NCBI GenBank assembly: GCA_963783935.1
Contig: CAWAPP010000007.1
Span: 1,201,823-1,265,822 of the forward strand
DNA: 64,000 nucleotides
Reading direction: 5' to 3'
Source of the DNA: an uncultured Actinomycetota bacterium
GTDB taxonomy: Bacteria; Actinomycetota; Actinomycetes; Streptosporangiales; Streptosporangiaceae
The translations under genes and the position numbers were made by a program. The notes below the pieces were generated by a model that worked only from the letters and a program-made list of their open reading frames with translations, made no database searches and was not told where the DNA came from. Shown piece after piece: positions 1-64,000 of the stretch. Positions within the stretch are counted from its first letter, which is position 1, and the number at the start of each line of letters is the position of its first letter.

Positions 1-1056
1 GGGCGGGCTCTCTCCGCCTTTGTTTCCTGGCCATTACTGACCGGGCTGGCCGGAGGGCCGTGGCGGTGGCAGGTCGCCGGGCCAGGCGGGCTCTATGCCG
101 CGGCGATCCCGCCTGGCTGGCTGATCTGGACGGCAGTTCTCCTGGTCGCGACGACTGTGCTGCTCAGCGGGTGGGCCAGGCCGGGCGCCCGGCGGGCATG
201 GCTGATCTTCGCAGGCTGGATTGTGCTGGCTGACGCGGCGCCAGGACTTGACGTGAGGGATCTTAGCGATGTGGCGCCTGTCCTGGCGGTCTGCCTGGGC
301 TTGGCGTTCTTTCCGCTGGCGGGTCAGGTAGCGGGAGCCAATGCGCGGCGAGGCCGTGTTGTCCGGTCGGTCGGCCTGGTGTCCGTCGCGATCTTCATCG
401 CCGGGTCGATCTGGTCCGATCAGGTGTACCAGGACCTGACCGGCGGGAATCCCGTGGTCGCAAGCTACCTGAGCAACGCCGGTCACGCGGTGGCGCAGGC
501 GGCGCGCGGCACCGACGTCCTTGACTCGCCGGTGCCCGCCCCGCTCGTGTCGCCCCGCTTCGGTCTTGACCGCTATCAGTCGGCTGTGATCGGCAGCATG
601 AAAACCGGTCGGTTGCACTGGATCGACCAGTTGCGGGGCACGATCATCAAGCTGATGATGTTCGGGCCTGACGGCAAGCTCTACCCGGTGTTCATCGACG
701 GCGTCCAATCGCCCAGGCGCGCTGAGCCCGGCCTGTCCGCCTGCTGGCCGAACGTCGGCGGCCGGGTCACGGTACGGTTCCCGCGCGTGACGACGGCTGG
801 TGACCGAACGCTTCAGGTCAACTACATCTGGAACTCAGCGCCTGCGACGGTTCGGGTTAGGTACGGAGCCTCGGCCAGCCGGATCCGCCTGATGCCTGGC
901 CTGCACAACGCTTACCTGCCGGTGCTCGGCCGGGTCAGGAGTTTCACGATCTACGCAGACGCGCACCACCTCTGCGTAGGAGGCGCGGAAGCCGGGCGCC
1001 CCCGTGCCGCTCTAGAGAACCGAGCGGCTGGCTCTTGGGTTCGCCGCCCGAGTTAG
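1..1056 (+). CDS. integral membrane protein, C-terminal part (start lies upstream of window)
   Basis: Frame 1 is open from base 1 and runs into listed ORF 157..1056. TM-like stretches (LIWTAVLLVATTVLL, VLAVCLGLAFFPL, LVSVAIFIAGSIW) precede a soluble C-terminal domain. High-GC third-position bias. No family recognised. Confidence 0.55.
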   Translation, partial: GRALSAFVSWPLLTGLAGGPWRWQVAGPGGLYAAAIPPGWLIWTAVLLVATTVLLSGWARPGARRAWLIFAGWIVLADAAPGLDVRDLSDVAPVLAVCLGLAFFPLAGQVAGANARRGRVVRSVGLVSVAIFIAGSIWSDQVYQDLTGGNPVVASYLSNAGHAVAQAARGTDVLDSPVPAPLVSPRFGLDRYQSAVIGSMKTGRLHWIDQLRGTIIKLMMFGPDGKLYPVFIDGVQSPRRAEPGLSACWPNVGGRVTVRFPRVTTAGDRTLQVNYIWNSAPATVRVRYGASASRIRLMPGLHNAYLPVLGRVRSFTIYADAHHLCVGGAEAGRPRAALENRAAGSWVRRPS

Positions 1057-2330
1057 GTCGACCTAGTGCGCCACCCGGAGTGCGGGTGGACCGCGAAGTG
1101 CTCGCGCAGTCAGGGCGCCGGCCGGTTCACGTTCGGGCGGCGGTTCCGGGCTTGCGGCAATTACCCGAAATGCCGGGGCTGGGGGAGTAAGGGCAGTGGG
1201 GGCCAGGGCGGGGGCTTGACCCGATCGCGTCGCGTGAACCCAGTGCCGGCTATCGCGGCATTCCGGTATTCTCGGCATTCCGGTATTCTCGGCATTCCGG
1301 GTATTTGCCGCAACTGGCCGGACCGGGCCGCAACGATGTCCCGGCGTTGCTGCTCCCGGCCGGGCGGCAACGACAACGATGGCCCCGCGTTGCTGTTGCA
1401 GCAGCATCGATGGGACATCGATGCGGTAACCGCAGGCCAGGCAGCGACAACGATGGGCCACGGGTGCCTTTCTTTGGGAGTGAGGCCGGTCTCGGAGGGT
1501 CTCGCGCGGGAGGCGGGGGCACCCTGCTGTTGTTTTGCGAACGTAAAGTGCCCCCGCTTCCGGGGACCGCGCGGCGGGCTGGGGCGGCGGGGCGGCCCTG
1601 CCTTGGCGGCGAGCCCCGGCGTAGTTCCTGCGCCGTGGTCCTGGCCCCAGCTCCGGGACGACGGCGGGCCTGCGGCCGCCGCCCGGCCCGCGCTGACGGT
1701 CCGGTATGCGTTATATGCGGGTTTCGCGGGGTGAGGGGCGAGCGGGCCGGGCGGGCCGGCAGCGGCCGACGAAAACACAGACCACCCGTCACTTGAAAAG
1801 AAAGGCACCCATGGGCCACGGGTGCGTTTCCGCTGGAGTGAGGCGGGTGCCGGATGGTCTTGCCCGAGCCCCCCGGTGTCAGCGGCCGGGGCGGCGAGCT
1901 GCCCTGGATGCCGGGAATGCCGGGAATGCCGGTGGAGGCTGCGGCGGGAAGGGCTGGAGGACCGGTTCCGTCCGGGCCGTGCCGAGGAGTCGACCAGAAC
2001 TCACTCCCACGGAAACACACCCATGGCCCACCGATGCGCTTCTCTTGACGGGAGATCTGGCCGGGTCCTGGACCTGACCTGACCTGATCGGCGCCGTGTC
2101 CCGGGCCTCTGTTCCGGCCCGGCTGCCACCGGGTATTTCGGGCATTTGCCGCAATTAACCGCGCCGGAGCTGCTGCCCCGCCGGTGAACCGGCCGGCGCC
2201 CTGATAGCGGGGGCACTTTACGTTCGTAAAAACGATAGCGAAGTGCCCCCGCATCGGCAGTGGGACCCGCGGACATGCCTTCCCGGTCGGTGGCCAGTTC
2301 GGGTCCAGTTCCGCGGGCTGCTCGTCGCTG
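1057..2330. repeat. composite intergenic repeat cluster R1
   Basis: Four spaced copies of the GCATCGATGGGCCATCGATGC-type palindrome (about 1326-1470). Long hairpin GTCACTT..GGCACCCATGGGCCACGGGTGCG..GGAGTGAGG (1788-1843). Hairpin GCGGGGGCACTT-N22-AAGTGCCCCCGC (2207-2252) with an inverted half copy at 1531-1556. 17-bp tandem GGCATTCCGGTATTCTC x2.5 (1257-1307). 1110-1175 is an inverted degenerate copy of 2120-2205. Listed ORFs here overlap on both strands and translate to Arg/Pro/Gly-rich text with recurring MGHRC, so none is called. Confidence 0.8.
1813..2029 (-). mobile_element. MITE-like element, 217-bp copy, bounded by ~30-bp terminal inverted repeats
   Basis: Ends GGGCCACGGGTGCGTTTCCGCTGGAGTGAGG (1813-1842) and CTCACTCCCACGGAAACACACCCATGGCCC (2000-2029) are inverted repeats. 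The interior aligns by eye, in reverse orientation, with 17345-17613. Confidence 0.5.
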
Positions 2331-2701
2331 ACTGTGACTGGTTGTCTGTCCTGCGGAGGCTATGCTGCCGCGCCGCTTCCGGTGCTCGGGCCCGTGCTGC
2401 AAACACTGCGCGGCCCTGCGCTCCGGGTCGGCTTGCCCTCGGATTACCTCGGGGTTCTGCAGGCGCCGGCTGAGATCGCCGGCTGGGCTGGTCCCGGAAC
2501 TTGCGGCCGCTGGTCGTTCCGTTCGTCACTGCGGGTGATCACGGCGGTGCAAAGAGCGCGGCAGTTCGGTGCCGCCTCCTGGGCTAGTGAACACTTTCCG
2601 CAGGTCATCGCGACGTCGAGAGTTCATGCGTGGCCGAAGTCAGGTTTCACGTATCTGTCATTCGGCTTCTCTGGCGCCGTCCACTGCCTGGCCGTTTCTG
2701 A

Positions 2702-4060
2702 CTACAACCAGAACCTATCCGCAGGCTGCGCTATCTGATTGTCGTACTGGTGCCTGATTAGAAGTGGCGAGACCTTGTACCTGCTGGCAACTGCCTCTAT
2801 GGCGGAGTCGTCAGTCTTGCCGAGAATAGTCAGGTACTGTCTTATACCTTCGGCTGGTGCAAGAAGCTCCGCCGCGAACGCCCCGGCGACCTTCTCGTCA
2901 TTTCCCCGTGCTAGCGAAAGGATAAAGTGGCTCTGGTTCGGGCGGAGCAGGATGCGTCCGAGCGCTCTGGCCTGCGCGAACTTGTTTACCGAAATTCCCG
3001 TCCTCGGCAGGCCAAGTATCAGGCCGCACCGGCCGCTTTGCACGGCCGTAACGCCCTGTAGGCCGCGCGCTGGTGCATTCGACTCGCCTAGACCAACCCA
3101 CGGTGATGTATCGAACGGATCCATGGTGCTGACGTTCAGTTCCCGTCGAACGCTCGTGGCCATGGAATAGCCAGCAATCCAAGGTCTCTCCATGCGATTC
3201 GCGCCCAGGGTGTGACTGATGATATCGCCGTCAGTCGATACGGCATCATAGAGCGGCCGCAGGTTCTCGCGTGCCCTGACGGAGGCTTTCTCAGCCGAAA
3301 TCATCGCCCGTCGAGCCCATCGGGCGGCAGCCGTCAGGGCCTCGGGATCGGCGCTGTCAAAGAAGTCTGACACCAACTCCTGCGGAAGTTCCGCGGCTAT
3401 GTCTATGATATCGGCTGCAATGCCATCTGGAAGAGAATATGGATCTAGCCCAAGTTTACCTGCCGTCAGGCAGAAGTCTCTTTCATCTGGACTGGCATCG
3501 GCTATTGCTTCCCATTCGTCCGCGAGTCTGGTCTTGTGGAGGCCTTCCTCTGAAAGTCGTTCCAGTACCCGGTCAACGATCGATGCCAGGCCTTCAAGCA
3601 CATCGCTTGTGGCTCCTGCTGTCACTCCGTCGGCGGCGAAGCGGATTGGCCTGGGTGCGTACTTCAGATCTGACACCCAGCAGATCCGCGTTACCGCGCC
3701 TTCCGTCACAAGAGTCAGGTTGGGCCACGCCATGCCGTCGCCAGCGCCACGGAAATTATGGTTCGCCAACCACGGATAGGTGCGAATGTTCGGCCAGGTC
3801 CAGTAACGGCTTTCGACGGCCGAGGGCCGGATATGCGCGGTCAGAATCCACCAGTTGGTCGCGATCCACTCCGCCAACGGGTACACGGAGCCATAAATGG
3901 ATCTGCGCAACGTCCCATCGGGCGTCTCGGCTTGCGTCACGCACCTTCCGCCAACCCAGAGTTCCTGCCTGGCCCAGGTTGCCGCGAGTTCAGGAGTTGT
4001 GACTCCCGGCGCATCTAGCCATTCGATTCGAAAGTCAAAGGCGTCAGTCATGGCAACCAA
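2702..4060 (-). CDS. hypothetical protein with C-terminal ImmA/IrrE (peptidase M78)-like domain lacking the HExxH zinc site
   Basis: 452-aa ORF with non-junk composition. The C-terminal ~90 aa follow the M78/COG2856 pattern (KFAQARALGRILL .. DEKVAGAFAAELLAP .. VASRYKVSPLLIRHQ), but the expected HELGH is RALGR (codons at 2954-2968). The N-terminal ~330 aa are unrecognised. The region looks lower in G+C than its surroundings. Confidence 0.75.
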   Translation of the reverse strand: MVAMTDAFDFRIEWLDAPGVTTPELAATWARQELWVGGRCVTQAETPDGTLRRSIYGSVYPLAEWIATNWWILTAHIRPSAVESRYWTWPNIRTYPWLANHNFRGAGDGMAWPNLTLVTEGAVTRICWVSDLKYAPRPIRFAADGVTAGATSDVLEGLASIVDRVLERLSEEGLHKTRLADEWEAIADASPDERDFCLTAGKLGLDPYSLPDGIAADIIDIAAELPQELVSDFFDSADPEALTAAARWARRAMISAEKASVRARENLRPLYDAVSTDGDIISHTLGANRMERPWIAGYSMATSVRRELNVSTMDPFDTSPWVGLGESNAPARGLQGVTAVQSGRCGLILGLPRTGISVNKFAQARALGRILLRPNQSHFILSLARGNDEKVAGAFAAELLAPAEGIRQYLTILGKTDDSAIEAVASRYKVSPLLIRHQYDNQIAQPADRFWL

Positions 4061-4431
4061 CTCGGCGCTTCATCGTCCTGAATTGGATATCCTTTGTACT
4101 GTCCAAGGCCTGAGTTGCTCAGCCTGGCCTCGTAGACCTGCCCATCAACGCGCTTCCATGCGTAACGCGGAAAGTCGCCTTCGAGTTGCGCACTGACGTC
4201 ACCGTCACGCACAGCATCCCGAAGCCACTTGACTACATTATCGAGGTCCAGGCCTCTGGGACAGGCCGAAGCGTCACTGCGAAGCCGTCCGGGACCAGCA
4301 CTGGTCAGGTAATCCTTGTGCTCAGTGCTAATGACGTATGCCACCTTCTCGGACACAGTCGTCAAGTCGACATCGCACCCCAGCGCAAATCGATCCAGCT
4401 TGCGCGGCCGGTGACGATTAGGCGTGCGCAT
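4048..4431 (-). CDS. hypothetical 127-aa protein, co-transcribed with and overlapping the downstream M78-like gene
   Basis: ORF overlaps the downstream gene by 13 nt (4048-4060), implying translational coupling. Non-repetitive composition; C-terminal motif WKRVDGQVYEARLSNSGLGQYKGYPI. No family recognised. Confidence 0.6.
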   Translation of the reverse strand: MRTPNRHRPRKLDRFALGCDVDLTTVSEKVAYVISTEHKDYLTSAGPGRLRSDASACPRGLDLDNVVKWLRDAVRDGDVSAQLEGDFPRYAWKRVDGQVYEARLSNSGLGQYKGYPIQDDEAPSWLP

Positions 4432-4544
4432 CTCCAGCTCCCTCGGCGGCTCGGGTGTCCAGGCTCGGGCTTGTAGTCAGCGGTCTTCGAAGCCGTAGGT
4501 CTCGAACTTCAGCGTACGGGCATTCTCCGTGACGTTCGACTCTA

Positions 4545-4860
4545 TCCAGTGCACCGCCACCACCGCTCCCTGGCGTCACGGGTGCGTTTCATTTGGTGTG
4601 ACCAATGGCAGGCGGTTCGGCGGGCCACTGTCGGCCGGGCCGAGAAGCCCGCTCTGTCCACCCGGCCTCCCCGAACCGGGCATAAACCGCATACCAGTCC
4701 CGCGCCGGATCCGACGCCCCGCCCGCAGGCCCATCAATGTCCCGGCGCGGGCGCCAGGACCCCTTCGCCGGAACAACGCTGGGCCTCGCCACCCGCCCTC
4801 GCCACCCGCCCTCGCCACCCGCCTCGCCACTCGCCCTCGCCACCTGCCTGGCCGGCCGCG
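4545..4860. repeat. intergenic repeat cluster R2
   Basis: Half copy of the CACGGGTGCGTTTC..GGTGTGAC hairpin arm (4577-4602). 13-bp tandem CTCGCCACCCGCC x~5 (4784-4848). The overlapping ORFs are Arg/Pro-rich junk. Confidence 0.7.
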
Positions 4861-4951
4861 CCGGTGATTCGGGCGGGGCTGGTGCGAGAGAAAGCTATTA
4901 CTGATCTGAACTATCAGTCTTCTAAGGAATGACAATCTAACTACCAGGGTA

Positions 4952-4980
4952 TTGACGGCGACCAAACGCATTTCTACGCT
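4952..4980 (+). promoter_or_regulatory. candidate housekeeping-sigma promoter TTGACG-N17-TACGCT
   Basis: -35 TTGACG at 4952-4957, a 17-nt spacer, then -10 TACGCT (TAnnnT) at 4975-4980. It lies in an AT-richer stretch 36 nt upstream of the ATG at 5016 and ahead of a long + strand operon. Confidence 0.4.
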
Positions 4981-5015
4981 AACGGCAACCTGCGATTTAC
5001 CGGAAAGGCTCATTC

Positions 5016-5165
5016 ATGAACGAAAAGGTCATTATCAGAACAGACACCTCAGTGGCCCCAGTCCTGCTCACCCCGGCTCTGGTCGAGAAGATGCTCGCCA
5101 GCCGCGACGCCGTACAGGTCATGAAGTTCCGTACCACCTGCACGGACTGCGTGCCTAATTACTAA
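5016..5165 (+). CDS. small 49-aa ORF (MNEKVIIRTDTSVAPVLLTPALVEKMLASRDAVQVMKFRTTCTDCVPNY), possible precursor or accessory peptide
   Basis: ATG at 5016 is preceded by GGAAAGG 7 nt upstream; stop TAA at 5163-5165. Too short for the ORF track. Lower G+C than the flanks. First cistron after the candidate promoter and just upstream of the nucleotidyltransferase gene. Confidence 0.4.
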   Translation: MNEKVIIRTDTSVAPVLLTPALVEKMLASRDAVQVMKFRTTCTDCVPNY

Positions 5166-5254
5166 GCCGTGAAGCGACGCCGTGGTGACCGGCCGGCCGA
5201 GGTGCCGGCTCGCCTCGGCGCCGCTTCGGTGTCTGCTGCCGATCGCCAGGGAGG

Positions 5255-6436
5255 GTGATGGAGCTCAGCGGTGCGAACCTGGTCGAGGCGCTCGGCACGG
5301 CGTGCGGTGAGCAGGCCGAGGAACCCGCGGAGATCGTCGGGCTCGTGCGCCGGGCCGAGCCGGGGTTCGCGGCGACGCTGTTTTCTGCCTGGCAGGCTGA
5401 GGGCATCGCGCTCAACGCGGCCTTACGCGAGGACGTGGAGTCCGCGGCCAGCCGGGTCGGGTTTTATCGCTCGGTCGCGGCTGAGCTCACCAAACAGGTG
5501 GACAGCCTGACCACGATCAAGGGGCTCGAGGTCGCTGCTCTCTACCCGGCCGGCCTCGTCAGGTACATGAATGACCTGGATTTCATCACGCCGTCAGAAG
5601 ACGACCTGTGGCGGGCGGTCGGCTGGCTGACTGACGAAGGCTGGGAAACCGACACGGCGACGTTCTCGTTCCTTGAGGGCTCGCTCCGGGTCATGGTCAG
5701 CCTGCGCAAGCAGAACGAGGACAGATTCCGGCTGCCGTACGGCATCGAGCTGGCGACCTACTACACGCTCGGAGACCAGGGCGGCATACCGCCGATCATC
5801 GAGCTGCCGGCCAGATGGCAGGTCCCGGCGGTCAAGAACTCGATCATGCTGCTTCACGAGCGCTATGAACAACCCTTCCGCGCGCGTGACCTGGTGGACG
5901 CGGCTTTGCTGCACGAGTCGATGGGCGAGCCCGAGCGCCGCGCCCTGCGTGAGGCGGTGGCCGAGCTCAATCTCGCGGTCGAATACGCCGAACTGGTCCG
6001 GCTGGTCAATCAGGCCGGGCTCGCCGACCTGGCGCCGCTGCCAGGTGGCCGGTGGGTGACCGCGCGGACGAGGGCGGTCCGGCTGACCCGCGGAGCTGGC
6101 TTCTTCGCCAAGCCGGTGACCGGGACTGGCCGGCATCTGCAGCGCCGGCTGATGATGGCCAAGCCCGGCCGGGCCGAGAAGGCGGCGTGGGAGCTCGTGC
6201 AGCGGCGGCTGCACCCGGCCACGGCGATCCGGGGCGGGCTGCTTGGCTTCGGCCTGCCGCTCGGCGGCCCCCGTTCGGAGGTGGCCAGTGCTGTTCTCCG
6301 CCGTCGGGGCGACCTGGCCTGGGTCGACACCCCGGCTGGCCGGTTCCTGCTGACCGTTGGCGATTTCGTTTCCGAGGAAGCCGTCACGGAACTTAGCGAG
6401 GGGCAAGAACCTGAGCCGGTCGCGGAGGCCAGCTAA
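5255..6436 (+). CDS. nucleotidyltransferase-fold protein (NTP_transf_5 / uncharacterised nucleotidyltransferase family-like)
   Basis: Motif TTIKGLEVAALYPAGLVRYMNDLDFITPSEDDLWRAVGWLTDEGW matches the KG..la.lY...R...DlDllv...d...a...L...G signature of this family. SD AGGGAGGG precedes GTG 5255 / ATG 5258. Confidence 0.7.
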   Translation: MMELSGANLVEALGTACGEQAEEPAEIVGLVRRAEPGFAATLFSAWQAEGIALNAALREDVESAASRVGFYRSVAAELTKQVDSLTTIKGLEVAALYPAGLVRYMNDLDFITPSEDDLWRAVGWLTDEGWETDTATFSFLEGSLRVMVSLRKQNEDRFRLPYGIELATYYTLGDQGGIPPIIELPARWQVPAVKNSIMLLHERYEQPFRARDLVDAALLHESMGEPERRALREAVAELNLAVEYAELVRLVNQAGLADLAPLPGGRWVTARTRAVRLTRGAGFFAKPVTGTGRHLQRRLMMAKPGRAEKAAWELVQRRLHPATAIRGGLLGFGLPLGGPRSEVASAVLRRRGDLAWVDTPAGRFLLTVGDFVSEEAVTELSEGQEPEPVAEAS

Positions 6437-7704
6437 TGACGGAGATTACGGCCACGGCCGGGCGCGCCGCAACGGACGCCCTGGCCAACGGCGTGCGGTA
6501 CGCGGTGCTGCACCGGCCAGGTGCCCAGGTAACCACCGTCTCGGTCTGGGTGCTGGCCAGTTCCCGGCACGAGCCCGTTCCCGGAGTCGCTCACCTGCTT
6601 GAGCATGTCGTCATGCAGGCAGTGCCGGCCGGGCACAGCCAGCGGGTCGTCGATGAGATCGAGGCGTGGGGCGGCGACGTCAACGCGATGACGACCCGCG
6701 ACCATGTCGTGCTGCACGCGAAGGTACCCACCTCGGAAGCGGGTGCGGCCTTAGCGGTGCTCGCGGCCGCGGCGGCCACGGCGGAATTCGACGATGAACT
6801 GGTTGAGGCGGAACGGCGAGTCGTGCAGGAAGAACTAAGGCTTGCCGCCGCCGATCCCACCGACATCGTGCATGACGTGTTCTTCCAGGCCGCCTACGGC
6901 GATGACCAGATGGGCTGGCCGGTCGGCGGCACGGCCCCAGGCGTCGCCCGTCTCGGAACCGCTCACCTGCGCGAGTGGTCTCGCCGGTTCGTGCGGCCAG
7001 CGACAACAGCCGTGGTCGTGTGCGGCGGCCTGAGCAGGGAAGAGGTGGCCTGCCTGCTGGAGGACGGTCCGCTCGCCGGCCTGGTTCGGGACCCGCGAGG
7101 GCGGCCGCCAGACAGTTCGCCGCCGGTAACGGCCGGGCGCCGGGACCTGCCGATCGTCAGCGACACGGCTGCTGTGGTCATCGGCGGACAGGGCTTCGCC
7201 CTGAGCGACCGCGCGATCCTCGCGGCTGAGATCGTGCTCGAGCTGATAGCCGGCGGCAACGCGTCGGTGCTGAACGAGGAGATCAGGTCGAACCTGGGGC
7301 TGTCCTACGACATCTTCGGCGGGGTGAGCGGGTACCGGGAGACCGGCACCTGGCGGGTCGCGATCTCCACCGCCCCGGAAAACCGCGACGAGGTCGTCGG
7401 CCTCGCCACCGGGCTGATAGCCGATGCGGTCAGGCGGGGCTGGACGCCTGAGCAGGTCGGCGCGGCGCGGCGCCGGGTCGCCGGGCTGGCGCAGGTCAAT
7501 GCCGAGTCCTCGCTTGAGGAGGCGTTTCAGTTCGGCGATTACGCCTATGTGGGCGATTGCGCGGGCTTCTCGTTCCCCGGCTATCTCGGTCAGCTGGCCT
7601 CCGTCGAACCCGACGAGGTGGCCGCGGCCGCCGAGTTCATGACTAACCGCCTGGTGGTGGCGACGGCCGGACCGGACGGGTCGCAGGACTTCCCAGTCGA
7701 GTGA
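6436..7704 (+). CDS. M16 (pitrilysin/insulinase) family zinc peptidase
   Basis: Inverted zinc motif HxxEH in GVAHLLEHVVMQ. 422 aa, M16 N- plus C-domain size. The start overlaps the upstream stop (TAATG at 6434-6438). Confidence 0.85.
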   Translation: MTEITATAGRAATDALANGVRYAVLHRPGAQVTTVSVWVLASSRHEPVPGVAHLLEHVVMQAVPAGHSQRVVDEIEAWGGDVNAMTTRDHVVLHAKVPTSEAGAALAVLAAAAATAEFDDELVEAERRVVQEELRLAAADPTDIVHDVFFQAAYGDDQMGWPVGGTAPGVARLGTAHLREWSRRFVRPATTAVVVCGGLSREEVACLLEDGPLAGLVRDPRGRPPDSSPPVTAGRRDLPIVSDTAAVVIGGQGFALSDRAILAAEIVLELIAGGNASVLNEEIRSNLGLSYDIFGGVSGYRETGTWRVAISTAPENRDEVVGLATGLIADAVRRGWTPEQVGAARRRVAGLAQVNAESSLEEAFQFGDYAYVGDCAGFSFPGYLGQLASVEPDEVAAAAEFMTNRLVVATAGPDGSQDFPVE

Positions 7705-7727
7705 CAACCATGGAGAGGAGGTGCCAA

Positions 7728-7784
7728 TTGGACCGTCACATCAGATCCGCTCGCCGGCCGAAGATCAAGCCGATCAAGAAGTGA
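7728..7784 (+). CDS. micro-ORF 1: (M)DRHIRSARRPKIKPIKK, 18 aa
   Basis: TTG start 6 nt after GGAGAGGAGG (7712-7721); stop TGA. An in-frame ATG at 7710 would give a 24-aa form (MERRCQL...) but has no SD. Shares the RRPx[IV]KP[IV]KK core with micro-ORFs 2 and 3. Confidence 0.55.
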   Translation: MDRHIRSARRPKIKPIKK

Positions 7785-7795
7785 AGGAGTGACCA

Positions 7796-7852
7796 GTGAA
7801 CCGTCGTCTGTACGCCGCTCGCCGGCCCACCGTCAAGCCGGTCAAGAAGTAG
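7796..7852 (+). CDS. micro-ORF 2: MNRRLYAARRPTVKPVKK, 18 aa
   Basis: GTG start 6 nt after AAGGAG (7784-7789); stop TAG. Paralogous to micro-ORF 1, with synonymous codon differences in conserved residues. Confidence 0.55.
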   Translation: MNRRLYAARRPTVKPVKK

Positions 7853-7889
7853 CCGGCTGGTTCTCACGCCAACGAAGGAGGGAGGGGAC

Positions 7890-7940
7890 ATGGACCGTCG
7901 TCGAGCCTCATTGCGCCGTCCTGTCGTGAAGAAGAAGTAG
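7890..7940 (+). CDS. micro-ORF 3: MDRRRASLRRPVVKKK, 16 aa
   Basis: ATG start just after GAAGGAGGGAGGGG (7874-7887); stop TAG. Same M[DN]RR...RRPx[IV]K..KK pattern. Confidence 0.55.
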   Translation: MDRRRASLRRPVVKKK

Positions 7941-7965
7941 TGAGCCTTCCCTCACCACGTGAAGT

Positions 7966-8917
7966 GTGAGCAAGCCGGGGTGCGGCGCGCTGGACGGCGG
8001 CGCATCGTGCCCCGGCCGCGCCACCGGAAAGGCTTGGTCGTTGGAAAGTGTCGATCCTGATCGCACGATCTTCGCGCTGATCTGTCCCGATGCGCTGGCG
8101 AGGCATCTTGGCCGGGTAATCCTCGCGCGCGTCGGCGAGGCCGGCTTCGCGCCGGTGGCCTGGCGGGTGATCTGGCACCGCCCTGAGGATCTCGACTTCT
8201 TCCATGAGCGCAACATCAGCAGTGCCTGGCAGTCATATTTGTACCGCCTAGTCGACCAGTTGTTCGCCTTCGGCCCGGCGGTGGCCCTCCTGCTGGCCGA
8301 CCAGCGCCCGGGCATGGAAGGTCACAGCCGGCTGCGGCTAGCGAAAGGCCCAAGCGACCCCGCCCGCTCGGGACCGGGAACGATCAGGGGCGACCTCGGC
8401 TCGGTCAACGGCATGCTTTCGCTGCTCCATACCGCCGACTCCGCCGCCGACTCGGCCAGGGAAAGCGCCGTTTTCACTGGCCCGGACGGTTTTACTTCCG
8501 GCGACCAGGACGACCTGCTCAACGTGCTTGAACTGCTCGAGCTTCAGCCGGCCTCGCGAAATCCGCGACTACCCGGACGTGGTAGCCGGCCTGCGAGCCA
8601 AAGCTCTCGCGGCCGCCTGGCCAGACTTGCCAAGACCGGTCCGCAAGACCGCGAGCGAGCTTCTCAGGTCAGGAACGGCGGAACTGGCCGCGCCCGCGAG
8701 CGGCGAGCGGCTCGCCTGCCTGCTTGATCAGGACCATCCGCTCACCGGGATGCTCAGGGCCAGCTTCACCCCGGCGTCCGCCGGACCCGATCCGCAGCGG
8801 GTCGCCGTGACCCTGGCGGGATTCGGCACCGGCATCGACGAGTGGGAGCGCCTGGTGCTCGCCACGTCCCGCCGCTTCTGGCCGCGCCGGGTCATCCCTA
8901 CTAAAGGACCAGCTTGA
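7966..8917 (+). pseudogene. NDK-fold protein with C-terminal extension, paralogue of 16249..17190; apparent +1 frameshift near 8540-8565
   Basis: N-terminal part (ORF 7966..8727) shows an NDK-like pattern (DRTIFALICPDAL.., GTIRGDLGSVNGMLSLLHTADSAADSA with a retained His) and then turns into Arg-rich junk. ORF 8528..8917 in the next frame continues with text alignable to the C-terminal domain of the paralogue (GIDEWERLVLATS vs DWLPLWDRIVTAAH). Joined length ~317 aa versus 313 aa. The true start may be internal (TTG 8041 or GTG 8050). Confidence 0.6.
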
Positions 8918-8954
8918 ATCTGCCAATTTTCCCCAGCAGTCGAGGAGAGCCGCC

Positions 8955-10169
8955 GTGGCGTCAGTATTCTTCCGCACCAAGCTAGGCACCACCGAGGAAC
9001 TCGCGGCCGCACCTGGCCAGCCGCTGACGGACGTGCTCCTTCGCGCGGGCATTCCGGTGAACACGGTCCTGACCTGGCGTAACGGCACCATAGTGGCCGA
9101 GGAAACTACCGTCGTGCAAGCCGGCGACGTGATCGAGGTCCGCCAGGTCAGGCATTACGACCTGGACGTGCTCCGCCGGCCGAGGCGGCAGGTGTACGGC
9201 GTGCCTGACCCCGTATACGCCAAGACGGTGCTCTTCGACACGATGGGCTCGCTTGAGCGCAAGACCGAGCAGCTTGACGCGGCCGGTTTCGTGAAATACG
9301 TCGAGGAGACGTTCGTCCAGAGCGTGCTCTCTCATGACGTCATGCGGGCGGGGGACAAGGTAGTCGTCGGCCTGTCCGGCGGCCGGGACAGCGTCGCGTA
9401 CCTGACTTTGCTCGAGCGCACCAGGGAACGGCTGCCCGACCTCAACATGACGGCCGTCACTATTACGGGGCTGCCCGACTGGGAAGAGCCGGCCACGTTC
9501 GCCGCCGCCAGGGAATCCGGCGAGCGCCTCGGCATCGAGCAGGTGATCGTTACCTCGGCCGACGTCGAGCGGACGTTCAAGCTCAAAGGCCAGTTCGTAG
9601 ACGCCATGAACGAGGTCGTGGCCGGCGAGGGCAATCACCTGACCATGGTGATCGGCCATCAGGTGCTGCGCCGGATGCTCGAAGAGGAAGCCAGATCACG
9701 AGGGGCCGGGGTCGTGGCGTTCGGCTTCAACGCCGATGACCTGGTGGCTTCCATGGTGACGTGGTTCACGAGCGGCTTCCGCATGGGCGGCATCCCGGTG
9801 CGGGAGATCGGGGACCTTCGGTACGTGTTCCCGCTGTACCGGATCACCAAGAAGGAACTGACGCTGTACCTGGAGCTGGTCGCGCCCGAGCTGAACCGGC
9901 AGGGAACACCAGGCCGGTTCACGACCGGGCCCGATGAGCGATCGATGGCTTACGCCCTCACCGATCACCTCTTTGACTTGTGGCCGGGCATCGATTACTA
10001 CTTGTTCGCGGCGTTCGCCAACATGCAGCGTTACATGTTCCCGCTCATCGAGGTGTCCTGCCGGGGCTGCGGCGGTCTTTACCTGCTGCAAGAGGGCATT
10101 CCTAACGCGCCCGATCTGTGTGACGTGTGCGATTTCTTCGCCCGGCGCGAGCTGAGCACTATCAGCTGA
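8955..10169 (+). CDS. PP-loop (N-type) ATP pyrophosphatase, TilS/TtcA/TtuA-like, with N-terminal beta-grasp-like region and C-terminal CxxC..CxxC zinc ribbon
   Basis: SGGxDS PP-loop in VVVGLSGGRDSVAYL. Central GHQ/..NADDL.. block typical of the family. N-terminus resembles ThiS/MoaD (NGTIVAEETTVVQAGDVIEV). C-terminus CRGCGG...CDVCDFF. No Cys in the catalytic core. Confidence 0.85.
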   Translation: MASVFFRTKLGTTEELAAAPGQPLTDVLLRAGIPVNTVLTWRNGTIVAEETTVVQAGDVIEVRQVRHYDLDVLRRPRRQVYGVPDPVYAKTVLFDTMGSLERKTEQLDAAGFVKYVEETFVQSVLSHDVMRAGDKVVVGLSGGRDSVAYLTLLERTRERLPDLNMTAVTITGLPDWEEPATFAAARESGERLGIEQVIVTSADVERTFKLKGQFVDAMNEVVAGEGNHLTMVIGHQVLRRMLEEEARSRGAGVVAFGFNADDLVASMVTWFTSGFRMGGIPVREIGDLRYVFPLYRITKKELTLYLELVAPELNRQGTPGRFTTGPDERSMAYALTDHLFDLWPGIDYYLFAAFANMQRYMFPLIEVSCRGCGGLYLLQEGIPNAPDLCDVCDFFARRELSTIS

Positions 10170-11944
10170 TGCCCTGGTACGAGGACTATTTCACCGCCGA
10201 CTACTGGTCGTACGCGGACGCCGAGTACACGGCGGCGCGGACCCAGGCTGAGGTCGGGTACCTGGCCGAGGTGCTGAGGCAGCATGCGCCAGGTCGCCGG
10301 GTGCTTGACCTTGGCTGCGGCACCGGCAGGCACGCCGTCGGGCTCGCCCGGCTCGGGTTCGAGGTAACCGGTGTCGACGTGTCTGAGTACGCGCTCGGGC
10401 GAGCGCGCCTGGCAGCGGCCGAGGCGGGCGTAACGGTCCGCCTGCACCGGGCCGACGTGCTGGGGAACTGGACCTGCCCGCCTGCCGACGCGGTGGTTTG
10501 CGTGCAGGCCTTCGGCTGGGGGCAGGACGCCGACCAGCTCAGGCTGCTGCGCCGGATCAGGCGGCTGCTGGCCCCCGGCGGTCTGCTCGTGCTCGATCAT
10601 TCCAGCCTTCTCGCCATCACCAGGATGTACTCCGCGCACGCGGAGGCCAGCGTCGGCGCTTCGACGTTCACGTTCAGCCGGACCTTCGATCCGGTCAGCG
10701 GCCGGAGTGGTGGCGAGGTCCTGGTCGAGCGCCCGGACGGCAGCAGCGGCGTGCTGCCTGACAACGTGCGGCTTTACACCCCAGCCGAGATCGCCGGGCT
10801 GCTCGCGCGGGCGGGATTCGAGGTGATCAGGGCCGACGCGGACTTCGGCGCCGGTGAGCCGGTCACGCTGAGCACCAGGTACGTGCAGTTCCTGGCCACC
10901 CCGGCCGCCAGGGTGGAGCCTGCCCTCGCCGGGCATCGAGAGCCGGCCGGACCACGAGAAATCGACTTGCGCTGGGCGCCTGACGAAGCTGAGTTCACCC
11001 GCGCGGAAGTGGCGGCTGCCTGGGCGCGGACGAGCCTCGATCAGGCCAGGCGCTACGACCTGCGTGATCCGTACGGCGGCGGGCGGGCCGCACCGGTTCT
11101 TGGCCGGCACCTGGGCTGGCCGGCTGGCACGGCTCCCAGCCAGGACCGGGTCAGTGCCGGCGCGGGCGTCACTGGACTGCTGCACGGGCTGGCCAGGCTC
11201 GCCGACGGCGGCACCCTGCTGATGACGCCGGACGGGCATCCGCAGCTAGCCGAAGCGGCTTCCGCGGCCGGCGGCCGGGTCGCGGTCGCTGAGCTCGCCG
11301 ACCTGGCTAAGGCCGTCGTCGCTTCCCGGCCAGCGGTTACCGTACTCGACCGGCCAGGACTCACCGGCCCTTGCTGGCCGGCCAGCGGGATCGCCGACCT
11401 GGCGGCCCGCGGCGCCGAGCACGGCGGCGTGCTCGTCGTCGATGAGAGCTACGGCTGCTACCGGCCGGCCGACGACAGCGTGGCTCGGCTCACCGACAGC
11501 GTGGCCGGCCTCGTCGTGCTTCGCGGAGTGTCCAAAGGTTACTGCTGCGGCGGGCTGCGGATCGGGTTCGCTGTCGCCTCGGCGGAGGTCGCGGCCGAGG
11601 TGAGGGCGGTGCTGGCGCCGCTCGCCTTCGGCGCTCTCGCCTTCGACCTAGCCCTCGCGTTGCTTGACCGGCCCGATCCGTTCGGGCCGCTGCGGGCACG
11701 GGTGGCCGAGGTCAAGCCCGTGCTCGAGGCGGCGGTGCGCCGGGCAGGCGTCGAGGTGATCGGGAGCGACGAGCACGTGCCGTGGATCGTGCTGCCCGAC
11801 GACCCGGCGCCGCGGTCGGCGCTCGCCAAGTGGGGGCTCGTCGCGAAGCGCGTTCCGCTCGTCGGTCGGTCTGGCTGCCTGCTCCGGATGTCGGTCCCGT
11901 TGTCGCGAGAACGGGCGGACGCGGTGAGCGCGGCGCTGCGATGA
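10169..11944 (+). CDS. fusion protein: class I SAM-dependent methyltransferase domain + PLP-dependent class I/II aminotransferase-fold domain
   Basis: N-terminal motif I RVLDLGCGTGRHAVGLARLGFEVTGVDVS. C-terminal PLP-lysine block LRGVSKGYCCGGLRIGF, as in the HisC/CobD-like family. ATG at 10169 overlaps the upstream stop (TGATG). Confidence 0.85.
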   Translation: MPWYEDYFTADYWSYADAEYTAARTQAEVGYLAEVLRQHAPGRRVLDLGCGTGRHAVGLARLGFEVTGVDVSEYALGRARLAAAEAGVTVRLHRADVLGNWTCPPADAVVCVQAFGWGQDADQLRLLRRIRRLLAPGGLLVLDHSSLLAITRMYSAHAEASVGASTFTFSRTFDPVSGRSGGEVLVERPDGSSGVLPDNVRLYTPAEIAGLLARAGFEVIRADADFGAGEPVTLSTRYVQFLATPAARVEPALAGHREPAGPREIDLRWAPDEAEFTRAEVAAAWARTSLDQARRYDLRDPYGGGRAAPVLGRHLGWPAGTAPSQDRVSAGAGVTGLLHGLARLADGGTLLMTPDGHPQLAEAASAAGGRVAVAELADLAKAVVASRPAVTVLDRPGLTGPCWPASGIADLAARGAEHGGVLVVDESYGCYRPADDSVARLTDSVAGLVVLRGVSKGYCCGGLRIGFAVASAEVAAEVRAVLAPLAFGALAFDLALALLDRPDPFGPLRARVAEVKPVLEAAVRRAGVEVIGSDEHVPWIVLPDDPAPRSALAKWGLVAKRVPLVGRSGCLLRMSVPLSRERADAVSAALR

Positions 11945-13839
11945 TGCGGCTGGCGGAGGTCGTGGCGGCCGTGCACGACGAATTCGATCTGGGCCTGGCC
12001 CTGGCTGACCTGCGCGCGGTCTGCGAGTACGACCGCTACCAGGCGTCGGCCGGGATTACCGCCGCCGCCGAGTACGTGGCCGAGCGGGCGAGGTGCGCCG
12101 GGCTGGCCGACGTCAAGGTGCTGACGTTCCCGGCCGACGGCGGGCGGCGGTGGTGGACCTATCGCGCGCCGGTGTCCTGGACGCCGCTGCGAGCCAGGCT
12201 CGCGGTCGGCGGCGACGTTCTGGTCAGCTACCCCGAGCAGCCGTACACGCTGGCGGCCTATTCGGCGCCGGTCGGGCCGGGCGGACGGTCGTTGCCGCTG
12301 GTCCGCTGGACCGCCGTGCGACAAGGCGCCGACTCGCGCGGCTCCCTGGTCGTCGCCGACGAACCGGTCGCGCTTGGCTCGGTCGCTCACTCGCTGGCGG
12401 GAGCTGGCGCCGTGGCCGTGGCCGCCGATCCCCTCGGCCGGTCACCACAGCGGGGGGCCGGCCAGGTTGGCCGGATCGAGTTGCCCGCCGGGTGCGGGCT
12501 GGCGGCCTTCAGCGTGACCGCCGGGGTGCTGGCCCGGCTCGCGGCCGAGGCTGACCGGGGTGGCGCGGCTCAGGTTGAGGTCGTGCTCGATGCCAGCGTC
12601 GCGGCGATGCCGGTTGTGACCGGGCGGCTGCGTGGTGACGCCGAAAAGGAAATCCTGCTCAGCGCTCATCTGTGTCATCCAAGACCCAGTGCCAACGACA
12701 ACGCGTCTGGTGTCGCCGCGCTGCTCGGGATCGCACGGGTGCTGGCCAGAGCGCCCGCCGGTCGCGCCCGCCCGGCCATCAGGTTCCTGTGGGGACCGGA
12801 GTTCACCGGCATCGCCGCCTACCTGCATGAGCAGGTCGGCACCGGCAAAGCTTCCGCGCCTTCGTTCGCGATCAATGTGGACATGGCCGGCCAGGATGTG
12901 GCCAGGTGCGGTGGCCCGCTGGTCATCGAGCGCGGGCCCGATGACATCCCCTCGTTCCTGCCCGCCCTCGCCTCCCGCTGTGCCGAACTGCTGCCGCCCG
13001 CCTCCCGCTCCTACAGCGGTGCGGTCGGGTGCGACCCGTGGACCTGGCGCGAGACGCCGTTCGCGGGCGGCGCCGATCACGCCCTGCTGGCCGACTCGCC
13101 GGCCAGGTGCCAGGTCGTCGGGCTCGGCCACTGGCCGGACCGCGCCAATCACAGCTCAGCCGACACCCCGAACCTGGTTGATCCGCAGGAGCTCCGGCGG
13201 ACAGCGACCATCGCTGGTGCGGCAGCGGCCGCGATCAGCGCCAGCGCTGGCGGCAATTTGGCGGATGATCTTGAGGAAGTAACCGTGAGCTGGGCGGCGA
13301 GGCACGTGCTGGCGACGTTGCCCGGCAGCCGGCCTTGGTCAGGTCGAAGACCTCAGCAGCTGCTCGATCCGCACGACGAGGCGGAAGCGGGACGGTGGCT
13401 CAGGCATCGGGCCGCGGTCGCGCTGGGCGCGATCAGGGCGCTGCCGGCCGCCGGGGTCGATGACGCCAGGGTGCGCGCCGCCCAGGCCTGGATCGGGCCA
13501 GTCATCACCGCTACCGCGGAACGGCTGCCGCCTGCGGCCGGGGCTGCTGCCGGCGCCGAGCCGCTGATCAGGTGCTGGGCCGGTCCGGCGAACTTGCGCG
13601 CGCTCGCCGAGGACGCCGCGCCCTTGGACAGGGACTGGCTAAATGAGGCCCTCGCCGTCGACCGGGGCGGCAACTACGCCCGCGCGCTGGCGCTGATGCG
13701 CGGCGTCAATGGCGAGCGCGATCAGGCCGAGGTCGCCTGGTGGGCGGCGCTGAGCAGTGAGCTTGCCATTCCGGTGGCGTTCGCGGAGACGTTCGTTGCC
13801 TTGCTTGTCCGGGCCGGATGGGTGCGAGGAGATCAGTAA
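11941..13839 (+). CDS. M28-like aminopeptidase-fold protein (DUF4910-type) with C-terminal winged-helix-like tail
   Basis: Signature LSAHLCHPRPSANDNASGVAALLGIARVL. Start chosen at ATG 11941 (MMRLAEV..), overlapping the upstream stop as ATGA. The upstream part of listed ORF 11782.. overlaps the previous gene. Confidence 0.8.
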   Translation: MMRLAEVVAAVHDEFDLGLALADLRAVCEYDRYQASAGITAAAEYVAERARCAGLADVKVLTFPADGGRRWWTYRAPVSWTPLRARLAVGGDVLVSYPEQPYTLAAYSAPVGPGGRSLPLVRWTAVRQGADSRGSLVVADEPVALGSVAHSLAGAGAVAVAADPLGRSPQRGAGQVGRIELPAGCGLAAFSVTAGVLARLAAEADRGGAAQVEVVLDASVAAMPVVTGRLRGDAEKEILLSAHLCHPRPSANDNASGVAALLGIARVLARAPAGRARPAIRFLWGPEFTGIAAYLHEQVGTGKASAPSFAINVDMAGQDVARCGGPLVIERGPDDIPSFLPALASRCAELLPPASRSYSGAVGCDPWTWRETPFAGGADHALLADSPARCQVVGLGHWPDRANHSSADTPNLVDPQELRRTATIAGAAAAAISASAGGNLADDLEEVTVSWAARHVLATLPGSRPWSGRRPQQLLDPHDEAEAGRWLRHRAAVALGAIRALPAAGVDDARVRAAQAWIGPVITATAERLPPAAGAAAGAEPLIRCWAGPANLRALAEDAAPLDRDWLNEALAVDRGGNYARALALMRGVNGERDQAEVAWWAALSSELAIPVAFAETFVALLVRAGWVRGDQ

Positions 13840-15104
13840 TGAAGATGATCGTGCTTGCCGATCGCAACCTGCGAGTGCTGTTCGCCGGGCAGACGATGAA
13901 CATGATCGGCAACACCGCCATGACCATTGTTCTTGGCATCTGGGTGAAGGACCTGACCGGATCGAGTGGTGACGCCGGCCTGATCTTCTTGCTCCTGGCG
14001 GCGGCGGCGTTTCTGGCGCCGGTGACCGGCCTCATTGTCGATCGCTTCCCGCGCCGCAGCCTGCTGGTGGTCAACGACTCCATTACTGGCCTGGCCGTCG
14101 GGTTGCTCCTGCTAGTGCACCATAGGGATCAGGTGTGGCTGATCTACGTGGTGGCGGCCGTGTACGGCGTTTCCGGGCTGATCTACCGGTCCGCTCGGGG
14201 CGGGCTGCTGCACTCGATGGTGCCCGACCAGCAGCTTGGTGAGGTCAACGGCCTGTTCAGCAGCCTGTCCCAGGGGATGAGGATCGTCGGGCCGCTCGCC
14301 GGCGCCGGGATCTACGCGGCCTGGGGCGGCGGCGTGGTAGCCGTCGCTGACATGGCTACTTTCGCGGTTTCGATCGCGTCCTACCTGGCTCTTCGTCAGT
14401 TCCGTGACCTGAAGCGAGCCGACCAGGAGCGGCTTGGCCGCACGCCGCGCGAGTTCGCGGCCGAGCTGACGGCCGGGGTGCGGCATTTGTTCGGTAACGA
14501 CGTGATCCGGCGGATGGTCATCGCCAGCACGATCGGCTTCGCCGGGGCCGGCATGATCGACGTGGCCATGTTCTCGCTGGTCGATCAGGGTCTTGGGCGC
14601 CCTACCTCCTGGATCGGGGTGCTGGCGAGCGTTCAGGGCGCTGGCAGCGTGCTGGCGGGCTTTATCGTCGGCCCCTACATGCGCCGCTTCGGTGAGTACA
14701 GCGCGGCCTGCGTGGGGTTTCTGCTGAACGGCGTCGGCCTGGCGGCGGCGAGCACGTCGGTGCTGCCCGGTGCGCTGTGCGGCTCGGCGCTGATCGGGAT
14801 CGGGCTGCCCATGGTCTTGGTCGCCGAGTTGACTGTGCTCCAGCGCCGTACTCCGGCCGACTTGCAGGGGCGGGCGATCGCGGCCTCGGAGGCGATTATC
14901 AATACCCCGTTCTCGATCGCGATCGCGGTCGGCGCGGGTGTGATCGCGACCGTCGGGTTCCGGCCGATCTACATCGGGGTGGCCGCCGGCTTCACCGTCG
15001 TCGGCCTGGCCCTGCTGCCCTACCTGAAGGTCACTAAGCCGGAGGACGCCAAGCCGGCCGACGTAGCGGACGAAGTCGCGGTGGTCGGGCAGGCGCCTGA
15101 ATGA
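13839..15104 (+). CDS. MFS transporter (EntS/efflux-like)
   Basis: About 12 hydrophobic segments. N-terminus MKMIVLADRNLRVLFAGQTMNMIGNTAM is typical of the MFS_3/EntS type. Start overlaps the upstream stop (TAATG at 13837-13841). Confidence 0.85.
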   Translation: MKMIVLADRNLRVLFAGQTMNMIGNTAMTIVLGIWVKDLTGSSGDAGLIFLLLAAAAFLAPVTGLIVDRFPRRSLLVVNDSITGLAVGLLLLVHHRDQVWLIYVVAAVYGVSGLIYRSARGGLLHSMVPDQQLGEVNGLFSSLSQGMRIVGPLAGAGIYAAWGGGVVAVADMATFAVSIASYLALRQFRDLKRADQERLGRTPREFAAELTAGVRHLFGNDVIRRMVIASTIGFAGAGMIDVAMFSLVDQGLGRPTSWIGVLASVQGAGSVLAGFIVGPYMRRFGEYSAACVGFLLNGVGLAAASTSVLPGALCGSALIGIGLPMVLVAELTVLQRRTPADLQGRAIAASEAIINTPFSIAIAVGAGVIATVGFRPIYIGVAAGFTVVGLALLPYLKVTKPEDAKPADVADEVAVVGQAPE

Positions 15105-16252
15105 GAGTGTCGGCTGACGAGTTGCTTGATCAGGTCCGGGGGCCGGTGCTCGGCCTGTGCCGGCGGCATCCTGAGCACAACCTGACCGTGATCGCGCGAG
15201 CGATTACTGACAGCTATCATGGCCTGGGGCCGGTTTGGCTCGGCCCTGCCCGCAGCCTGGTCGTGCTTGCCGTGGACGGGCTCGGGTACGAGGCTGCTGC
15301 TTCGGCGTTTCCCGCGGCCGAGCTCTGGCCGCTGACCAGCGAGTTTCCGACCACGACGGTGGCTTGCCTGATGACGTCGGTGACCGGCGTGCCGGCCGGC
15401 GAACACGGGTTCACCGGCGTCCAGTACCTGCACGCCGACGGGCACCGCGTCGTCAACTGTCACAGCGGCCAGGTCACCGGCTGGTCTGACGCCATTGCCC
15501 GGCCGACGGCCACGCCCGAATTTCCGACCGTGTTCGACCGGCTTGACGCGGTCGGCGTGCGGTCGGTCGCTCTGCCGCGTGAGCTTGCTGGTCTTCATGG
15601 AGATGTCACGAACCGGATGCTGCACGGCGCGCGGCTCAGCCCGGACGCGGCGGCCGTCCGGTCCGCTGCCCCCGCTGACCCGGTCGGTCTGGTGGAGGCC
15701 TTCGCCGGCGGGCTCGTGATCGAACCGGGCACGCTGACCTGGGCCTACCTTGATTTCGACAGCTACCTGCATCGGCACGGCTTCGATCACCGCATCCACG
15801 TAGCGGCTCGGGCTCTTGGCGACCTTGCTCAGCGGCTGCGTGATAGTGGCGTCTCGGTGCTGATCTTCAGCGATCACGGCCTGACCGCCAGTGCGCCCGC
15901 TCCTGGCACCTTGGAGACGTGGGATGCGGTTGCCGTTGAGCGCTGGTGCCGGCTGCCTCCTGGCGGGGCTGGGCGGGTCAGGTGGCTGTATCCGCATCCG
16001 GGTCTGGCCGGGGAGCTCGCCGATCGGCTAGCCGGGCAGCTCGGCGACGCCTTCGTGACTTCGCCTGACGAACTCGCCGACCTTGGCCTGGTCGCGGCCG
16101 GATCCGTCGGGCAGCGCCGGCTCGGCGAGGTCGTGCTCGTGGCCACCGGACCTGATTTCCCTGTGCCCGATCCTGGTACTTCCTACGAGCACGGCTCCAT
16201 GACCGCGGCTGAGGTGCTGGTGGCAATGGCGATCTGGTCGGCGGGGCCGTGA
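15101..16252 (+). CDS. alkaline-phosphatase superfamily protein (type I phosphodiesterase / nucleotide pyrophosphatase-like)
   Basis: LAVDGLGYEA .. SEFPTTTVACLMTSVTGVPAGEHG matches the metal-site/nucleophile Thr region of the family. ATGA overlap with the MFS stop. Confidence 0.75.
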   Translation: MRVSADELLDQVRGPVLGLCRRHPEHNLTVIARAITDSYHGLGPVWLGPARSLVVLAVDGLGYEAAASAFPAAELWPLTSEFPTTTVACLMTSVTGVPAGEHGFTGVQYLHADGHRVVNCHSGQVTGWSDAIARPTATPEFPTVFDRLDAVGVRSVALPRELAGLHGDVTNRMLHGARLSPDAAAVRSAAPADPVGLVEAFAGGLVIEPGTLTWAYLDFDSYLHRHGFDHRIHVAARALGDLAQRLRDSGVSVLIFSDHGLTASAPAPGTLETWDAVAVERWCRLPPGGAGRVRWLYPHPGLAGELADRLAGQLGDAFVTSPDELADLGLVAAGSVGQRRLGEVVLVATGPDFPVPDPGTSYEHGSMTAAEVLVAMAIWSAGP

Positions 16253-17190
16253 TCGGCGAGTCGGTGGCCGCTGTCGAGATCGAGCCTTGGGTCATTCCTG
16301 ATCAGCGCAAACTTGCGACTTACGCCGACGATCCTTACTTCTGGGAAGGCTGGGCCTCGTTCGCGCGGGCTTGCGGGGGTCAGCCAAGCGCTCGCGCCTT
16401 TGAGCGGATGACCTTTCTGATGATCAAGCCGGAGGCGATCGCCGGGCGCCGGATCGAGCTGATACTTGATTTCCTTGCTTCGCGCGGATTCTTGATCACC
16501 GGTGCCTGGCCGGTTCGGATGAGCAGGCACGCCGTCAGGGCACTCTGGCGTTATCAGATCAACGTCGTGCCGGTGGCGCACTTGCGGGCGCTTGAGCTTG
16601 GGGTTACCTCCGATGAGCTTTTCGTCGTCGGGCTGATCCACCTTGAGCCTTGGGACGGGGCGGGCAGCGCGGCCGAACTGCTGCGCTTGTGCAAGGGGAG
16701 TTCGTCGGCCCCGGCCGGCGATTCGCTGCGGGACGTGCTGGGTGGTCAGGCTCGGATGCTCAGTTTCGTGCACGCGCCGGACGAGTCGGCGGACGTGATC
16801 CGTGAACTGCCCATCTTGTGCGAGCCAGGGCAGCTCGGTCAGGTTCTGGCCAGCCTGGTGCCCTCGGCCGCATCGGCGCCCGGTCGGTCCGAGGCTGAAG
16901 CTCGGCTGGCCATGACCGCTAGGTATCAGCAAGTGCCCGAGCACGACCTCGACGTTCGCGCGACCTTCCAACGAATGCTGGCCGCGTCCGGTGGCTTGCC
17001 CCAGGTTGCGCGGGCGGCGATCCGCGCTGGGCGTACCACCTCCGAGCAGGCACTTGAGGTAGTGGCTGCGCTCGAGGTGGCCGACTGGCTGCCGTTGTGG
17101 GACCGGATCGTGACCGCTGCTCACCTCACCGATGGTCTTCGTAACGGCCGCGCGATGCTGCTGCCGCCATGTCCCCGTCCTGCCAGTTAG
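16249..17190 (+). CDS. NDK-fold protein with ~130-aa C-terminal extension
   Basis: ERMTFLMIKPEAIAGRRIELILDFLASRGF and RDVLGGQARMLSFVHAPDES mimic the NDK blocks (lIKPDav.., N..HgSDs) and keep the His. GTGA overlap with the upstream stop. Last gene of the + strand operon. Confidence 0.7.
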   Translation: MIGESVAAVEIEPWVIPDQRKLATYADDPYFWEGWASFARACGGQPSARAFERMTFLMIKPEAIAGRRIELILDFLASRGFLITGAWPVRMSRHAVRALWRYQINVVPVAHLRALELGVTSDELFVVGLIHLEPWDGAGSAAELLRLCKGSSSAPAGDSLRDVLGGQARMLSFVHAPDESADVIRELPILCEPGQLGQVLASLVPSAASAPGRSEAEARLAMTARYQQVPEHDLDVRATFQRMLAASGGLPQVARAAIRAGRTTSEQALEVVAALEVADWLPLWDRIVTAAHLTDGLRNGRAMLLPPCPRPAS

Positions 17191-17650
17191 CCATTTCCGA
17201 CTCTGGACGTTCCGGAACCGCATCGATGGCCCACCGCTGCTGTTCCCGGCCGACGGGCAACGACAACGATGGGCCATGGATGCGGTTGCAGCAGCATCCA
17301 TGGGTCATCGATGCGGTAGCCGTCGGCCAGGCAACAACAACGATGGGCCATGGGTGCGTTTCCGTGGGAGTGAGTTCTAATCGACCGCTCGGCTTGGCCC
17401 GGACTGAACTGGTCCTCCAGCCCTTCCCGCGTCAGCCTCTCCCGACATTCCAGACATTCCCGACATTCCCGGCATCCAGGGCTGCCCGCCGCCCCGGCCG
17501 CTGACACCGGGGGCACTTCGCGGTCGTGAACCCGCGGACCCCGAAGTGCCCCCGGTGCTCGGGCAAGACCGTCCGGGACCCGCCTCACTCCACCAGAAAC
17601 CCACCCATGGGCCATCGATGCGGTTAATCGGCCGCCGAAACGGCAAACAA
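17191..17650. repeat. intergenic repeat cluster R3
   Basis: Four spaced GCATCGATGG-type palindromes (17213-17352) aligning ~85% by eye with 1320-1490. A MITE-like unit (17345-17613) holds a perfect 14-bp-stem hairpin CCGGGGGCACTTCG..CGAAGTGCCCCCGG (17507-17555) and ACATTCC[AC]G tandems. Confidence 0.8.
17345..17613 (+). mobile_element. MITE-like element, 269-bp copy, ~30-bp terminal inverted repeats
   Basis: Left end GGGCCATGGGTGCGTTTCCGTGGGAGTGAG (17345-17374), right end CTCACTCCACCAGAAACCCACCCATGGGCC (17584-17613). Collinear with the reverse complement of 1813-2029 except for an extra nested 49-bp hairpin. Confidence 0.5.
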
Positions 17651-17792
17651 CGTCCCGGCGATGGAGCTAAGCCGGGGCGATCCCCTCGGGCTCACGATCT
17701 CGCGAGGCCCGTCATTCACGCTTTCCACACGGGCCTATGTCAGTCTCGGCTCCGCGCGCTGTCGTCTGCCGGCGGCCTTAAGACCGTCGCGG

Positions 17793-18818
17793 CTAAGGCG
17801 TCCCGATGAACGCCATCAATTCGACCGGGGTCAGCCGGAACCTCAGCTTGGTGGCGGCGTTTCCCCGGCCGCCCTCGAGCACCGCCCGCCCGGCCGCTGT
17901 CGCCTCCTCCACGGCTGGCATCAGCATCAGCGGGAACGCGCTGCGGGCACCGGCCATTACCGAATAGTCGATCCCGCCGGCCCACAAGTGAAACCTGGTC
18001 GCGTCCCTGAGGCTGATGCTCGCCAGCCCAAGTTGCCCGTCTAGCCAGATCTCCGTCACGCTGATCAACCCGGCCGCGATCGCCACGAACTGACCGAACT
18101 CATCCGGATAATAAGCGGCAGTGCCGTGGCGCGCGGTCGTCCGCTGACAGAGTCCAACGGCGTCGGGCACGCCCGTCGCCGGGTCAGGACGCACGTACCG
18201 CATTCCGATCCGGTCCGCCTGGCGGCGGCCCTGCCGGATAAGAGCCCTGGCTTTCTGGCTGGGAATCGCCGCGATGAAGTCTTCTGACGAGCTGAAGCCG
18301 CGCAGGTCCTTGTTGTACCGGGTGTTCATGGGAATCTTCGTCAGCCCAACCTCGGCCAGTGCCGCCGAAAGCTGGGAATCGCCATCTACGTTCAGGAACG
18401 CGAACCACTTCACGCCTGCCTGGCGGGCTAGGTCGGCGAGGACCAGGCAAGCCCGTTCCACCAGGTGTGTCGTGAGATGCCCAGGCCGGGTCGGCAGCGC
18501 GGTGTCGTAGCAGTGCGCGACGTGGGTGATCAGGATCAGGTCACCTGGTTCTTTGCCGGGCAGGCCGAGCCCGGAAAGTATTCCAAGGGGATCGTCGCTG
18601 CTCTGCAGGTAAGCGGGCAGCACCGCGACGGCCGGGTCGCCGAATCGCAGGTAGAAGAAGTTCTCGGTTACCTGTAAGGGCGCTTGCTCGTAGGCGCGGA
18701 GGAAAACGTAGTCATAGAAGGCCGGCGCCCCGGCCGCCTCGGTCACAGCCGACCACTCTGCCCGGCCAATCCCGTCAATGGCGTGACCGACCAAGACGGG
18801 TCCGGCGTTCTTACTCAC
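17793..18818 (-). CDS. GNAT-fold / FemAB-like acyltransferase (Acetyltransf_6 or DUF482-like)
   Basis: 341 aa with clean composition. The N-terminal FYDYVFLRAYEQAP..FYLRF..AVAVLPAYL and C-terminal GGIDY..LEGGRGNAATKLRF pattern resembles FemAB-like/BioF2-like GNAT proteins. Assigned from memory only. Confidence 0.5.
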   Translation of the reverse strand: MSKNAGPVLVGHAIDGIGRAEWSAVTEAAGAPAFYDYVFLRAYEQAPLQVTENFFYLRFGDPAVAVLPAYLQSSDDPLGILSGLGLPGKEPGDLILITHVAHCYDTALPTRPGHLTTHLVERACLVLADLARQAGVKWFAFLNVDGDSQLSAALAEVGLTKIPMNTRYNKDLRGFSSSEDFIAAIPSQKARALIRQGRRQADRIGMRYVRPDPATGVPDAVGLCQRTTARHGTAAYYPDEFGQFVAIAAGLISVTEIWLDGQLGLASISLRDATRFHLWAGGIDYSVMAGARSAFPLMLMPAVEEATAAGRAVLEGGRGNAATKLRFRLTPVELMAFIGTP

Positions 18819-18868
18819 CGTCGCCGCGAATCCCGATCATGTTTCTCGGACACACTCGGGGCGGGAGG

Positions 18869-19477
18869 TTAAAAGTCAAGCAGGTTAGCGGGGTCGAGGG
18901 AGACCGTAAACGGCTTGTCCGAGTCAATCTCAGCTTCAAGCCTGCCGCCTTCCACGACTGCCGGGGCGGCTGTATACGTTCCGTCTGTCAGGATGAGGAC
19001 CTGGACAGATAGCCGGGGCGTGTGCTCGATGATCCAGTACTGCGGAATGCCGAGGGCGGCGTATTCTCCGACCTTGCGCAACCGGTCTGTGCGCTCGCTA
19101 CCGCTCCCCGGTGAGATGACCTCCGCCACCATGAGCAGGTCAGAACCGGGGATGAGCTTCGGCGACTCCTCGATGATCGCCGCGCGGGCAGTCTCCCTTG
19201 GAACTACGAACACGTCCGGCTTGCGCACACCCACCGGAGTGCTGATTTCCCACTCGCCGCCATCACACACGATGACCGGTGAGTCCGCGTCAGCGGCGGC
19301 TTGCTCGATGATCCGGGCCAGGGTCCGCAGCGCCCAGTTATGCCGTGAGCTTGCCGCCACTTCAGTCAGCCACCCGTCTTCGAGTTCGAATCCCTTGCCG
19401 TCCTCCGGTAGTTCGTGCAGGTCGAGGATGGTGTACGGCCCGAATTGGGTGCCATGCACCGAAGTTCGCGCTCGCAT
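18869..19477 (-). CDS. Uma2 family (DUF820) PD-(D/E)xK endonuclease-like protein
   Basis: RKPDVFVV .. VAEVISPGS..RTDRLRKVGEYAALGIPQYWII matches the Uma2 D..EV.S..K..Y...GI..YW core. Confidence 0.8.
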   Translation of the reverse strand: MRARTSVHGTQFGPYTILDLHELPEDGKGFELEDGWLTEVAASSRHNWALRTLARIIEQAAADADSPVIVCDGGEWEISTPVGVRKPDVFVVPRETARAAIIEESPKLIPGSDLLMVAEVISPGSGSERTDRLRKVGEYAALGIPQYWIIEHTPRLSVQVLILTDGTYTAAPAVVEGGRLEAEIDSDKPFTVSLDPANLLDF

Positions 19478-19481
19478 GGCG

Positions 19482-19877
19482 TCACCTCCGGCGGTTCACG
19501 GTATGCATGGCCACTGTATCGTGCGCCTCAGCCTGGATCAGCTCGCGAGTCGCCTTCTGCGACCCGCGAAGCAGGCATCTCAACGCATGGAGCCCGCGCC
19601 GGCCCGAGCCGTGGTTGTTCGGACAGATCGCCCATAGTGCAGGGCTGCAACGATGACTCCCACGAGAACGAAGCCTGTGCACCACTTCTTCCGCTTCCCC
19701 GTCACTGCCAACGGCGACCACGAAGTCTAGGTCCTTGGTGAACCGAGGATCCGTACGCGCTGACACCGCGAGGCCCCCAACGAGCGCCCAATGTGCCGCT
19801 ATAGCGTCCAGGTCAGCTATTCCGTTTATGAGTGCGGACTCAACCGGCGTCACTGTCCCGTTTCCTTGCGGAAGCAC
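19482..19877 (-). CDS. Pol-beta-type nucleotidyltransferase-fold protein, possibly truncated or frameshifted (toxin-like)
   Basis: LVGGLAVSARTDPRFTKDLDFVV is a minimal-NTase GG..(n)..DLD motif. After ~residue 70 the text turns Arg/Cys/His-rich and unnatural, suggesting a disrupted 3' half. Confidence 0.4.
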   Translation of the reverse strand: MLPQGNGTVTPVESALINGIADLDAIAAHWALVGGLAVSARTDPRFTKDLDFVVAVGSDGEAEEVVHRLRSRGSHRCSPALWAICPNNHGSGRRGLHALRCLLRGSQKATRELIQAEAHDTVAMHTVNRRR

Positions 19878-20076
19878 GGCGGGGACCGCTCCGTGGGGGC
19901 TCGGCTAGCCACGTCCTCACCATCTTGTCGATCTCCTCTTGGCTAGCTTGCGGGTGATCCCTGCGCATCCGCTGCCGGTACAACTTGACGCCCAAGTCGT
20001 GCATGTCCAGAGCGGTTCGCAGACGCGCGGTCTCTGGCGTGACTGAGTCTGAAGTTCCAGGTGCTTCATTGGACAT
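19840..20076 (-). CDS. small 78-aa protein upstream of the NTase (antitoxin-like partner)
   Basis: Helical-looking ALDMHDLGVKLYRQRMRRDHPQASQEEIDKMVRTWL. Overlaps the start of the NTase ORF by 38 nt. Confidence 0.4.
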   Translation of the reverse strand: MSNEAPGTSDSVTPETARLRTALDMHDLGVKLYRQRMRRDHPQASQEEIDKMVRTWLAEPPRSGPRRASARKRDSDAG

Positions 20077-20191
20077 CGTGACCCCTGCGGACCTGTATGC
20101 GTCCAGTTAGTTGACAGTACCAATGATCATCATCTCTTAACGCGTTCCTAGAAGTAAGCGCGCCGCATAGCGCGGTTTGGACGCGGTGGAT

Positions 20192-22330
20192 TCACGCGTC
20201 CTGGCGCGGGCCGTTAGCGGGGGGGATGATCAGGACGTCGGCGGCGATGGCGCCTGCTGGGCCGCAGATCAGGGGGTTGATGTCTAGGGCCGAGAGGTCT
20301 TCGGCTAGTTCGGTGGCCAGGGCGCTGAGGTTCACGATCGCGGTAGTGATCGCGGTCAGGTCGGCGGGCGGGGCGCCTCGGACGCCGGCTAGCAGCTTGC
20401 TGATCTTGAGTTCGGCCAGCAGGGAGCTGGCTTGGTCAGCGGAGACCGGCGGCAGGGCAACGGCGCGGTCGGCGATTACTTCTACCAGGGTGCCGCCTGC
20501 GCCGACGACGATCAGCGGGCCCAGGTCGGGATCGATGGTGATGCCCAGGGCCAGTTCTACGCCGGGCGGGGCGGTCTGGCAGATCAGGACTTCGGTGCCC
20601 AGGCGGGCGGCCAGGTCGGCGTAGGCGGCGCGGAGTGCCTGTTCGTCGGCTAGGCCGAGCTTGACGCCGCCTACGTCGGATTTGTGGGCGATCGCCGGGT
20701 TGTCGGTTTTGAGTATCACGGGGTAGCCAGTGCGGGCGGCGGCGGCCGCCGCTTGGTCGGCGCTGGACGCTCGTTCGGTGCGGGTTACCTGGATGCCGTA
20801 GAGGGTGAGCAGGTCGAACGGGGCGGCGAGTAGTTGCCTGGCGCGGGACTGGCGGGGTTGGTTGATCTCGGGGGCAGGGTGGGGTTTTTGACCGGCTCCG
20901 TGGTTGAGCAGGTGGCGGATGGCTTTCAGGCCGGGGCGGAGGCCTTCTAGTACCGGGATGCCGTTCTTGCGCAGCAGGGCGGCCGCGTCTTGGTCCAGGG
21001 CGCTCGGGACGTTGCTGATCAGCATCAGCGGCTTGGTCGTACGCTGCGCCGCGTCTAGGGCCGCGAGTTGGTAGGACTCGTCGCCGTCTAGCTCTTTGAC
21101 CAGGTCCACCGCCAGAGCTACGGCGTCGACGGCGGGGTCTTCGGCGAGGGCCGTCAGGCACTCGCCGAAGAGTTCCCTGGTATCGGCTCCGGTGCCCCAG
21201 ACGTCGAGCGGATTAGTCGGGAGCAGTCCGGGGTCGAGCAACGAGGCCAGCTTGGACTTCGTGGACTCGGAGATGGCCCCGTACGGCACCCGCAATTCCT
21301 CGGCGACGTCGGCCGCGTGGGCTCTTTCGAGTCCTGAATCGTGGACCGTTGCTATGCCATGTCCGGGCGCGCTTGTTCGCGCGACCGGACGGCGGGCACA
21401 GAACAGCTCAAGGGTGTCGCACAGTTCGGCTAGGTCGGTTACCCGGTGGACGCCGTAAGCGCGGGTCAGGGCTTCCCAGCCTGCCCCCGAGCCCGCCAGC
21501 GCCCCTGAGTGGGCGGCGACCATGGCCCGGCCTCTGGCTGAGTTGCCGGCGGTGAGCAGCACGACGGGGATGTCCCGCTCGGCCGCGGTCGCCAGTACGC
21601 CGACGAGACGGCTGGGCTCCCTGATCGCCTCGAGTACCAGGGCGAGCACCTTGGTCTCCGGCTGGGCGAGGGCGTACTCGAGGTAGGAAGGCGCTGCTGT
21701 GACCAGCTCCTGACCGGAGGACACGGCCAGCGTGAAGCCGAAGGCACGCCGGGTGCGGAGCAGGGCCGAGAAGACCGACCCCGAGTGCGTGACCAGGGCG
21801 ACGGGACCAGCAGGGATCGGGTCGGGCTCGATGTACCCCATCGCCCGCAGTCCGTAGGTGACGTTGGCGAACCCCATGCACCCGGCCCCGCACAGTTCCA
21901 TCCCAGCCGACCGCGCGATTGCGGCCAGCCGCGCCCGAAGCCCGCAGGAGGCGGCGCCGGGCGGGGTCTCGTTCGCGTTTCCGAAGATCACTCCCGCTCG
22001 GCAGCCCAGCTCGGCGGCCAGCGTGAGCTGGGCCTCGAGCGCCGCGTCTGGTACGCCGAACAGCACCAGATCGGTCGGACCAGGCAGGTCAGCCAGCGTC
22101 GGGTAACACCGTTCGTCGTTGATCCGCGAGTACCTGGGGTTCACCGGGTACACCGTCGGCCGGGCCGGCGACTTCGCGACTTCGGCCAGCATCCGGGCGC
22201 CGAAACTGTCCGCACGGGCCGAGCCACCCACGACCGCGACGGAACGAGCCTCAAGCAAGCTGAGCAAGGCCGACCCCGAGGGAGAGTTGGCCTGCTCGGC
22301 TGGTTTATTGGCGGATGTAACGATTGTCAT
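20192..22330 (-). CDS. acetate--CoA ligase family protein (ADP/NDP-forming acyl-CoA synthetase; CoA-binding + ATP-grasp)
   Basis: N-terminal CoA-binding Rossmann SVAVVGGSARADSFG. C-terminal ATP-grasp block YPVILKTDNPAIAHKSDVGGVKLGL. 712 aa. Confidence 0.85.
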   Translation of the reverse strand: MTIVTSANKPAEQANSPSGSALLSLLEARSVAVVGGSARADSFGARMLAEVAKSPARPTVYPVNPRYSRINDERCYPTLADLPGPTDLVLFGVPDAALEAQLTLAAELGCRAGVIFGNANETPPGAASCGLRARLAAIARSAGMELCGAGCMGFANVTYGLRAMGYIEPDPIPAGPVALVTHSGSVFSALLRTRRAFGFTLAVSSGQELVTAAPSYLEYALAQPETKVLALVLEAIREPSRLVGVLATAAERDIPVVLLTAGNSARGRAMVAAHSGALAGSGAGWEALTRAYGVHRVTDLAELCDTLELFCARRPVARTSAPGHGIATVHDSGLERAHAADVAEELRVPYGAISESTKSKLASLLDPGLLPTNPLDVWGTGADTRELFGECLTALAEDPAVDAVALAVDLVKELDGDESYQLAALDAAQRTTKPLMLISNVPSALDQDAAALLRKNGIPVLEGLRPGLKAIRHLLNHGAGQKPHPAPEINQPRQSRARQLLAAPFDLLTLYGIQVTRTERASSADQAAAAAARTGYPVILKTDNPAIAHKSDVGGVKLGLADEQALRAAYADLAARLGTEVLICQTAPPGVELALGITIDPDLGPLIVVGAGGTLVEVIADRAVALPPVSADQASSLLAELKISKLLAGVRGAPPADLTAITTAIVNLSALATELAEDLSALDINPLICGPAGAIAADVLIIPPANGPRQDA

Positions 22331-23955
22331 CCCTTGGCCGACCCCGAACGGGAGAGCTTCTTGTCGGCGATCGCTGCCCGGGCGGCCTGCCAGCCTGGGA
22401 TACCGCAGACGCCGCCGCCCGCGTGCGTAGCCGAGCTGCCGTAGTACATGCCTGCTACCGGCGTCCGGTAGTCCGCGAAGCCCGGGGCGGGGCGCATGTG
22501 GAAGAGCTGCTCGAGGGACAGCTCGCCGTGGAAGATATTGCCGCCGATGAGGCCGTACTCCTGCTCCATTTCATGCGGGCTGACGACGTCCCTGTGCAGG
22601 ATCGACGCCTTGAAGTTGGGTGCCACCTCGTCGTACAGCTCGATCATCCGGTCGGCGTAGGCCTCGAGCTCGGACTGGTGCGGTTCGAGGTTCCAGTCGG
22701 CCGGTACCCACTGGGTGAACAGCGACATGATGTGCGTGCCTTCCGGGCACAGGGTCTTGTCGAACGTGGTCGGGATCACGCCGTCGCTGAACGGTCGCAG
22801 CGCGGGCTTGCCGTTGCGGGCGTCCTGGAACGCCTGCTCGATGAATTCCATCGTCGGTGCCATCTCGACCGAGCCGGTGTGGTGCTCTTGCTGCTGCGAA
22901 CCGGGGTCGGCGATGAAGTCAGGCAGCTCGGAGAGGGCCAGGTTGATCTTGACTACGCCTGAGCGGGTCTTCCAAATCTTGATGTCCCGCGCGAACTCTG
23001 GCGGCAGGTTCGCCTCGCCGACCTGGTCGAGGAACGCGGTACGTGGATGCAGGGTGGACACGACCGTGCTGGCCCGCAACTCGGTGCCGTCCTCGAGCGC
23101 GACGCCAGTGACTCGCCCGCCCGAGGTAAGGACCCGGCTCACGCGGGAGTTGAGCCGCACCTGCGCCCCGAAGCCCTTCGCGGCGGCCTCGATAGCGTCG
23201 GAGACCGCGCCCATGCCGCCTTCCTGGAAGCCCCAGTTGCCGAGATGGCCGTCACCCACGTCGCCGATCGAGTGGTGCGCCATCACGTAGGCGGTGCCAG
23301 GCTCGTAAGGACCGGCCCAGGTACCGATCACGCCGTTGACCGCCAGGGCGCCTTTGACCTGGGAGGACTCGAACCAGTCGTCGAGCAGGTCGGCGATCGA
23401 CATCGTCATCAGGCGGGTCACATCAGCCGTCGTGCGGACGTTAAGGCCCCGGTTCCGCCAGGCGAGCTTGAGGAGACCGCGCAGGTCCCTCGGCTTGCGG
23501 GAACCGATGTTCGGCGGCACGGTGAGCAGCAGCGGGCCGAGTACGTCGGCTAGCCCGGCCAGCCAGGCGTCCCACTTCGGCATCGCCTCAGCGTCCTTTT
23601 TCGACCACTGCGCGACGGAATCATAGTTACGCTGGGCGTCGTCGGCATACAGCTTGATCGAGCCGCCCTCCGGGAATGCCTGGTAGTAAGGCCCCATTGG
23701 GTGGACCTTGTAACCGTGGCTGGCTAGCTTGAGATCGTTGATAATGGTCGGCGGCATCAGGCTCATCACGTAGGAAAGCCTCGTCACCTTGAACTCGGGA
23801 GCATCGGGCCATGGGGATTCAGTGGTTGCTGCGCCGCCGGTCTTATGGCGGCTTTCCAGCACTACTGTCCGGGCGCCTGCCCGGGCCAGATATGCGGCGG
23901 CCACAAGGCCGTTATGCCCTCCGCCTATGACGATGGCATCGTATGTTGCGGCCAT
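22327..23955 (-). CDS. FAD/NAD(P)-dependent oxidoreductase, phytoene-desaturase (CrtI)-like family
   Basis: Dinucleotide fold YDAIVIGGGHNGLVAAAYLARAGARTVVLE. Start set at the MAATYD ATG (23955), preceded by GGAAAGGAAA. The longer listed ORF adds an Arg-rich leader. 4-nt overlap with the downstream gene. Confidence 0.85.
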   Translation of the reverse strand: MAATYDAIVIGGGHNGLVAAAYLARAGARTVVLESRHKTGGAATTESPWPDAPEFKVTRLSYVMSLMPPTIINDLKLASHGYKVHPMGPYYQAFPEGGSIKLYADDAQRNYDSVAQWSKKDAEAMPKWDAWLAGLADVLGPLLLTVPPNIGSRKPRDLRGLLKLAWRNRGLNVRTTADVTRLMTMSIADLLDDWFESSQVKGALAVNGVIGTWAGPYEPGTAYVMAHHSIGDVGDGHLGNWGFQEGGMGAVSDAIEAAAKGFGAQVRLNSRVSRVLTSGGRVTGVALEDGTELRASTVVSTLHPRTAFLDQVGEANLPPEFARDIKIWKTRSGVVKINLALSELPDFIADPGSQQQEHHTGSVEMAPTMEFIEQAFQDARNGKPALRPFSDGVIPTTFDKTLCPEGTHIMSLFTQWVPADWNLEPHQSELEAYADRMIELYDEVAPNFKASILHRDVVSPHEMEQEYGLIGGNIFHGELSLEQLFHMRPAPGFADYRTPVAGMYYGSSATHAGGGVCGIPGWQAARAAIADKKLSRSGSAKG

Positions 23956-24059
23956 GCTGTTTTCCTTTCCGGCCGTCTCCTGCGGTCCGAGGTCCGGCCG
24001 CTTCGTTACCCTGAGGCTCCGCTCGCGTGACCTGCGAGATCGAGGTCTGCGCGAGTCCT

Positions 24060-24075
24060 GACTGAACATTCAGTC
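24060..24075. promoter_or_regulatory. 16-bp palindromic operator GACTGAA-CA-TTCAGTC (site 1)
   Basis: In the divergent intergenic region between the oxidoreductase (ATG 23955) and TetR (ATG 24121) genes. An identical 16-mer (reverse complement) recurs at 41791-41806. Confidence 0.6.
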
Positions 24076-24120
24076 TAAATTTTTGCTACGGTTACGACAA
24101 GTGCTGCGGAGGAAGTGCGG

Positions 24121-24921
24121 ATGAGACAGCAGGTCGAACGCGTTACAGCGACTCGCACCCCGGCGGTTCAAGCCGCGCGGGCGGCTGGGCTCGGCGCGGC
24201 CGGGCTCGGTACCACGGGACTTGACCCGTCGGCGTCAGGCGTCGACGAGCCGGACGGGGGCCTGCCTGGTACCGCCGCGGCCGGTCAGGGCATCGCGGAC
24301 CAGCGGCGCAGGCAGATGCTTAACGCCGCCCTCGACGTGATCTCCGAGCGGGGGTTCGCTGACACCAGGATCGCCGACATCGCCGAGCGGATCGGGATAA
24401 GCCCGGCGCTGATCATTTATTACTTCAAGACCAAGGATCAGCTGCTTACCGAGGCGATCAGGCACTATGAGGACACCTGGTACGCCGAGGGCAAGCGGCG
24501 GATGGATGCCCTGCCGACGGCGGCCGCTCGGATCGAAGAATTTGTCGCGATGAACCTGCTGCCGGAGAGCGACGAGGAACTTGAGGGCAACTGGCAACTC
24601 TGGCTTGAGTTCTGGGTCCAGGCCGCGAGGAACCCGGGCATCGCCGTGCTGCGCCAGAGGTCTGATGAGCGCTGGCGGGAGGCACTGGTCGCCCTCGTGC
24701 GCTCTGGCCAGGCCGATGGCGAGTTCGCTACTATCGATCCTCACCCGTTCTCGATCATGGTGTCGTCTTTGCTCGACGGGCTGACAGTCCAGATCGCTCT
24801 GGAAGATCCGGTAGTTGACCCGGTGAGCGCATTTGAGCTATCTATGCGCTACATAGCAGAACATCTAGGTTTTGCGTGGGAGCCGACCGGGCGGACCCAC
24901 GCGAATGGCCGGGAGAGCTAG
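24121..24921 (+). CDS. TetR/AcrR family transcriptional regulator
   Basis: HTH block RRRQMLNAALDVISERGFADTRIADIAERIGISPALIIYYFKTKDQLL. ATG 24121 lies 6 nt after GGAGGAAG; GTG 24115 is also possible. Confidence 0.9.
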   Translation: MRQQVERVTATRTPAVQAARAAGLGAAGLGTTGLDPSASGVDEPDGGLPGTAAAGQGIADQRRRQMLNAALDVISERGFADTRIADIAERIGISPALIIYYFKTKDQLLTEAIRHYEDTWYAEGKRRMDALPTAAARIEEFVAMNLLPESDEELEGNWQLWLEFWVQAARNPGIAVLRQRSDERWREALVALVRSGQADGEFATIDPHPFSIMVSSLLDGLTVQIALEDPVVDPVSAFELSMRYIAEHLGFAWEPTGRTHANGRES

Positions 24922-24955
24922 CACAGTCAGTTAACACGCAGGAAGGCGGCCGCAG

Positions 24956-26074
24956 ATGTCTGGTGGACAGATCGACCTCATCTCGCTCAGCAAGCGATTC
25001 GTCGAGGTAGCCGTCGACAACGTGGACCTGACCGTGGCGAGCGGGGAGTTCTTTTCCCTGCTCGGGCCCTCTGGCTGTGGCAAGACGACCACGCTGCGGC
25101 TGATCGCCGGCTTTGAGCAGCCGACGTCCGGTCAGGTCCTGCTCGACGGCCTTGACGTCACGCACACCGCGCCGAACAAGCGCAAGGTCAACACGGTGTT
25201 CCAGAGCTACGCCCTGTTCCCGTTCCTCAATGTGTACGAGAACGTCGCCTTCGGGCTGCGCAACACGGGCGCCGACAAGGCGACGATCAAGACCAAGGTC
25301 CACGGGATGCTCGAACTAGTCGGCCTGGTCGAGTTCGAGAAGCGCCGCCCCGGCCAGCTTTCCGGCGGCCAGCAGCAGCGCGTGGCGCTGGCCCGCGCCC
25401 TCGTGCTCGACCCGGCGGTGCTGCTGCTCGACGAACCGCTCGGCGCGCTCGACGCCAAGCTGCGCCGGTCTCTGAAGGTTGAGCTCAAGGCGCTGCAGGA
25501 ACGAGTGGGCATTACCTTCCTCTACGTCACCCATGACCAGGAGGAAGCGCTCACGATGTCGGACCGGCTCGCCGTGATGCGGGCAGGGAAGATCGTGCAG
25601 ATGGGTGGGCCGCACGAGATCTACGATGAGCCTGCTGACACGTACGTGGCTGATTTCCTCGGGGTGTCCAACCTGATGGAGGTCAGCGTGATTGAGCGCG
25701 GGCCCGGGGCTAAGTGCGTGGTCAAGCTGGGCGATTCGACTCTCGAAGCCGACCATGGCGGCCTTGACGCCCCTGACCGGGCGCACGCGGTGATCAGGCC
25801 AGAGCGGGTGCGCATCGAGGCATTCGGTTCCGGCGGATCCAACCGGGTGCCTGGCATGATCGAGCGGCTGGTGTATCTCGGCTCGACTACCCAGGTGCTG
25901 ATCAGGCTGGCGCCGGGGCATCAGGTGCAGGCGCTGGTGCAAAACGACGGCAGCGCGTCCGACCTGACTCAGGGCACGCCGGTCAATGTGCACCTGGCGC
26001 CGGACGCGTTGCGGGTCCTGACCGGCACCGACATCACCATGGACGAAGACGAGCTCGTGGTAACTCCCGCCTGA
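24956..26074 (+). CDS. ABC transporter ATP-binding protein, PotA (spermidine/putrescine importer)-like
   Basis: Walker A LLGPSGCGKTT, signature LSGGQQQRVALARAL, Walker B LLLDEP, and a C-terminal TOBE-like tail. No permease gene is adjacent. Confidence 0.9.
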   Translation: MSGGQIDLISLSKRFVEVAVDNVDLTVASGEFFSLLGPSGCGKTTTLRLIAGFEQPTSGQVLLDGLDVTHTAPNKRKVNTVFQSYALFPFLNVYENVAFGLRNTGADKATIKTKVHGMLELVGLVEFEKRRPGQLSGGQQQRVALARALVLDPAVLLLDEPLGALDAKLRRSLKVELKALQERVGITFLYVTHDQEEALTMSDRLAVMRAGKIVQMGGPHEIYDEPADTYVADFLGVSNLMEVSVIERGPGAKCVVKLGDSTLEADHGGLDAPDRAHAVIRPERVRIEAFGSGGSNRVPGMIERLVYLGSTTQVLIRLAPGHQVQALVQNDGSASDLTQGTPVNVHLAPDALRVLTGTDITMDEDELVVTPA

Positions 26075-26090
26075 CCCCGCGCTGCGGACG

Positions 26091-26129
26091 GTTGTATAGT
26101 TACGCTTATAATAAACGTAGTTATACAAC
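26091..26129 (+). promoter_or_regulatory. AT-rich near-palindrome GTTGTATAGTTACG-N11-CGTAGTTATACAAC containing TATAAT
   Basis: A 14-bp stem is possible in RNA (two G-U pairs) with an 11-nt loop. TATAAT at 26107-26112. Strikingly AT-rich for this DNA. Lies between the potA-like stop and the ATPase gene. Confidence 0.35.
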
Positions 26130-26175
26130 TGGGGGCCTCATCAACGGTGAAACTGGCGTGGATAGGCCGGCTGAC

Positions 26176-27633
26176 ATGTTTGACCGTGAGTTCGAGTGGG
26201 GCGAGCTGGCCCGATTCGCACGGTTGCGCGGGCAAGGTCCGGCGCTGGGAATCGTGTCCGGTCGGCGGCGGCAAGGCAAGACCTACCTTCTCGACGCCGT
26301 TACCCGAGCCTGCGGCGGCTTGATGTTCACGGCGACCGAGGCTACGGCGGCTGAGTCGCTCGGCCAGTTCGGTGCGGCGCTGGCGCGCTTCCGGGGGGAG
26401 CCAGTTCCTCATCGGTTCGCGACTTGGGACGAGGCACTGTCCCAGCTTCTCCGGGCAACTTCCGACGGCGACCCTTTCGTCGCCGTCATTGACGAGTTTC
26501 CCTACCTGGTCAGGCAGTCGCCCGAGTTGCCATCGGTGATACAGCGGCTATTTGACCCGGCGGGCAGGAGATCGGCCGGGCCGGTTCGGTTGTTGCTGTG
26601 CGGCTCCGCGATGTCGTTCATGGGGGCGTTGCTCTCCGGCGGCGCGCCGCTGCGGGGGAGGGCCTCGCTTGAGCTCGTGGTTCCTACCTTTGACTACCGC
26701 CTTGCCGCCAGGTTCTGGGACATCACTGACCGCAGGACCGCGGTGCTGGCTAACGCGATCGTCGGCGGGACGCCTGCCTATCGCCGGGAGTTCTCTCAGG
26801 ATGACACTCCCGCCGGGCCCGATGACTTCGATCCGTGGGTAGTGCGCGCAGTTCTGAATCCGGCTCGGCCGCTGTTCAGGGAGGCTCGTTACCTGCTCGC
26901 TGAGGAGCCGGGCATTCGCGACACTGCCGTATACAGCTCAGTACTGGCTGCCATCGCCCAGGGCAACACGACTAGGGGCGGAATAGCCGGATACCTGGCG
27001 CGGCCTTCAACTGACCTGGCCCATCCGCTCGAGGTGCTTGAAGATGCCGGCTTTATCGCCAGGGAGGCTGACCTTTTCCGCGCTAATCGCTCTTCCTACC
27101 GTATCGCCGAGCCGATCGTCGGCTTCTATCACGCCGTAATGCGGCCAGCCTGGGGAGAGCTGGAAAGACCAGGATCAGCGGCCGCGATCTGGCGCCGGAT
27201 GCGCCAGACGTTTACCAGCAAGGTCGTCGGCCCGCACTTCGAGCGGCTCTGCCGGGACTGGGCGCGGTGGTATGCGGCACCGGAAAGTCTTGGCGGCTAC
27301 CCGGCGAAGGTCGGCGGCGGAGCGATCAACGACCGGTCCGGGCGGATGCTCCTAGAGGTCGATGTGGTCGTACTCGGGCAGGACGGTGCGAGCCCGGCTG
27401 AGATCCTGTGCCTAGGTGAAGCGAAGTGGAACACGGTGATGACCCCCGGCCATCTTGAGCGGCTTGAGCGGGCAAGGGACCTCCTGCGCGAGCATTCAGG
27501 GGCGCGGTCGACCGACCGGACGCGGCTGGCATTGTTTTCTGGCGCGGGCTTTTCCGAAGATCTCAAGGAACTCGCCGAACACGCCGCCGATATTGTCCTG
27601 GTTGACCTTGACCGCCTGTACGAGAGTGAGTAA
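26176..27633 (+). CDS. AAA-type ATPase (archaeal-ATPase/DUF234 family-like)
   Basis: Walker A GRRRQGKTYLL, Walker B-like FVAVIDEFPYL, and a C-terminal DUF234-like region. Start set at MFDREFEW (26176); GTG 26158 is also possible. Confidence 0.75.
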   Translation: MFDREFEWGELARFARLRGQGPALGIVSGRRRQGKTYLLDAVTRACGGLMFTATEATAAESLGQFGAALARFRGEPVPHRFATWDEALSQLLRATSDGDPFVAVIDEFPYLVRQSPELPSVIQRLFDPAGRRSAGPVRLLLCGSAMSFMGALLSGGAPLRGRASLELVVPTFDYRLAARFWDITDRRTAVLANAIVGGTPAYRREFSQDDTPAGPDDFDPWVVRAVLNPARPLFREARYLLAEEPGIRDTAVYSSVLAAIAQGNTTRGGIAGYLARPSTDLAHPLEVLEDAGFIAREADLFRANRSSYRIAEPIVGFYHAVMRPAWGELERPGSAAAIWRRMRQTFTSKVVGPHFERLCRDWARWYAAPESLGGYPAKVGGGAINDRSGRMLLEVDVVVLGQDGASPAEILCLGEAKWNTVMTPGHLERLERARDLLREHSGARSTDRTRLALFSGAGFSEDLKELAEHAADIVLVDLDRLYESE

Positions 27634-28514
27634 GCCGATTAGCGTGCGCGAGGCAGTGACTTCGGTTCCGACGGCGATGGGTGAGTTGCGGGCTCTCGTG
27701 CGCTGCCCTGACGAGGACGGGGCGTCATTGCCAGGGGTCGTATTGGTCGACGGAGCAGGCGAGGGTACGGCCGAAGACTGGGGTGAGTATCCCGAGCGGC
27801 TGGTCAGCTTCGGCGCCGTGGTGCTGAGTCATGACAAGCCTGGCGGCGGCGGGTCGCCGGGGGACTGGCGTGAGCAGACTTTGGAGGACCTGGCCGGGGA
27901 GACTCTCGCCGCGGTCGAGGTGCTGCGGGCGCAGCCGAGCGTCGACGCCTCCTGTGTGAGCCTGCTTGGGGTTAGCCAGGGTGGCTGGGTGTCGCTCATC
28001 GCGGCCAGTCTGGCTCCGGAAGCGATCAGCCGGGTCGTGACGGTCTCCGGGCCGGCGTGCCCGCGCTTGAGCAAGAGCGCTACCGGCTCATGCGATCCGT
28101 CGATGGCGATCCTGAGGCAATGGCCTGGGTGGACGAGCGGGCCCAGCGGATTTCAGCTGGAGAGGATCCGCAGTCGATCATTGACCGCCAGCTCACCTAT
28201 GCCGAACGACCCTGGTACGCGGCGGTGACGATGGCCTACGACGACCCCGTCCTGCTCCGGTTCGGTCAGCGGATCGTCGGATTCGACCCGGCCGTGGTGC
28301 TGTCTGAGGTGCGCTGCCCGGTGTTCGCGGCATTCGGCGGCGCGGATGAATCGTACCCGTTCCGGCGAGCGTCGTGCAGTTCGCCAGCCTGCTGCAGCGG
28401 AGTGCCAGGCACGCGCTCGCCGTCTTTCCCGGCGCTGGTCACGGCCTGTCCGCGAACGGGCAGCTCGCACCGGGCTTCCTGGCCATGCTGCGCCAGTTCC
28501 TCATGACATCCTAG
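27626..28514 (+). pseudogene. alpha/beta-hydrolase, disrupted by two apparent -1 frameshifts
   Basis: Frame A holds the nucleophile elbow GVSQGGW. The sense text moves to a second frame near 28045-28060 (..VSGPA / VPALEQERYRLM..) and to a third near 28350-28360, where it ends VFPGAGHGL..LRQFLMTS* (TAG 28512-28514) with the catalytic His motif. Confidence 0.65.
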
Positions 28515-29155
28515 GAGTTGAGGTAGGCGAGCACGGCGAGGACCCGGCGGTTATCGTCGTCGGAGGGTTCCAGGTTCAGTTTGGCGAAGATGCTGGTGCT
28601 GTGCTTGCTGACGGCCTTCTCCGAGATGTAGAGACGCTGGGCGATGGCGGCGTTCGACCTTCCCTGGGCCATGAGCTCGAGCACTTCACGCTCGCGGGGC
28701 GATAGCGCGGCGATCGGCTCGTCGGCCTGGCGCCTGCGCAGCAGCTTGCTGATCACTTCCGGGTCTAGCACGGTACCGCCGTCGGCTACTGTGCGGAGCG
28801 CCTCAACGAAGGCGTCGTCGCTGAACACCCGGTCCTTAAGCAGGTAGCCGACGCCGCCCGCGTGGTCAGAAAGCAGCTCGCGGGCGTAGAGCTGCTCGAC
28901 GTACTGGGAGAGCACGAGCACTGGCAGGCCCGGCAGTTCCTGCCGGGCCGCGAGCGCTACCCTCAGCCCTTCGTCGGTGAACGTTGGCGGCAGCCGGACG
29001 TCGATCACGGCGACGTCCGGCTTCTGTTCTAGCAGCGCATCGAGCAGTTCAGGGCCGCTGCCGACGGCCGCCGTCACCTCGATGTCGTGAGCGCGCAGTA
29101 GCCTGGTCAGGCCATCCCGCAGCAGGAACAGATCCTCGGCGATAACTACGCGCAT
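28511..29155 (-). CDS. two-component response regulator, NarL/FixJ (LuxR HTH) family
   Basis: REC domain MRVVIAEDLFLLRDGL..DVAVIDVRLPP. C-terminal LuxR HTH LSPREREVLELMAQGRSNAAIAQRLYISEKAVSKH. Confidence 0.9.
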   Translation of the reverse strand: MRVVIAEDLFLLRDGLTRLLRAHDIEVTAAVGSGPELLDALLEQKPDVAVIDVRLPPTFTDEGLRVALAARQELPGLPVLVLSQYVEQLYARELLSDHAGGVGYLLKDRVFSDDAFVEALRTVADGGTVLDPEVISKLLRRRQADEPIAALSPREREVLELMAQGRSNAAIAQRLYISEKAVSKHSTSIFAKLNLEPSDDDNRRVLAVLAYLNS

Positions 29156-29164
29156 TTCGCCACT

Positions 29165-30748
29165 CTAAGCGGCGATCCTGATCGCGCAGGGCACCTCGAT
29201 CGCGATGATGGTCGGCCCGCCCGGTGGGCTGTTCACGGCCAGCACGCCGTCGAACATGCCGAGCCTGCGCTCCAGGCCGAGCAGCCCTGAGCCGCGCTGC
29301 GGGTCGGCGCCGCCCGAGCCGTCGTCGGTCACCGTGATTCGCAGCGCGCGGCCGGCGTGCCAGATCCTGACGTACGCGTGCCTGGCGCCCGAGTGCTTGA
29401 CCACGTTGACGAGAGCTTCGGCGACGGCGAAGTAGCAGGCGGTTTCCACTGGCAGGTCGGGGCGGCCGGCTAGGTCCACCTCGACGTCCACCGGCAGTGG
29501 CGTGTCGAGCGCCAGTGCTTTCACCGCGTCAGCGAGGCCGCGGTCGGCCAGCACCGGCGGGCAGATCCCCCGCACCAGGTCGCGGAGATCGGCGAGCACC
29601 CTGACCGAGGTATCGCGCGCCTCGGCGACCAGCGCGGCGGCGGCGTTCGGGTCAGTCGGAATCAGCCGTTCAGCCGCCCGCAAGCTCATGCCGAGCGCGA
29701 TCAGCCTGGCCTGGGCCCCGTCGTGCAGATCGCGTTCCAGCCGGCGGATCTCGGCGTTGGCGGTGTCGACGGCGTCGGCCCTTGTCCTGGTCAGCCGCAC
29801 TACCCGAGTGGCAAGGTCGGCGTCGGCGGCGGACCGCAGCAGCGCCCTGGTCCGGTTGTCGAGCGCCCGTGGCATCAACCAGAGCCCGAAGCCGAACAGC
29901 GCAAGACCCTCAACCCCGGCCAGCACCGCCGAGGCCCGGCTGTCCACCAGCACAGCGCCATAACGAACGACGTCGTTGTACGGCGAGGGAAGCGGAACGT
30001 GCGTTGGCCAGAAGAGTCCAAGAGCAACCCCGTAAATTCCCAGCAAAATGAACCCGGCGATAGCCACGTCCGCGGCCAGGGCAGGGAACCTGATGACGAG
30101 GAGCGTCGCCGCGACCGCGACCGAGAACGTGAGGCCAGCACCCCACCAGGCCGTGCCTAGCCAGTACACCCGCCCGAGCAGTTCGATAAGTATCGCTGCG
30201 GCGGGGAGCAGGAGGATTCCCCAGCGGAAAGTGCCCTGCCCGGCGGCGGTGCGACCTGGCCGCCAGAGCAGTTTCCTGGCCCAGGGAATGTCCTTGGAGG
30301 ATCGCCAGAGCAGGTACAGCCCGAGACCGCCGAACAGGCAGGCCTGGAACAGGACTAGCTGCGAGTAACTACCGCCATCGCGAAACGAGGCAAGGCCGTA
30401 GCGAGTGTGCTCCGGGATCCCGCGCAGGTAGTCCCTGAACTTAACGATTCCTTCGTATCCGAGAAGCGCCAGCGCGACCGGAACGATCTTGTCCGTAATG
30501 AACCTCGGCGCGAACGTCCAGAGTGCGAGCGCGACCAGCGGGGCCGCCAATGTAACCGCATCACCTTCAGCGGATAGTGCCGCCACCACTGGCAGCAGCA
30601 GCACGCCGAGGCCAAGCCGGCGAAGCCGGTCCGCGGGCGGCAGCGACCTGAGTTCTGACCGCTTGAGCCGGCGCCAGAGGACCGCAAGGAACCAGCCTGC
30701 GAGGCCGATCAGATAACAGAACACAATCGCGGCTGGCACCCAGGGCAT
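29165..30748 (-). CDS. sensor histidine kinase (HisKA_3 / NarX-DesK type) with polytopic N-terminal membrane domain
   Basis: H-box ERDLHDGAQARLIALGMSL, HATPase_c VTDDGSGGAD..GSGLLGLERR, and about 8 N-terminal TM segments. Confidence 0.9.
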   Translation of the reverse strand: MPWVPAAIVFCYLIGLAGWFLAVLWRRLKRSELRSLPPADRLRRLGLGVLLLPVVAALSAEGDAVTLAAPLVALALWTFAPRFITDKIVPVALALLGYEGIVKFRDYLRGIPEHTRYGLASFRDGGSYSQLVLFQACLFGGLGLYLLWRSSKDIPWARKLLWRPGRTAAGQGTFRWGILLLPAAAILIELLGRVYWLGTAWWGAGLTFSVAVAATLLVIRFPALAADVAIAGFILLGIYGVALGLFWPTHVPLPSPYNDVVRYGAVLVDSRASAVLAGVEGLALFGFGLWLMPRALDNRTRALLRSAADADLATRVVRLTRTRADAVDTANAEIRRLERDLHDGAQARLIALGMSLRAAERLIPTDPNAAAALVAEARDTSVRVLADLRDLVRGICPPVLADRGLADAVKALALDTPLPVDVEVDLAGRPDLPVETACYFAVAEALVNVVKHSGARHAYVRIWHAGRALRITVTDDGSGGADPQRGSGLLGLERRLGMFDGVLAVNSPPGGPTIIAIEVPCAIRIAA

Positions 30749-30910
30749 CGCGTCACTCCTTCTCGGGCAATGCCATCACCAACTCAGCGACGGCAGCACC
30801 GTTATCGTGCCGCAGTACACCCGTCCGCCGGAATGGTCGCCGACCTACACCTGAGGTAGGCGTAGACCCACTAGGGTTCTTCCAGCGCCCCAAATGATGG
30901 GATCTGTCCG

Positions 30911-32031
30911 ATGCGCTTGCGCAAATGGTTCGTTGTCACGGGCACCGTGGCGGCCCTGCTCGGGACCGTCGCCGGTTCCGGCGGTGCGGTCGCTCAGCCC
31001 GCTGCGCGCAAGCCGCCGCTGATGCTGTACGTGGTGAACTCGGGCAGTTCCACCGTCACGCCGGTCAACACGGCCACCGACCGGGCCGGGCCCCGATCAA
31101 GGTCGGCTCGGAACCAACCGCCATCGCGATCGCGCCGGGCGGCCGGTTCGCTTACGTTCTCGATCAGGGCTCGGGCGCGGTCACTCCGATCCGGCTCAGC
31201 ACTGACCGGCCTGGCCGCCCGATCAAGCTCGGCGGAGAGCTAACCAGGATCACGATCACCCCGGATGGCAAGAAGCTCTACGTGCTTGACGGCGCCGGCG
31301 TCATCCCGATCAGTACCGCCACAGACAAGGCCGGCAAGCCGATCCCGGCCGGGGTCGGTCCCAACCGGATGGAGCTCACGCCGAACGGCAAGACCTTGTA
31401 CGTCACCGACCCGGTCTCTGACCACTTGATCGCGATCTCGACGGCCGCCAACCGGGTGGCAAGGCTGATCACGGTGAAGAGTTCGCCCGTCGTCGTGACG
31501 GTCACGCCTAACGGCAAGAAGGCGCTGGTGCTGAGCGACGGCGGGTTCGTGACCCCGATTGACACCGCGACCAACCACGCGGGCCGGGCGATCGCGGCCG
31601 GCGTATTTCCCGAGGACATCGTCGTGTCGCCAGACAGCAAGATCGCTTATGTGCTTGGCGGGGACGCCGATGGAACCGTGACTCCGGTCAACCTGATCAC
31701 CCGCAAGCCAGGCCGGGCTATCAAGACCAGCCTGGATGCGCTCGCCACTTTGGCGGCGACACCGAACGGCCGGACGCTCTACATCGGCCTCGCCGGCTTC
31801 GTCAGCGGCCCGGGCTTCGTCATCCCGATCAACCCGGCGACCGGCGCCATCCGCAAGCGTGTCCAGGTCGGCACGGGCGACACGACGATGCTCGCGGCGC
31901 CGGACAGCAGAATTCTGTACGTCGCCAGCGCGGGCTCCGGCACCGTGACGCCGATCGTCACCAGCACCAGCCGGCGCCTCAAGCCGATCAAGGTCGGCAA
32001 AGGCCCGGCCGCGATGGCCTTCGGTCGTTAG
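30911..32031 (+). pseudogene. secreted YVTN-type beta-propeller repeat protein, apparent frameshift near 31080-31100
   Basis: ORF 30911.. gives a signal peptide (MRLRKWFVVTGTVAALLGTVAGSGGAVA) and the first repeat LYVVNSGSSTVTPVNTATDRAG, then junk. The repeat text continues in the frame of ORF 30925..32031 (PIKVGSEPTAIAIAPGGRFAYVLDQGSGAVTPI.. x7). The switch falls in the run GGGCCGGGCCCC. Confidence 0.65.
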
Positions 32032-32510
32032 CAGAGCGCGCGCTGCCGATCGCGGACCGCGCCGCGGCTGAGCACGATCACTTCACGTTACCCGCAATGG
32101 GAGGCCTCACGTGCTGGTGGTTCCCGCATGGTTGTTTCTGAGTGATGGCGGCGGCGGCGGTCCTGGCCCGGGCGGTCAGCCCCAGCCTTGTTCCCGCGAT
32201 GGGGTCCAGGCCCCGGCTCCGGGACGACGGTGGGGTGCGACCGGGAACCCGCTGGTCCGGGATGTACTATATGCGCGGTTCGCGACGCCGGGAGCCGCGG
32301 TTAGCCTGGCTGGCCGGCAACGCGGGCCGCTGCTCACTGGCGAAGAAACGCACCCATGAGCCATGGGTGCCTTTCTTCTGGAGTGACGGTGATCGGCGGG
32401 CATGGAGCGCAGGCTGGCCCCCCTGCGCGTCGACCGGTATGCCGCTAATGCCCGGTTCGCGGAGGTTAGCCCGTGAGGTTTTCGTCCAGGGCGGGCCGGG
32501 CCGGGAGTGC

Positions 32511-32672
32511 GTCCAGAAAGTGAACCCGTGGTAAGTCGCCCGGGGACCGTGCCTTACCACGTTTTAGCTAAGAAAATACCGGCATAAACCACGTATAACG
32601 ATCCGCGGTTGCTAGCTAAAACGTGGTAAGCCGCCGGGCTGAGGCGGCTTACCACGTTTTCACTTTCTGGAC
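32511..32672. repeat. 162-bp nested double palindrome (MITE- or structured-RNA-like)
   Basis: Outer arms GTCCAGAAAGTGAACCCGTGGTAAG / CTTACCACGTTTTCACTTTCTGGAC. Inner arms CTTACCACGTTTTAGCTA / TAGCTAAAACGTGGTAAG (perfect). AT-richer centre. Single copy in this window. Confidence 0.6.
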
Positions 32673-32937
32673 TGACTCAAACCGCCCATATCGCCCGGCC
32701 GCCAGCCTGGCCGACCGCGACTCCACGGACAGACTGTCGCTCGTCACTCCCCGGGAAACGCACCCATGGCCCATCGATGTCGTTTGCGCGATCTGGGGTT
32801 ACCGCATCGATGGCCCATGGTTGCGGTAGGAGCAGCATCGATGGCCCATGGTTGTTGTTGCCTGGCGGCCGCGAACCGCATCGGTGGGCCATCGTTGCTG
32901 CCCCGCCCGGACAGTTGCGGCAAATGCCCCGGATGCA

Positions 32938-33039
32938 GGGATCGGGCTGACCGCCGGGATCCGGCTGACCGCCGGGATCCGGCTGACCGCCGGGATCCGG
33001 CTGACCGCCGGGATCGGGCTGACCGCCGGGATCGGGCCG
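32938..33039. repeat. 18-bp minisatellite GGGATC[CG]GGCTGACCGCC x~5.6
   Basis: Five full units plus a partial one, read directly. The variable base makes a 1-3-2 unit pattern (G,C,C,C,G,G). Confidence 0.9.
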
Positions 33040-33198
33040 GGGTATACGACACCCGCCGGGCTCGGCCTTCACCCCAGTCACGGCAGTCACGCCAGCTCTG
33101 GTCGCTGACCCGAGCCCTGACGGGCAACCACACGAGAACCTTCCGTGATGATGGACCGCGAGCGTGCTGGGGCCGGGGTGGCTGCCGGGCCTCGGGTA

Positions 33199-35634
33199 CT
33201 AGGCCAGGATGCGGAGGCGCTGGGGGTCGTAGAAGGGGGGGAGCTGGAGTCGGGCCGGCCATTCGCGGGAGTCGGACCGCACTGTGAAGTTGCCCGACTT
33301 GAGCCACTCGCCCGTGACGCCGTCGGGGCACGACACTTGCGCCAGCGCGACCGGACCGCCGACCGAGTATCCGTAGGCGGCCGCCCGCACGTACCCGACA
33401 CGGGTCCCGTCGAGGAACACCGGCTCGTTGCCGAACAAGTCCGCCGTCGGATCAGGGACGAACAGCCCGACGACTCGTTGCTGCGGCGGCCCGGAGGCGC
33501 GCAAAGCGAGCAAGGCGTCAAGCCCGGTGAACCCGCCTGGCTTGTCCCAGGCGACGGTGAACCCGAGCCCAGCCGACAGCGGATCGTCGGTGTTGTCGAT
33601 GTCGATGCCCATGTCGCGGTAGCCCTTTTCCAGCCGCAGGCTGGACATGGCCGACAGGCCGACTGGCCGCAGCCCAAGGTCGGCGCCGACCGCGAAGAGA
33701 TCGTCGTAGACACCGGCCGCGTACTCGGCGGGCACGTGCAGTTCCCAGCCAAGTTCCCCCACGTACGTCACTCGCAACGCGAGCACCGGCGCGTAGCCGA
33801 CGTGGACCGGCCGGGCGGAAAGGTAAGGGAAGTCCTCAAGGTCGGCATCGGTGAGCCGGGAAATCAGCTCGCGCGACGCCGGGCCTTGCACCGTGAGCAG
33901 GGTCGTTCCCGAGGTGACGTCGGTGACCGTGACCGCCTCGCCGGCGCGGGTCTCGCGGCGGATCAGCGGCTCGACCCGGCGGTGAATGATGTCACTGGCG
34001 ACGACCATGAACCGCTCCTGCGGCAGGCGGGTCACGGTGAGGTCGGCCACGATCCCCCCGGCGCGATTCAGCCACGGTGTGTAGACGATCCGGCCGAGCT
34101 CGCGGGCCACGTCGTTCGCCGACAGCCGGTTAAGCACGGCGGCGGCGTCGGGACCGGCCACGATGAACTTCGCCATCAGGCTCATGTCGATCACGCCGAC
34201 GGCCTCGCGGATCGCGGCGTGCTCCTGCCGCACGAGGTCGAACGAGCCAGGGCGCGCGAAGTTCAGCGCGGTCGGTGCGTCGCCGAACCACTCCGCGAAC
34301 TCCCAGCCGGCGGACACCCCGAAGTGCGCCCCGGCCGCCGCGAGCCGGTCGTGCAGCACGGACCGGCGCACGTTCCTGGCCGTCTTCGGCTGCCACGATG
34401 GCCAGACCGCGTCCCCGAACAGCACCCCGAGCTGCTCCACCGTCCGCTCGGACCTGAACTTCCGCGAGGTCTCATACAGCGCCGTCCGGTCGATCGCGAC
34501 CGGGGTGGCGTCGACCGGGGGGACGCCGTCGACGATCCAGTGGGCGATCAGGTTGCCGACCCCGCCGCCGGACAGGATGCCGAGCGAGTTGAGGCCGGCC
34601 GCGACCCAGTAACCGTCAAGCTCGGGCGCGGGGCCGAGCAGCGGCCTGACATCAGTGGTGAACGACTCGGGACCGCAGAAGAACGTCCGCACCCCGGTGT
34701 CGGCCAGCGAAGGGATCCGCTCCATCGCGCGAGCCAGATAGGGTTCCATCCGCTCCCAGTCAGGAGGCAGCTTGCCGAAGGCGAACTCGCGGGCCACACC
34801 ATCAAGCGACCAAGGGGCCCCGACGGGCTCGAAGAGCCCTACGAGCATGCCGTCGCCTTCTGGACGGTAATAGCCGTAGCTATCGGGATCCTCGATCACC
34901 GGGAGGTCGACGTCCATCCCGGCGACCGTGTCGGTCAGCAGGTAGTAGTGCTCGGCCGCCTGGAGCGGCACGTGCACCCCGGCGAGGGCACCGAACTGGC
35001 GCGCCCACATGCCGCAGGAGTTGACCACGATCTCGGTCTCGACGTCGCCCTGCTCAGTGGTGACCGCAGTCACTCGGCCTCGGGCGGTCTTTACCCCTGT
35101 GGCGGCCACCCCCTCGACCACCCGCACTCCGAGTTGCCGCGCTCCCTTGGCCAGCGACGTCGCCACGCCGACCGGATCGGCCCGGCCCTCATCGGCCACG
35201 TAGAAGGCCGACAGCACGTCGCTGGTCTTCGCGAGTGGCCACAATTCGGCCAGTTCACGCGGCGAGATCTCCACGTCCTGCACCCCGAACCCGTGCATCC
35301 AGGCGGCTTCGCGCCGCAGCGCGGCCTGCCGCTCCGGGTCAGTAGCCAGCGAGATGTGCCCGACGGCGCGGAATCCGGTGGAGTGCCCGGTCTCCTCTTC
35401 CAGGCGGGCGTACAGGTCGCGCGAATACCGGCTGAAGAACAGCGCGGTCTCGTCGGTCATCCCGGCCGAGGTGATCAGCCCGGCCGCGTGCCAGGTGGTC
35501 CCGGCCGTGAGCTGGTGCTGCTCGAGCAGCACGACATCGGTCCAGCCAAGATGCGCCAGGTGATAGGCAATGCTGCACCCGATCACCCCGCCGCCGACAA
35601 TCACAACCTGTGCCCTAGCGGGCAGTTCGCTCAC
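33199..35634 (-). CDS. FAD-dependent oxidoreductase fused to GcvT-like folate-binding domain (dimethylglycine/sarcosine dehydrogenase family)
   Basis: N-terminal VVIVGGGVIGCSIAYHLAHLG..TTWHAAGL (DAO). C-terminal aminomethyltransferase fold (VTYVGELGWELHVPAEY). 811 aa. Confidence 0.9.
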   Translation of the reverse strand: MSELPARAQVVIVGGGVIGCSIAYHLAHLGWTDVVLLEQHQLTAGTTWHAAGLITSAGMTDETALFFSRYSRDLYARLEEETGHSTGFRAVGHISLATDPERQAALRREAAWMHGFGVQDVEISPRELAELWPLAKTSDVLSAFYVADEGRADPVGVATSLAKGARQLGVRVVEGVAATGVKTARGRVTAVTTEQGDVETEIVVNSCGMWARQFGALAGVHVPLQAAEHYYLLTDTVAGMDVDLPVIEDPDSYGYYRPEGDGMLVGLFEPVGAPWSLDGVAREFAFGKLPPDWERMEPYLARAMERIPSLADTGVRTFFCGPESFTTDVRPLLGPAPELDGYWVAAGLNSLGILSGGGVGNLIAHWIVDGVPPVDATPVAIDRTALYETSRKFRSERTVEQLGVLFGDAVWPSWQPKTARNVRRSVLHDRLAAAGAHFGVSAGWEFAEWFGDAPTALNFARPGSFDLVRQEHAAIREAVGVIDMSLMAKFIVAGPDAAAVLNRLSANDVARELGRIVYTPWLNRAGGIVADLTVTRLPQERFMVVASDIIHRRVEPLIRRETRAGEAVTVTDVTSGTTLLTVQGPASRELISRLTDADLEDFPYLSARPVHVGYAPVLALRVTYVGELGWELHVPAEYAAGVYDDLFAVGADLGLRPVGLSAMSSLRLEKGYRDMGIDIDNTDDPLSAGLGFTVAWDKPGGFTGLDALLALRASGPPQQRVVGLFVPDPTADLFGNEPVFLDGTRVGYVRAAAYGYSVGGPVALAQVSCPDGVTGEWLKSGNFTVRSDSREWPARLQLPPFYDPQRLRILA

Positions 35635-35636
35635 GC

Positions 35637-36575
35637 TCAGGTTCCGGCGATAGTGGTCAGCGCGTCGGTACTCGTGCCGCGCTCGCCCCTGGTCATCAGC
35701 CGGAAGCCGAAGTAGCCGAGGATCGCGATGATGAACGAGAGGAGCAGCATGATCGTGCCGAGCGCGTTGAGAGCCGGGCCGCCATTGCCGCCCCGCTGGG
35801 TGCTGTAGATGTACACCGACATCGGCGTGTTCCCGGCCGTGTTGCTGAGCAGGTCGACGATCACGAAGTCGTCGATGACGGACGAGAACACCAGGATGGC
35901 GCTGGCGAAGATCGCCGGCGACAGCAGCGGCAGCCAGACCCGGTACATCGTCTGGAACGGATTGCAGCCAAGATCCGCCGCCGCCTCTGAGTACGAGTCA
36001 CCGATGGTCGAAAGGCGCGCTTGCACGATGATCGCCGGCCAGGAGACGTTCCAGGTCACCAGGGCCAGAGTCTCGGCCAGGGTGCCGAGGCCCACGCCGC
36101 TGAACAACGTGGTGAACACGAAGAACATCGCCACGCCGAAGATCAGCTCGGGGATCACGAACGACAGCAGCATCACGAAGTTGAACGACGCCGAGGTCCG
36201 CGTGCGCCAGCGGTGAATGCCGAGCGCGAACAGCACGCCGATCGGGACCGCGATCAGCGTGGTATACGCGGACAGCTTGAGCGTCTGGAGCACGGCGAGC
36301 TGGAGCACGTTGCTGTGCGCGATCGAGTTGACCGGGTCGGTGAAGTACCAGCGCCAGGAGAAGCCCTGCCAGACCGCCTGCGATTTGCCGCTGTTGAAGG
36401 AGAACAGCACGGCGAGCACGATCGGCACCAGCGACCAGACCAGGTACAGCCAGGTGAAGCCCTCAAGGAACCAGGGATGCCGCCACGGGTTCGGCTTGAA
36501 CCAGGGCCGGCGCGGGCTGCTCGTGGCGCTGGCGGCCGCGGCCGCTCTCCTGGCCGAAGTGGTCGCCGTGGTCAT
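35637..36575 (-). CDS. ABC transporter permease (PotC-like)
   Basis: Six TM segments and EAA loop EAAADLGCNPFQTMYRVWLPLLSP. 4-nt overlap with the upstream permease gene. Confidence 0.9.
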   Translation of the reverse strand: MTTATTSARRAAAAASATSSPRRPWFKPNPWRHPWFLEGFTWLYLVWSLVPIVLAVLFSFNSGKSQAVWQGFSWRWYFTDPVNSIAHSNVLQLAVLQTLKLSAYTTLIAVPIGVLFALGIHRWRTRTSASFNFVMLLSFVIPELIFGVAMFFVFTTLFSGVGLGTLAETLALVTWNVSWPAIIVQARLSTIGDSYSEAAADLGCNPFQTMYRVWLPLLSPAIFASAILVFSSVIDDFVIVDLLSNTAGNTPMSVYIYSTQRGGNGGPALNALGTIMLLLSFIIAILGYFGFRLMTRGERGTSTDALTTIAGT

Positions 36576-37528
36576 GACGCCTCCCTGGCTGACTTGGCCG
36601 TGGCCCTGACGTAGTAGACCATCGGGACGACCAGCACGACGAGCAGCAGCAGCGAGAGCACCGCGCCCTGGCCTTCGAATCCGTTGGTGCCGAGCTGGTT
36701 CTGGATGACGTTGCCGATCATCGCGGTGCCCGGCGTCGCGGACAGCAGCTGGTTGGTGAAGTAGTCGCCGAGCATGGGCAGCACGGTAATCAGCAGGCCG
36801 GTCAGGATCGGCTGCCTGGAAAGCGGCATCGTGATCTTGAGGAACGTTCTCGCCCGGCCGAGGCCGAGGTCGCGCCCGGCTTCGAGCAGGGAGCCGTCGA
36901 TCCGGTCAAGGCCCGCGTAGAGCACCAGGATGATGTAAGGGATGTACCCGTAGACGAGCCCGAGCACGACGGTGAACCAGTGACCGCCGAGCCAGTTGGT
37001 ATCGCTCGGCAGGTGCAGCCAGCCAAGCGCCTTGTTCAGGTAGCCGTTGGTCTGGAGCAGGCCGATCCAGGCCAGCATGCGCATCATGTAGCTGATCCAG
37101 AACGGGGCGATGAGCAGCACGAGGAACAGCGCCTTGCGGCGCCCGGCGAACCTGGCCACGAAGTAGGCCGCCGGATAGCCGATGACCAGGCAAAGCGCCG
37201 AGGCTACGGCCGTGTACCAGACGGTGCGCCAGATGATCGGCAGTTCGAACCCGGTCGCGCCGAAGATGCCGCGCCAGGTATCGACGAGGTTCGCGTGCGA
37301 CCAGTTGAGCGGGTTGTAGACCGCGACCGGCGAGCCGGTCAGGAAGTCGAGGCGGCCGCCGGCGATCGCGAGCACGTCGTAAAACGGCACGATGAAAAGG
37401 ACCGTGAGCCAGACGATGCCCGGCGCGGCGAGCAGGAAGTAGAACAGCCGGTTGTGCTGCGTTTTCTCGGTGCGCCTGTCGCCCTTGTCCCGCTGGCCGC
37501 CGAAGCGCAGGGCCGTTGGAGCCGCCAT
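36572..37528 (-). CDS. ABC transporter permease (PotB-like)
   Basis: EAA loop LEAGRDLGLGRARTFLKITMPLS; polytopic. Confidence 0.9.
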   Translation of the reverse strand: MAAPTALRFGGQRDKGDRRTEKTQHNRLFYFLLAAPGIVWLTVLFIVPFYDVLAIAGGRLDFLTGSPVAVYNPLNWSHANLVDTWRGIFGATGFELPIIWRTVWYTAVASALCLVIGYPAAYFVARFAGRRKALFLVLLIAPFWISYMMRMLAWIGLLQTNGYLNKALGWLHLPSDTNWLGGHWFTVVLGLVYGYIPYIILVLYAGLDRIDGSLLEAGRDLGLGRARTFLKITMPLSRQPILTGLLITVLPMLGDYFTNQLLSATPGTAMIGNVIQNQLGTNGFEGQGAVLSLLLLVVLVVPMVYYVRATAKSAREAS

Positions 37529-37541
37529 CGTCCGCCTCCTG

Positions 37542-38888
37542 TCAGAGCCCGAGGCCCACGGTTTGCCAGACCTGCTGCCAGGCCAGGTCCGTTTCGACCG
37601 GTAGCTGAAGCTCCCACAGGCCGGTCTTCAGCGTCTTTTCGTGAACCACGGTCGAGGTCAGCGCCTCGGGCAGGATCTTCTCGTGCACTAGCCGGTCCTC
37701 GGTGACGCCGTAGACCGGCTGCATGTAGCCGTTGTAGCTGATGTTGACCAGGGCGTTGTCGAGATCCTGCAGGTAGTTGAGGAACAGGTGCGCCAGCACC
37801 GGGTTCTGGGCGCCGCGCAGGACCGTGTTGGTGTCGTTGGCGACCGGGCCCTTGCCGTCAGCGGGGAACCAGTAACCCACGACGTCGACCGGCACGCCCT
37901 TCGGCATGTACTGCCCGGCCGCGGCCATGTCACCGGACCAGGAGTGGTGTATCCACATCTGGCCGGAGGGGATCTCGGTGTAGTCGTTGTTGTCGATGTG
38001 CACGTTGGTGAGCTTGACCAGGTCCTGCAGCGAATGCTGGGCGATGGCCAGCTGGGTGGTTGACGTCGTGTTGAGGTCGTAGATGCCGTTCTTCATCAGG
38101 GCCAGGCTCGGTGACTCCCGGTAGTCGTCGAGGATCGCGACCTTGCCCGCGTACTTGCCCTGCCAGGGGAACTGATAGCCGTTCACCCAGCTCGCCGGGC
38201 TGTCGGGGATGTGGTCTTTGCGCCAGGAGATCCCGGTCGTGTAGATCGTGTAAGGGACCGTGTACTGCCAGTGCTGGTCGTAGAACGGGTTCTGGTACTC
38301 GCGCCAGGCCTGGTTGACGATGTTCGGCAGGTAACTGTGGTTGATCGGCTGGATGAGCTTCTCCGCGACGGCCTTGCCGATCACGTCGGCGGTGACGCCC
38401 ATGAAGACGTCGAAGTTGACCTGCTTGCTGCTGAGCTTGGCCAGCGCCTCGGTCATCGTGTTGAAGGTGGTGACCTCGACCTGGCAGTTGTACTTCTTGC
38501 TGAAGTTCTTCACGCTCTGCGGGTTCAGGTAGGCGACCCAGTTGTAAATCTTGAGCGTGGCGTTCTTTTCCGGGAGCAGGCCGCTCTTGATCGGCTTGTT
38601 GTCGGCGTAGATCGGCCAGGTCACCGGGTTGTTCGGCCGCGGCAGCGGCAGCGGCTTGCCGACCGGCCCGGTAGCCAGGGCGCTGCTGCAGGCCTCGAGG
38701 AGGGAACCGGCACCCCCGGCCGCGAGCAGGGCGGCCCCGGCTCCGGCGCCGCGCTGGAACAAGGCGCGGCGCGAAAGCGCCCTGTCAGCGTCACCGGGGC
38801 GCGTGACTCCTGGGATCGGCGGCCGCCCGTCGCGCCAGCCTTCCTTCGGATGCATGATGGGCCACCCCTCGCTACCTCGCTGAACCAT
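37542..38888 (-). CDS. extracellular solute-binding protein, PotD/PotF (polyamine)-like, Tat signal
   Basis: SRRALFQRGAGAGAALLAAGGAGSLLEAC (twin-Arg plus lipobox-like Cys). PotD-like core (LKIYNWVAYL.., YTVPYTIYTTGISWRKD). Alternative start at ATG 38855. Confidence 0.85.
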   Translation of the reverse strand: MVQRGSEGWPIMHPKEGWRDGRPPIPGVTRPGDADRALSRRALFQRGAGAGAALLAAGGAGSLLEACSSALATGPVGKPLPLPRPNNPVTWPIYADNKPIKSGLLPEKNATLKIYNWVAYLNPQSVKNFSKKYNCQVEVTTFNTMTEALAKLSSKQVNFDVFMGVTADVIGKAVAEKLIQPINHSYLPNIVNQAWREYQNPFYDQHWQYTVPYTIYTTGISWRKDHIPDSPASWVNGYQFPWQGKYAGKVAILDDYRESPSLALMKNGIYDLNTTSTTQLAIAQHSLQDLVKLTNVHIDNNDYTEIPSGQMWIHHSWSGDMAAAGQYMPKGVPVDVVGYWFPADGKGPVANDTNTVLRGAQNPVLAHLFLNYLQDLDNALVNISYNGYMQPVYGVTEDRLVHEKILPEALTSTVVHEKTLKTGLWELQLPVETDLAWQQVWQTVGLGL

Positions 38889-38946
38889 CCTTCAATTTTG
38901 TCTCACTTCATTACTACTATGTCGGCGCGGAGGCAAGGTCAGCAGG

Positions 38947-40191
38947 TCAGCGACTTCGGTTGAGTTGTTGCACCACCGAGTGCCACTCCTGATTCCACAA
39001 GGCCTGCGCGCCGATCTGAAGCTGAAGTTCCTTCAGGCCGCGGTAGAAGTAGTTCTCCAGCACCGTCGCGGTGATCAGCGCCGAAGGTATGGCCCCTTCG
39101 TGGATCAGCCGCTCAGGGGTCATCCAGGTCAACGGCTGCATGAAGCCGGTGTCGCGGACATTGTTCACCGCGGTTCGCTTGCCGAGCAGGAAGTTCACGA
39201 ACAAGTGGGCTAGCACCGGGTTGCGCGCGTAACGGGGGATCGTCATGGTGTCGTTGGCGACCGGTCCGGCCCCGTTCGGCGGGAACCAGTAGCCGAGCAC
39301 GTCGCCAGACGTCCCGGGGGGCAGGTACTTGGCTGCTCCTGCGACTTGCCCGGACCAGGCATGGGCCATCGCTACCTTTCCGGTGCCCAGTTGCCGGTAC
39401 GCGGTATTGGACAGCGAGGGACGCACCAGCCCCGCCAGTTCTGACAAAGCGCTGCCGGCCGCGTCGATCAGTCTCGGGTCGGGAGTTTCCAGGTCGGTGG
39501 CACCGGTCTTGAGCAGGCCCAGGCTGATGCCCTCGCGGTAGTTGTTCAGCAGCGAGACCTTGCCGTGGTACTTGGCGTTCCACAGCACGTCCCAGCCGTT
39601 GGCCAGGGCGAACGGGTTCGCGTCGATGAGGTCCTTACGCCAGCCGATGCCGGTCGTGTAGATCGTGTAGGGGACGGTGTACTGCCAGTTCTGGTCGTAG
39701 TACGGGTTGGTGTACTGCGGCCAGACCGCGCCGATGTTCGTGATGTAGTCGTGGTTGACCGGCTGGAGCAGCTTGCCGTCGATGAACGAGCTGAGCGCAT
39801 CGATGGTGGCGCCGAGCAGAACGTCGACCTGGGAGCCATTGCGGGCCAACGTGGCGATGGCCTCACTCATGGACTCGAAGGTGCGCAGTTCTACCTGGCA
39901 CTTGAACTTGTGCCCGAAGTCGTTCAGGGTGTTGATCCCGACCCGTCCAGGCCAGCAGTACACCCGCAGCGTGGCATCGGCTTCCGGCCGCTGCGCCCCG
40001 GCGATCGGCAGGTTGTTCAGGTGGATCGGCCAGAGCACCGGGTTGACCGGTGTCGGCGGCGTACCCTGAAACAGAAGTTTCGCCTTGACTTCCCCGGCCC
40101 CGCATCCGGACAGGAGCCCGCCAGCCGCCACTGCGGCGGCCCCGGCTCCGGCCGCGGCCAGGAAACCTCGCCTGCTTGTGCCAGCCTTCAC
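38947..40191 (-). CDS. second PotD/PotF-like extracellular solute-binding protein, Tat/lipoprotein signal
   Basis: MKAGTSRRGFLAAAGAGAAAVAAGGLLSGC. Paralogous to 37542..38888 (YTVPYTIYTTGIGWRKD). Confidence 0.9.
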   Translation of the reverse strand: MKAGTSRRGFLAAAGAGAAAVAAGGLLSGCGAGEVKAKLLFQGTPPTPVNPVLWPIHLNNLPIAGAQRPEADATLRVYCWPGRVGINTLNDFGHKFKCQVELRTFESMSEAIATLARNGSQVDVLLGATIDALSSFIDGKLLQPVNHDYITNIGAVWPQYTNPYYDQNWQYTVPYTIYTTGIGWRKDLIDANPFALANGWDVLWNAKYHGKVSLLNNYREGISLGLLKTGATDLETPDPRLIDAAGSALSELAGLVRPSLSNTAYRQLGTGKVAMAHAWSGQVAGAAKYLPPGTSGDVLGYWFPPNGAGPVANDTMTIPRYARNPVLAHLFVNFLLGKRTAVNNVRDTGFMQPLTWMTPERLIHEGAIPSALITATVLENYFYRGLKELQLQIGAQALWNQEWHSVVQQLNRSR

Positions 40192-41768
40192 CCGGCGGAA
40201 TCTAGCACCTTGCCAGAGTCGGCGATGCTTGCCGCGAATCTCGCAACGTTTCCGTTAAACCGGTCGATATCAGAGGTGTCGTGCTGCACCGAGATCAGCC
40301 ACTGCTCCGACTTCCCCCACGGCGGCAGGAAGACGCCGCCATTGTGCTGGAAAAGCCAGTGCGCGTTGCTGTACTCATCGGAAATGGCGAGGAAGCCGCG
40401 GAAGTCCGTCACCGGCTCGCTGGTGAAGACGATGCAGCCCTTGGCGCCGACCGACACGACCCGCGCCGCGAGTCCGTTGGCCGCGATGGCCGCCTCGGTC
40501 GCCGTGACCGCCTGACGGCGAAGCCGCTCGATCCGCTGGTACGCCTCGGGGGTCGCTACTTCGTACAGCATCGCCCTGGTCGCTGCCATCGCCAGCGGAT
40601 TGCCGTTGAAGGTGCCCACCATCTCGTAATCGCCGTTGGCCACGTGCCCCATGACTTCCGCCGTGCCGCCGACCGCCGCGACAGAAAGGCCGCCGCCGAT
40701 CGCCTTGGCCAGGCAGATGATGTCCGGGGTAACGCCGGTCACGCCGACCGCGCCCTTCGGCCCGGCGGTCAGGCCGGTCTTGACTTCGTCGAAGGCCAGC
40801 AAGGCGCCGTGGCGGTGCAGCAGTTCCTTAAGGCCGGCGAGATAGCCGGGCTCGGGCGGGATGATTCCGGCGTTCATCATGATCGGCTCGAGGATCATGC
40901 CGGCGACCTGGCCTCTGTTTTCCTCGAGTACCCGCTCGACGGCCCCGAGATCGTTGAAGCCGACGATCAGCGTGAGGTCGGTCAGCGCGCGCGGGATGCC
41001 GGTGCTAGACGGGGCGCTGACCGGCCGGTCGGCGGGGCCCATCTCCTCGGGGTCCGGGTACACGGAGACCTGGACCGAGTCGTGGTGGCCGTGGTAACAG
41101 CCCTCGACCTTGATAATCAGGTCACGTCCGGTAATCGCCCGCATCAGGTGCACGGCGTCCATCGTCGCCTCGGTACCCGAGTTGCCGAACCGCCACAGCG
41201 GCAACTCGAACCGCTCGGCCAGCTGCCTGGCCACGGCCAGCGCGTCCCTTGTCGGCTGAGCGAAGTGAGTGCCGCTCGCGACCTGGCGCTGCACGGCTTC
41301 GACAATCGCGGGATGCGCGTGCCCGGCCAGGGAAACCCCGTAACCGCCGTGCAGGTCGACGTACTCGTTGCCGTCCACGTCATAGAGCTTGGAGCCGCGC
41401 CCGTGGCTGAGCCAGACTGGCTGCGGCCTTGAGATCTGCCAGCTCGAGGTCACGCCGCCGGCGAGGGCCGACTTGGCCGTGCTGGCCAGCCTGGCCGACT
41501 CGGGCTGGCGGCGGATGAAGATCGCCTCCTGCTCGCTGATGATGTCGGCGAGGCTCGGCCGCGGCCCGGCCATGGTCTGGCCGGCCATGGTCTGGCTGGC
41601 TCCGTGCCGGCTGCCGTCGCGCGGAGTGACGGGGCGGCCGGGGTTGGCTGGCGTCGCCGGCGGGCGCTGGGGAGCAGCGGCGGGGCGGGGCGGGGGAGCG
41701 GCGGTGGCGGAGTGGGCTGGCGACTTGCTGGACGAACTTTCGCTGGACGAGGCCTGTCTACGGGCCAT
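40188..41768 (-). CDS. class III (ornithine/GABA/GSA-type) PLP aminotransferase with Ser/Ala/Pro-rich N-terminal extension
   Basis: GNSGTEATMDAVHLMRAITGRD, LAFDEVKTG, CLAKAIGGGLSV (PLP Lys). Start set at ATG 41768 (MARRQASS..), preceded by GGGGAG. The longer listed ORF would run through the operator at 41791-41806. Confidence 0.85.
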   Translation of the reverse strand: MARRQASSSESSSSKSPAHSATAAPPPRPAAAPQRPPATPANPGRPVTPRDGSRHGASQTMAGQTMAGPRPSLADIISEQEAIFIRRQPESARLASTAKSALAGGVTSSWQISRPQPVWLSHGRGSKLYDVDGNEYVDLHGGYGVSLAGHAHPAIVEAVQRQVASGTHFAQPTRDALAVARQLAERFELPLWRFGNSGTEATMDAVHLMRAITGRDLIIKVEGCYHGHHDSVQVSVYPDPEEMGPADRPVSAPSSTGIPRALTDLTLIVGFNDLGAVERVLEENRGQVAGMILEPIMMNAGIIPPEPGYLAGLKELLHRHGALLAFDEVKTGLTAGPKGAVGVTGVTPDIICLAKAIGGGLSVAAVGGTAEVMGHVANGDYEMVGTFNGNPLAMAATRAMLYEVATPEAYQRIERLRRQAVTATEAAIAANGLAARVVSVGAKGCIVFTSEPVTDFRGFLAISDEYSNAHWLFQHNGGVFLPPWGKSEQWLISVQHDTSDIDRFNGNVARFAASIADSGKVLDSAG

Positions 41769-41790
41769 GGCTTGCTCCCCTAACGGAGTT

Positions 41791-41806
41791 GACTGAATGT
41801 TCAGTC
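41791..41806. promoter_or_regulatory. 16-bp palindromic operator GACTGAA-TG-TTCAGTC (site 2)
   Basis: Exact reverse complement of the 24060-24075 16-mer. Lies 22 nt upstream of the aminotransferase ATG and 83 nt upstream of the divergent flavodoxin-like gene. Confidence 0.6.
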
Positions 41807-41889
41807 TAAGAGGAGAGGCAGTTGGGCCGCAAGGAGCGGCGCCCAGATGAGCCCCCTGAAGCCACCGTCGCGGGTTATGCTCCGGCCTC

Positions 41890-42348
41890 ATGCGCCGGTT
41901 GCTTGTCGTTCACCACACGCCGTCCCCGGCGATGCAGGAAATGCTCGAGGCCGTGCTCAGCGGTGCGCGCAACGACGAGATCGAAGGCGTAGAAGTAGCG
42001 GTAACCCCGGCCCTGACCGCCGGCGCGGCGCAGGCCCTTGCCGCCGACGGCTACCTGCTCGGCACCCCCGCCAACATCGGCTACATGTCCGGCGCGCTCA
42101 AGCACTTCTTCGACGGCATCTATTACCCCTGCCTCGAAGCCACCAAGCGCCGCCCCTACGGCCTGTACGTACACGGCGCGAGCGACACCACCGGCGCCGT
42201 CAAAGCCGTCGAGTCAATCACGACCGGCCTGGCCTGGCGCCAGGCCAGGCCCCCGGTCCTGGTCACCGGCCCGCCCAAGCCCGCCGACCTGGAAGCCTGC
42301 TGGGAACTAGGCGCCATCCTCGCCGCCGAACTAGCGGCCGAGCCCTAA
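41890..42348 (+). CDS. flavodoxin-like fold / NAD(P)H-dependent FMN reductase-like protein
   Basis: 152 aa. MRRLLVVHHTPSP.. and GYLLGTPANIGYMSGALKHFFD fit the flavodoxin_2/FMN_red pattern. Confidence 0.7.
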   Translation: MRRLLVVHHTPSPAMQEMLEAVLSGARNDEIEGVEVAVTPALTAGAAQALAADGYLLGTPANIGYMSGALKHFFDGIYYPCLEATKRRPYGLYVHGASDTTGAVKAVESITTGLAWRQARPPVLVTGPPKPADLEACWELGAILAAELAAEP

Positions 42349-43440
42349 GCCGATTCTCGTGCCGGGTGCTCGGCTGGACAAAATGCCCATAGTGTCGACC
42401 ATAGGCGCAACGATGTCCCACCGATACTGCTCGCCGAGCCCGACTAACCGCAACGATGTCCCATGGGTGTGGCTGTGGCGGGTGGAGGTGGTCAGGCGGC
42501 GAGGGCAGGCGTACTAGCTTCGGCGGGTTGTGCGGCTGGTGTTTCGCGTGTGGCTGGAGCGGCAGGTGAGATCCAGTCCTGGCTAGCGGTTCCATGATCG
42601 TGGAAACCCCGAATGGCGGGCCATCTGAGGTTTCCACAATCATGGAACCTCCACCCAGAAGAGCCACGCCTATGTCCCATCGATGCTGCGGGCACAGCAT
42701 CGGTGGCTCTGGCGCATATAACGTGATGGTAACGGTGAGGGCGGGGGCTGATGGGCTGATGCTTGGAGGTCAGGACTTGTCACGGGGTGGCGGGGCGCTG
42801 ATCCGGCTGACGGCAGCCGCCCCGGCAACCGCAAGGCCGGCCGGGCGCCGATCCCGCTTGCCGCAGCCGCCCCTGGCAACCCGCAAGACCGACAATTCGC
42901 CCGAGCCGGCCGGCCGCCAGGGCACGCGAGCCGCTGCGGCGGTCGCGAACTGGCCGGCGACACCGGCTGACCGGACATTTCAGCTCACCTCACCGCAACG
43001 ATGGCCCAGCGATGCTGTCCGGCGGCGACGGCCAACCGCAACTATGGGCCATCGTTGCTGCGGCAACGACATCCATGGGCCGTCGTTGTGGTTGCCCGGC
43101 CGGGCTGAGCAGCATCGATGGCCCATCGTTGCGGTTGCGGTTGCGGTTGCGGTTGCGGTTGCGGTCCCGGGCCTGGCGGCCAGGTGCCCTGGTGAGTCAA
43201 GAGCCGGGGACCCGGACGGCGGGCACCCGGATCCGGGAGCGGAAAGAGCCGGGAACCGGGTCGCCAGGAACGACGCTGCCGCACCTAACGCCGTTACCTT
43301 CACGTTATGTGTGCCAGAGCCGCATCGATGGGCCATGGTTGTCGTTCGCCCGGCCCGCTGAACAGCAACGATGGCCCAGCGATGATGTTGATCAACTTCG
43401 CCCGCGCAGCCAGAATGGGGCCGCGCCGATGTGGGGAGCG
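42349..43440. repeat. intergenic repeat cluster R5
   Basis: GCAACGATGG-type palindromes (42395-42470, 42985-43125, 43310-43385). Hairpin element copy A (42530-42649). Hexamer GTTGCG x6 (43128-43163). All ORFs overlap each other and read as junk. Confidence 0.8.
42530..42649 (-). mobile_element. ~120-bp palindromic element, copy A (hairpin GGTTCCATGATCGTGGAAACC..GGTTTCCACAATCATGGAACC plus ~60-bp tail)
   Basis: 61-bp hairpin at 42589-42649. The tail 42530-42588 is the reverse complement of the tails of copies B and C (..GGATCTCACC.GCC.CT.CAGCC.CACG.G.AACACC.GCCGCAC). Confidence 0.6.
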
Positions 43441-43444
43441 GGTG

Positions 43445-43588
43445 TTACCTGGAGCCGTAGTTGAACAGCTGCTGGTTGACCGGGCTGTCGTTGGCTCCGG
43501 CCAGCGCACCGGTGACGGCGAAGGCGGCACCGAGGGCAAGCGCTGCGCCGGCAACGATGGCGATGATCATGAGCCAAAGCGATGACAC
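43445..43588 (-). CDS. small single-TM protein, DUF2613-like
   Basis: GTG 43588 lies 5 nt after GAGGAGGA. The product VSSLWLMIIAIVAGAALALGAAFAVTGALAGANDSPVNQQLFNYGSR has the TM plus ..YGxR tail typical of DUF2613. Confidence 0.6.
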   Translation of the reverse strand: MSSLWLMIIAIVAGAALALGAAFAVTGALAGANDSPVNQQLFNYGSR

Positions 43589-43674
43589 GCTGTCCTCCTC
43601 GACAAACCCCCTGAGCCTGTGCGCAACTGTAGTGAATAACACGCCACTCTTGCCAGATCGATACTAAATAGTAA

Positions 43675-45357
43675 CTAACGCGCGGTCAGCCGAAACACGA
43701 TCAGATCGCCGCTGGCGGTCAGGACCTGCGCGCCAGGAAGTCTGGCCAGGTCAGCGAGGCGATCTCGGGGTTGCCCGAGCAAGGGTCCCGCGTCAACGAT
43801 GACGTACCTGACCCCCGCCCTCAGCAGGACAGACGTCAGCGGGCGCCCGGAACCGGACGTGATCGCCGGTCCCAGGACCCGGGCCGCCGCGCTCTCGGCG
43901 GCCACCGTCGTGCTCCCGACCTGCAACGCGTCATTCCAGATCATCGCCCTGGACAGCAGCCGGGGCCACGGATCGAACACGGGCTCGCCGTGATTCCACG
44001 GATATCGCCGGTACTGGGCCCACGGCAGCAGCAGGACAGAGCCTGACTCGGTGGCCGAGTCGATGACCTTGCGCGCCGCCAGCCAGTCTCCCGGATACTC
44101 CACCGCCCGAAGCCGCCCGAACGCCCCCCACGCCAGCCCGGGCAGCAGCACCACCGGCGCGAGCAGCGCGAGCACCCCGACCAGGGCCGTCGCCCCCGCG
44201 AGCCCATCGGCCCGCGAGCGTTCAGCCGGGGCGGCAAGCACCCAGAGCACAGCGGCCCCGAGCCCGGCCGACTCAGCCAGCGCCAGCGGCGCGATGAACT
44301 GCTGCCCGTCCCTGAGCAGCGCGAACGCCGGCCAGAACGAGATCGCCGAGCGCAACAAGGCCAGCGTAGGCGCCCAGGTACCGACCGCCGCGACGCAGAA
44401 CCCAAGCAAGGCCGCCACCCCAAGCCCAGGGCACACCCGGCGCGACCGCGCGACCAGCACGTATCCGCCCAAGGCGACGAGCACCACCGCCAGCCACGCC
44501 ACGGACACAGCCACGCCGCCATACCCGGCAGGCACGGCCTGACCATTCCAGATCCCGCCCAGCATGACCAGGCTGCCGAGCGCCCCGAACGGAGTATCCG
44601 CCCGCGCCGCGAACGCGTTCGCTCCGTTCGGGTCGGCGTGCACCGCCACGAGCAGCGAAGGAATCACCCACGGCAAGCTCGCGACCAGCAGCACCGCGAG
44701 CGTGATGACGGCCCGCCTGAACCGCTCCGCCACCGGACCCCGGCCACAGAAGGCCACCGCAAGTGCCGCGATCGCCGTAATCGACATCGCCGCGAACCCG
44801 CCGATCGCCGCAGGCAAGATGGAGACCACGAGCCGCCAGACCCTGAGCTTCCCCGACTCCGACCAGCCCGCTAGCTCCCGCAGCACCCACGGCAGCCCGG
44901 CGTACCCGAGCAGCAGCGCCCACTGCCCCATGATCAGCCGCTCGGCGACGAACGGGTTCCACGCGTAGAACACCCCAGCGACCAGCCGGCCAACCACGAG
45001 CCGCCAGTCACCGCCCGGCGGCGACTTCCACCTAGCCGAAACCAAGGCCGCCGCTCCGGCACAGGCCGCCGCGAAGATTGCCAGCAAGATCAATTTTTCC
45101 GCAAATTCAGCGGGGACGACTCTCGCCAGCAGGGCAACGACAAGGTCGCTAGGCACCGCCCGAGCCGGCCCCCCGGTAACCCCGAGATCAGCGACGCCGA
45201 TCGGCGGCCGGGGCACGAACACCAGGTCGTACGACAAAACGAACCCGCGCCCAAGCCCCGGCCCAAGCGCCAGCAACCCAAGAACAAGCCCGGCCACGGC
45301 CGGAAGGATGTGGGAGATGCCCGCAGAGCCGGGGCGCGCCTTAAAGCGCGCCGGCAT
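43675..45357 (-). CDS. polytopic membrane protein of unknown function (possibly GT-C-like)
   Basis: More than 10 hydrophobic segments followed by a C-terminal soluble domain. Start set at MPARFKARPG (45357), so the G/C hairpin at 45358-45395 is intercistronic. Confidence 0.65.
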   Translation of the reverse strand: MPARFKARPGSAGISHILPAVAGLVLGLLALGPGLGRGFVLSYDLVFVPRPPIGVADLGVTGGPARAVPSDLVVALLARVVPAEFAEKLILLAIFAAACAGAAALVSARWKSPPGGDWRLVVGRLVAGVFYAWNPFVAERLIMGQWALLLGYAGLPWVLRELAGWSESGKLRVWRLVVSILPAAIGGFAAMSITAIAALAVAFCGRGPVAERFRRAVITLAVLLVASLPWVIPSLLVAVHADPNGANAFAARADTPFGALGSLVMLGGIWNGQAVPAGYGGVAVSVAWLAVVLVALGGYVLVARSRRVCPGLGVAALLGFCVAAVGTWAPTLALLRSAISFWPAFALLRDGQQFIAPLALAESAGLGAAVLWVLAAPAERSRADGLAGATALVGVLALLAPVVLLPGLAWGAFGRLRAVEYPGDWLAARKVIDSATESGSVLLLPWAQYRRYPWNHGEPVFDPWPRLLSRAMIWNDALQVGSTTVAAESAAARVLGPAITSGSGRPLTSVLLRAGVRYVIVDAGPLLGQPRDRLADLARLPGAQVLTASGDLIVFRLTAR

Positions 45358-45395
45358 CCGGGGGGTTCCGGGGGGTCGCCCCCCCGGGCCAACAC
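45358..45395. repeat. G6/C7 hairpin repeat CCGGGGGGTTCCGGGGGGTCGCCCCCCCGGGCCAACAC
   Basis: Near-identical 37-38-mer at 52179-52215. CCGGGGGG-TCG(C)-CCCCCCGG forms an all-G:C 8-bp stem. Fills the gap between two co-directional genes. Confidence 0.7.
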
Positions 45396-45398
45396 AGT

Positions 45399-46247
45399 TC
45401 ACGATTTACGGGCGTGGACGAGCAGGATCGACGATGCCGATGGCCAGTAGCAGAACAATCGGTCGGCCGGGCGCAGGATAGGCGGGACATCGTGGTACCG
45501 GGCGCCGGCTACGCGGACGCAAGAGAATCCGTACGCTTCGAGGAACTCGACCAGCGCTCGCTTGGTGAACATGTGCAGGTGCCCGGCGACCTGGCTGCCG
45601 GGCCGGCCGAAGACGCCGCGCAGGCTGACCTCGGAGAAGATGGGTTGGACGCCCAGGGCGAGCAGGCCGCGGTTGTACCAGGACGCGAGGTTGGGCGTCG
45701 AGAGCAGCAGCGATCCTCCCGGCTTGAGCACCCGGTGCGCCGCCTCGATCGCCGCGTCGGTATCCACGAGGTGCTCGATCACCTCGCTCATCACGACCAC
45801 GTCGACGGTGCCCGCCGCGAGCGGCAGGCTTGGTGCGTCAATGCTCGCCCTGACCACGGTGATCCCGCGATCCCCGGCGATCTTGAGCGAGGAGGCGGAC
45901 CAGTCGAGGCCGACGAAGCGATGCCCAGCATTGCGGTCGGCCGCGACCTTAGTGGCGAACCCGTCCCCGCAGCCCACGTCGACGATCAAGGCGGGCGCAG
46001 CTACGCCTCGGAGCAAGTCGGCAAGCATCGCCGCCTGCCGGTAAGCCCGGTCGGGCCCCGAACTCGCCGGAACGGCCGGGTCCTCGTAAAAGTCACGCAG
46101 CGCGTTGCCCGTGGTACCGCCGGGGATTGCGGGGCTCGCGGAACCCCTGAGGCTGGTGTCGTCCGTGGGATCTCCGGAGCTTACGGGGTCAGCGGGATTG
46201 CTGAGGCTGGTGTCGTCCGTGGAGCTGACGGCCGGGAGGCGCGGCAT
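45399..46247 (-). CDS. class I SAM-dependent methyltransferase
   Basis: Motif I LIVDVGCGDGFATKVAA. Start set at the MPRLPAVSS ATG (46247), which overlaps the upstream glycosyltransferase stop by 1 nt (TGATG). The longer listed ORF overlaps that gene. Confidence 0.8.
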   Translation of the reverse strand: MPRLPAVSSTDDTSLSNPADPVSSGDPTDDTSLRGSASPAIPGGTTGNALRDFYEDPAVPASSGPDRAYRQAAMLADLLRGVAAPALIVDVGCGDGFATKVAADRNAGHRFVGLDWSASSLKIAGDRGITVVRASIDAPSLPLAAGTVDVVVMSEVIEHLVDTDAAIEAAHRVLKPGGSLLLSTPNLASWYNRGLLALGVQPIFSEVSLRGVFGRPGSQVAGHLHMFTKRALVEFLEAYGFSCVRVAGARYHDVPPILRPADRLFCYWPSASSILLVHARKS

Positions 46248-47473
46248 CAGGCGGGCTCCGAGGGCGCGGGCGCGGCTGGGTCGGCGACCAGTTGCTCGGC
46301 CGGCACCGGAGACCGCGCGTAACCGGGAACCCGCGCCCTGGCTATCGCCTCGTCGGCGACGGCCGAGAAGCCTTCGACCGCGACCGACCAGTGCAGCCGC
46401 AGCGCCCGCTCCCGCGCCGCGTGCCCCATCGTCTGCCGTCGGCGCTCGTCGATGGCGAGGGTTGCCCACGCCGAGGCGAACTCGCCTTCGGTCCTGACGA
46501 GCAGGCCGGTCTCGTTGGGAACGACCGAGTCGCGCAGGCCAGGCACGCTGAACCCGATCGCGGGCGTGCCACGAACGGCGGCCTCGGCGACCACGATGCC
46601 CCAGCCTTCGATGCTCGCCGGGTGCAGCAGGATCCAGGCCGAGGAAAGCAGCCGGTGCTTTTCTCCCTCAGATACCCGCCCGGCAAAGACCACGTCGGGC
46701 CCGGCGAGCTGGGCCAGCCGGCTCCGCTCAGGCCCGTCGCCCGCGATCACGAGTTTCCCGCCCACCACGCTCCGCACCCGTTCCCAGAGCTTGAGCAGCA
46801 CGTCGATGCGCTTGTACTCGGCGAGCCGGCCGAGGGCGAGGAAGAGCGGCTCCGGCGAACGCGGCACTGGCGGCGGCGCCGGCTCGACGCCGTTGCAGAT
46901 CAGCCTGATCCGGTCCGCGTCAACGCCGATCTCGGTGAGCGCGCCGAACGTGGACGCGGAGACCGTGACGAACAAGTTCTTCCTGTGTGCCCACGGCATC
47001 ACCACCGACTCGGCCAGCCGTCCCGCGGCGGCCATCGGCTGCGGGAAGCGCAGCGGCCACAGTTCGGTGTGCACGTGATTAACCAGGCAGATGACTGGTC
47101 GCCTGGCCCAGAGCGGCGCGAGGTAAGGCATGCCGTTGCAGACCTCAACGATCAGGTCACTGTCGCGCAGGTGGCGCGAGTAGGCAAGCGGCGCCCGCAG
47201 GAACTGGCTATAAGTCCCGCCGCTGCGCCTGACGTCGTAATCCCGCTCGGCGATCGCGCCGCCGCAGAGGAGCGTGACCTGATCGCCTCGTGCGTGCAGA
47301 CCCTGCGCCAGGCGGTCGACGAGCAGCTCAGATCCGCCCGCGTTCCGGTTCGCGAGATCACGCCAGGCAACGAAAACTATTCGCCTCGGCTCCTTAGCCG
47401 CTCTGCTCTCGTCCGATTGACTCGCCGCCTTGTCAGGTTCCGACTTCAGGGTAGGCGCCTGATTGTGCTCCAT
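46247..47473 (-). CDS. glycosyltransferase family 4 (GT-B, GT1/GT4 type)
   Basis: C-terminal EGWGIVVAEAAVRGTPAIGFSVPGLRDSVVPNETGLLV (E-x7-E region). 408 aa. Confidence 0.85.
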   Translation of the reverse strand: MEHNQAPTLKSEPDKAASQSDESRAAKEPRRIVFVAWRDLANRNAGGSELLVDRLAQGLHARGDQVTLLCGGAIAERDYDVRRSGGTYSQFLRAPLAYSRHLRDSDLIVEVCNGMPYLAPLWARRPVICLVNHVHTELWPLRFPQPMAAAGRLAESVVMPWAHRKNLFVTVSASTFGALTEIGVDADRIRLICNGVEPAPPPVPRSPEPLFLALGRLAEYKRIDVLLKLWERVRSVVGGKLVIAGDGPERSRLAQLAGPDVVFAGRVSEGEKHRLLSSAWILLHPASIEGWGIVVAEAAVRGTPAIGFSVPGLRDSVVPNETGLLVRTEGEFASAWATLAIDERRRQTMGHAARERALRLHWSVAVEGFSAVADEAIARARVPGYARSPVPAEQLVADPAAPAPSEPA

Positions 47474-47531
47474 CCCGGACCTTGCGGCAATATTGTGGCG
47501 ATATTAGTAGATCGCGATAGGGAGTCGGTGC

Positions 47532-48242
47532 ATGTTGAGGTCTGTCCGGCTGTTCCGGCTGTTCCTCACTGAGCAGCAGGATCCCGACGGCTTCTACTCC
47601 GCGCTTGCCAGGGACGCAGCGGCGCAGCTCGGGAAGTTCGTCGCGATCGCCGGGCGGACCGTGCTCGACATCGGCGGCGGGGCCGGCTACGTCACCAGGG
47701 AATTCAGGTCCCAGGGGGCGAACTGCTACCTGCTCGAGGTCGACCAGTCTGAGTTGCTCAGCCGGGGCGACCCGCCGCCTGGCGCCATGCTCGCGGACGG
47801 CTTCTGGCTTCCGGTCAGGGACGGCGGTGCCGACGTGTGCGTCTCGTCGAACGTGCTCGAGCACGTCAGGGATCCGCACGGCCTGATCGAGGAGATGGTC
47901 CGGGCTACCAAGCCTGGCGGGCTGATCTACCTGTCCTTCACTAACTGGTTCTCGCCGTGGGGCGGACACGAGATGTCGCCCTGGCATTACCTCGGCGCGG
48001 ACCTCGCCGAGCGCCGGTATGTCAGCAAACACGGTAAACTTCCGAAAAATCGGGTCGGCAGCAGCCTGTTCCGCGTGCATATTGGCCAGATACTGAAGAT
48101 GATGCGAGATCGCTCCGATGTTCAGGTCGTGTCCGCCCGCCCGCGGTACTACCCGGCCTGGTGCCGGGTGCTGCTTTATGTGCCTGTCATCCGTGAGATC
48201 GCTACCTGGAATCTGCTGCTGATCTTGCGGAGGACTGATTGA
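47532..48242 (+). CDS. class I SAM-dependent methyltransferase
   Basis: Motif I VLDIGGGAGYVTREF, post-I ...LLEVD, and VCVSSNVLEHV. 4-nt overlap with the downstream gene. Confidence 0.85.
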   Translation: MLRSVRLFRLFLTEQQDPDGFYSALARDAAAQLGKFVAIAGRTVLDIGGGAGYVTREFRSQGANCYLLEVDQSELLSRGDPPPGAMLADGFWLPVRDGGADVCVSSNVLEHVRDPHGLIEEMVRATKPGGLIYLSFTNWFSPWGGHEMSPWHYLGADLAERRYVSKHGKLPKNRVGSSLFRVHIGQILKMMRDRSDVQVVSARPRYYPAWCRVLLYVPVIREIATWNLLLILRRTD

Positions 48243-51200
48243 CCATCGCGCGGGATCAGGTCCGCGACGAGGCTGAACTACCTGCGGCCAGCCCACCCGC
48301 GGATCGTCCGCGCTCCATCACCAGGTGGGTCGCGCTCGTCTGGCTGGTTGCCTTTCTTATCTTGCTCGCTAACGCTTCCGGGCACATATTCTTCGACACC
48401 AAGCTCGGCGTTGACATCGATCCGGCCAGTTTCCTCGCCCGCCTGTGGCAACTGTGGAATCCGTACGAATGGTTCGGCACGCTTCAGGATCAGTACATCG
48501 GCTACGCCTTTCCCATGGCGCCTTTTTACCTGGTCGCCGAGGCACTTAAATTCCCAGTCTGGATAACCGAGCGGCTCTGGCTGGCGACGCTCATCGCGGT
48601 CGGTTTCGCCGGTCTGCTCAAGCTGGGACGAGCGGTTGACCTCGGCACCGACCGGTCCCGAGTGGTCGCCGGGGTCGTATTCGTACTCTGGCCGACGTTC
48701 ACGATCGCGATCGGCTCCACCTCGGCCGGGCTCATCCCTGGCCTGCTAGCGCCGTGGGCCGTGCTGCCGCTCGTCCGGGGCGCCAAGACCGGTTCGGTGG
48801 TTCGCGCGGCGGCGCTGTCGGGGGTAGCCGTCCTGTGCATGGGCGGAGTCAACGCCACCTCCACGCTCGACGCCCTGATCCTGCCCGCGGCGTTCGTCGT
48901 CACCCAGACGCGCGGGCGCAGGCTGGTCATGCTGTCGCTGGCCTGGGTCGGTGCGGTCGGGCTCGCCACGATGTGGTGGGTCGGTCCGCTGCTGCTGCAG
49001 GCCAGGTACTCGTTCAACTTCCTGCCCTACATCGAGCAGTCGGCGACCACCACGGCCACCATGTCGGCGGCGACCTTCCTGCGCGGAGGCGGCAACTGGA
49101 CCGCCTACTTCAACCTGGGCCAGCCCTGGGTGAACGCCGGCTGGACGGACGTCACTAACCCGTTCTGCATCACGGCCGCAGCGATCGCGGCCGGGATCGG
49201 GCTGCTCGGGATTGCCCGCAGGGACCTGCGTTACCGGGGCTGGCTGAGGCTGGCCCTGGCGGCGGCCGCTCTCGTCGCGCTCGCCGGGTACCCGGGAGCG
49301 CTCGGCGGCCTGTTCCATCATCCGATCGACCAGTTGCTCAACGGCGTACTCGCCCCGCTGCGCAGCGTCTACAAGGTGGAGCCCGCGGTCGCCGCCGTGC
49401 TCGCACTCGGGGTCGCGCACGCGCTCGTGCTGAGGACCAGGCGGACCGCGATCATCTCTGATCCGGCGAACCGCACCCTCTGGCACCTGCTCGCCGCCCC
49501 GGTGATCGCGCTGGTCCTGCTCGGCCTCGCCTACCCGTACGTGACCGGCCAGGTACTCAATCCAGGCTCTTTCAAGTCCGTTCCCGGCTACTGGTACCAG
49601 GCGGCGGCGTTCATCAAGAAGCACTCGCCGAACGCTCCCGCCCTGGTCGTCCCGGCCGCCGCGCACGGCACGTTCCTGTGGGGCGAGTCGGAGGACGAGC
49701 CGCTTGAGCCGCTGGCAAGCTCGCCCTGGGTCACCCAGGGCCTGGTGCCCTACGGCGGCGCCGGCTCGCAGTTGCTGCTCACCTCGCTGGAAACGGCGGT
49801 CGACTCGGGCGAGGACGTGCCCGGCCTGGCCGCCACGCTGGCCCGCTCGGGCATCCGCTACGTGGTCGTGCGCAACGACCTGAACCCGAACGCGCTCGGC
49901 TACACCCCGCCGCAGACCGTGCACAACGCGCTGCGAAGCTCGGGATTCCGGCGGGTCGCCGTCTTCGGCCCCCTCGTCACCGGGGAGCAAACCGATCCCG
50001 GGGCAATCGAGATCCAGTACGCACTGCCGTCTTATCCGTCGGTAGAGATTTTCGCAGCCAAAGGTGCACAAGGAACTGCCGTACCCCCGCCGGCGCTGGC
50101 CCTCCCGGTCAGCCGCACGGTCCTGGTCAACGGCGGTCCCGACGCGATGCTCCAGCTCGTCGGCCAGGGACTGCTCAAGTCCGCGTCCCCGGCGGTCATC
50201 GCCGGCGACAAGCTGGTCACCGCCCCGGCGACCTGGGCGGTGACCGACTCGCTTGCCCGCGCCGATCACTCGTTCGGCCTCATCGATAACTCGCCGTCCT
50301 ACACCTACACCGCGAAGGAGACCAACCCGTCCGGCGACCCCCTTGGCGGCGCCGGCCAGCCGCCCAGGCAGCTCCTTCCGGTCAGCCCGGCCGGGCATCA
50401 GACCGTCGCGGTGCTGTCGGGCGCGGCCAGCGTGACGGCCTCGTCGTCTGGATCCTGGCTGGCGGAGACGCCGCAGATCGACCCGGTGAACGCCTTCGAC
50501 GCCAATCCAGGTACCTACTGGACCGAGGCGAGCCCGACGACGCCGGTCGGCCAGTGGATCCAGATCAACTTCAGCCAGCCGATCGTGCTGACCGGCCAGA
50601 TCGGCATCAAGCTGCTGATCGGTGATCGCCCCGTCGCCGACCAGCTCACGGTGCACACCGCCGCGGGCACTGTGACCAGCCACGTGCTGCCCGTCGGCAC
50701 GCTGCAGGCGCTGCCGGTCCCGGTCGGCGAGACCAGGATGCTGCGGGTCACGATCACCGGCGCCCGCGGGCAACTGCCCGGCGGCCCTGGCGCCGGAATC
50801 ACCGATATCAAGATCCCTGGCGTCACCGTGACCAGGTACTCGGCACCGGCGCAGAGCCCGGCCGGCCAGCGGGCCGCGCGGGTCGAGTTCTCCTTCAGCC
50901 GGGCGGTGCCCTCACCGGCCAGCCTGGCCGACGTGACCGCGTTCCCGCCCCTCGCCAGGCAGATCTTCACCAACTCGGCTGGCACCTACAAGTTCTCGGC
51001 CACCGCGATCGCGGTACCAGGCCAGAAGCTCGACGCGCTGCTCGCCCGGCTGACCCCGGCCCGCAAGTACGCGCTCGAGGTGACCGCGAGCTCCACCTGG
51101 GGCTCGCTGCCTGACCTGGCCCCGGTCCGGCTGTTCGAGAAGGGCAAGCAGCGCGGCTCGTGGATCGCCGGGGCCGGCCTGCCGGTGCTCCGCCTGAGCT

Positions 51201-52585
51201 GGCGGGGCAAGCGCACGATCCGCCGGCTGGTGATCCTGCCCGTCGCCGGCTTCGGTGCCGCGCCGGAATCGATCAAGATCACCAGCCCCGACGGCGTCAG
51301 GTTCGCCAGCATCGGGCTCGACGGGCTGACGACGCTGGTGCCGCCGCTGACCACGAACCGGATGAGCATCAGCTTCCCGGTCGTGCAGTACACCGTGGCC
51401 GGTTCTGAGTCGGCCTCGGGACAGTCGGCCCAGCTCCCGGTCGGCTTGTCGAAGCTGGCCATTCCCGCCTTGCACGGGCTGAGCCCGACCACGCTGTCCG
51501 GCTCGGCTACGTTCAGGCTCCGCTGCGGCAGCGGCCCGGCGATCACCGTCGACGGGCAGCGGATGCCGACTCGGATCGCAGGGACGGTCGGTGACCTGAC
51601 GAACTTCAGGCCACTGCGGGTCAGCCTGTGCTCCGCGGGCTCGGTACTGCCGCTTTCCCCCGGACAGCACCGGCTTCTGGCGTCAAGGCCCGCTCCTTTC
51701 ACGATCACGGGCCTCAGCCTGGTCAGCCAGCCGGCCCCGGCGCCCAGCCCGGCCGCCGGGGCCGGTCGGCCCATCAAGATCTTGTCCTGGCAGCCCGAAT
51801 ACAGGGAAATCAGGCTCGCGCCCGGCGCGGCTTCCTACGTCGAACTGCACCAGAACGCCAATCCCGGCTGGGTCGCCAGCCTGGACGGGCGGGCCCTCAC
51901 ACCGGTGACCCTGGACGGCTGGCAACAGGGATTCGTGGTGCCCGCAGGAAAAGGCGGCGTCATCGCGATGACCTTCGCGCCGGACAGGTTTTATCATCTC
52001 TGGATTATTATTTCCGCGATCGCGGCCCTAGCCCTGCTAGCAATCGCCCTGATTCGCCGGAGACTGTCGGCGCGCGGCGCCGTCTGGACTGAGGAGCGAG
52101 GAGCGAGGCACGAGCGAAGGAGCGAGGAGGGAAGACGGCGCAGTGAAGGGGGCAGGGGCGGTGGGCGGGGAGCCGACCCCGGGGGGTCCGGGGGGTCGCC
52201 CCCCCGGGTCAACACCTTCCTACAGTTCGCCGGGCTATGTCTGCTGATCGCCATACTCGGCCGCTACACCGTCTTCGCCGTCCCGGTGATCGCGCTGGCG
52301 GCCTGGCGGTGGCCGAACTGGTACGGCGCGATCGCGCTCGCTGCTGCCGTCGCGACCGGCCTGCTCACCGTACTCACCGGGTCGAGCGCGCCGAGCTCCT
52401 CCGGCGCTTTCGGCGCACCCGCTCAAGCTTGCGCGCTGATCGCGCTGGCCGTCGCCCTGATGCCGGTGCCGCCCGAGGTCAGGTGGGCGAGCTGGCTGAA
52501 CCGGCTGCCGCTCCTGCGCGAGATGCCGGGCAAGATGGCCGGCAGGCGGCGGAAGCCTGATGCGGAGGCGTCCAGTGACGGCTAG
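48239..52585 (+). CDS. aftD: alpha-(1->3)-arabinofuranosyltransferase AftD-like (DUF3367) giant membrane glycosyltransferase
   Basis: 1448 aa. N-terminal GT-C-like region (GHIFFDTKLGVDIDP..YIGYAFPMAPFY). Discoidin/F5-8-type-C-like segment (AFDANPGTYWTEASPTTPVGQWIQINF). C-terminal TM helices. Size and layout match mycobacterial AftD. Confidence 0.8.
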   Translation: MTIARDQVRDEAELPAASPPADRPRSITRWVALVWLVAFLILLANASGHIFFDTKLGVDIDPASFLARLWQLWNPYEWFGTLQDQYIGYAFPMAPFYLVAEALKFPVWITERLWLATLIAVGFAGLLKLGRAVDLGTDRSRVVAGVVFVLWPTFTIAIGSTSAGLIPGLLAPWAVLPLVRGAKTGSVVRAAALSGVAVLCMGGVNATSTLDALILPAAFVVTQTRGRRLVMLSLAWVGAVGLATMWWVGPLLLQARYSFNFLPYIEQSATTTATMSAATFLRGGGNWTAYFNLGQPWVNAGWTDVTNPFCITAAAIAAGIGLLGIARRDLRYRGWLRLALAAAALVALAGYPGALGGLFHHPIDQLLNGVLAPLRSVYKVEPAVAAVLALGVAHALVLRTRRTAIISDPANRTLWHLLAAPVIALVLLGLAYPYVTGQVLNPGSFKSVPGYWYQAAAFIKKHSPNAPALVVPAAAHGTFLWGESEDEPLEPLASSPWVTQGLVPYGGAGSQLLLTSLETAVDSGEDVPGLAATLARSGIRYVVVRNDLNPNALGYTPPQTVHNALRSSGFRRVAVFGPLVTGEQTDPGAIEIQYALPSYPSVEIFAAKGAQGTAVPPPALALPVSRTVLVNGGPDAMLQLVGQGLLKSASPAVIAGDKLVTAPATWAVTDSLARADHSFGLIDNSPSYTYTAKETNPSGDPLGGAGQPPRQLLPVSPAGHQTVAVLSGAASVTASSSGSWLAETPQIDPVNAFDANPGTYWTEASPTTPVGQWIQINFSQPIVLTGQIGIKLLIGDRPVADQLTVHTAAGTVTSHVLPVGTLQALPVPVGETRMLRVTITGARGQLPGGPGAGITDIKIPGVTVTRYSAPAQSPAGQRAARVEFSFSRAVPSPASLADVTAFPPLARQIFTNSAGTYKFSATAIAVPGQKLDALLARLTPARKYALEVTASSTWGSLPDLAPVRLFEKGKQRGSWIAGAGLPVLRLSWRGKRTIRRLVILPVAGFGAAPESIKITSPDGVRFASIGLDGLTTLVPPLTTNRMSISFPVVQYTVAGSESASGQSAQLPVGLSKLAIPALHGLSPTTLSGSATFRLRCGSGPAITVDGQRMPTRIAGTVGDLTNFRPLRVSLCSAGSVLPLSPGQHRLLASRPAPFTITGLSLVSQPAPAPSPAAGAGRPIKILSWQPEYREIRLAPGAASYVELHQNANPGWVASLDGRALTPVTLDGWQQGFVVPAGKGGVIAMTFAPDRFYHLWIIISAIAALALLAIALIRRRLSARGAVWTEERGARHERRSEEGRRRSEGGRGGGRGADPGGSGGSPPRVNTFLQFAGLCLLIAILGRYTVFAVPVIALAAWRWPNWYGAIALAAAVATGLLTVLTGSSAPSSSGAFGAPAQACALIALAVALMPVPPEVRWASWLNRLPLLREMPGKMAGRRRKPDAEASSDG
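52179..52215. repeat. G6/C7 hairpin repeat, second copy, inside the aftD-like CDS
   Basis: CCGGGGGGTCCGGGGGGTCGCCCCCCCGGGTCAACAC, translated in frame as ..DPGGSGGSPPRVNT.. at the end of a Glu/Arg/Gly low-complexity stretch. Confidence 0.7.
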
Positions 52586-53930
52586 GACTAAGTTCGCCGT
52601 CGCTGACGAGCTGACCTGCTACTACGATCGGCCGGCTGAGCCGGCGAACGTGCACGTCGAGGCTCAGCTCGCAGCGCCGCTCGACGAGTCGGCCGTGCGG
52701 GCCGCGGTAGCGGCCGTGCTCGCCGCTGAGCCCGGCCTGCGGGTCCGGCGGGCCGCGACCGGGAGTTGGCGGTCCAGCTATTACTGGGAGTTTCCGCCGG
52801 TCATCGACCTGGATCCGGTTGAGGTTGTCAGCTACGCCGACGACGCGGAGCTTGACCGGCACCGGGCGGCCTTCCTGTCGCGATCGCCTTCGCTGGCGAC
52901 GTCGCCTCCGGTGCGATTCCTGCTCGGCGGCGACGTGCTCATGCTGAACGCCCATCACGCCTGCTTTGACGGGCTGTCCGCGTTGCGGTTGCTGCGCCGG
53001 GTGGCCGCCGAATACAGCGAGCTGACCCGGGTCGGAGGGGGGAGGTCCATGATCGTGGAAACTTTTGATGGCTATAACACCCGAAGTTTCCACAATCATG
53101 GAGTCCCCGCCGGGGGAGAGATCCCACTAGCCACTCCAGCCTCACGAGAGACACCGGCAGCGCCGCCGCCGGGGAAAAGCACCGGCCGGGTCGTGCGGAT
53201 CGCCGGGGACGCTGACCGGCGCGCTCCTGGTTACGGCACCGTGCAACTCACCTGGGACGGGCTCACGGCGGTGACCGGCGTTCTGCGGGCGGCCGGGTAC
53301 AGCGTCAACGATCTGCTGATCGCGGCGCTGATCGTCACCATCGGCGAGTGGAACGCCGCGCGCGGCGGCTCGTCCGGGCTGATTAAGATCACGATGCCGG
53401 TGGGGGATCCGGTCCAGGCCACCGAGCAGGGGGAGTGGGCCAACCGGTCGCGGCTGACCAAGGTGACCGCCCGCCCGGCCGCAGTCGACACCGCGGCCGG
53501 CCTCCTCAGCGAGGTGGCGGCGCAGACCAGGTACGCGAAGAACCACGACAGCGGCCAGGTTGACGTGCTGTCGGCGGCGCTCGCCCTGGCGCCCGTTCCG
53601 GTCTCGGTCAAAGGGATCACACTCCGTGCCATGCTGCGCGTGGCCGGGCCTATTTGCTGCGATACTTCACTGATCTCTAATCTCGGCGTGGTAACACCGG
53701 TTCGCTTTGGTACGGCAGGTGACGCGTACGTGTGGTTTTCCACCTCGGCCCACTTGCCGCGCGGGCTTTCTGTCGGCGCTGTGACGACTGACGGCAAGCT
53801 CCGGCTGACCTTCAGGTACCGGCGGGCGCTGCTGACCGGGGCGGCCGCCGCCGAGTTCGCGGCGAGTTACCGCCTGGCCCTCGATGCGGTGCTTGATGGT
53901 GCGGCCGTGGCCGCGGCGGTGCCTGAGTGA
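52560..53930 (+). CDS. condensation-domain-like acyltransferase (HHxxxDG; PapA/WS-DGAT-like)
   Basis: Catalytic motif LNAHHACFDGLSA. 456 aa. Contains an in-frame palindromic element at 53046-53165. GTG 52575 is an alternative start. Confidence 0.75.
   Translation: MRRRPVTARTKFAVADELTCYYDRPAEPANVHVEAQLAAPLDESAVRAAVAAVLAAEPGLRVRRAATGSWRSSYYWEFPPVIDLDPVEVVSYADDAELDRHRAAFLSRSPSLATSPPVRFLLGGDVLMLNAHHACFDGLSALRLLRRVAAEYSELTRVGGGRSMIVETFDGYNTRSFHNHGVPAGGEIPLATPASRETPAAPPPGKSTGRVVRIAGDADRRAPGYGTVQLTWDGLTAVTGVLRAAGYSVNDLLIAALIVTIGEWNAARGGSSGLIKITMPVGDPVQATEQGEWANRSRLTKVTARPAAVDTAAGLLSEVAAQTRYAKNHDSGQVDVLSAALALAPVPVSVKGITLRAMLRVAGPICCDTSLISNLGVVTPVRFGTAGDAYVWFSTSAHLPRGLSVGAVTTDGKLRLTFRYRRALLTGAAAAEFAASYRLALDAVLDGAAVAAAVPE
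53046..53165 (+). mobile_element. ~120-bp palindromic element, copy B, in frame within a CDS
   Basis: Hairpin TCCATGATCGTGGAAACTT..AAGTTTCCACAATCATGGA (53046-53102) plus a tail homologous to copies A and C. Translated as SMIVETFDGYNTRSFHNHGVPAGGEIPLATPASRETPAAP. Confidence 0.6.
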
Positions 53931-54907
53931 GCGCGGGGGCCGGGCTCGGGATAGCGGTGGCCGCGCTGGCGACGACGTCCTACAACGTCGGCTTGATCGT
54001 GGAGAAGCGCGCACTCGGCCGGATGCCGGCGATCGACGCCAGGCACGCCGTTTCTCTGGTGCGGACCGTGCTGCTCAACCCGCTGTGGCTTGGCGGCTTC
54101 GCCTTGATGCTGTGCGGGTTTGGGCTCCAGGTGGTGGCGCTGATGCTGGCGCCGGTCAGCGTGGTGCAGCCCGTGCTCGGCTCTGGCGTGGTCATCCTCG
54201 TGCTGCTCTCCAGCCTGGTGCTGCGGGAACGGCTCGGGCGGGTCGAGCTTGGCTGCGTGCTTGGCGTCGCGGTGGCGATCGCGGCGATCGCGCTGTCCGC
54301 CGCTGGGTCGGCCGGGCAGGTCGGGCACGAGGCGAGCGGGCTGCTGATCGCGGTTGTCGCCGTCCCTGCCTGTGTGGTCGCGCTGATGCTCGGGGCAAGC
54401 GCGCTGCGTCCGGTGTCTGGCGGCAAGCACAGGATGCCGGCCGTCGGGGTGTCTTACGGGCTGGCCGCCGGACTGCTTTACGGTGTCGCGACGCTGGCGA
54501 TCAAGGCGCTTTCCGGCGCGATCTTCCACCACGGCGGCGGGCTCGGCGGGCTGGTCACGGCCGTGCTGACCTCGCCCTATCCGTACCTGACCGTCGGCTG
54601 CTCCGGGGTCGCGCTGCTGATCTTCCAGACCGGTCTTCAGCGCTGCCGGGTCGCCATTGTCGGCCCGGTCTCGAACATCACGGGGAGCATCTTCTTCATG
54701 GTCGCCGGCACCTGGCTGTTCGGTGAGCGGTTGCCCGCCAGCCCGGTGGGGCTCACGCTCCGGCTGGGCGGAATCCTGCTCGCCGGAGCGGCGGTGATCG
54801 TGCTGTCGAGGCAGCCGGCCGGGCCCGATGGCCGCAGGGAGACCCGGCCCGAGCCTGCGCCGAAGGTAGAAAGGACCGTGCATGCCGATCGAGCGCCCGC
54901 TGCTTGA
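53927..54907 (+). CDS. DMT-superfamily / NIPA-like membrane transporter
   Basis: About 9 TM segments. N-terminus GIAVAALATTSYNVGLIVEKRAL..LWLGGFALMLCGFGLQVVAL resembles NIPA/EamA-type proteins. ATGA-type overlap with the upstream gene. Confidence 0.7.
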   Translation: MSAGAGLGIAVAALATTSYNVGLIVEKRALGRMPAIDARHAVSLVRTVLLNPLWLGGFALMLCGFGLQVVALMLAPVSVVQPVLGSGVVILVLLSSLVLRERLGRVELGCVLGVAVAIAAIALSAAGSAGQVGHEASGLLIAVVAVPACVVALMLGASALRPVSGGKHRMPAVGVSYGLAAGLLYGVATLAIKALSGAIFHHGGGLGGLVTAVLTSPYPYLTVGCSGVALLIFQTGLQRCRVAIVGPVSNITGSIFFMVAGTWLFGERLPASPVGLTLRLGGILLAGAAVIVLSRQPAGPDGRRETRPEPAPKVERTVHADRAPAA

Positions 54908-55142
54908 CATTCTCGCCTGCCCGATCGACAAGCAAGGGCTGCTGTTGTTCGAGGACGAGGCGATCCTTTACAACCCGAGGCTGCGACGGATCTACCGGAT
55001 GCCTGACGGCTTTCCTGTCATGCTGGCCGACCGGGCCGAGCCGGCTGCGGAAGACGAGCATGAGCGGTTGCTGAAGCGGGCGCGGCACGGCGAAGCGATC
55101 GGCACGGCGGGAGTAGATGCCCAGGTCACCGACTTCGATTGA
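54882..55142 (+). CDS. Trm112 family (UPF0434) small protein
   Basis: LLDILACPIDKQGLL...YRMPDGFPVMLADRA matches the Trm112p-like signature. Confidence 0.8.
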   Translation: MPIERPLLDILACPIDKQGLLLFEDEAILYNPRLRRIYRMPDGFPVMLADRAEPAAEDEHERLLKRARHGEAIGTAGVDAQVTDFD

Positions 55143-55298
55143 GCTATTTGTCGGTTATCTTCGGATTATCGGAATCAGGTCGTTATGATCATGTGTCCGG
55201 CTCGTAGTGACACATCTGCTACCGGTCAGTATCATGCCTCAAACTGCAATGTTCCTCAACTAGGCCGCCAGATCTGACAGCCAATCCCAGGAGGATCC

Positions 55299-56273
55299 AT
55301 GCGCCGCGTCGTCTGGTCAGTGCTGGCTGGGCTCGGAGTCTTCTTCATCGTGATCGCGATTATGTCGCGGATCTTCATTCCCGGGCAGGCGGTCAAGTTC
55401 CCGCTCAACGAGTACGGCATTAACACCCTTGTTGCCAGCGGCGCTAGCTGGTTCAGCCCGGAAAATGTCAGCGAGCTTTCCCCGGTTACCCTTCAGATCA
55501 CCAACACGACCAAGGGCAACGTCGCCGCGTCTGACCAGCTCGGCAGCTCCACCTACGCGGTGTGGCAGAGCTTCGGGGTCATTGAGGACACCACGGACCA
55601 CCAGCAGGTCAGCATCCCGGCGGCCGCCGACCAGTTCGCCTTTAACCGGCGGACTGGCGTGCTGTTCAACTGGAAAGGCAACGAGATCGCCGGCAAGCCG
55701 GTGAAGTCGGTGAGCGGTCAGGGCTACGTCTGGCCCCTCGGCGCGGGCAAGCAGAATTACGAGGTCTACGACACCACGCTCCAAAAGCCGGTCCTGTTCA
55801 AGTACTCGCGCGTGGCGATCGTAGACGGCGTGACCACTTACCTCTACATTGCCAATATCCCGCCCACTCAGACCGGCACCCAGCAGCTGCCCGGATCGCT
55901 GGTCGGGTCGAGTGCCCCCGAGGTGACGCTTCCCGAGTTCTACAGCTCGACCGAGGATTACTACGTCGACCCGGTTACGGGCGCCCCGATCCAGGTGGAC
56001 CGCAAGGTGAGCAGCGTGCTCAAGGACAACTCGGGCACGACCCGCCTGGTCCTGCTCCAAGCCGACTTCAAGTCCTCGCCGACCAGCGTCGCCTCCACTC
56101 TCAAGACTGACAACCACTACCGCAACGAGATCAACCTCGTCGAGAACATCATCCCGATCGTCGCGCTGCTCGTCGGCATCATCTTGCTGGTGATCGGTCT
56201 GGTGCTGAGCCGGATGGGGACCGAAGATGAGCAGTACGAGGAGGACGACCAGCGAGTCGGCTCGACCGTCTAA
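55299..56273 (+). CDS. DUF3068 (PorA-like) membrane-anchored protein
   Basis: N-terminal anchor VLAGLGVFFIVIAIMSRIFIPGQAVKFPLN, C-terminal TM IPIVALLVGIILLVIGLVL. Typical DUF3068 layout. SD AGGAGGA precedes the ATG. Confidence 0.7.
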   Translation: MRRVVWSVLAGLGVFFIVIAIMSRIFIPGQAVKFPLNEYGINTLVASGASWFSPENVSELSPVTLQITNTTKGNVAASDQLGSSTYAVWQSFGVIEDTTDHQQVSIPAAADQFAFNRRTGVLFNWKGNEIAGKPVKSVSGQGYVWPLGAGKQNYEVYDTTLQKPVLFKYSRVAIVDGVTTYLYIANIPPTQTGTQQLPGSLVGSSAPEVTLPEFYSSTEDYYVDPVTGAPIQVDRKVSSVLKDNSGTTRLVLLQADFKSSPTSVASTLKTDNHYRNEINLVENIIPIVALLVGIILLVIGLVLSRMGTEDEQYEEDDQRVGSTV

Positions 56274-56308
56274 CTCACTTCGCTTCACCACGGGCCGGAG
56301 GGCAGCTG

Positions 56309-57850
56309 ATGGGGTTCTGGGCGCGCGCGCAAGAAAATCCTGACTGGGTCGCGGTAGTCGAGCCGGACGGGACCGAGCACAAGGCAGGCGACTTGCTCGG
56401 CCGTGCTAACCAGATCGTGCACGCGCTGCGCGAGCGGGGGCTCCGCGCGGGCGACGGCATCGCCGCCCTGGTACCTAACGGCGTGGCCCCGGTCGAGCTC
56501 TACCTGGCCGCGCTCCAGGCCGGCTGGTACTACACACCCGTGAACTGGCACTTCACCCCGCCCGAAATCGCTTACATCGTGCGCGACACCGGTGCCAAGG
56601 CGTTCTTCGTGCATTCTCGGTTTGCCGATGCCGGGGTAGCCGCTGCGGACGAGGCCGAGGTGCCCGGCGATGCCCGGTTCAGCTTCGGCGCCGTGCCCGG
56701 GTTTACGCCAGTCTCTTCCCTGCGCGAGGGGCAGCCGGTAAGCCTGCCCGGTGACCGCGCCTCGGGGACCGCGATGCACTACACCTCGGGTACCACCGGC
56801 CTGCCCAAGGGGGTCAGGCGGGCTCTGATCGGACTCGACCCCGACGTGTCGGCGGACCTGCTCACCGGGCTTCTCCAGTTCTTCGGCGTGACCGAAGGCG
56901 GCTCGAACGTGCACCTGGTCACGTCGCCGGCTTACCACACCGCGGTGACGATGTTCGGCGGCTGCGCTCTCCAGTTCGGGCACACCCTGGTGATGATGGA
57001 TAACTGGGACGCTGAGCAGGCGCTCGACCTGGTGCAGCGGTACCAGGTCACGAACACGCACATGGTGCCGACGCAGTTCAAGCGGATGCTGACGCTGCCG
57101 GAGGACGTGCGCGGCCGTTACGACGTGTCGTCGATGAAGTGGATGATCCACGCTGCGGCTCCCTGTCCGGTGCCGATCAAGCGGGAAATGCTCGACTGGT
57201 GGGGGCCTTGCGTCTACGAGTACTACGCCGCGACCGAGGGCGGCGGGACAATCGTGACGCCGGAGGAGTGGCTGGCCAAGCCGGGGACGGTTGGCAAGGC
57301 CTGGCCGGGCAGCGAGGTCATCGCGGTCGATGACGATGGCGTGGAAGTTCCGGTCGGGACGCCTGGCACCGTCTACATGAAGATGGGCGTCATGGAGTTC
57401 GAGTACAAGGGCGACCCGGACAAGACCGCCGCTTCCCGGCTGCGCGATTACTTCACCGTGGGGGACATCGGGTTCCTTGACTCCGACGGGTTCCTGTTCT
57501 TGTGCGACCGCAAGTCGGACCTGATCATCTCGGGCGGGGCCAACATCTACCCGGCCGAGATCGAATCGGAGATCGTGACCCATCCGAAGGTCGCCGACGT
57601 GGCGGTGTTCGGCATTCCGGACGAGGAGTGGGGGGAGCAGATCAAGGCCGTGGTCCAGCCTGCGGAAGGGGTCTCGCCTTCCGATGAGCTGACCGCCGAG
57701 ATCCTCGCCTCGCTCGACGGGCGGCTGGCCAAGATGAAGTGGCCGAGGTCGATCGATTACGTGGAAGAACTGCCCAGAGACCCGAGCGGCAAGCTGTTGA
57801 AGCGCAAGCTGCGCGAGCCGTACTGGGCCGGCCGCTCCACCGCCATCTGA
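56309..57850 (+). CDS. AMP-dependent acyl-CoA synthetase/ligase (FadD-like)
   Basis: AMP-binding motifs MHYTSGTTGLPKGV, YYAATEGG, GDIGFLDSDGFLFLCDRKSDLIISGGANIYPAEIE and a C-terminal PRDPSGKLLKRKL. Confidence 0.9.
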   Translation: MGFWARAQENPDWVAVVEPDGTEHKAGDLLGRANQIVHALRERGLRAGDGIAALVPNGVAPVELYLAALQAGWYYTPVNWHFTPPEIAYIVRDTGAKAFFVHSRFADAGVAAADEAEVPGDARFSFGAVPGFTPVSSLREGQPVSLPGDRASGTAMHYTSGTTGLPKGVRRALIGLDPDVSADLLTGLLQFFGVTEGGSNVHLVTSPAYHTAVTMFGGCALQFGHTLVMMDNWDAEQALDLVQRYQVTNTHMVPTQFKRMLTLPEDVRGRYDVSSMKWMIHAAAPCPVPIKREMLDWWGPCVYEYYAATEGGGTIVTPEEWLAKPGTVGKAWPGSEVIAVDDDGVEVPVGTPGTVYMKMGVMEFEYKGDPDKTAASRLRDYFTVGDIGFLDSDGFLFLCDRKSDLIISGGANIYPAEIESEIVTHPKVADVAVFGIPDEEWGEQIKAVVQPAEGVSPSDELTAEILASLDGRLAKMKWPRSIDYVEELPRDPSGKLLKRKLREPYWAGRSTAI

Positions 57851-57899
57851 CCAGCGCCGCTTCGCCCGCCTGCCCGATGCGCCGCCCACCCGCCGCGTC

Positions 57900-59040
57900 G
57901 CCTCGTCCGGTGCGCCGCCTCGCCCGGTACTTCTTCAGCAGCAACGGTGGCCCACGGATGCTGTTGCTAACCACGTGACGGCGACAACGATGGGCCTGGC
58001 CTCAGGGAGTGAACCGGGGCTGGTGTGACTAGCGTGCCCTTAGTGACTGCCGGGGCTGGCGGGGTTGAGGGTCCGGCTGGCGGTGGCGCTGGTGACCGCA
58101 TCGGTGGGCCATCGTTGCGGGCCGGCGGGCCGGGCTAACGACATCGATGTCCCAGGGTTGCTGTTCCCGCAGCATCGATGGGCCATCGTTGCGGTCCGGC
58201 GCCGCCTGGCAACCGCATCGGTGGGCCATCGATGCGGCCGGCCGGGCATTACGAGCGTTTTGTCCCGCCCGGGTCCTGGTGGGCACTGGCTAGAGGCCGC
58301 TAGCCCGCACTCCATGATCAACTCAAGCTACGTGGCATGTTTCTGACCGCACCTTGGGACAGGGGTGGGGCTCTTATGGACGGGAGGGCCATGATCGTGG
58401 AAACCTCGGGTGCTGGGACAACCCGAGGTTTCCACGATCATGGAATCCCCGGACAGGGCCGGGTCTCACCAGCCACTTCAGCCGCACGAGGAACACCGGC
58501 CGCACCGCAGAACCCGAGCCAGTGCGCCCGTCCTCGCTGCCGACACCATCCCTCCCAAAGAGCACCCGACCATGGCCTACCGTCGCGGTTGCCCGCCCGG
58601 CGAGAAAAGCAACGGTGGGATATGGGTGCATTTCTTTTGGCGTGAGCGTGCGGCGGGGCTGAGGGGTCGGGATTCCGGCAACAGTAATGCGGGGTTTACT
58701 GTTGCCGGGCAACAGTAATGGGGGCTTTACTGTTGCGCCCGGCGACCGGGAAGGGCGGCGTCCCCGGTTGTCCCGCCTGTGATCTCGCGCACGGCACCGG
58801 CGTGATTACGCGCTGATCGTACTGCTGCGGGAAGCGAGAGTGGCGGCGCGCCGGTGCTGAGTGCAACCCCGCATCCATGTTGATCGACTTCGGCGGCGGT
58901 CAAAGATCCGCCGCCTGGCGCCACCCGCACCGCAACGATGGCACAGCAATGCGGTCGGGGCGGTTGGGGCGGTCGGGGTTGGCGGCCGGGCGGCCGGGCG
59001 GTCGGGGCAGTCGGGCGCCCAGGGCCACGGGCAGTCACAT
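57900..59040. repeat. intergenic repeat cluster R6
   Basis: Palindromes CCGCATCGGTGGGCCATCGTTGCGG (58096-58120), 58172-58192, 58213-58237 and others. Hairpin element copy C (58389-58505). Two tandem hairpins GGCAACAGTAA..TTACTGTTGCC (~58677-58740). G-run tract 58957-59007. Confidence 0.8.
58389..58505 (+). mobile_element. ~120-bp palindromic element, copy C (intergenic)
   Basis: Perfect 23-bp arms CCATGATCGTGGAAACCTCGGGT / ACCCGAGGTTTCCACGATCATGG (58389-58443) plus the conserved tail. Confidence 0.65.
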
Positions 59041-59337
59041 CTGACGTGCTTTCGCATTTGGGACCAGTTCTCGCTTACTGGCACGCCAGTTAAGTATTGC
59101 CCTCAGGCATATGGACAATGGCCGGCTGGGCGGTGCCATTGCTGTTCGCCTGGGTGCTGGTCCTGCGAAAGTGGGCATTTGGCGGTTGAACGGCGGGTGA
59201 AAATATGTATTTCTGCTGGTGGCCGTGGCTGTCCGGTCAAAAGTGACTGTCCCGCGCTCTGGGCCGGATAGAGATGATCTTGGTTGCTAGGCCGTAAATT
59301 TTCGCGTGTTAGCCTTTATTGCTTTTGCATTGCGCGG

Positions 59338-60405
59338 ATGGCAGCCATCGGGAGGAACCGGAACTTGAGCACGCAGCAGGAGCAAGAGCCGCAGGCCCCC
59401 GCTATCGGGCACCGGACGTTTACCTGGTTCCAGCCGCAGGGTCGGCGGCCGACCGAATATGAGCTCTATACCGTTGGCCATCAGTCGTCGCCGAAAGAGT
59501 GGCTGAGGGTTGGCTGGCCGATCCGGTTTGACAACGGCCGGGAGCCTTATGCCGAGGAGTCGACTAAGGTGCGGTCTTCGCGGTGGCGGGACTGGCGGGA
59601 TCCGGCCCAGCTCTGGCAGCGGCCGTACGTGCAGGCGTCGAACTTTGGTGAGCAGGCACTCGACCGGCTGATCCCGGCCGCGCTGGCGGGCGGGCAACTG
59701 GCGTCGGTCAATGAGACCTGGCTAGCTGAGGCGGTCGGCAAGTACTACGCGGCTTGGCCCTACGCCGAGTACGGGCTGTTCCTCTGCTTATGTTATTCGG
59801 TGCGGGAAGCGCTGGCTGACACCGTGATGTTTGCCTTGGCCTTCGAGGCTACCGACAAGCTGCGCCATCAGCAGGATGTCGTGCGGCTGCTGCTCGACTT
59901 GCAGGAGGCCAGGCCGGGGTTCACCGACGATCAGGCTAAGGACGCCTGGATGTCAGGCCCGATTTTCCGGCCGGTGCGGGAGAACATTGAGCGGATCTAC
60001 TCAGCCGACGACTGGGCCGAGGTTCTGATCGCGATCAACCTGGCTTTCGAGCCGCTCATCGGGTCGCTGGTCAAGGACGAGTTCCTGGCCAGGAACGCCA
60101 GCTACAACGGCGACGCGGTGACCCCGATGATCCTCGCCGGCGTCCGGGTTGACACAGAACGTCAGCTGGCCACGACCCGGAGTTTCGTCGAGTTCCTGAT
60201 CAGCGATCCTGAGCACGGATCGGCTAACCGGGCGGTGATCGCCGGGTGGGCGGACCGGTGGACGGAGGAGAGTCTGGCGGCCGCGACGGCTGCCTCAGCG
60301 TTGTTCGACCTTGACGGGATCACGCTCGCCGAGGACGGAGAGGTCGCGCTCGGCCGGGTTGCCGCCGCGCAGGCGGCTTTGCTCGGCGGACTCGGGATTG
60401 GCTAG
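59338..60405 (+). CDS. soluble di-iron monooxygenase hydroxylase beta (small) subunit
   Basis: About 350 aa, sitting directly upstream of coupling-protein, alpha and reductase genes. Helical text consistent with SDIMO beta subunits. Start uncertain: ATG 59338, or TTG 59365 which lies 7 nt after GGGAGGAA. Confidence 0.7.
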   Translation: MAAIGRNRNLSTQQEQEPQAPAIGHRTFTWFQPQGRRPTEYELYTVGHQSSPKEWLRVGWPIRFDNGREPYAEESTKVRSSRWRDWRDPAQLWQRPYVQASNFGEQALDRLIPAALAGGQLASVNETWLAEAVGKYYAAWPYAEYGLFLCLCYSVREALADTVMFALAFEATDKLRHQQDVVRLLLDLQEARPGFTDDQAKDAWMSGPIFRPVRENIERIYSADDWAEVLIAINLAFEPLIGSLVKDEFLARNASYNGDAVTPMILAGVRVDTERQLATTRSFVEFLISDPEHGSANRAVIAGWADRWTEESLAAATAASALFDLDGITLAEDGEVALGRVAAAQAALLGGLGIG

Positions 60406-60422
60406 CGGGAGAGGACGACGCG

Positions 60423-60764
60423 ATGACCGCGAGCGAGACCGTGAGTCCGGCGCCGAGGTGGAAGCAGGGACGGGACCGGCGCACGGTCGGCGTCAGCCTG
60501 ATGGGCAGCGCGGAGACCGACGCCGTCATTGAATACCTGCGCGCGGAGATTCCGGACGCGACGGTCAGCTTCCGCGACTGCTATTACAAGATCGAGCGCG
60601 ATGACGTGCTTGAGTTCGATATGGCCAAAGTCAGCGAGTATCTCGGGCACAAGCTGACGACCGAGATGTTCCTGGTCAACCTGACCACCTACTACGGGCG
60701 GATGGATCGCAGCAACGACAAGATCCAGATCTTCGCCGATATTCAGCCCGGCCGCTTCAAGTAG
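60423..60764 (+). CDS. monooxygenase coupling/effector protein (MmoB/DmpM family)
   Basis: 113 aa. VGVSLMGSAETDAVIEYLRAE..CYYKIERDDVLEFDM fits the MmoB/DmpM pattern and position. Confidence 0.8.
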   Translation: MTASETVSPAPRWKQGRDRRTVGVSLMGSAETDAVIEYLRAEIPDATVSFRDCYYKIERDDVLEFDMAKVSEYLGHKLTTEMFLVNLTTYYGRMDRSNDKIQIFADIQPGRFK

Positions 60765-60778
60765 CAGAGGAAACGCTC

Positions 60779-62284
60779 ATGCCCGCGAGCCTGGAGGAAG
60801 TGCACGAGAAGGCCAAGAGCTATGACTGGCCCTTCTCGGTCGGTGACCAGCGGCCGAAGTTCGAGAGCAAGTACGTGATCCCGCCGAAAGGCAGGGACCC
60901 GTTCCGTACGCTGGTGCGCGATTACCTGAAGATGGAAGCGGAAAAGGACGACCGCACGCACGGCTTCCTTGACGCCGCTGTGCGCCTGCGCGTGGCCGAG
61001 CGGACCGATCCGAGGTTTCTCGAGGTCATGAAAGTCACGCTGACCGATCTCACGCTCGCCGAATTCCAGGCGGTGTCCGCGTGCGGCATGCTGATCTCAT
61101 CCGTGCCGAACCAGGAAATCCGCCAGGGTTACCAGGCTCAGATGATGGACGAGATGCGGCACGCCCAGCTTGAGATGGCCCTGCGGCATTATTACGTCAA
61201 GCACGCGCCTGATCCGGCGGGTTTTGACATCGGCCAGAAGGCCCTGTACGAACTGCCGGGCGGGCTGATCGGCGTCGGCGCCTTCGCGCAGTTCAACTGC
61301 GGTGACCCGATCGACGCCATCATCAACTTGAACGTGGTGCTCGAGACCGCTTATACCAACCCGCTCCTGGTGGCGACCCCGCAGATCGCCGTCGCGAACG
61401 GCGACGACGCCCTCGCCACGACCTTCCTCTCGATCCAGTCCGACGAGGCTCGCCACATGGCCAACGGCTACGGCTCCCTCATGGCGGTGCTGAGCGTCGA
61501 GCAGAACATCCCGCTGGTCAACGAGGCGCTCGAGCGCTCCTTCTGGATCGGGCACCGGCAGTTCGACGCGCTCAGCGGGTTCACCTCGGAATACGGCGCC
61601 ACGGTCCGGCCCTGGGCGTACCGCGACCAGTGGGACGAGTGGATCGGCGATGACTTCATCTCCAGTTACCTGGAGCGGCTGACGCCGTTCGGGGTCAAGG
61701 TTCCCTCGCGGGCCGCGAAGGCGGCGCAGGACGTCAACTGGCTCCATCACACGACCGCGCTCGCGCTGGCCGCGATCTGGCCGCTCAATTTCTGGCGGAC
61801 GCCGGTGATGCGCCAGCCGGACTTCGACTGGTTCGAGAAACACTATCCAGGCTGGTACGGCTACTACGGGCAGTACTGGGAAGGCACGGCCGCGCTCGCC
61901 GATCCGGCTGGCGGCCGGATCATGCTGCAGGAGTTTCCCGCCTTGCCGCCGCTCTGCCAGGTGTGCCAGCTTCCCTGCGTCATGCCCAGGCTGGACATCG
62001 CGGACACTCAAATCCTCAGCTACCAAGGAGCACCGATCGCGGTCTGCAGCGAAGGCTGCGCCTGGGTCTTCCAGAAGTGGCCGACCGTCTACGCGGGCAG
62101 GAAGCAGTTCTGGAGCCTGTTCCACGGCTGGGATCTCGCCGACGTGATCATCGAGCTCGGCTTGCTCCGCGAGGACGGGAAGACCCTGGTCGGCCAGCCG
62201 AGCATAGAACTGGAGCGGATGTGGACCATCGACGACATCAGGAAGCTGGGTTATGAGGTGAAAGACCCGCTGCATGCCCTCTAG
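60779..62284 (+). CDS. soluble di-iron monooxygenase hydroxylase alpha (large) subunit
   Basis: Two carboxylate-bridged di-iron motifs, E..(n)..DEMRH (QMMDEMRHAQLE) and E..(n)..DEARH (QSDEARHMANG). 501 aa. Confidence 0.9.
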   Translation: MPASLEEVHEKAKSYDWPFSVGDQRPKFESKYVIPPKGRDPFRTLVRDYLKMEAEKDDRTHGFLDAAVRLRVAERTDPRFLEVMKVTLTDLTLAEFQAVSACGMLISSVPNQEIRQGYQAQMMDEMRHAQLEMALRHYYVKHAPDPAGFDIGQKALYELPGGLIGVGAFAQFNCGDPIDAIINLNVVLETAYTNPLLVATPQIAVANGDDALATTFLSIQSDEARHMANGYGSLMAVLSVEQNIPLVNEALERSFWIGHRQFDALSGFTSEYGATVRPWAYRDQWDEWIGDDFISSYLERLTPFGVKVPSRAAKAAQDVNWLHHTTALALAAIWPLNFWRTPVMRQPDFDWFEKHYPGWYGYYGQYWEGTAALADPAGGRIMLQEFPALPPLCQVCQLPCVMPRLDIADTQILSYQGAPIAVCSEGCAWVFQKWPTVYAGRKQFWSLFHGWDLADVIIELGLLREDGKTLVGQPSIELERMWTIDDIRKLGYEVKDPLHAL

Positions 62285-62299
62285 CCGGGCCGCTCGCTA

Positions 62300-63316
62300 A
62301 TGCCGCGGCTGAGGCTGGAGCCGTTCGGCGCTGAGGTCGAGTGCGCGCCCGGTGAGACCGTTCTCGGGGCGGTGCTCCGCAGCGGGTTCTACCTGCGGTA
62401 CGGGTGCAAGTTCGGCGGCTGCGGTACCTGCCGGGTGCGCCTCGTCGCGGGCGAGGTCGCGGATTCCGGGTCGACGTTCGCGCTGCCTTCGCCGGATCGC
62501 GACCTCGGGTGGATCCTGGCCTGCTCGTCCGCGCCGCTCGAAGATTGCGTGCTCGACGCGTCATCCATGGGGCTGAGCGAGCCCGAGTTCTTCGGCGGTG
62601 ACCGGGTTCAGGTCTTCGAGGCCACGCTGACCTCGGTCAGCCGGCTTACGCCCGCGATCTTCGGCGTCGAGTTGCGATTGATCGACCCGCCGGTCCTGTC
62701 GTTCAACGCCGGCCAGTTCGTCAACGTGGAGGTGCCAGGCACCGAACCACCGATGGCCAGAGCGTTCTCCCTGGCCAACGGACCGGCCGCCAGCGGGACG
62801 GTCGAGTTGCTGGTCAAGCGCCTGCCGGGCGGGGCCTTCTGCGGTTATCTGGAATCGGCGCGGCCTGATGATCGCTTGCGGTTGCACGGGCCTTTCGGGT
62901 TGCTGCGGATCCGGCCGTCCTACCGGAAGATGATCATGATTGCGGGCGGGTCTGGGCTCGCGCCGATCCTTTCGATGCTGACCGACCTGGCCGCGCAGGG
63001 GGACCGCCGGCCGGTGCGGCTGTTTTTCGGCGCGCGAACACAAGACGAGCTTTATCACCTGGACCGGATCGGCCGACTCTGCGAGGAGTCAGCTGAACTT
63101 GAGTTCGTTCCGGTCGTCGAGCGGCCTGGTGCCCTTTGGCCGGGCGAATTTGGCTTGGTGACCGACGCGGTGGCGAGGCTGATGCCGAGCCTGCGAGGCT
63201 ACGACGCTTACGTCTGCGGACCGCCTCCCATGGTCGCGGCGGCGCTTGAGTTGCTGCCGAGGCTAGGTGCGCGCGCACCCAACCTCTACTACGACGCCTT
63301 CCTTCCGGCCACCTAA
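62300..63316 (+). CDS. monooxygenase NADH:ferredoxin reductase component (plant-type 2Fe-2S + FNR-like FAD/NAD domains)
   Basis: CKFGGCGTCRV (C-x4-C-x2-C), RAFSLAN (RxYS-type FAD motif), MIAGGSGLAPILSM (NAD-binding). Confidence 0.9.
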   Translation: MPRLRLEPFGAEVECAPGETVLGAVLRSGFYLRYGCKFGGCGTCRVRLVAGEVADSGSTFALPSPDRDLGWILACSSAPLEDCVLDASSMGLSEPEFFGGDRVQVFEATLTSVSRLTPAIFGVELRLIDPPVLSFNAGQFVNVEVPGTEPPMARAFSLANGPAASGTVELLVKRLPGGAFCGYLESARPDDRLRLHGPFGLLRIRPSYRKMIMIAGGSGLAPILSMLTDLAAQGDRRPVRLFFGARTQDELYHLDRIGRLCEESAELEFVPVVERPGALWPGEFGLVTDAVARLMPSLRGYDAYVCGPPPMVAAALELLPRLGARAPNLYYDAFLPAT

Positions 63317-64000
63317 GGTCGCGGTCGGCACGTCCTGACGAGCGGCGGCATTGACCAGTGCCTGGACGAGACTGGCCGTGACGGGCCTGCCGGCCGTGCC
63401 GCTCGTGCCGGCCGTGCCGCTCGGATGCGTGATGGCCAGGACCTCGCGGCTGGCTCCCGGCAGTTCGGCCGCGCGGATCCCCGGATGCCTGGCGGCCCGC
63501 AGCGCCAGGCCGGGCAGGATCGTCGCGCCCAGGTCGGCCGCGGCGAGCGCCTGAGCGGTCAGGAAGTCATCGACCCGCAGGCAAATGTCCGGATTAAGGT
63601 CCGAGCGGCGGCACAGGTCAAGGAGAAAGCCGGCGCTGTGCTCGCCGGCCGCGATCCAGGGCAGGTCCTTTCTGGCCGCTAGCTGGGGTTCGGCCGACTC
63701 GGCGGTGACCAGGTAGACAGGCTCGGTCAGCAGGAGTTCTCCGCCAACGTCCGCCGGCGCGCCTTCGGCGCCGTCATGCAGGTACCTGTATACGAGCGCT
63801 ACGTCGACTTCGCTGGTCTTGAGCAGGTGCGTCGCCTCCGCTGGCTCGGCCTGCACCAGGTGCACCTCACAGTCGGGATGCTCGGAGCGCAGCGCCACCG
63901 CGGCCTCGGCGACCAGCGGGCCGATCGCCGAGCCGAACGAGGCGACTCGCACCCGGCCCTGCCGTTGCCGCACGTGCGTGGCCAGTTCCGCTTCGGCCGC
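63263..64000 (-). CDS. LysR family transcriptional regulator (substrate-binding domain; N-terminal HTH lies beyond window end)
   Basis: Frame stays open to base 64000 (..AAEAELATHVRQRQGRVRVASFGSAIGPLV..). LysR_substrate-like text. Converges on the reductase gene with a 54-nt overlap. Confidence 0.75.
   Translation of the reverse strand, partial: AAEAELATHVRQRQGRVRVASFGSAIGPLVAEAAVALRSEHPDCEVHLVQAEPAEATHLLKTSEVDVALVYRYLHDGAEGAPADVGGELLLTEPVYLVTAESAEPQLAARKDLPWIAAGEHSAGFLLDLCRRSDLNPDICLRVDDFLTAQALAAADLGATILPGLALRAARHPGIRAAELPGASREVLAITHPSGTAGTSGTAGRPVTASLVQALVNAAARQDVPTATLGGRKEGVVVEVGCART

Follow-up and report, generated by a model that had tools for sequence, protein, structure and literature searches.

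A candidate toxin–antitoxin gene pair with an HExxH-less ImmA/IrrE-type (M78) domain in an uncultured member of the Actinomycetota

Introduction

ImmA/M78-domain proteins form a hub class of antitoxins and regulators in toxin–antitoxin (TA) and anti-phage systems, and they are generally assumed to cleave their partner. ImmA/ImmR of ICEBs1, IrrE/DdrO of Deinococcus and CapP/CapH of CBASS are each pairs of an M78 protease with an Xre repressor. ImmA-domain antitoxins act as a hub to which many unrelated toxins connect, the toxin gene coming first in 58% of cases, and in RosmerTA the ImmA-domain protein was identified experimentally as the antitoxin (PMC10440598). In RosmerTA (RmrT/RmrA), which makes up the ImmA hub (node D25) of NetFlax, a toxin of unknown function is paired with a Zn-peptidase antitoxin, and rmrA could not be deleted (bioRxiv 10.1101/2022.05.11.491447). 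The Xre–COG2856 pairs are predicted type II TA systems in which the COG2856 protein is the predicted toxin, with a small regulator or antitoxin gene upstream of it (Makarova et al. 2009, PMC2701414).

Here we analyze a gene pair from a 64,000-nt stretch of DNA (the window) of an uncultured Actinomycetota bacterium. RosmerTA is the closest known system. Like the present pair with its putative toxin, it is a two-gene operon of a variable toxin of unknown fold and an ImmA/M78-domain partner, commonly in toxin-first order, and it is mobile and found in defence islands.

Results

The first-pass annotation had proposed two minus-strand open reading frames of 452 and 127 aa, and both are present in the open reading frame list (Table 1). 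Independent gene calls give products of 127 and 449 aa with a 4-nt overlap, and homologues of the large protein begin at the same ATG (MSxxFD...). Hence the overlap stands, but the 13 nt first given for it would need the upstream TTG, and its length is most likely 4 nt. The shared ATGA (in the context ...TGG TTG CCA TGA CTG...) implies that the small and large genes are translationally coupled, as far as this can be read from the gene layout. Base composition also sets the pair apart, as had been noted before: G+C is 0.57–0.62 across positions 2600–4400 compared with 0.67–0.73 in the flanks, and the pair itself (G+C 0.59) has a GC3 of 0.61–0.65 compared with 0.80–0.93 in neighbouring genes.

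Upstream of the small gene, DNA homology with two other copies (L007 and L018) extends for about 105 nt, and the alignment of this region shows a conserved block. The region holds the hexamers TCGAAC and TACGCT, spaced by 17 nt, as a putative promoter, an imperfect inverted repeat (CGTCACGG..CCGTACG) and a GGGAG ribosome-binding site before the small gene. These elements may serve as promoter and operator. A sigma-70 consensus scan returned no promoter, a terminator scan gave chance-level terminators only, and Rfam found no match in window positions 1–6000. No HTH gene adjoins the pair within the window.

Table 1. Features of the gene pair, in window coordinates unless a locus is named
Feature	Position	Strand	Basis or remark
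Small gene	4048..4431	-	127-aa ORF, putative toxin
Large gene	2702..4051	-	449 aa from ATG at 4051 (independent gene call)
Large ORF, longest form	2702..4060	-	452 aa from upstream TTG start
ATGA stop/start overlap	4048..4051	-	Sequence; independent gene calls
Conserved 5' region of the cassette	4432..4536	-	DNA homology with L007 and L018, upstream of ATG
N-terminal Trp-rich alpha/beta domain, aa 1–150	3602..4051	-	Conservation, AF2
Helical middle region, aa 151–330	3062..3601	-	AF2 secondary structure
C-terminal pseudo-M78 (ImmA/IrrE-type) domain, aa 331–449 plus stop codon	2702..3061	-	PF06114, hhalign
RALGR, degenerate HExxH position	2954..2968	-	Translation
FAAELLAP, M78 motif	2855..2878	-	Translation
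Pseudomonas soli LMG 27941 pair	L044 8880–9299 and 9296–10795		Small and large gene

The large protein had been described as ending in a domain of the ImmA/IrrE pattern. On its own, it matches Pfam PF06114 weakly (13.6 bits, E=0.061, aa 388–437). Two homologues of 59% identity (P0020 and P0059) reach 26.3–26.5 bits over profile positions 34–120, above the gathering score of 22. A profile alignment with hhalign to the HExxH-intact large protein of locus L044 gave a probability of 97.5% (E=5.8e-12) and placed ARALGR opposite AHEICH. Because these homologues pass the gathering score and the profile alignment connects to an HExxH relative, the assignment is secured, and by these comparisons the C-terminal domain is a genuine M78/ImmA-type domain. 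The position of RALGR opposite HEICH also removes the concern, raised with the first-pass annotation, that the HExxH motif might have been misaligned.

The altered motif is a property of the family. Columns R362, A363, L364, G365 and R366 are at least 90% conserved among close homologues, and the HExxH position reads R-[AGS]-x-x-x in partner-linked relatives across phyla as well as in 150 aligned database representatives; the one partner-linked exception (L047) has HAIFV, likewise not HExxH. ARAFAAELLAP is invariant across all loci and includes the glutamate that we take to be the third metal ligand in active M78 enzymes such as IrrE. The AF2 model is poor over aa 316–384 of the large protein. 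With dN/dS at 0.05–0.10 for the pseudo-M78 domain, the loss of HExxH is, judged from conservation and substitution rates, family-wide and under strong purifying selection, and therefore not decay of the window copy. The earlier wording of a "dead" peptidase thus holds for the lost site but not in the sense of degeneracy, the trait being ancient and strongly constrained. The lost catalytic motif and the atypical G+C could also be taken to mean that the genes are decaying, non-functional remnants of a once-active ImmA-type system. We consider this extremely improbable: neither window ORF is interrupted or lacks a family-invariant residue, relatives in many phyla have the same substitution pattern, and the selection analysis contradicts it, with dN/dS at 0.05–0.14 (0.06–0.14 for the two genes).

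The small gene lies directly upstream of, or overlaps, the large gene in 39 of the 44 loci with a relative of the large gene (L005–L048). The paired loci belong to at least six phyla (Actinomycetota, Chloroflexota, Dormiibacterota, Acidobacteriota, Myxococcota, Planctomycetota and Alphaproteobacteria), and the same pairing occurs on an Agrobacterium plasmid. At 50% identity, 2750 clusters match the profile of the large protein (E≤0.001), some perhaps via the M78 domain alone. Members occur in cultured Actinoplanes, Frankia, Catellatospora, Kribbella, Nonomuraea and Planotetraspora, and the family is frequent in soil Actinomycetota. Its proteins are currently annotated as "hypothetical" or, misleadingly, as "ImmA/IrrE family metallo-endopeptidase"; neither the N-terminal domain nor the small protein has a Pfam or NCBIfam model. 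Our literature searches on M78 pseudoproteases, COG2856 TA systems and 5FFP found nothing on the present family.

The first-pass annotation had regarded the islet as acquired cargo, and this is well borne out. DNA homology with the closest copies is confined to positions 2702–4536, a 1.8-kb cassette, and the genes flanking it in the window were found around the other copies in no locus, with no synteny even with the closest relatives. Genomic context differs even between copies that are 74–78% identical in DNA, and at 34 of 39 loci the G+C of the pair is below that of the flanking DNA, which speaks against a fixed core-genome context with normal G+C. Some copies reside on plasmids, and one adjoins a TrwC relaxase; tblastn against phage genomes found no copy. 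From homology and composition, the pair is thus an intact, horizontally acquired two-gene cassette of a large unnamed family spanning many phyla. The repeats that flank the islet (R1 and R2) do exist, but they do not bound it. As candidate ends of a mobile element they were rejected: the same motifs recur at 17.3 kb and at 32.4–32.8 kb of the window and are therefore genome-wide repeats, and homology with other copies ends within them.

A sizeable minority of loci lies beside restriction-modification (RM), DISARM, Septu-like or CBASS genes. At L055, DISARM-like genes surround the cassette, which also adjoins an AAA_15/HNH (Septu-like) gene pair. PADLOC was run on the 189 ORFs that lie up to 3.5 kb from the pair at 38 loci; taken as a plain inventory, its strong matches include DrmMI/type IIG RM, type I MTase, PLD-helicase, DrmD and a CBASS cyclase. 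Many loci have ordinary metabolic genes as neighbours. The latter would fit a non-toxic accessory module, either a stress-response or signalling pair or a mobile-element regulator like ImmR/ImmA or DdrO/IrrE, in which the pseudo-peptidase sequesters its partner without cleavage, and the characterised M78 proteins ImmA, IrrE and CapP are indeed regulators acting on a partner protein (PMC10440598; PMC12828697). However, the cassette moves alone, without consistently associated regulated genes and into contexts that change even between close copies, it lacks a DNA-binding partner, and its copies recur on plasmids and in defence islands. A purely accessory role thus appears rather improbable.

The small protein had been reported to match nothing that could be named. 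In agreement with this, searches of Pfam, NCBIfam and PDB sequences, profile searches included, returned no match, and Pfam gave only chance matches for 15 diverse family members. Depending on the search, 221–332 homologues were found, every one annotated as "hypothetical" and without a Pfam match. Residues H38, C57, P88 and Y112 are invariant, and the motifs Y-x-G/I-S-x-E-H-K and FPRYxW...YEARLxN...G-x-Y-K/H-G-Y-P recur; the gene has a dN/dS of 0.06–0.10. The AF2 model (pLDDT 69) shows one helix followed by three strands. With this model, Foldseek found no PDB match at E below 0.3; its weak matches were mostly RelE/ParE/HigB toxins (all E≥0.6, TM≤0.39) and included chain 7m5f_C of a CDI complex. 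A direct hhalign comparison with a HigB-like toxin gave a probability of 0.1%. Three further assignments were dropped. A PADLOC match to NsnC (E=0.027) was seen in 1 of 14 family members and is regarded as chance, and the residues required for reading the motifs as the R-S-E of an ADP-ribosyltransferase or as RNase T1/barnase are not conserved across phyla.

For the N-terminal ~330 aa of the large protein, Pfam, NCBIfam and PDB sequences likewise gave no match, in line with the first-pass annotation. Within this region, aa 1–150 are the most conserved part of the protein (AF2 pLDDT mostly 63–83), and the middle region is the least conserved (mean identity 0.37; dN/dS 0.16–0.19). Of the parts of the large protein, the N-terminal domain has the identity matrix that best tracks that of the small protein (rho 0.92). 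Foldseek with the whole large-protein model gave as top PDB match the CdiI chain 5ffp_A (E=0.019, probability 1.00, target-normalised TM 0.55), with an rmsd of 6.2 Å and 12% identity for a model of medium confidence (pLDDT ~68–69); among viral structures (BFVD), nothing was found below E=0.3. If this whole-model match may be placed on the N-terminal domain, aa 1–150 would be a putative toxin-binding, immunity-like domain.

Together with the CDI complex chain matched by the small protein, the CdiI match might also hint at an interbacterial (polymorphic) toxin–immunity cassette, formed by a detached toxin domain (the small protein) and its immunity protein (the large one). In the loci inspected, however, no secretion-associated gene, delivery domain, signal peptide or upstream large toxin gene was found beside the pair, and the small gene is equipped with a start codon and ribosome-binding site of its own. 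Such a cassette is therefore a very unlikely explanation. To our knowledge, immunity proteins do not carry a fused pseudo-peptidase domain. CdiI of Burkholderia dolosa AUO158 (PDB 5FFP, for which no publication was found) is the best fold match of the large protein, but the two share no sequence similarity, and the present locus has no CDI context.

Two loci with a damaged copy bear on the roles within the pair. In L006 the small gene is truncated and the large gene intact; in L018 the large gene is frameshifted and the small gene intact. The latter argues against a lethal small toxin if the frameshift is not a sequencing error. Roles might also be reversed: the large protein would be the effector or a sensor, its novel N-terminal or middle region being the toxic part, and the small basic protein an antitoxin or a transcriptional regulator replacing the usual Xre partner. 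Such an order is that of the classical Xre–COG2856 pairs (PMC2701414), and the conserved, Arg/Lys-rich N-terminus of the small protein and the imperfect inverted repeat in the conserved upstream region would agree with it. On the other hand, Pfam detected no HTH, RHH or other DNA-binding signature in the small protein, the only recognisable catalytic site of the large protein is lost, its fold match is an immunity protein, L006 retains the large gene intact, and in RosmerTA it is the ImmA-domain protein that experimentally is the antitoxin (PMC10440598). A reversal of roles is thus unlikely. In assigning the roles we counted the CdiI match of the large model, the RelE/ParE/HigB and CDI-chain matches of the small one, the co-variation of the N-terminal domain, and L006.

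Discussion

With moderate confidence, we favour the view that the pair is a self-contained, horizontally mobile TA-type module of the RosmerTA kind, with a small toxin and a large pseudo-peptidase antitoxin that would neutralise it by binding. The first-pass annotation had put the pair forward as a candidate TA or defence pair, and at the level of a candidate this is upheld by near-obligatory pairing, coupling, occurrence on plasmids and in defence islands, and by the peptidase domain of relatives, which is closest to RosmerTA antitoxin models. We infer that the small partner is the toxin, that neutralisation proceeds by binding and that the pair may have a role in phage defence. Weighing against this view are the weakness of the fold matches, the missing RmrA match of the window protein itself, the frameshift in L018, the many loci in metabolic surroundings and the negative tblastn result for phage genomes.

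In such a module, the upstream 127-aa protein would act as a growth-arresting effector. The invariant His38, Cys57 and Tyr112 are candidates for its active residues, and a RelE/BECR-like helix-plus-sheet fold is possible for its C-terminal half. The translationally coupled 449-aa protein would neutralise it stoichiometrically through direct binding, mainly via the conserved N-terminal immunity-like domain. Because both zinc-binding histidines and the catalytic glutamate are lost, the M78 domain presumably no longer cleaves; it may persist as a surface for binding or sensing without catalysis. Phage infection, cassette loss or antitoxin turnover, for example, would then trigger release of the toxin, possibly resulting in abortive infection.

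The present pair departs from RosmerTA in several respects. Unlike the RosmerTA antitoxin with its intact Zn-peptidase site, the family carries R-[AGS]-x-x-x in place of HExxH. Unlike that antitoxin, which often has an N-terminal HTH, the large protein features a novel region of ~330 aa and has its M78 domain at the extreme C-terminus. In profile comparisons, the small protein matches no RmrT model, and the large protein of the window reaches no RmrA model at E≤1, its only match being capP at 1.6e-4. Homologues P0020 and P0059 match RmrA weakly (1.6e-4 to 7e-4). In contrast to the window protein, the large protein of L044 matches 12 RmrA models, the best at E=1.2e-9, and has an intact HEICH. 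In other respects the L044 pair, from Pseudomonas soli, resembles that of the window, with a small YHGYP-motif protein upstream that overlaps a large protein aligned over columns 94–438. From its sequence, it looks like a catalytically competent cousin of the family.

ImmA, IrrE and CapP share with the window protein a homologous M78 domain, including the invariant FAxELLxP glutamate, as well as an adjacent partner gene, and there is the weak capP HMM match. In contrast to ImmA/ImmR, IrrE/DdrO and CapP/CapH, the present pair has no intact zinc site, so that repressor cleavage is implausible; its partner is not an Xre/HTH protein, and it is tied to no particular regulated element. With the Xre–COG2856 systems it has in common a COG2856-type domain in a mobile two-gene module, but it differs from them in the nature of the partner, in lacking the catalytic residues and in having the domain only as the C-terminal quarter of a larger protein. 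Generic type II TA modules resemble the pair as compact bicistronic operons that move between genomes and replicons. Unlike with their antitoxins, however, a DNA-binding domain was detected in neither protein (by Pfam and NCBIfam for the large one, by Pfam for the small one), and upstream there is only the imperfect inverted repeat. This speaks against the TA reading, as type II TA modules are typically autoregulated.

The family comprises a very large, conserved branch that has discarded the catalytic site. That it nevertheless retains the domain, strongly selected, together with a constant small partner suggests that this domain class may act by binding alone. We may tentatively go further and speculate that the pairs constitute an unnamed abortive-infection/TA family across phyla, in which the ImmA-type domain would act as a non-catalytic sensor or clamp and the small protein as a toxin of new fold with a His-Cys-Tyr active centre. 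The cassette offers a cheap and well-defined two-gene target for toxicity and phage-defence assays. If this proposal is true, ImmA-domain antitoxins can work without proteolysis, and a new defence system would be common in soil Actinomycetota, whose defence systems are poorly charted.

Gene structure and composition

Both minus-strand reading frames described in the first-pass annotation are present and intact, but the 13-nt overlap proposed there probably has to be shortened. In the database copy, and again when genes were called independently on another assembly, the large product is 449 aa long and begins with an ATG at 4051; its homologs share this start point. Because the junction reads ...TGG TTG CCA TGA CTG..., the two genes most likely share only the 4-nt ATGA, a stop/start typical of translational coupling. 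A GGGAG ribosome-binding site lies 5' of the small gene. The lower G+C noticed at first reading was borne out, with 0.57-0.62 over 2600-4400 versus 0.67-0.73 on both sides, and GC3 of 0.61-0.65 in the two genes versus 0.80-0.93 in every neighboring gene.

The REP/MITE-like repeats of the window comprise many inverted and direct units, and the motif ATGGGCCACGGGTGC was matched 6 times where 0.3 matches are expected. We rejected the flanking repeats as cassette ends because they occur genome-wide. As a separate observation, the region 5016-15104 resembles a locus for a RiPP-type peptide, with a putative precursor followed by genes for tailoring and export.

Features of the window and of related loci (window coordinates unless another locus is named)
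Feature	Position	Strand	Remark
Large gene	2702-4060	-	ORF, 452 aa counted from TTG start
Small gene	4048-4431	-	ORF, 127 aa
RALGR, degenerate HExxH position	2954-2968	-	encoded in large gene
REP/MITE-like repeats	1056-2600, 4440-4950, 17269-17357, 32356-32774		dispersed, palindromic, intergenic
13-nt tandem repeat GCCTCGCCACCCG	4783-4848		~5 copies
49-aa ORF MNEKVIIRTDTSVAPVLLTPALVEKMLASRDAVQVMKFRTTCTDCVPNY	5016-5162	+	directly upstream of same-strand gene row ending at 15104
NTP_transf_5	5255-6436	+	
M16 peptidase	6436-7704	+	
NDK-like protein	7966-8727	+	
PP-loop ATPase	8955-10169	+	weak match
Methyltransferase-aminotransferase fusion	10127-11944	+	
M28 peptidase/DUF4910	11782-13839	+	
MFS transporter	13818-15104	+	
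Pseudomonas soli LMG 27941 pair	L044 8880-10795		NZ_FOEQ01000001.1; 139-aa protein overlapping 499-aa protein
Compact defense island	L055 1-17314		soil metagenome contig Ga0634824_0000529; TrwC relaxase adjacent
Divergent pair	L065 3838-11030		Agrobacterium tumefaciens conjugative plasmid pAt2, NZ_CP048577.1
Damaged copies	L006 9896-11350; L018 10001-11354; L024 9890-11308; L029 9506-11343		

The large protein

Against Pfam, the large protein of the window matched Peptidase_M78 below threshold (E=0.061, aa 388-437); PADLOC gave a weak capP match (1.6e-4), and nothing was found in NCBIfam or in a PDB sequence search. Homology of its C-terminal domain to M78 is secure at the level of sequence, since two 59%-identical homologs (P0020, P0059) exceed the Pfam gathering score (profile positions 34-120) and the family profile aligns (probability 97.5%, E=5.8e-12, columns 94-438) with the P. 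soli protein, in which HEICH is intact (37.7 bits on PF06114). ARALGR falls exactly opposite AHEICH in this alignment, and hence the HExxH site had correctly been read as RALGR. R362-A-L-G-R366 is at least 90% conserved in close homologs. In 45 loci and 150 database representatives, R-[AGS]-x-x-x stands at this position, as RALWH, RALGR, RALGL etc., and a His at the first motif position was seen only in the P. soli protein and in locus L047 (HAIFV, also not HExxH). The ARAFAAELLAP motif is invariant, and its glutamate is the third metal ligand of active enzymes such as IrrE. Compared with the two closest copies, dN/dS was 0.11-0.14 over the whole large gene and 0.05-0.10 over its pseudo-peptidase domain; the small gene gave 0.06-0.10. 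As judged from these alignments, loss of HExxH is family-wide and under selection, not the decay of a single copy. The dN/dS analysis also contradicts the view of the two genes as dead remnants, which we hold to be extremely improbable.

Conservation within the large protein is highest in the N-terminal 150 residues, which no Pfam model covers. AlphaFold (pLDDT 68, poor at aa 316-384) predicts an N-domain of alpha/beta type, then a long stretch of helices in the middle and a C-domain that is likewise helical. The sole notable PDB fold match of this model was 5ffp_A, a CdiI immunity protein from Burkholderia dolosa (E=0.019, probability 1.00, TM 0.55 on target, rmsd 6.2); our literature search found no paper on this entry. 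The predicted similarity is a hint and no proof. It also brings to mind an interbacterial toxin-immunity cassette, which we regard as rather improbable.

The small protein

For the small protein, 221-332 homologs were detectable, nearly all of ~127 aa, all labeled 'hypothetical' and none with a Pfam domain. Close homologs have the motifs EHKDYLT.AGP..LR.DA..CPR and FPRY.W...YEARLSN.G.G.YKGYPI..E.P.WL in common, and across phyla, the P. soli relative included, only H38, C57, P88 and Y112 are invariant. In the predicted structure (pLDDT 69), the C-terminal half would form a single helix and then a sheet of three strands. Foldseek gave no significant match with this model; its weak list contains RelE/ParE/HigB toxins and one CDI-complex chain, all at E of at least 0.6, and an hhalign comparison with a HigB-like toxin was negative.

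Pairing, spread and neighborhoods

Searching 1.84 billion cluster representatives with the large-protein profile yielded 2750 clusters at E<=0.001, of which 767 reach E<=1e-30; among the 150 matches listed, most are full-length (420-450 aa). Pairing is near-obligatory: in species-representative genomes, the small gene lies directly upstream of, or overlaps, the large gene in 39 of 44 loci, which include Actinomycetota (Streptosporangiaceae, Frankia, Actinoplanes, Catellatospora, Pseudonocardiaceae, Marmoricola, Friedmanniella) as well as Dormiibacterota, Chloroflexota, Acidobacteriota, Myxococcota, Planctomycetota and Acetobacteraceae. No small gene was detectable in the other five: it is truncated at the 5' end beside an intact large gene in L006 and gone in L024, where the large gene is split into three, the sequence of L027 starts at the large gene, and L042 and L043 hold only its C-terminal fragment. 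Four further loci (L044-L046, L048) have more distant or partial large-gene relatives, with a divergent small partner upstream in L044 and L046. L006 and L024 are among a few pseudogenized copies; further ones are L018, with a frameshifted large gene beside an intact small gene, and L029 (Frankia sp. CIT1), with frameshifts in both genes. Some damaged copies may be assembly errors of long-read MAGs. Pairwise identity of the small protein follows that of the large N-domain (rho 0.92; 0.79-0.86 for the large protein's own domains among themselves), a mild hint from sequence that fits physical contact of the two proteins.

The cassette is mobile. DNA homology with its closest copies (L005, L007, L018; 74-78% identity) is restricted to 2702-4536, i.e., from the large-gene stop codon to a point ~105 nt before the small gene, and the genes that flank the pair in the window have no counterpart in any other locus. 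At 34 of 39 loci the two genes lie below their flanks in G+C, typically by ~0.08. The phage genomes searched contained no copy.

A variant large protein indexed in 58 contigs (P0046) lies inside a textbook defense island adjoining a TrwC relaxase. In this island (L055), the pair has a helicase and MZB/DUF1998 on one side; on the other are an AAA_15/21 ATPase with HNH (Septu-like), an Eco57I/MmeI-type methyltransferase of 1347 aa and an SNF2 helicase (DISARM-like). Neighbors of other copies include a type IIG RM enzyme with transposases, a DruA-domain protein together with a HigB/HTH pair, and type I RM fragments, and on a Kribbella plasmid contig that carries the pair a PycTM protein is encoded ~10 kb off. 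On pAt2, the pair (24% identity, with RAIGD in place of HExxH) directly follows repABC, between two 'restriction endonuclease'-annotated genes and a site-specific integrase. Among 189 ORFs <=3.5 kb from the pair in 38 non-redundant loci, very strong PADLOC matches were to DrmMI/type IIG (4 proteins), type I MTase (2), PLD-helicase (2), DrmD (2) and CBASS cyclase (1), with further matches to PDC-M02B, PDC-M36A, mad2/3/8 and PbeA; some loci have ordinary metabolic genes all around. As plain counts, these data indicate a recurrent association of the pair with defense genes, not statistical enrichment.

Relation to known systems and proposed mechanism

The closest described kind is RosmerTA, a defensive system of toxin RmrT and antitoxin RmrA in which no rmrA deletion was obtained despite attempts (bioRxiv 10.1101/2022.05.11.491447). 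The family is kin to RmrA: 12 RmrA models matched the large P. soli protein (best 1.2e-9) and the 59%-identical homologs matched weakly (1.6e-4 to 7e-4); no RmrA model matched the window protein. The family lacks two features of RmrA, the intact zinc site and the HTH. Its large protein also has an extensive N-terminal region that is novel, and the small protein, its putative toxin, found no relatives among RmrT models. By analogy, the family is predicted to function like a Rosmer-type module and probably derives from one. ImmA/ImmR, IrrE/DdrO and CapP/CapH feature an Xre partner and a catalytic site; because the window pair has neither, its sequence sets it outside these types. That it is a non-toxic regulatory pair seems unlikely to us.

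In NetFlax, the ImmA domain is a hub antitoxin (D25) with many unrelated toxins as partners; the toxin comes first in 58% of these pairs, and a small N-terminal HTH is frequent (PMC10440598). Reversed roles, with the large protein as toxin, we judge just as doubtful as a regulatory pair. We lean instead, if only slightly, toward the following reading as the most likely one. The 127-aa protein would be a cytoplasmic toxin, which the co-translated 449-aa protein would bind and neutralize, chiefly via its immunity-like N-domain, while the pseudo-M78 domain would be retained for binding or sensing without catalysis. Growth would be arrested once phage infection or loss of the cassette had set the toxin free.

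The P. soli pair, a distant relative, shares the gene layout but keeps its HEICH, and its upstream 139-aa protein (...ISYHGYPYKG) has the same C...P...YHGYP pattern as the small protein (hhalign E=1.3e-4). It is a natural comparison on whether catalysis matters in this layout. What the sequences establish is that the genes are intact and coupled, that pairing is near-obligatory, that the cassette is mobile, that a pseudo-active site is kept under selection throughout the family, and that there is kinship with RmrA; which of the two proteins is toxic, neutralization through binding and a part in defense are inferred. The early proposal of a toxin-antitoxin or defense pair stands at candidate level. 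The pair is a good two-gene experimental target and, rather than a categorically new system, a candidate ImmA-domain toxin-antitoxin/defense module of a large unnamed family.

What the first reader, a model, noticed from the sequence alone, without database searches (positions are those of the whole stretch)
4952..17190. Twelve-cistron translationally coupled operon mixes nucleotide-handling folds, peptidases and an exporter around the micro-ORFs
From a candidate promoter (TTGACG-17-TACGCT) to 17190 everything is on the + strand, and start and stop codons overlap: TAATG 6434-6438, TGATG 10167-10171, ATGA 11941-11944, TAATG 13837-13841, ATGA 15101-15104, GTGA 16249-16252. The order is: 49-aa ORF, NTP_transf_5-like nucleotidyltransferase, M16 peptidase, three micro-ORFs, NDK-fold protein, PP-loop adenylating enzyme, SAM-MTase::PLP fusion, M28/DUF4910 peptidase, MFS exporter, AlkP-type phosphodiesterase, second NDK-fold protein. 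None of the hallmark RiPP maturases that I can recognise is present (YcaO, LanB/C/M, radical SAM CxxxCxxC, lasso B/C, ATP-grasp). Five proteins instead have nucleotide-binding or nucleotide-transfer folds. In logic, not in sequence, this recalls microcin-C-type peptide-nucleotide Trojan horses. That pathway has a short peptide, an adenylating enzyme, SAM-dependent MccD plus PLP-dependent MccE, the MFS pump MccC, peptidase/GNAT immunity functions and protease activation. A convergent GNAT/FemAB-like gene (17793-18818) lies just past the R3 repeats. The operon is bracketed by repeat clusters R2 and R3, suggesting an accessory cassette.
Basis: inference. Interest (0 to 1): 0.85.

Follow-up and report, generated by a model that had tools for sequence, protein, structure and literature searches.

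The report
Undescribed peptide-modifying gene cluster with mini-genes
This is a real, widely conserved but undescribed gene cluster that most likely tailors a small ribosomal peptide with an invariant tail, using a tRNA-thiolase-like ATP enzyme that has lost its iron-sulfur site, and it also carries tandem arrays of 15-20-codon mini-genes of unknown role.

Summary
All six start/stop overlaps are exact, every domain call is confirmed, and the candidate promoter is conserved in relatives. There are 13 cistrons, not 12, and the first NDK-like gene carries a frameshift.

The interpretation needs re-centring. The 49-aa ORF (5016-5165) is the conserved partner of the PP-loop enzyme, not the micro-ORFs. 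Its C-terminal 13-mer, [KR]FRT[TN]C[TS]DC[VL]PN-x, is invariant in about 50 actinomycete species. A recognisable variant lies immediately upstream of 34%-identical PP-loop homologues in Geobacillus and a gammaproteobacterium.

The PP-loop enzyme is closest to NcsA/TtuA. It lacks their three Fe-S cysteines, keeps a C-terminal zinc ribbon and has an N-terminal beta-grasp domain.

The conserved unit runs from 5016 to 18818. It includes the FemAB-like gene, the N-methyltransferase::PLP fusion, the M28 peptidase, the phosphodiesterase, the NTP_transf_5 protein, an NDK-like protein and a transporter.

The micro-ORFs are real. They show synonymous codon variation and form tandem arrays of up to 10. 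They track NTP_transf_5, and some clusters lack them.

Different nucleoside/nucleotide enzymes recur across clades, and one relative has a seryl-tRNA synthetase in the operon. A peptide-nucleoside product therefore stays plausible but unproven. I found no curated family and no paper. I read it as a new RiPP-like class.

The parts
4952..4980 (+). Candidate promoter: -35 TTGACG (4952-4957), 17-nt spacer, -10 TACGCT (4975-4980)
   Evidence: Coordinates. TATTGAC[CG]-N17-T(T)ACG(C)T is conserved in 11 loci within otherwise unalignable upstream DNA. A generic E. coli-type scan does not call it.
5016..5165 (+). 49-aa precursor peptide MNEKVIIRTDTSVAPVLLTPALVEKMLASRDAVQVMKFRTTCTDCVPNY: leader with an LLTP..V..M helix region, plus the invariant C-terminal 13-mer KFRTTCTDCVPNY
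   Evidence: Present in 48 of 50 full-length loci. The C-terminal motif is invariant, with synonymous codon variation across 39 distinct DNA versions. Variants lie immediately upstream of distant PP-loop homologues. No Pfam or NCBIfam family matches.
5258..6436 (+). NTP_transf_5-type nucleotidyltransferase-fold protein (ATG 5258 behind GGGAGGG; the ORF opens at GTG 5255)
   Evidence: PF14907, 34.5 bits against a cutoff of 31.2. Present in 43 of 50 loci. No PDB relative by sequence.
6436..7704 (+). M16 (insulinase/PqqF-like) metallopeptidase with HLLEH, the candidate leader peptidase
   Evidence: PF00675 plus PF05193. Present in 25 of 50 loci, those of the window-like type.
7728..7784 (+). Micro-ORF 1, (M)DRHIRSARRPKIKPIKK, TTG start, SD GGAGAGGAGG
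   Evidence: Belongs to a family of 100 distinct micro-ORFs, M[DN]R-x5-RRP[KR][VI]..K, with synonymous variation at the conserved R and P codons.
7796..7852 (+). Micro-ORF 2, (M)NRRLYAARRPTVKPVKK, GTG start, SD GAAGGAG
7890..7940 (+). Micro-ORF 3, MDRRRASLRRPVVKKK, SD GAAGGAGGGAGGGG; followed by a stable hairpin at about 7974-8017
   Evidence: Hairpin z-score is -2.6 against shuffles.
8041..8917 (+). NDK-like protein 1 with a roughly 130-aa C-terminal extension, interrupted here by a frameshift near 8537
   Evidence: PF00334, 46.7 bits. The catalytic His is retained. The frameshift shows by comparison with the intact L006 gene. The TTG 8041 start lies behind GGAAAGG.
8955..10169 (+). Signature enzyme: N-terminal beta-grasp (ThiS/SAMP-like) + PP-loop ATP pyrophosphatase (SGGRDS) + C-terminal CxxC..CxxC zinc ribbon. 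It lacks the Fe-S ligands of TtuA/NcsA.
   Evidence: 61-93% identical homologues in many actinomycetes. Closest PDB relatives are NcsA 6scy and TtuA, by sequence profile and by fold (AF2 pLDDT 88, Foldseek target-normalised TM about 0.7). The Cys triad is replaced by V/H/G.
10169..11944 (+). Fusion of an N-methyltransferase-like class I SAM MTase with a CobD/HisC-like PLP enzyme (the SKG lysine is present)
   Evidence: Pfam and NCBIfam. PDB: the MTase half resembles CypM, glycine N-MTase and CcbJ; the PLP half resembles threonine-phosphate decarboxylase 9jfb and HisC. Present in 44 of 50 loci and kept in the distant L071 and L072.
11941..13839 (+). M28/DUF4910 metallopeptidase-like protein
   Evidence: PF04389 plus PF16254. 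Present in 43 of 50 loci and in L071 and L072.
13839..15104 (+). MFS exporter (replaced by an ABC transporter in Streptomyces-type loci)
   Evidence: PF07690, 106.5 bits..
15101..16252 (+). Alkaline-phosphatase-superfamily phosphodiesterase/nucleotide pyrophosphatase-like protein
   Evidence: PF01663, 43.8 bits. Present in 44 of 50 loci and in L071 and L072.
16249..17190 (+). NDK-like protein 2 (catalytic His retained, long C-terminal extension)
   Evidence: PF00334, weak. Alignment. It is the only NDK-like protein in Streptomyces-type loci.
17793..18818 (-). FemAB-like/Acetyltransf_6 GNAT-fold protein (candidate aminoacyl-tRNA-dependent transferase), convergent here and co-directional in Streptomyces loci
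   Evidence: PF13480 plus PF04339. Present in 43 of 50 loci. It marks the right-hand end of the conserved unit.

Best explanation
The region 5016-18818 is a biosynthetic gene cluster of the RiPP type, meaning a ribosomally made peptide that is then tailored. It may instead make a small molecule carved out of such a peptide.

The substrate is the 49-aa peptide. Its invariant C-terminal tail, [KR]-F-R-T-x-x-[T/S]-D-x-[V/I]-x-[N/S]-hydrophobic-COOH, is handled by the adjacent PP-loop ATP pyrophosphatase. That enzyme is a TtuA/NcsA-like protein that has lost its [4Fe-4S] site and gained an N-terminal beta-grasp domain.

Shown:
- The peptide and the enzyme co-occur and co-diverge from actinomycetes to Bacillota and Gammaproteobacteria.
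- The fold and active-site motifs are as described above.
- The gene set is conserved as a unit.

Inferred:
- The enzyme uses ATP to adenylate a carbonyl or carboxyl oxygen, releasing PPi. Either the invariant Asp (or a backbone carbonyl) of the tail is activated for capture by a Thr or Cys side chain or an amine, or a nucleobase carbonyl is activated for capture by the peptide.
- The CobD/HisC-like PLP::N-methyltransferase fusion, the AlkP-type phosphodiesterase and the NDK-like/NTP_transf_5 pair then build or trim a phosphate- or nucleotide-bearing substituent.
- The FemAB-like enzyme adds an amino acid (an ATP-grasp ligase takes this role in the second cluster type).
- The M16 and M28 peptidases remove the leader and trim the product, and the MFS pump exports it.

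The micro-ORFs encode real 15-20-aa basic peptides that travel with the NTP_transf_5 gene. Their role is not established. They could be a second substrate set, a carrier or a cis-regulatory device.
For: 1. The PP-loop protein is 61-93% identical in more than 120 protein clusters, all 'hypothetical'. One genome per species yields 57 loci.
2. The precursor is found in 48 of 50 full loci. In the second cluster type it abuts the PP-loop gene.
3. The core is invariant at protein level with synonymous variation.
4. PP-loop homologues of 34% identity in Geobacillus and a gammaproteobacterial MAG have ..LLRFRTCATDPITSW and ..LLRFRTCCSDPITSW immediately upstream. Homologues of 54-57% identity have ..KFRTTCSDPVPNW and ..KFRTTGSDCVPNL. 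A 32% homologue has ..RFRTCCADARASK.
5. The closest solved structures are NcsA and TtuA, then TilS. The SGGxDS motif and the CCCC ribbon are kept, and the Fe-S Cys triad is lost in about 60 family clusters.
6. MT::PLP, M28 and the phosphodiesterase are each in 43-44 of 50 loci and also in the distant L071 and L072.
7. The flanks are not conserved outside 5016-18818. SARP and Crp-type regulators lie next to relatives.
8. There is precedent for PP-loop-superfamily enzymes acting on RiPP carboxylates (nitrile synthetase PesC, PMC13060819), and for kinase plus NTP-transferase tailoring pairs in RiPP clusters (PMC13381572).
Against: - No product, mass shift or transcript is known.
- An invariant core is unusual for antibiotic RiPPs. 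It fits a scaffold for a small molecule, or a small partner protein, equally well.
- No RRE/PqqD-like leader-binding domain was detected by Pfam.
- The residue attacked and the chemistry are guesses. The Cys position moves between clades, which argues against one fixed small heterocycle.
- The most distant homologues (30% identity or less; L064, L066, L070) have no FRT-type peptide nearby.
- The first NDK-like gene is frameshifted in this window.
Confidence: 0.7

Rival explanations
1. One reading: the micro-ORF peptides are the precursors of a microcin-C-like peptide-nucleotide. They would be adenylated or nucleotidylated at or near the C-terminus and exported as a Trojan horse.
For: - The micro-ORFs are genuine and under peptide-level selection.
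- They are multi-copy like precursors, with up to 10 in tandem.
- They co-occur with the NTP_transf_5 gene. My tally from the presence/absence results is 43 loci with both, 4 with neither and 2 discordant; Fisher p about 1e-4 on that tally, not corrected for phylogeny.
- Nucleotide-handling enzymes are abundant.
Against: - No ThiF/MccB-like enzyme is present.
- The C-termini vary (K, G, R, S, N), and none ends in Asn.
- PP-loop plus precursor clusters exist without micro-ORFs (L050, L057, L058, L071, L072).
- It is the 49-aa peptide, not the micro-ORFs, that tracks the PP-loop enzyme across phyla.
Confidence: 0.15
2. The micro-ORFs are cis-regulatory leader peptides: ribosome-stalling or attenuation sensors, perhaps of the product itself. 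They would control downstream genes rather than serve as substrates.
For: - In Streptomyces-type and type-2 loci a single micro-ORF with a strong SD sits at the 5' end of the NTase/transporter or ATP-grasp operon.
- It is followed by a conserved long hairpin with a pyrimidine-rich tail.
- A stable hairpin follows the last micro-ORF in the window.
Against: - Arrays of 3-10 tandem copies, each coupled to the next through KKG codons that double as an SD, are not typical of leader peptides.
- In the window they lie mid-operon, between the M16 and NDK-like genes.
- The hairpin energies are not exceptional for GC-rich DNA in two of three cases.
Confidence: 0.25
3. This is not a RiPP. The 49-aa product is a small partner or carrier protein (for example a sulfur or group donor through its Cys residues or C-terminus) for a PP-loop enzyme that modifies a free nucleoside or nucleotide. 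The product would then be a nucleoside antibiotic.
For: - All the nearest structural relatives adenylate nucleobases, and TtuA works with a small carrier whose C-terminal tail enters the active site (entry 5gha).
- The tail is invariant and sits at a fixed distance from the C-terminus.
- Nucleoside-phosphorylase-like, kinase-like, NTase and phosphodiesterase genes recur.
- A bona fide serS gene sits inside the operon of L073.
Against: - There is no C-terminal Gly-Gly as in known ubiquitin-like sulfur carriers.
- The Cys positions are not conserved between clades.
- Two peptidases and a leader-like conserved N-terminal region fit precursor processing.
Confidence: 0.12
4. This is housekeeping tRNA modification, another primary metabolic pathway, or an anti-phage defence island.
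For: Sources name the PP-loop protein 'TilS/MesJ'. The cluster holds many nucleotide enzymes.
Against: - Distribution is sporadic: 57 loci from a collection with one genome for each of 185,579 species.
- Scores are far below every NCBIfam equivalog cutoff.
- The Fe-S ligands are lost.
- An exporter, peptidases and SARP-type regulators are present.
- No PADLOC system matches.
Confidence: 0.03

Closest known systems
TtuA / NcsA (Ctu1) / TtcA [4Fe-4S]-dependent tRNA thiolases, and TilS
   Same: Same PP-loop ATP-pyrophosphatase fold and SGGxDS motif, and the same C-terminal CxxC..CxxC zinc ribbon. They are the best sequence-profile and Foldseek matches. A ubiquitin-like beta-grasp module is associated with the system: TtuB/SAMP in trans there, fused at the N-terminus here.
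   Different: The three cluster-binding cysteines are replaced (V/H/G in the window protein). There is no N-terminal zinc finger. Scores are far below the family cutoffs (30.7 against 272 bits). The gene lies next to a conserved small peptide inside a transporter- and peptidase-containing cluster rather than standing alone as a housekeeping gene.
Microcin C pathway (MccA-F)
   Same: The overall logic matches: a small ribosomal peptide, an ATP-alpha-phosphate-using enzyme, SAM- and PLP-type tailoring, an MFS pump, and peptidase/GNAT-fold proteins. The wider family has nucleoside enzymes and, in one operon, a seryl-tRNA synthetase. That fits either an aminoacyl-adenylate-mimic product or aminoacyl-tRNA use.
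   Different: The adenylating enzyme is PP-loop, not ThiF/E1. The precursor is 49 aa with Asn penultimate, not a heptapeptide ending in Asn. No homology to any Mcc protein was found.
Asparagine-synthetase-like PP-loop-superfamily enzymes of RiPP pathways (lasso cyclases; nitrile synthetase PesC, PMC13060819)
   Same: Both are ATP-dependent adenylating enzymes of the same superfamily acting on a carboxylate of a ribosomal peptide. They give precedent for the proposed chemistry.
   Different: This is a different branch (TtuA/NcsA-like). Pfam finds no Asn_synthase domain in the window protein. It also has the beta-grasp and zinc-ribbon additions.
Kinase + 'uncharacterised NTP transferase' tailoring pairs of paeninodin-type lasso and lpp RiPP clusters (PMC13381572)
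   Same: A phosphotransfer enzyme is paired with a nucleotidyltransferase-fold protein in a peptide cluster.
   Different: The phosphotransfer protein here is NDK-like (or dTMP-kinase-like in type 2), not HprK-like. No lasso machinery is present. I did not verify whether that NTP transferase belongs to PF14907.
Daptide tailoring (aminotransferase + N-methyltransferase), and CobD of the cobalamin aminopropanol-phosphate branch
   Same: The MTase half gives its best specific NCBIfam hits to the daptide MTase and to N-methyltransferases. The PLP half gives its best hits to threonine-phosphate decarboxylase CobD and to HisC, both of which take phosphorylated substrates.
   Different: All scores are well below cutoffs (59.5 against 175; 95.7 against 290). 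The two activities are fused. No daptide MpaB or MpaD homologues are present, and the precursor does not end in Thr.

Membership tests
RiPP biosynthetic gene cluster (generic definition) | A genetically encoded short precursor with a conserved recognition region and a modified core | tested here: met
   The 49-aa ORF has a conserved LLTP..V..M leader region and an invariant C-terminal 13-mer, under protein-level selection.
RiPP biosynthetic gene cluster (generic definition) | Modifying enzyme(s) co-localised and co-inherited with the precursor | tested here: met
   The PP-loop gene occurs with the precursor in 48 of 50 full loci and across three phyla.
RiPP biosynthetic gene cluster (generic definition) | Peptidase(s) and an exporter in the cluster | tested here: met
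   M16, M28 and MFS. Streptomyces-type loci have an ABC transporter instead.
RiPP biosynthetic gene cluster (generic definition) | A post-translationally modified peptide product is observed | not testable with these tools
   Needs expression and mass spectrometry.
TtuA/NcsA/TtcA tRNA thiolases | PP-loop motif SGGxDS | tested here: met
   SGGRDS; S141, G142, G143, R144 and S146 are invariant and D145 nearly so.
TtuA/NcsA/TtcA tRNA thiolases | Three cysteines ligating the catalytic [4Fe-4S] cluster | tested here: not met
   The aligned positions are V, H and G in the window protein, and non-Cys in about 60 family representatives.
TtuA/NcsA/TtcA tRNA thiolases | Reaches the curated family score | tested here: not met
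   TtcA 30.7 against 272 bits; NcsA 28.4 against 500; TilS 23.3 against 93.6.
TtuA/NcsA/TtcA tRNA thiolases | The substrate is a tRNA nucleobase | not testable with these tools
   Genomic context argues against a housekeeping tRNA role, but the activity is untested.
Microcin C-type peptide-nucleotide systems | A MccB-type ThiF/E1-like adenylyltransferase | tested here: not met
   No ThiF-family hit in any cluster protein.
Microcin C-type peptide-nucleotide systems | The precursor ends in Asn | tested here: not met
   The precursor ends in Y, F, L, M or W with Asn penultimate. The micro-ORFs end in K, G, R, S or N, and none in the window ends in Asn.
Microcin C-type peptide-nucleotide systems | The product is a peptidyl-nucleotide | not testable with these tools
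   Only circumstantial: nucleotide and nucleoside enzymes recur, and serS lies in one related operon.
Daptides | Daptide methyltransferase equivalog, plus MpaB/C/D and a Thr-terminated precursor | tested here: not met
   NF041820 scores 59.5 bits against a cutoff of 175. The precursor does not end in Thr.
Asparagine-synthetase-like RiPP enzymes (lasso cyclase, nitrile synthetase) | Asn_synthase (PF00733) domain | tested here: not met
   No PF00733 hit for the window protein. One distant homologue carries a weak precomputed hit.
Known anti-phage defence systems (PADLOC) | Any system-specific protein model | tested here: not met
   Only a generic methyltransferase-domain hit.

The most novel reading that the evidence does not exclude
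The family makes a new class of ribosomal peptide-nucleoside (or nucleotide) conjugates. An Fe-S-less TtuA-like enzyme would adenylate a carbonyl and join the invariant FRT..D tail to a nucleobase or nucleotide, giving an aminoacyl-adenylate-like inhibitor of a tRNA synthetase. That would explain the serS gene embedded in one related operon. The tandem mini-genes would supply basic carrier or partner peptides that the NTP_transf_5 enzyme nucleotidylates. This would be a two-peptide Trojan-horse system with no described counterpart.
Probability: 0.2. Interest if true: 0.92.

Novelty: new variant of a known kind. Interest (0 to 1): 0.78.

Why it matters
If the reading is right, three things follow.

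- A new class-defining enzyme for ribosomal peptide natural products. It is a tRNA-thiolase-like PP-loop protein that has dropped its iron-sulfur cluster. It pairs with a precursor motif conserved from Streptomyces to Geobacillus and Gammaproteobacteria.
- A minimal test system of two adjacent genes, peptide plus enzyme, which is easy to express and assay.
- Arrays of up to ten translationally coupled 15-20-codon genes whose function is open. The gene calls I saw did not list them.

The invariant core points to one conserved molecular target. The recurring nucleoside/nucleotide enzymes, with a tRNA synthetase gene in a sister operon, make a translation-directed antibiotic a concrete possibility that can be tested.

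Tried and rejected
- Fused AlphaFold model. I built 54 paired PP-loop-linker-precursor sequences to look for a docking signal.
- Metagenome scan. A scan with a diverse superfamily alignment failed because no stretch was conserved enough. Distant contexts came instead from 12 exact-protein look-ups.
- Rfam. A search over 3500-19500 found nothing credible (one chance hit at E = 0.21). The micro-ORF region is therefore not a known RNA element.
- Curated families. The precursor and the micro-ORFs match no Pfam or NCBIfam family.
- Defence systems. PADLOC gave no match.
- Literature. Searches for the core strings and for combinations of the enzyme families found no description. The decRiPPter paper does not mention these enzymes.
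- Repeats as cassette boundaries. R2/R3 are rejected as boundaries because R3 is a genome-wide dispersed repeat.
- Thiolation. A TtuA-like thiolation mechanism is rejected for the PP-loop enzyme because the Fe-S ligands are absent.
- Lanthipeptide- or azoline-type ring. A fixed ring involving one particular Cys is disfavoured because the Cys position shifts between clades.
- GlyRS near a distant homologue. The glycyl-tRNA synthetase in L065 is a full-scoring GlyRS on the opposite strand, so I did not count it as cluster evidence.

Full report
**1. The observation**

The window is about 67% G+C, and its closest relatives are Streptosporangiaceae-like metagenome-assembled genomes. From 4952 to 17190 the large, high-GC3 ORFs all lie on the + strand.

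Pfam confirms each domain assignment: NTP_transf_5, M16 plus M16_C, NDK twice, a PP-loop protein, a methyltransferase fused to a class I/II aminotransferase fold, M28/DUF4910, MFS, a type I phosphodiesterase, and an Acetyltransf_6/FemAB-like protein on the opposite strand at 17793-18818. None reaches an NCBIfam equivalog cutoff. No YcaO, LanB/C/M, radical SAM, lasso or ATP-grasp domain is present in the window's cluster.

Three corrections apply.
- The list gives 13 cistrons, not 12.
- The first NDK-like gene is split by a frameshift near 8537, whereas the closest relative has one intact ORF.
- The 'R3' repeat downstream of the operon recurs at 1374-2024, 32761-32885, 42408-43372 and 57942-58222 in this window and is absent from related loci. 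It is a dispersed genomic repeat, not a cassette boundary.

The proposed promoter fails a generic sigma-70 scan. However, TATTGAC[CG]-17-TACG(C)T is the only conserved block in the otherwise unalignable upstream DNA of 11 related loci. That supports it by phylogenetic footprint.

**2. The gene set is conserved as a unit**

The PP-loop protein has homologues of 61-93% identity in more than 120 protein clusters. They come from Pseudonocardiaceae, Solwaraspora, Nocardia, Streptosporangium, Sphaerisporangium, Nonomuraea, Streptomyces and Streptacidiphilus, and every named one is 'hypothetical' or 'TilS/MesJ/ThiS'. A scan of one genome per species returned 57 loci.

I ran tblastn with each window protein against these loci. 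Fifty loci had at least 19 kb of sequence. The components were found as follows:

| Component | Loci with it (of 50) |
|---|---|
| 49-aa peptide | 48 |
| NTP_transf_5 protein | 43 |
| MTase::PLP fusion | 44 |
| M28 peptidase | 43 |
| Phosphodiesterase | 44 |
| FemAB-like protein | 43 |

In loci whose PP-loop protein is at least 66% identical to the window's, nearly all also have one of the two NDK-like proteins and an MFS or ABC transporter.

Flanking genes are not shared except with the nearest relative. The conserved unit is therefore 5016-18818. Neighbours in relatives include SARP-type and Crp-type regulators, as expected for a specialised-metabolite cluster.

Three layouts occur.
- **Window type.** Precursor, NTase, M16, micro-ORFs, NDK-like 1, one or two FemAB-like genes, PP-loop, MT::PLP, M28, MFS, phosphodiesterase.
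- **Streptomyces type.** One strand carries micro-ORF, NTase and ABC transporter. The other carries NDK-like 2, Metallophos, precursor, phosphodiesterase, PP-loop, MT::PLP, M28 and FemAB-like.
- **Second paralogous type.** The PP-loop protein is 54-61% identical (40% by tblastn in L062). The precursor lies immediately upstream of the PP-loop gene. An L-amino-acid-ligase-type ATP-grasp and a dTMP-kinase-like protein take the places of FemAB and NDK.

Several genomes carry both the first and the second paralogous type.

**3. The real precursor**

Its last 13 residues are [KR]FRT[TN]C[TS]DC[VL]PN plus one hydrophobic residue in every actinomycete locus of the two main types. Across 39 distinct DNA versions, the Arg, Thr, Val and Pro codons vary synonymously while the amino acids do not. 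The leader carries a conserved ..P-V-L-L-T-P-x-x-V-x-x-M.. region.

I used a profile search of 1.8 billion representatives to reach more distant enzymes, and then looked up their contigs. The same element is encoded next to the PP-loop gene, immediately upstream in all but L072, where it lies about 150 bp away on the opposite strand:

| Source | C-terminal tail | PP-loop identity |
|---|---|---|
| L071 | ..KFRTTCSDPVPNW | 54% to the window protein |
| L072 | ..KFRTTGSDCVPNL | 57% to the window protein |
| L069 | ..RFRTCCADARASK | 32% to the window protein |
| Geobacillus (L067/L068) | ..LLRFRTCATDPITSW | 34% to the window protein |
| Gammaproteobacterial MAG (L073) | ..LLRFRTCCSDPITSW | 37% to the window protein; 46% to the Geobacillus enzyme |

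The common denominator is F-R-T-x-x-[T/S/A]-D followed by exactly five residues to the C-terminus. At least one Cys is always present, but at positions that differ between clades. Peptide sequence therefore tracks enzyme phylogeny across three phyla, which is the strongest evidence for an enzyme-substrate (or enzyme-partner) pair.

Neither Pfam nor NCBIfam has a model for the peptide. None of its motif strings occurs in the searchable literature.

**4. The signature enzyme**

The profile of the family hits NcsA (6scy, E = 2e-16) and TtuA in the PDB. Its N-terminal 65 residues weakly hit SAMP2 and ThiS-like beta-grasp proteins. The AlphaFold model is confident (pLDDT 88, pTM 0.85). Foldseek ranks NcsA and TtuA first (target-normalised TM about 0.7), then TilS, then GMP and NAD synthetases and LarE.

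The SGGxDS motif and the four zinc-ribbon cysteines are invariant. The three cysteines that hold the catalytic [4Fe-4S] cluster of NcsA/TtuA align with Val, His and Gly here, and with non-Cys residues in about 60 family representatives. The His is widely conserved.

Membership in the thiolase family is thus refuted on a defining feature. The ATP-pyrophosphatase (adenylating) chemistry of the fold is the reasonable inference. Enzymes of this superfamily activate nucleobase carbonyls, carboxylates and even amide carbonyls (N-acetyl-sugar amidotransferase, PMC10607449). Relatives already act on RiPP carboxylates (PesC, PMC13060819).

**5. The tailoring set**

*MT::PLP fusion.* Its MTase half is closest to N-methyltransferases: CypM, glycine N-MTase, CcbJ and the daptide MTase. 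Its PLP half is closest to threonine-phosphate decarboxylase and then histidinol-phosphate aminotransferase. Both of those handle phosphorylated amines. The Schiff-base lysine context (SKG) is present.

*Conserved module.* The fusion, the M28/DUF4910 protein and the AlkP-type phosphodiesterase are kept even in L071 and L072, which lack the NTase and NDK-like genes. They form a second conserved module.

*NDK-like proteins.* Both keep the catalytic histidine.

*Nucleoside and nucleotide enzymes.* Different folds appear in different clades:
- NDK-like, NTP_transf_5, NPP-type phosphodiesterase and YfcE-type Metallophos in type 1
- dTMP-kinase-like in type 2
- uridine/purine-nucleoside-phosphorylase-like PNP_UDP_1 and NTP_transf_2 in the Geobacillus and gammaproteobacterial clusters

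*tRNA synthetase.* In the gammaproteobacterial operon a full-scoring serS gene sits between the PP-loop and PNP genes, overlapping the latter. That fits either self-resistance to a synthetase inhibitor or supply of an aminoacyl-tRNA.

*Peptide-bond step.* The FemAB-like fold in types 1 and 2 and the amino-acid-ligase fold in type 2 point to one peptide-bond-forming step. This rests on established knowledge of those families, not on a test here.

It is circumstantial.

**6. The micro-ORFs**

They are real. I found 100 distinct versions of M-[D/N]-R-x5-R-R-P-[K/R]-[V/I]-x-[K/R]..K-K-G, 15-24 aa long (most 15-19) and 46% Lys plus Arg, almost all with a Shine-Dalgarno-like sequence upstream. The conserved Arg and Pro codons vary synonymously.

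They form tandem arrays of 1 to 10. In Sphaerisporangium album ten copies follow at 62-nt spacing, and the AAG-AAG-GGN codons of the C-terminal KKG act as the ribosome-binding site of the next copy.

Streptomyces-type and type-2 loci carry a second subfamily (MSVAFK[KQ]V[TK]VRPKPGK; M[KR]SLKKVRVV.KP.K...). It usually sits as one copy at the head of the NTase or ATP-grasp operon. In Streptomyces-type loci it is followed by a conserved long hairpin.

Their presence tracks NTP_transf_5. My tally from the presence/absence results is 43 loci with both, four with neither and two discordant. Fisher p is about 1e-4 on that tally, without phylogenetic correction. Clusters without them exist (L050, L057, L058, L071, L072).

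They are therefore a conserved accessory, not the hub. I cannot decide between a second substrate set for the NTase, a carrier or immunity peptide, and a translational sensor.

**7. Alternatives tested**

- No Rfam element lies in the region.
- No PADLOC defence model matches.
- No curated family covers the small peptides.
- The literature searches found no description of the cluster, of the enzyme combination or of the motifs. The library does not cover most subscription journals, so this is absence of evidence only.

**8. Verdict**

The finding is real and better than ordinary. It is a conserved, unannotated RiPP-type cluster. The most likely class-defining pair is an FRT..D-tailed precursor and an Fe-S-less, beta-grasp-fused TtuA/NcsA-like PP-loop enzyme.

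The assignment of the micro-ORFs as the centre of the system, the microcin C analogy as membership, and the repeat-bracketed cassette are not supported.

The chemistry (which atom is adenylated, what is attached) is inferred, not shown. A two-gene co-expression with mass spectrometry would settle it.

Noticed in passing
window 8515-8560 (frames 7966-8727 and 8528-8917): The first NDK-like gene is interrupted by a frameshift around 8537 (..VLELLEL | RPREIRDYPDVV..). The orthologue in L006 is one intact ORF. It could be an assembly indel or a genuine pseudogene.
   Followed up: partly
window 1374-2024, 17213-17640, 32761-32885, 42408-43372, 57942-58222: Clusters of a palindromic unit of about 13-24 nt (core CATCGATGGCCCA / TGGGCCATCGATG) are dispersed in intergenic regions across the whole window. 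They are absent from related loci, so this looks like a REP/MITE-like genomic repeat family of this organism.
   Followed up: partly
window 4783-4848: A short tandem repeat with a 13-nt period (GCCTCGCCACCCGCC..) lies just upstream of the conserved promoter. Its function is unknown.
   Followed up: no
window 2000-4950: A lower-G+C stretch (0.62-0.64) precedes the cluster. Its 452-aa ORF (2702-4060, minus strand) has only a faint Peptidase_M78 match and no counterpart in related loci.
   Followed up: no
L027 6113-6730; L028 6206-6760; L026 6351-6830: Arrays of 8-10 micro-ORFs at about 62-nt spacing. The last codons of each ORF (AAG AAG GGN) form the Shine-Dalgarno sequence of the next, giving a chain of translationally coupled mini-genes.
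   Followed up: yes
L001 about 6330-6445 (minus strand), and the same place in 12 other Streptomyces-type loci: A conserved long hairpin (GCGATCAGGATCC...GGGTCCTGATCGC) with a pyrimidine-rich tail lies directly after the single micro-ORF and before the NTase-ABC transporter genes. It is terminator- or attenuator-like, with some compensatory changes visible by eye.
   Followed up: partly
L073 3479-4759: A full-scoring seryl-tRNA synthetase gene sits inside the operon of a distant family member, between the PP-loop gene and a nucleoside-phosphorylase-like gene. It could be self-resistance or aminoacyl-tRNA supply.
   Followed up: partly
L071 347-6305 and 10308-12162; L003 1-4610: Some family members add a tryptophan halogenase, flavin reductase, large radical SAM protein, PhyH hydroxylase and tryptophan 2,3-dioxygenase. 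In L071 the precursor ends in Trp. This hints that the variable last residue can itself be tailored.
   Followed up: no
L006/L056, L008/L053, L011/L058, L014/L057: Single genomes (MAGs) carry two paralogous clusters with different cores (..TTCTDC.. and ..TNCSDC..) and different accessory enzymes.
   Followed up: partly
L013 about 540-2081 (minus strand): A second copy of the conserved promoter motif lies on the opposite strand, upstream of the region holding a micro-ORF and the NTase gene. The same promoter type may therefore be reused within a cluster.
   Followed up: no

Follow-up and report, generated by a model that had tools for sequence, protein, structure and literature searches.

Fosfazinomycin is assembled in its late stages on the scaffold peptide FzmZ (Cha et al., bioRxiv 2026, PMC13622209), a ribosomal peptide of 21/22 amino acids which RODEO missed. 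The pathway employs an asparagine-synthetase-like enzyme of the PP-loop superfamily with a fused RRE, a methyltransferase, two kinases that build a triphosphate-like donor, a nucleotidyltransferase (NTase) that ligates this donor to the peptide, an aminopeptidase, and a tRNA-dependent ligase. In microcin C-type peptide-nucleotide antibiotics a very short ribosomal peptide (MccA), with a C-terminal Asn, is the substrate of the ThiF/E1-like adenylyltransferase MccB. Tandem, non-identical short ORFs with strong Shine-Dalgarno (SD) sites, followed by a stem-loop, are found as multi-copy RiPP precursor genes, for example lanthipeptide lanA arrays, whereas Erm-type and Cat-type leader peptides are ORFs of 8-20 codons that act in translational attenuation. 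Here we describe three 16-18-codon genes for very basic peptides in a 64-kb stretch of DNA (hereafter the window), which lie in an actinobacterial biosynthetic operon downstream of an uncharacterized PF14907 (NTP_transf_5) nucleotidyltransferase gene. The features of the locus are as follows.

5016-5165 (+), second conserved small gene (49 aa), MNEKVIIRTDTSVAPVLLTPALVEKMLASRDAVQVMKFRTTCTDCVPNY, a candidate precursor or partner of the PP-loop enzyme
5255-6436 (+), PF14907 (NTP_transf_5) nucleotidyltransferase
6436-7704 (+), M16 (pitrilysin/PqqF-like) peptidase
7712-7721 (+), SD site of micro-ORF 1, GGAGAGGAGG
7728-7784 (+), micro-ORF 1, MDRHIRSARRPKIKPIKK, TTG start and TGA stop
7784-7789 (+), SD site of micro-ORF 2, AAGGAG, overlapping the last base of the ORF1 stop codon
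7796-7852 (+), micro-ORF 2, MNRRLYAARRPTVKPVKK, GTG start and TAG stop
7874-7887 (+), SD site of micro-ORF 3, GAAGGAGGGAGGGG
7890-7940 (+), micro-ORF 3, MDRRRASLRRPVVKKK, ATG start and TAG stop
7974-8016 (+), GC-rich RNA stem-loop, GCCGGGGTGCGG...TCGTGCCCCGGC
8041-8917 (+), NDK-like kinase with a helical C-terminal domain of about 150 aa, interrupted by a 1-nt insertion near 8542
8955-10169 (+), PP-loop ATPase (SGGRDS motif), distantly NcsA/TtuA-like
10127-11944 (+), SAM methyltransferase fused to a PLP aminotransferase/decarboxylase-like domain (MT/AT)
11782-13839 (+), M28/DUF4910 aminopeptidase-like protein, the true start of which is probably later than 11782
13818-15104 (+), MFS exporter
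15101-16252 (+), alkaline-phosphatase-superfamily phosphodiesterase/nucleotide pyrophosphatase
16249-17190 (+), second, more divergent NDK-like protein
17793-18818 (-), FemAB_like/Acetyltransf_6 (GNAT) protein

The SD sites lie 6, 6, and 2 nt before the starts of micro-ORFs 1, 2, and 3, respectively. The initial annotation, which proposed three SD-led paralogous micro-ORFs under selection at the peptide level, is confirmed on this point, and the synonymous codon differences that it listed (Pro CCG/CCC/CCT, Arg CGG/CGT) are correct. Three details require correction: the net charge of the peptides is +7 rather than +8; two of the three stop codons, said to differ, are the same (TAG); and the NDK-like gene more likely starts at TTG 8041, the N-terminus shared with its homologues, so that the gap is about 336 nt rather than 262. 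The whole window, on both strands, holds only 18 SD-led ORFs of 12-26 aa, and the only three with K+R >= 0.38 are exactly these three. Thirty first-order Markov simulations gave a mean of 0.4 such ORFs, and none with the motif M[DNE]R-x5-R[RK]P.

A comparative survey yielded 28 arrays containing 61 peptides of 12-24 residues (1-5 per array) from Streptosporangiaceae, Pseudonocardiaceae, Micromonospora/Solwaraspora, Lentzea/Nocardia and, distantly, Streptomyces plasmids. The peptides share the consensus M-[ND]-R-[HS]-x-x-[SA]-[AS]-R-R-P-[RK]-[VI]-K-K-K, with Pro at position 11 in 49 of 59 distinct peptides. Orthologous loci (numbered L001 onward) keep both the micro-ORFs and their SD sites; GGAGG-type sites precede all 35 micro-ORFs of the initial catalogue, although later scans required an SD as a filter. 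The orthologue of micro-ORF 1 in L001 is MDRHLVSARRPKVKPIKK, and between the window and L001 indels fall only in the spacers. R3, R9, R10, and P11 are invariant in 29 aligned ORFs. Their codons have zero or low entropy at positions 1-2 and 1.1-1.7 bits at position 3, the variation being confined to the third base save that R10 switches between CGN and AGR. Pooled Nei-Gojobori dN/dS is 0.20 in frame, whereas pN/pS is 1.5 and 2.0 in the other two frames. These data show that the micro-ORFs are coding, and that selection acts on the peptide rather than on a DNA repeat.

The constant partner of the arrays is the upstream PF14907 nucleotidyltransferase, a point missed in the initial annotation; the M16 peptidase (present in about half of the loci), the PP-loop enzyme, and the NDK-like gene are each dispensable in some loci. 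All 27 genes of this NTase clade examined are followed by 1-5 micro-ORFs, and a further, distantly related array on a Streptomyces plasmid brings the total to 28. Locus L008 has three NTase genes, each with its own array, one of which is followed by an MFS gene and one by nothing. L108 and L109 have the NTase plus peptides without any NDK-like gene, and L110 has five copies followed by the MT/AT gene. Conversely, NDK-like homologues without the NTase (L006, L017-19) have no micro-ORFs. Whole-locus motif scans on both strands hit only at the arrays, with one false positive in about 300 kb. The distant Streptomyces version places SD, micro-ORF, and hairpin at the head of an M16-hyp-PF14907-ABC operon, with an NDK-like gene and a class II (Asp/Lys/Asn-type) aaRS paralogue alongside.

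The NTase was identified by Pfam (E 2e-8), and its 152 homologues are all annotated as hypothetical. A PDB sequence search gave nothing, and its AlphaFold2 model (pLDDT 86.8) shows only weak Foldseek matches (best E 0.011) to the Pol-beta-type NTases Cid1, Pol lambda, and 4ok0. G89 and D106-x-D108 are invariant, and the protein is acidic, with a net charge of -5 to -14 in most members. The NDK-like protein has 112 homologues of about 290 aa; its model (pLDDT 90.7) has an N-terminal NDK fold (TM about 0.8), and the catalytic His is invariant, although the copy in the window carries the frameshift. A metagenome scan with the NDK-like alignment matched housekeeping ndk genes. The PP-loop protein is 77-95% identical across families; it lacks central Cys residues, and therefore a role as an FeS tRNA-thiolase-type thioamide or thio-nucleotide synthase is not supported. 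The MFS exporter is present next to nearly all arrays. Up to three Fem-like GNAT genes occur per locus, and none was detected in a few, mostly truncated, loci.

The stem-loop after micro-ORF 3 lies in a 108-nt region that folds at -54.5 kcal/mol, and its stem is conserved against L001. It has no U-tract, and is probably an attenuating or mRNA-stabilizing hairpin. A strong hairpin follows the last micro-ORF in 19 of 21 loci folded; in L015 and L016 the gap is only about 11 nt. Many hairpins share GGCCGGGGTGCG...CATCG[TC]GCCCCGGCC, with G-U pairs that work only on the + strand RNA, while other clades keep a hairpin with a different sequence. No Rfam match was found at E <= 1 in 7400-8300.

The initial annotation also overlooked the 49-aa gene which opens the operon. 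It is called as a gene in related contigs and is present, with an invariant C-terminus KFRTTCTDC[VL]PNY, in most long-type loci. The family comprises 52 protein clusters, all annotated hypothetical, and tracks the PP-loop gene; in L110 a 54-aa paralogue sits next to a PP-loop paralogue. Neither this protein nor the micro-ORF peptides gave Pfam or NCBIfam hits, even at E <= 10. The seven micro-ORF forms of 20 aa or more are absent from a 15-billion-protein collection, and literature searches on RiPPs with nucleoside diphosphate kinases, on PF14907, and on the peptide motifs revealed nothing that describes this system.

On balance, and with moderate confidence, we favor the view that the micro-ORFs are real, translated genes of an undescribed family, and that their products are most likely the ribosomally made substrates (precursor or scaffold peptides) of the PF14907 enzyme. 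The initial annotation's suggestion of RiPP precursor or scaffold peptides is the best-supported reading, but it remains an inference, no modification having been observed. We surmise that the array is translated at a high level, the hairpin limiting read-through or stabilizing the peptide mRNA; that the acidic transferase binds the basic peptide through the fixed N-terminal and RRP-[RK]-[VI] motif; and that it moves a nucleotidyl, or a related phosphoryl-linked, group onto the peptide from a triphosphate-type donor supplied or regenerated by the NDK-like kinases. A Lys or Arg nitrogen, or the C-terminus, would be the likeliest acceptor, because no Ser, Thr, Tyr, or Cys is conserved. Fem-like GNATs (possibly aminoacyl-tRNA dependent), a P450 (short-type loci), or methyltransferase/PLP enzymes (long-type loci) would tailor the product, which the M16 and M28 peptidases would trim and the MFS pump export. 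Every step of this scheme is inferred. Conservation runs over the whole peptide with no evident leader/core boundary, and no RRE/PqqD domain was detected by Pfam in any cluster protein, though this is a weak negative since Pfam can miss divergent RREs. The C-terminal residue is not strictly conserved (K 50, R 8, S 2, P 1), which weakens any model built on the C-terminal amino acid, such as strict FzmZ or pearlin logic. Short-type loci, moreover, lack a dedicated peptidase.

Other roles for the peptides appear less likely. They could be a small protein partner of the NTase rather than its substrate: an activator, an inhibitor or antitoxin-like regulator, a specificity factor, or an adaptor tethering the enzyme to a polyanionic substrate such as tRNA or a nucleotide polymer. 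The linkage is strict and sometimes translationally coupled (in L108 the micro-ORF start overlaps the NTase stop), the charges are opposite, other cluster enzymes have tRNA-related ancestry (the NcsA/TtuA-like PP-loop protein, the Fem-like GNATs, and the aaRS paralogue), and NTase toxins regulated by a partner protein exist (MenT/MenA). However, one to five divergent tandem copies are typical of substrates rather than subunits, the setting is consistently biosynthetic, with MFS or ABC exporters, P450, peptidases, and NRPS or ATP-grasp neighbors, and none of the nine cluster proteins scanned with PADLOC matched a defense-system model, apart from methyltransferase-domain matches of the MT/AT fusion. 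We consider this reading unlikely. Somewhat less probable still is that the 49-aa peptide is the only modified precursor, the micro-ORF peptides being used unmodified as cationic antimicrobial or nucleic-acid-binding peptides, or as counter-ions or carriers for an anionic product. The 49-aa gene does look like a classical precursor, with a variable N-terminus, a conserved recognition stretch, and an invariant Cys/Thr-rich C-terminus, and the micro-ORF peptides have no conserved classical PTM residue; yet the micro-ORFs and the NTase persist where the 49-aa gene is degenerate (L007) or absent (L009, L010, L107-L109), and the tight conservation of M-[ND]-R and RRP at fixed spacing argues for recognition by a specific protein.

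A role as regulatory leader peptides, with ribosome stalling or translational coupling controlling the downstream gene through the hairpin, is very doubtful as a general explanation. The distance from Met to RRP is fixed, R-P-K/R may resemble the +x+ arrest motif of macrolide-dependent stalling, and in the window and L001 a segment right after the ORF3 stop (GCCTTCC) can pair with the NDK SD region (GGAAAGGC). This SD-sequestering outer stem is, however, predicted only in these two closest relatives (z-scores -1.8 to -3.3), the N-terminus is as conserved as the putative arrest site, copy number ranges from 1 to 5, and linkage is to the upstream NTase. The downstream gene is variously NDK-like, MFS, or MT/AT, and three arrays (the L008 minus-strand array, L108, and L109) have no co-directional downstream gene at all. 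Although ORF1 and ORF2 share nucleotide stretches (GCTCGCCGGCC), as expected of a tandem duplication, a chance or non-coding repeat is refuted by the frame-specific purifying selection and the simulations, and conservation of start, stop, and SD sites across at least four actinobacterial families also argues against it.

A more speculative possibility, which we regard as improbable though not excluded, is that the transferase and micro-ORF pair define a new class of ribosomal peptide natural products, in which a Pol-beta-type nucleotidyltransferase fed by NDK-like kinases forges a phosphoramidate-type (N-P) link between a nucleotide or nucleotide-like group and a Lys or Arg nitrogen, or the C-terminus, of the polycationic peptide. 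The product would be a peptide-nucleotide "Trojan horse," functionally like microcin C but made by unrelated chemistry, and might target a class II aminoacyl-tRNA synthetase such as LysRS; in long-type clusters it would be combined with a second peptide-derived unit made from the 49-aa KFRTTCTDCVPNY precursor by the PP-loop enzyme.

If the peptides are substrates, they represent a candidate new RiPP-like class whose hallmark enzyme, PF14907, has no known function and whose precursors are too short for gene callers and RiPP-mining tools. A simple search rule (SD, then M-[ND]-R-x5-R-R-P-[RK]-[VI]-K-K, then a hairpin, downstream of PF14907) recovers the family across Streptosporangiaceae, Pseudonocardiaceae, Micromonosporaceae, and Streptomyces. 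Cultured carriers include Solwaraspora sp. WMMB335, Micromonospora sp. LOL_021, Lentzea sp. NPDC042327, Nocardia sp. NRRL S-836, and Streptomyces NBC strains, and genetics and metabolomics are therefore feasible.

By comparison with the described systems, the arrays share with Erm-type and Cat-type leader peptides an SD site of their own, a following RNA secondary structure, and a basic-x-basic motif at a fixed distance from the start, but are linked to the upstream enzyme, can number up to five copies, and in some cases end their operon. With lanA-type arrays they share tandem non-identical ORFs with strong SD sites inside an enzyme, protease, and exporter operon, followed by a hairpin, but the peptides are far shorter, with no leader/core split, no Cys/Ser/Thr-rich core, no known RiPP class-defining enzyme, and no RRE detected. 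Daptides are not indicated, since the MT/AT fusion scores 59.5 bits against the daptide methyltransferase model, whose cut-off is 175, and no peptide ends in Thr. The resemblance to microcin C lies in the very short peptide gene, nucleotide-transfer chemistry (inferred here) in the same operon, an MFS exporter, and processing by peptidases (also inferred); the aaRS paralogue of the distant Streptomyces version would be expected for immunity to an aminoacyl-adenylate mimic, although this is our inference. No ThiF domain occurs in the cluster, no peptide ends in Asn, the peptides are polycationic and 2-3 times longer, and the transferase is of the Pol-beta type.

Fosfazinomycin offers the closest analogous logic. 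Both clusters contain a very short ribosomal peptide with a basic C-terminus which standard precursor finders miss, a nucleotidyltransferase, two kinases, a PP-loop-superfamily ATPase, a SAM methyltransferase, an aminopeptidase, an aminoacyl-tRNA-type transferase, and an MFS pump; what the PF14907 enzyme shares with FzmU is the superfamily (Pol-beta-type NTase). The peptides described here lack the YxxP motif and end mostly, but not invariably, in Lys. The PP-loop enzyme is nearest to NcsA/TtuA, matching asparagine synthase only at E 0.03, and appears to pair with the 49-aa peptide; the kinases are NDK-fold rather than ATP-grasp, and no PEP mutase was found among the cluster ORFs scanned, nor do hydrazine genes occur in the cluster. 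The case also supports the recent lesson from fosfazinomycin, that very short scaffold peptides hide in clusters that look like small-molecule pathways.

Inspection of the sequence at 7710-7940 bears out the initial annotation, in which three tandem Shine-Dalgarno (SD)-led micro-ORFs were said to encode Lys/Arg-rich peptides, and the flanking genes are likewise as stated there. Each ORF has a GGAGG-type SD site 2-6 nt before its start codon. The principal features of this part of the window are as follows:

5016-5165 (+), a conserved 49-aa gene at the head of the operon
5255-6436, the NTP_transf_5 (PF14907) gene (NTase)
6436-7704, the M16 peptidase gene
7728-7784, micro-ORF 1, starting with TTG and encoding MDRHIRSARRPKIKPIKK
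7796-7852, micro-ORF 2, starting with GTG and encoding MNRRLYAARRPTVKPVKK
7890-7940, micro-ORF 3, starting with ATG and encoding MDRRRASLRRPVVKKK
7974-8016, a GC-rich hairpin
8041-8917 (+), the NDK-like gene
8955-10169 (+), the PP-loop gene

These are followed by a methyltransferase/aminotransferase fusion (MT/AT), M28/DUF4910, MFS, phosphodiesterase (PDE), and a second NDK-like gene. The cluster appears to end near 18.8 kb, where the next genes (18869-19477 (-) and 20192-24069 (-)) are a Uma2-family endonuclease, an acetyl-CoA-synthetase-like ATP-grasp protein, and an amine oxidase, none of which is conserved in the related loci. On both strands, the whole window contains only 18 SD-led ORFs of 12-26 codons, and the only three with K+R >= 0.38 are the ones described here. 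Thirty Markov-chain simulations gave a mean of 0.4 such ORFs and never the motif. A search against Rfam found nothing in this region.

The NDK-like protein has 112 homologues, and 19 genome loci were retrieved with it. Every locus that also carries the NTP_transf_5 gene has 1-3 SD-led micro-ORFs of the same type in the same place, whereas the four that have only an NDK-like gene (loci L006 and L017-L019) have none. Loci reached independently through the 49-aa protein and through NTase homologues all carry them too. The catalogue now holds 28 arrays and 61 peptides, 59 of them distinct, with 1-5 copies per array and lengths of 12-24 aa; the consensus is M-[ND]-R-[HS]-x-x-[SA]-[AS]-R-R-P-[RK]-[VI]-K-K-K, and Pro is at position 11 in 49 of the 59 distinct peptides. 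In 29 aligned ORFs, the codons of the invariant R3, R9, and P11 never vary at positions 1-2 and carry 1.1-1.7 bits of entropy at position 3, while the near-invariant R10 (28 of 29) is encoded by both CGN and AGR codons. Pooled Nei-Gojobori dN/dS over orthologous pairs is 0.20 in the proposed frame; the same DNA read in the other two frames gives pN/pS of 1.5 and 2.0. Between the window and its closest relative, locus L001, indels fall only in the spacers. This settles that the ORFs are protein-coding and under purifying selection.

Synteny reveals two types of operon. The long type consists of the 49-aa gene, NTase, (M16), micro-ORFs, NDK-like, Fem-like GNAT(s), PP-loop, MT/AT, M28, MFS, PDE, and the second NDK-like gene (NDK2), whereas the short type consists of NTase, micro-ORFs, NDK-like, Fem-like, MFS, P450, and two further Fem-like genes. 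In one locus, L107 (1-6921), two NRPS genes (C-A-T and C-A-T-TE) lie directly upstream of a short-type NTase and micro-ORF cluster, which may represent a hybrid or merely an adjacent cluster. Four loci proved decisive as to linkage. L008 has three NTase genes, each followed by its own micro-ORF array; one array is followed by a hairpin and an MFS gene, and one, on the minus strand, ends its operon. L108 and L109 have the NTase plus peptides (MSPIVLKPRTNKKK; MCPVATRPKTNKKK and MCPPARRPKTNKKK) with no NDK-like gene and no co-directional downstream gene. L110 has five tightly packed copies (9426-9823) followed directly by the MT/AT gene; three of these are separated by only 2 nt, and the last codons of one ORF (AAG GTG AGG AGG AAG TAG, within ...KVRRK*) serve as the SD site of the next. 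So the constant partner is the PF14907 transferase, and all 27 genes of this clade examined have an array. Motif scans of whole loci on both strands hit only at the arrays, with one false positive.

A distant version of the system lies on Streptomyces NBC plasmids, as in locus L111 (Streptomyces sp. NBC_00211 plasmid NZ_CP108119.1, 3720-9990). Here an SD site, the 22-aa MNRNHAVSMRPRLDKVNVRTGK (Pro again at position 11), and a hairpin open an operon of M16, a hypothetical protein, PF14907 (29% identity), and ABC-transporter genes. A divergent NDK-like gene and a class II (Asp/Lys/Asn-type) aaRS paralogue sit alongside, with a pentapeptide-repeat protein nearby. The aaRS paralogue hints at an aaRS-directed product.

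A strong GC-rich stem-loop follows the last micro-ORF in 19 of 21 loci folded; in L015 and L016 the gap is only about 11 nt. Many of the hairpins share GGCCGGGGTGCG...CATCG[TC]GCCCCGGCC, and these stems contain G-U pairs that work only for + strand RNA, whereas other clades keep a hairpin with a different sequence. The hairpin of the window lacks a U-tract. We infer that it is an attenuating or stabilizing element of the kind that follows precursor genes in RiPP operons. In addition, the segment GAGCCTTCC right after the ORF3 stop (7941-7952) can pair with GGAAAGGCTT (8028-8037), which covers the SD site of the NDK-like gene. This pairing is conserved in L001 but not evident in more distant loci, and could reflect translational coupling.

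The NTase family has 152 homologues, all annotated as hypothetical. Its AlphaFold2 model (pLDDT 86.8) showed weak Foldseek matches to Pol-beta-type nucleotidyltransferases, namely Cid1, Pol lambda, and H. pylori 4ok0. Residues G89 and D106-x-D108 are invariant, and the protein is acidic in most members, against a charge of +7 for the peptides. The NDK-like protein has an NDK fold (TM about 0.8) with the catalytic His retained, and carries an unmatched helical domain of about 150 aa. Its homologues are single ORFs of about 290 aa, but in the window the gene is split across two reading frames near 8542 by a 1-nt insertion relative to L001, which could indicate a real pseudogene or an assembly error. 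The PP-loop protein possesses the SGGRDS motif and is nearest to the NcsA/TtuA tRNA thiolases, yet it has no central Cys residues, only a C-terminal CxxC...CxxC. By eye, its N-terminal 70 aa or so look like a ThiS/beta-grasp domain. It is 77-95% identical between loci whose other proteins are only 36-82% identical, which suggests unusually strong constraint. The Fem-like proteins hit FemAB_like/Acetyltransf_6. None of the nine cluster proteins scanned matched a defence-system model, apart from the methyltransferase domain of the MT/AT fusion.

The 49-aa gene just upstream of the NTase was revealed by gene calls in related contigs. Its C-terminus, KFRTTCTDC[VL]PNY, is invariant, a stretch APVLLTPxLVEKMLxxRxAVQV is conserved, and the N-terminus is variable. 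The family has 52 protein clusters, all annotated as hypothetical, and has no Pfam or NCBIfam model. The gene is degenerate in L007 and absent in L009 and L010, which are short-type loci that lack the PP-loop gene but keep the micro-ORFs. A second mini-cluster on the minus strand of L110 (1816-5283) holds a 54-aa paralogue of this peptide next to a PP-loop paralogue of 57% identity, together with a distant PF14907 gene (28% identity); a thymidylate kinase gene lies on the opposite strand between the last two. This arrangement recalls the pairing of a kinase with PF14907 noted next to PEP mutase in a phosphonate survey. We therefore assign two modules, one comprising the 49-aa peptide, a candidate second precursor, with the PP-loop enzyme, and the other the micro-ORFs with the NTase.

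The explanation we favor, with moderate confidence, is that the micro-ORF peptides are ribosomal substrates, either precursors or scaffolds, of the NTase. In this model, in which all of the chemistry is inferred, the NDK-like kinases would supply a triphosphate-type donor; Fem-like, P450, or MT/AT enzymes would tailor the product; peptidases would trim it; and the MFS pump would export it. It remains possible, though we consider it unlikely, that the peptides are a non-substrate partner of the NTase, and it is somewhat more doubtful still that they are unmodified cationic peptides, with the 49-aa peptide as the only true precursor. A role as regulatory leader peptides is very improbable, being contradicted by arrays that end their operon and by the variable downstream gene, and chance can be all but dismissed.

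Among the models, papers, and database entries searched, none covers these peptides, which we regard as a candidate new RiPP-like class with unusually short polycationic precursors and an uncharacterized hallmark enzyme. The closest published logic is the late assembly of fosfazinomycin on the 21/22-aa scaffold peptide FzmZ (PMC13622209). The present system fails the defining features of that family, having no YxxP motif and, among the cluster proteins scanned, no asparagine-synthetase-like enzyme with an RRE and no PepM. In its proposed logic it works like the fosfazinomycin system but is not a member of it.
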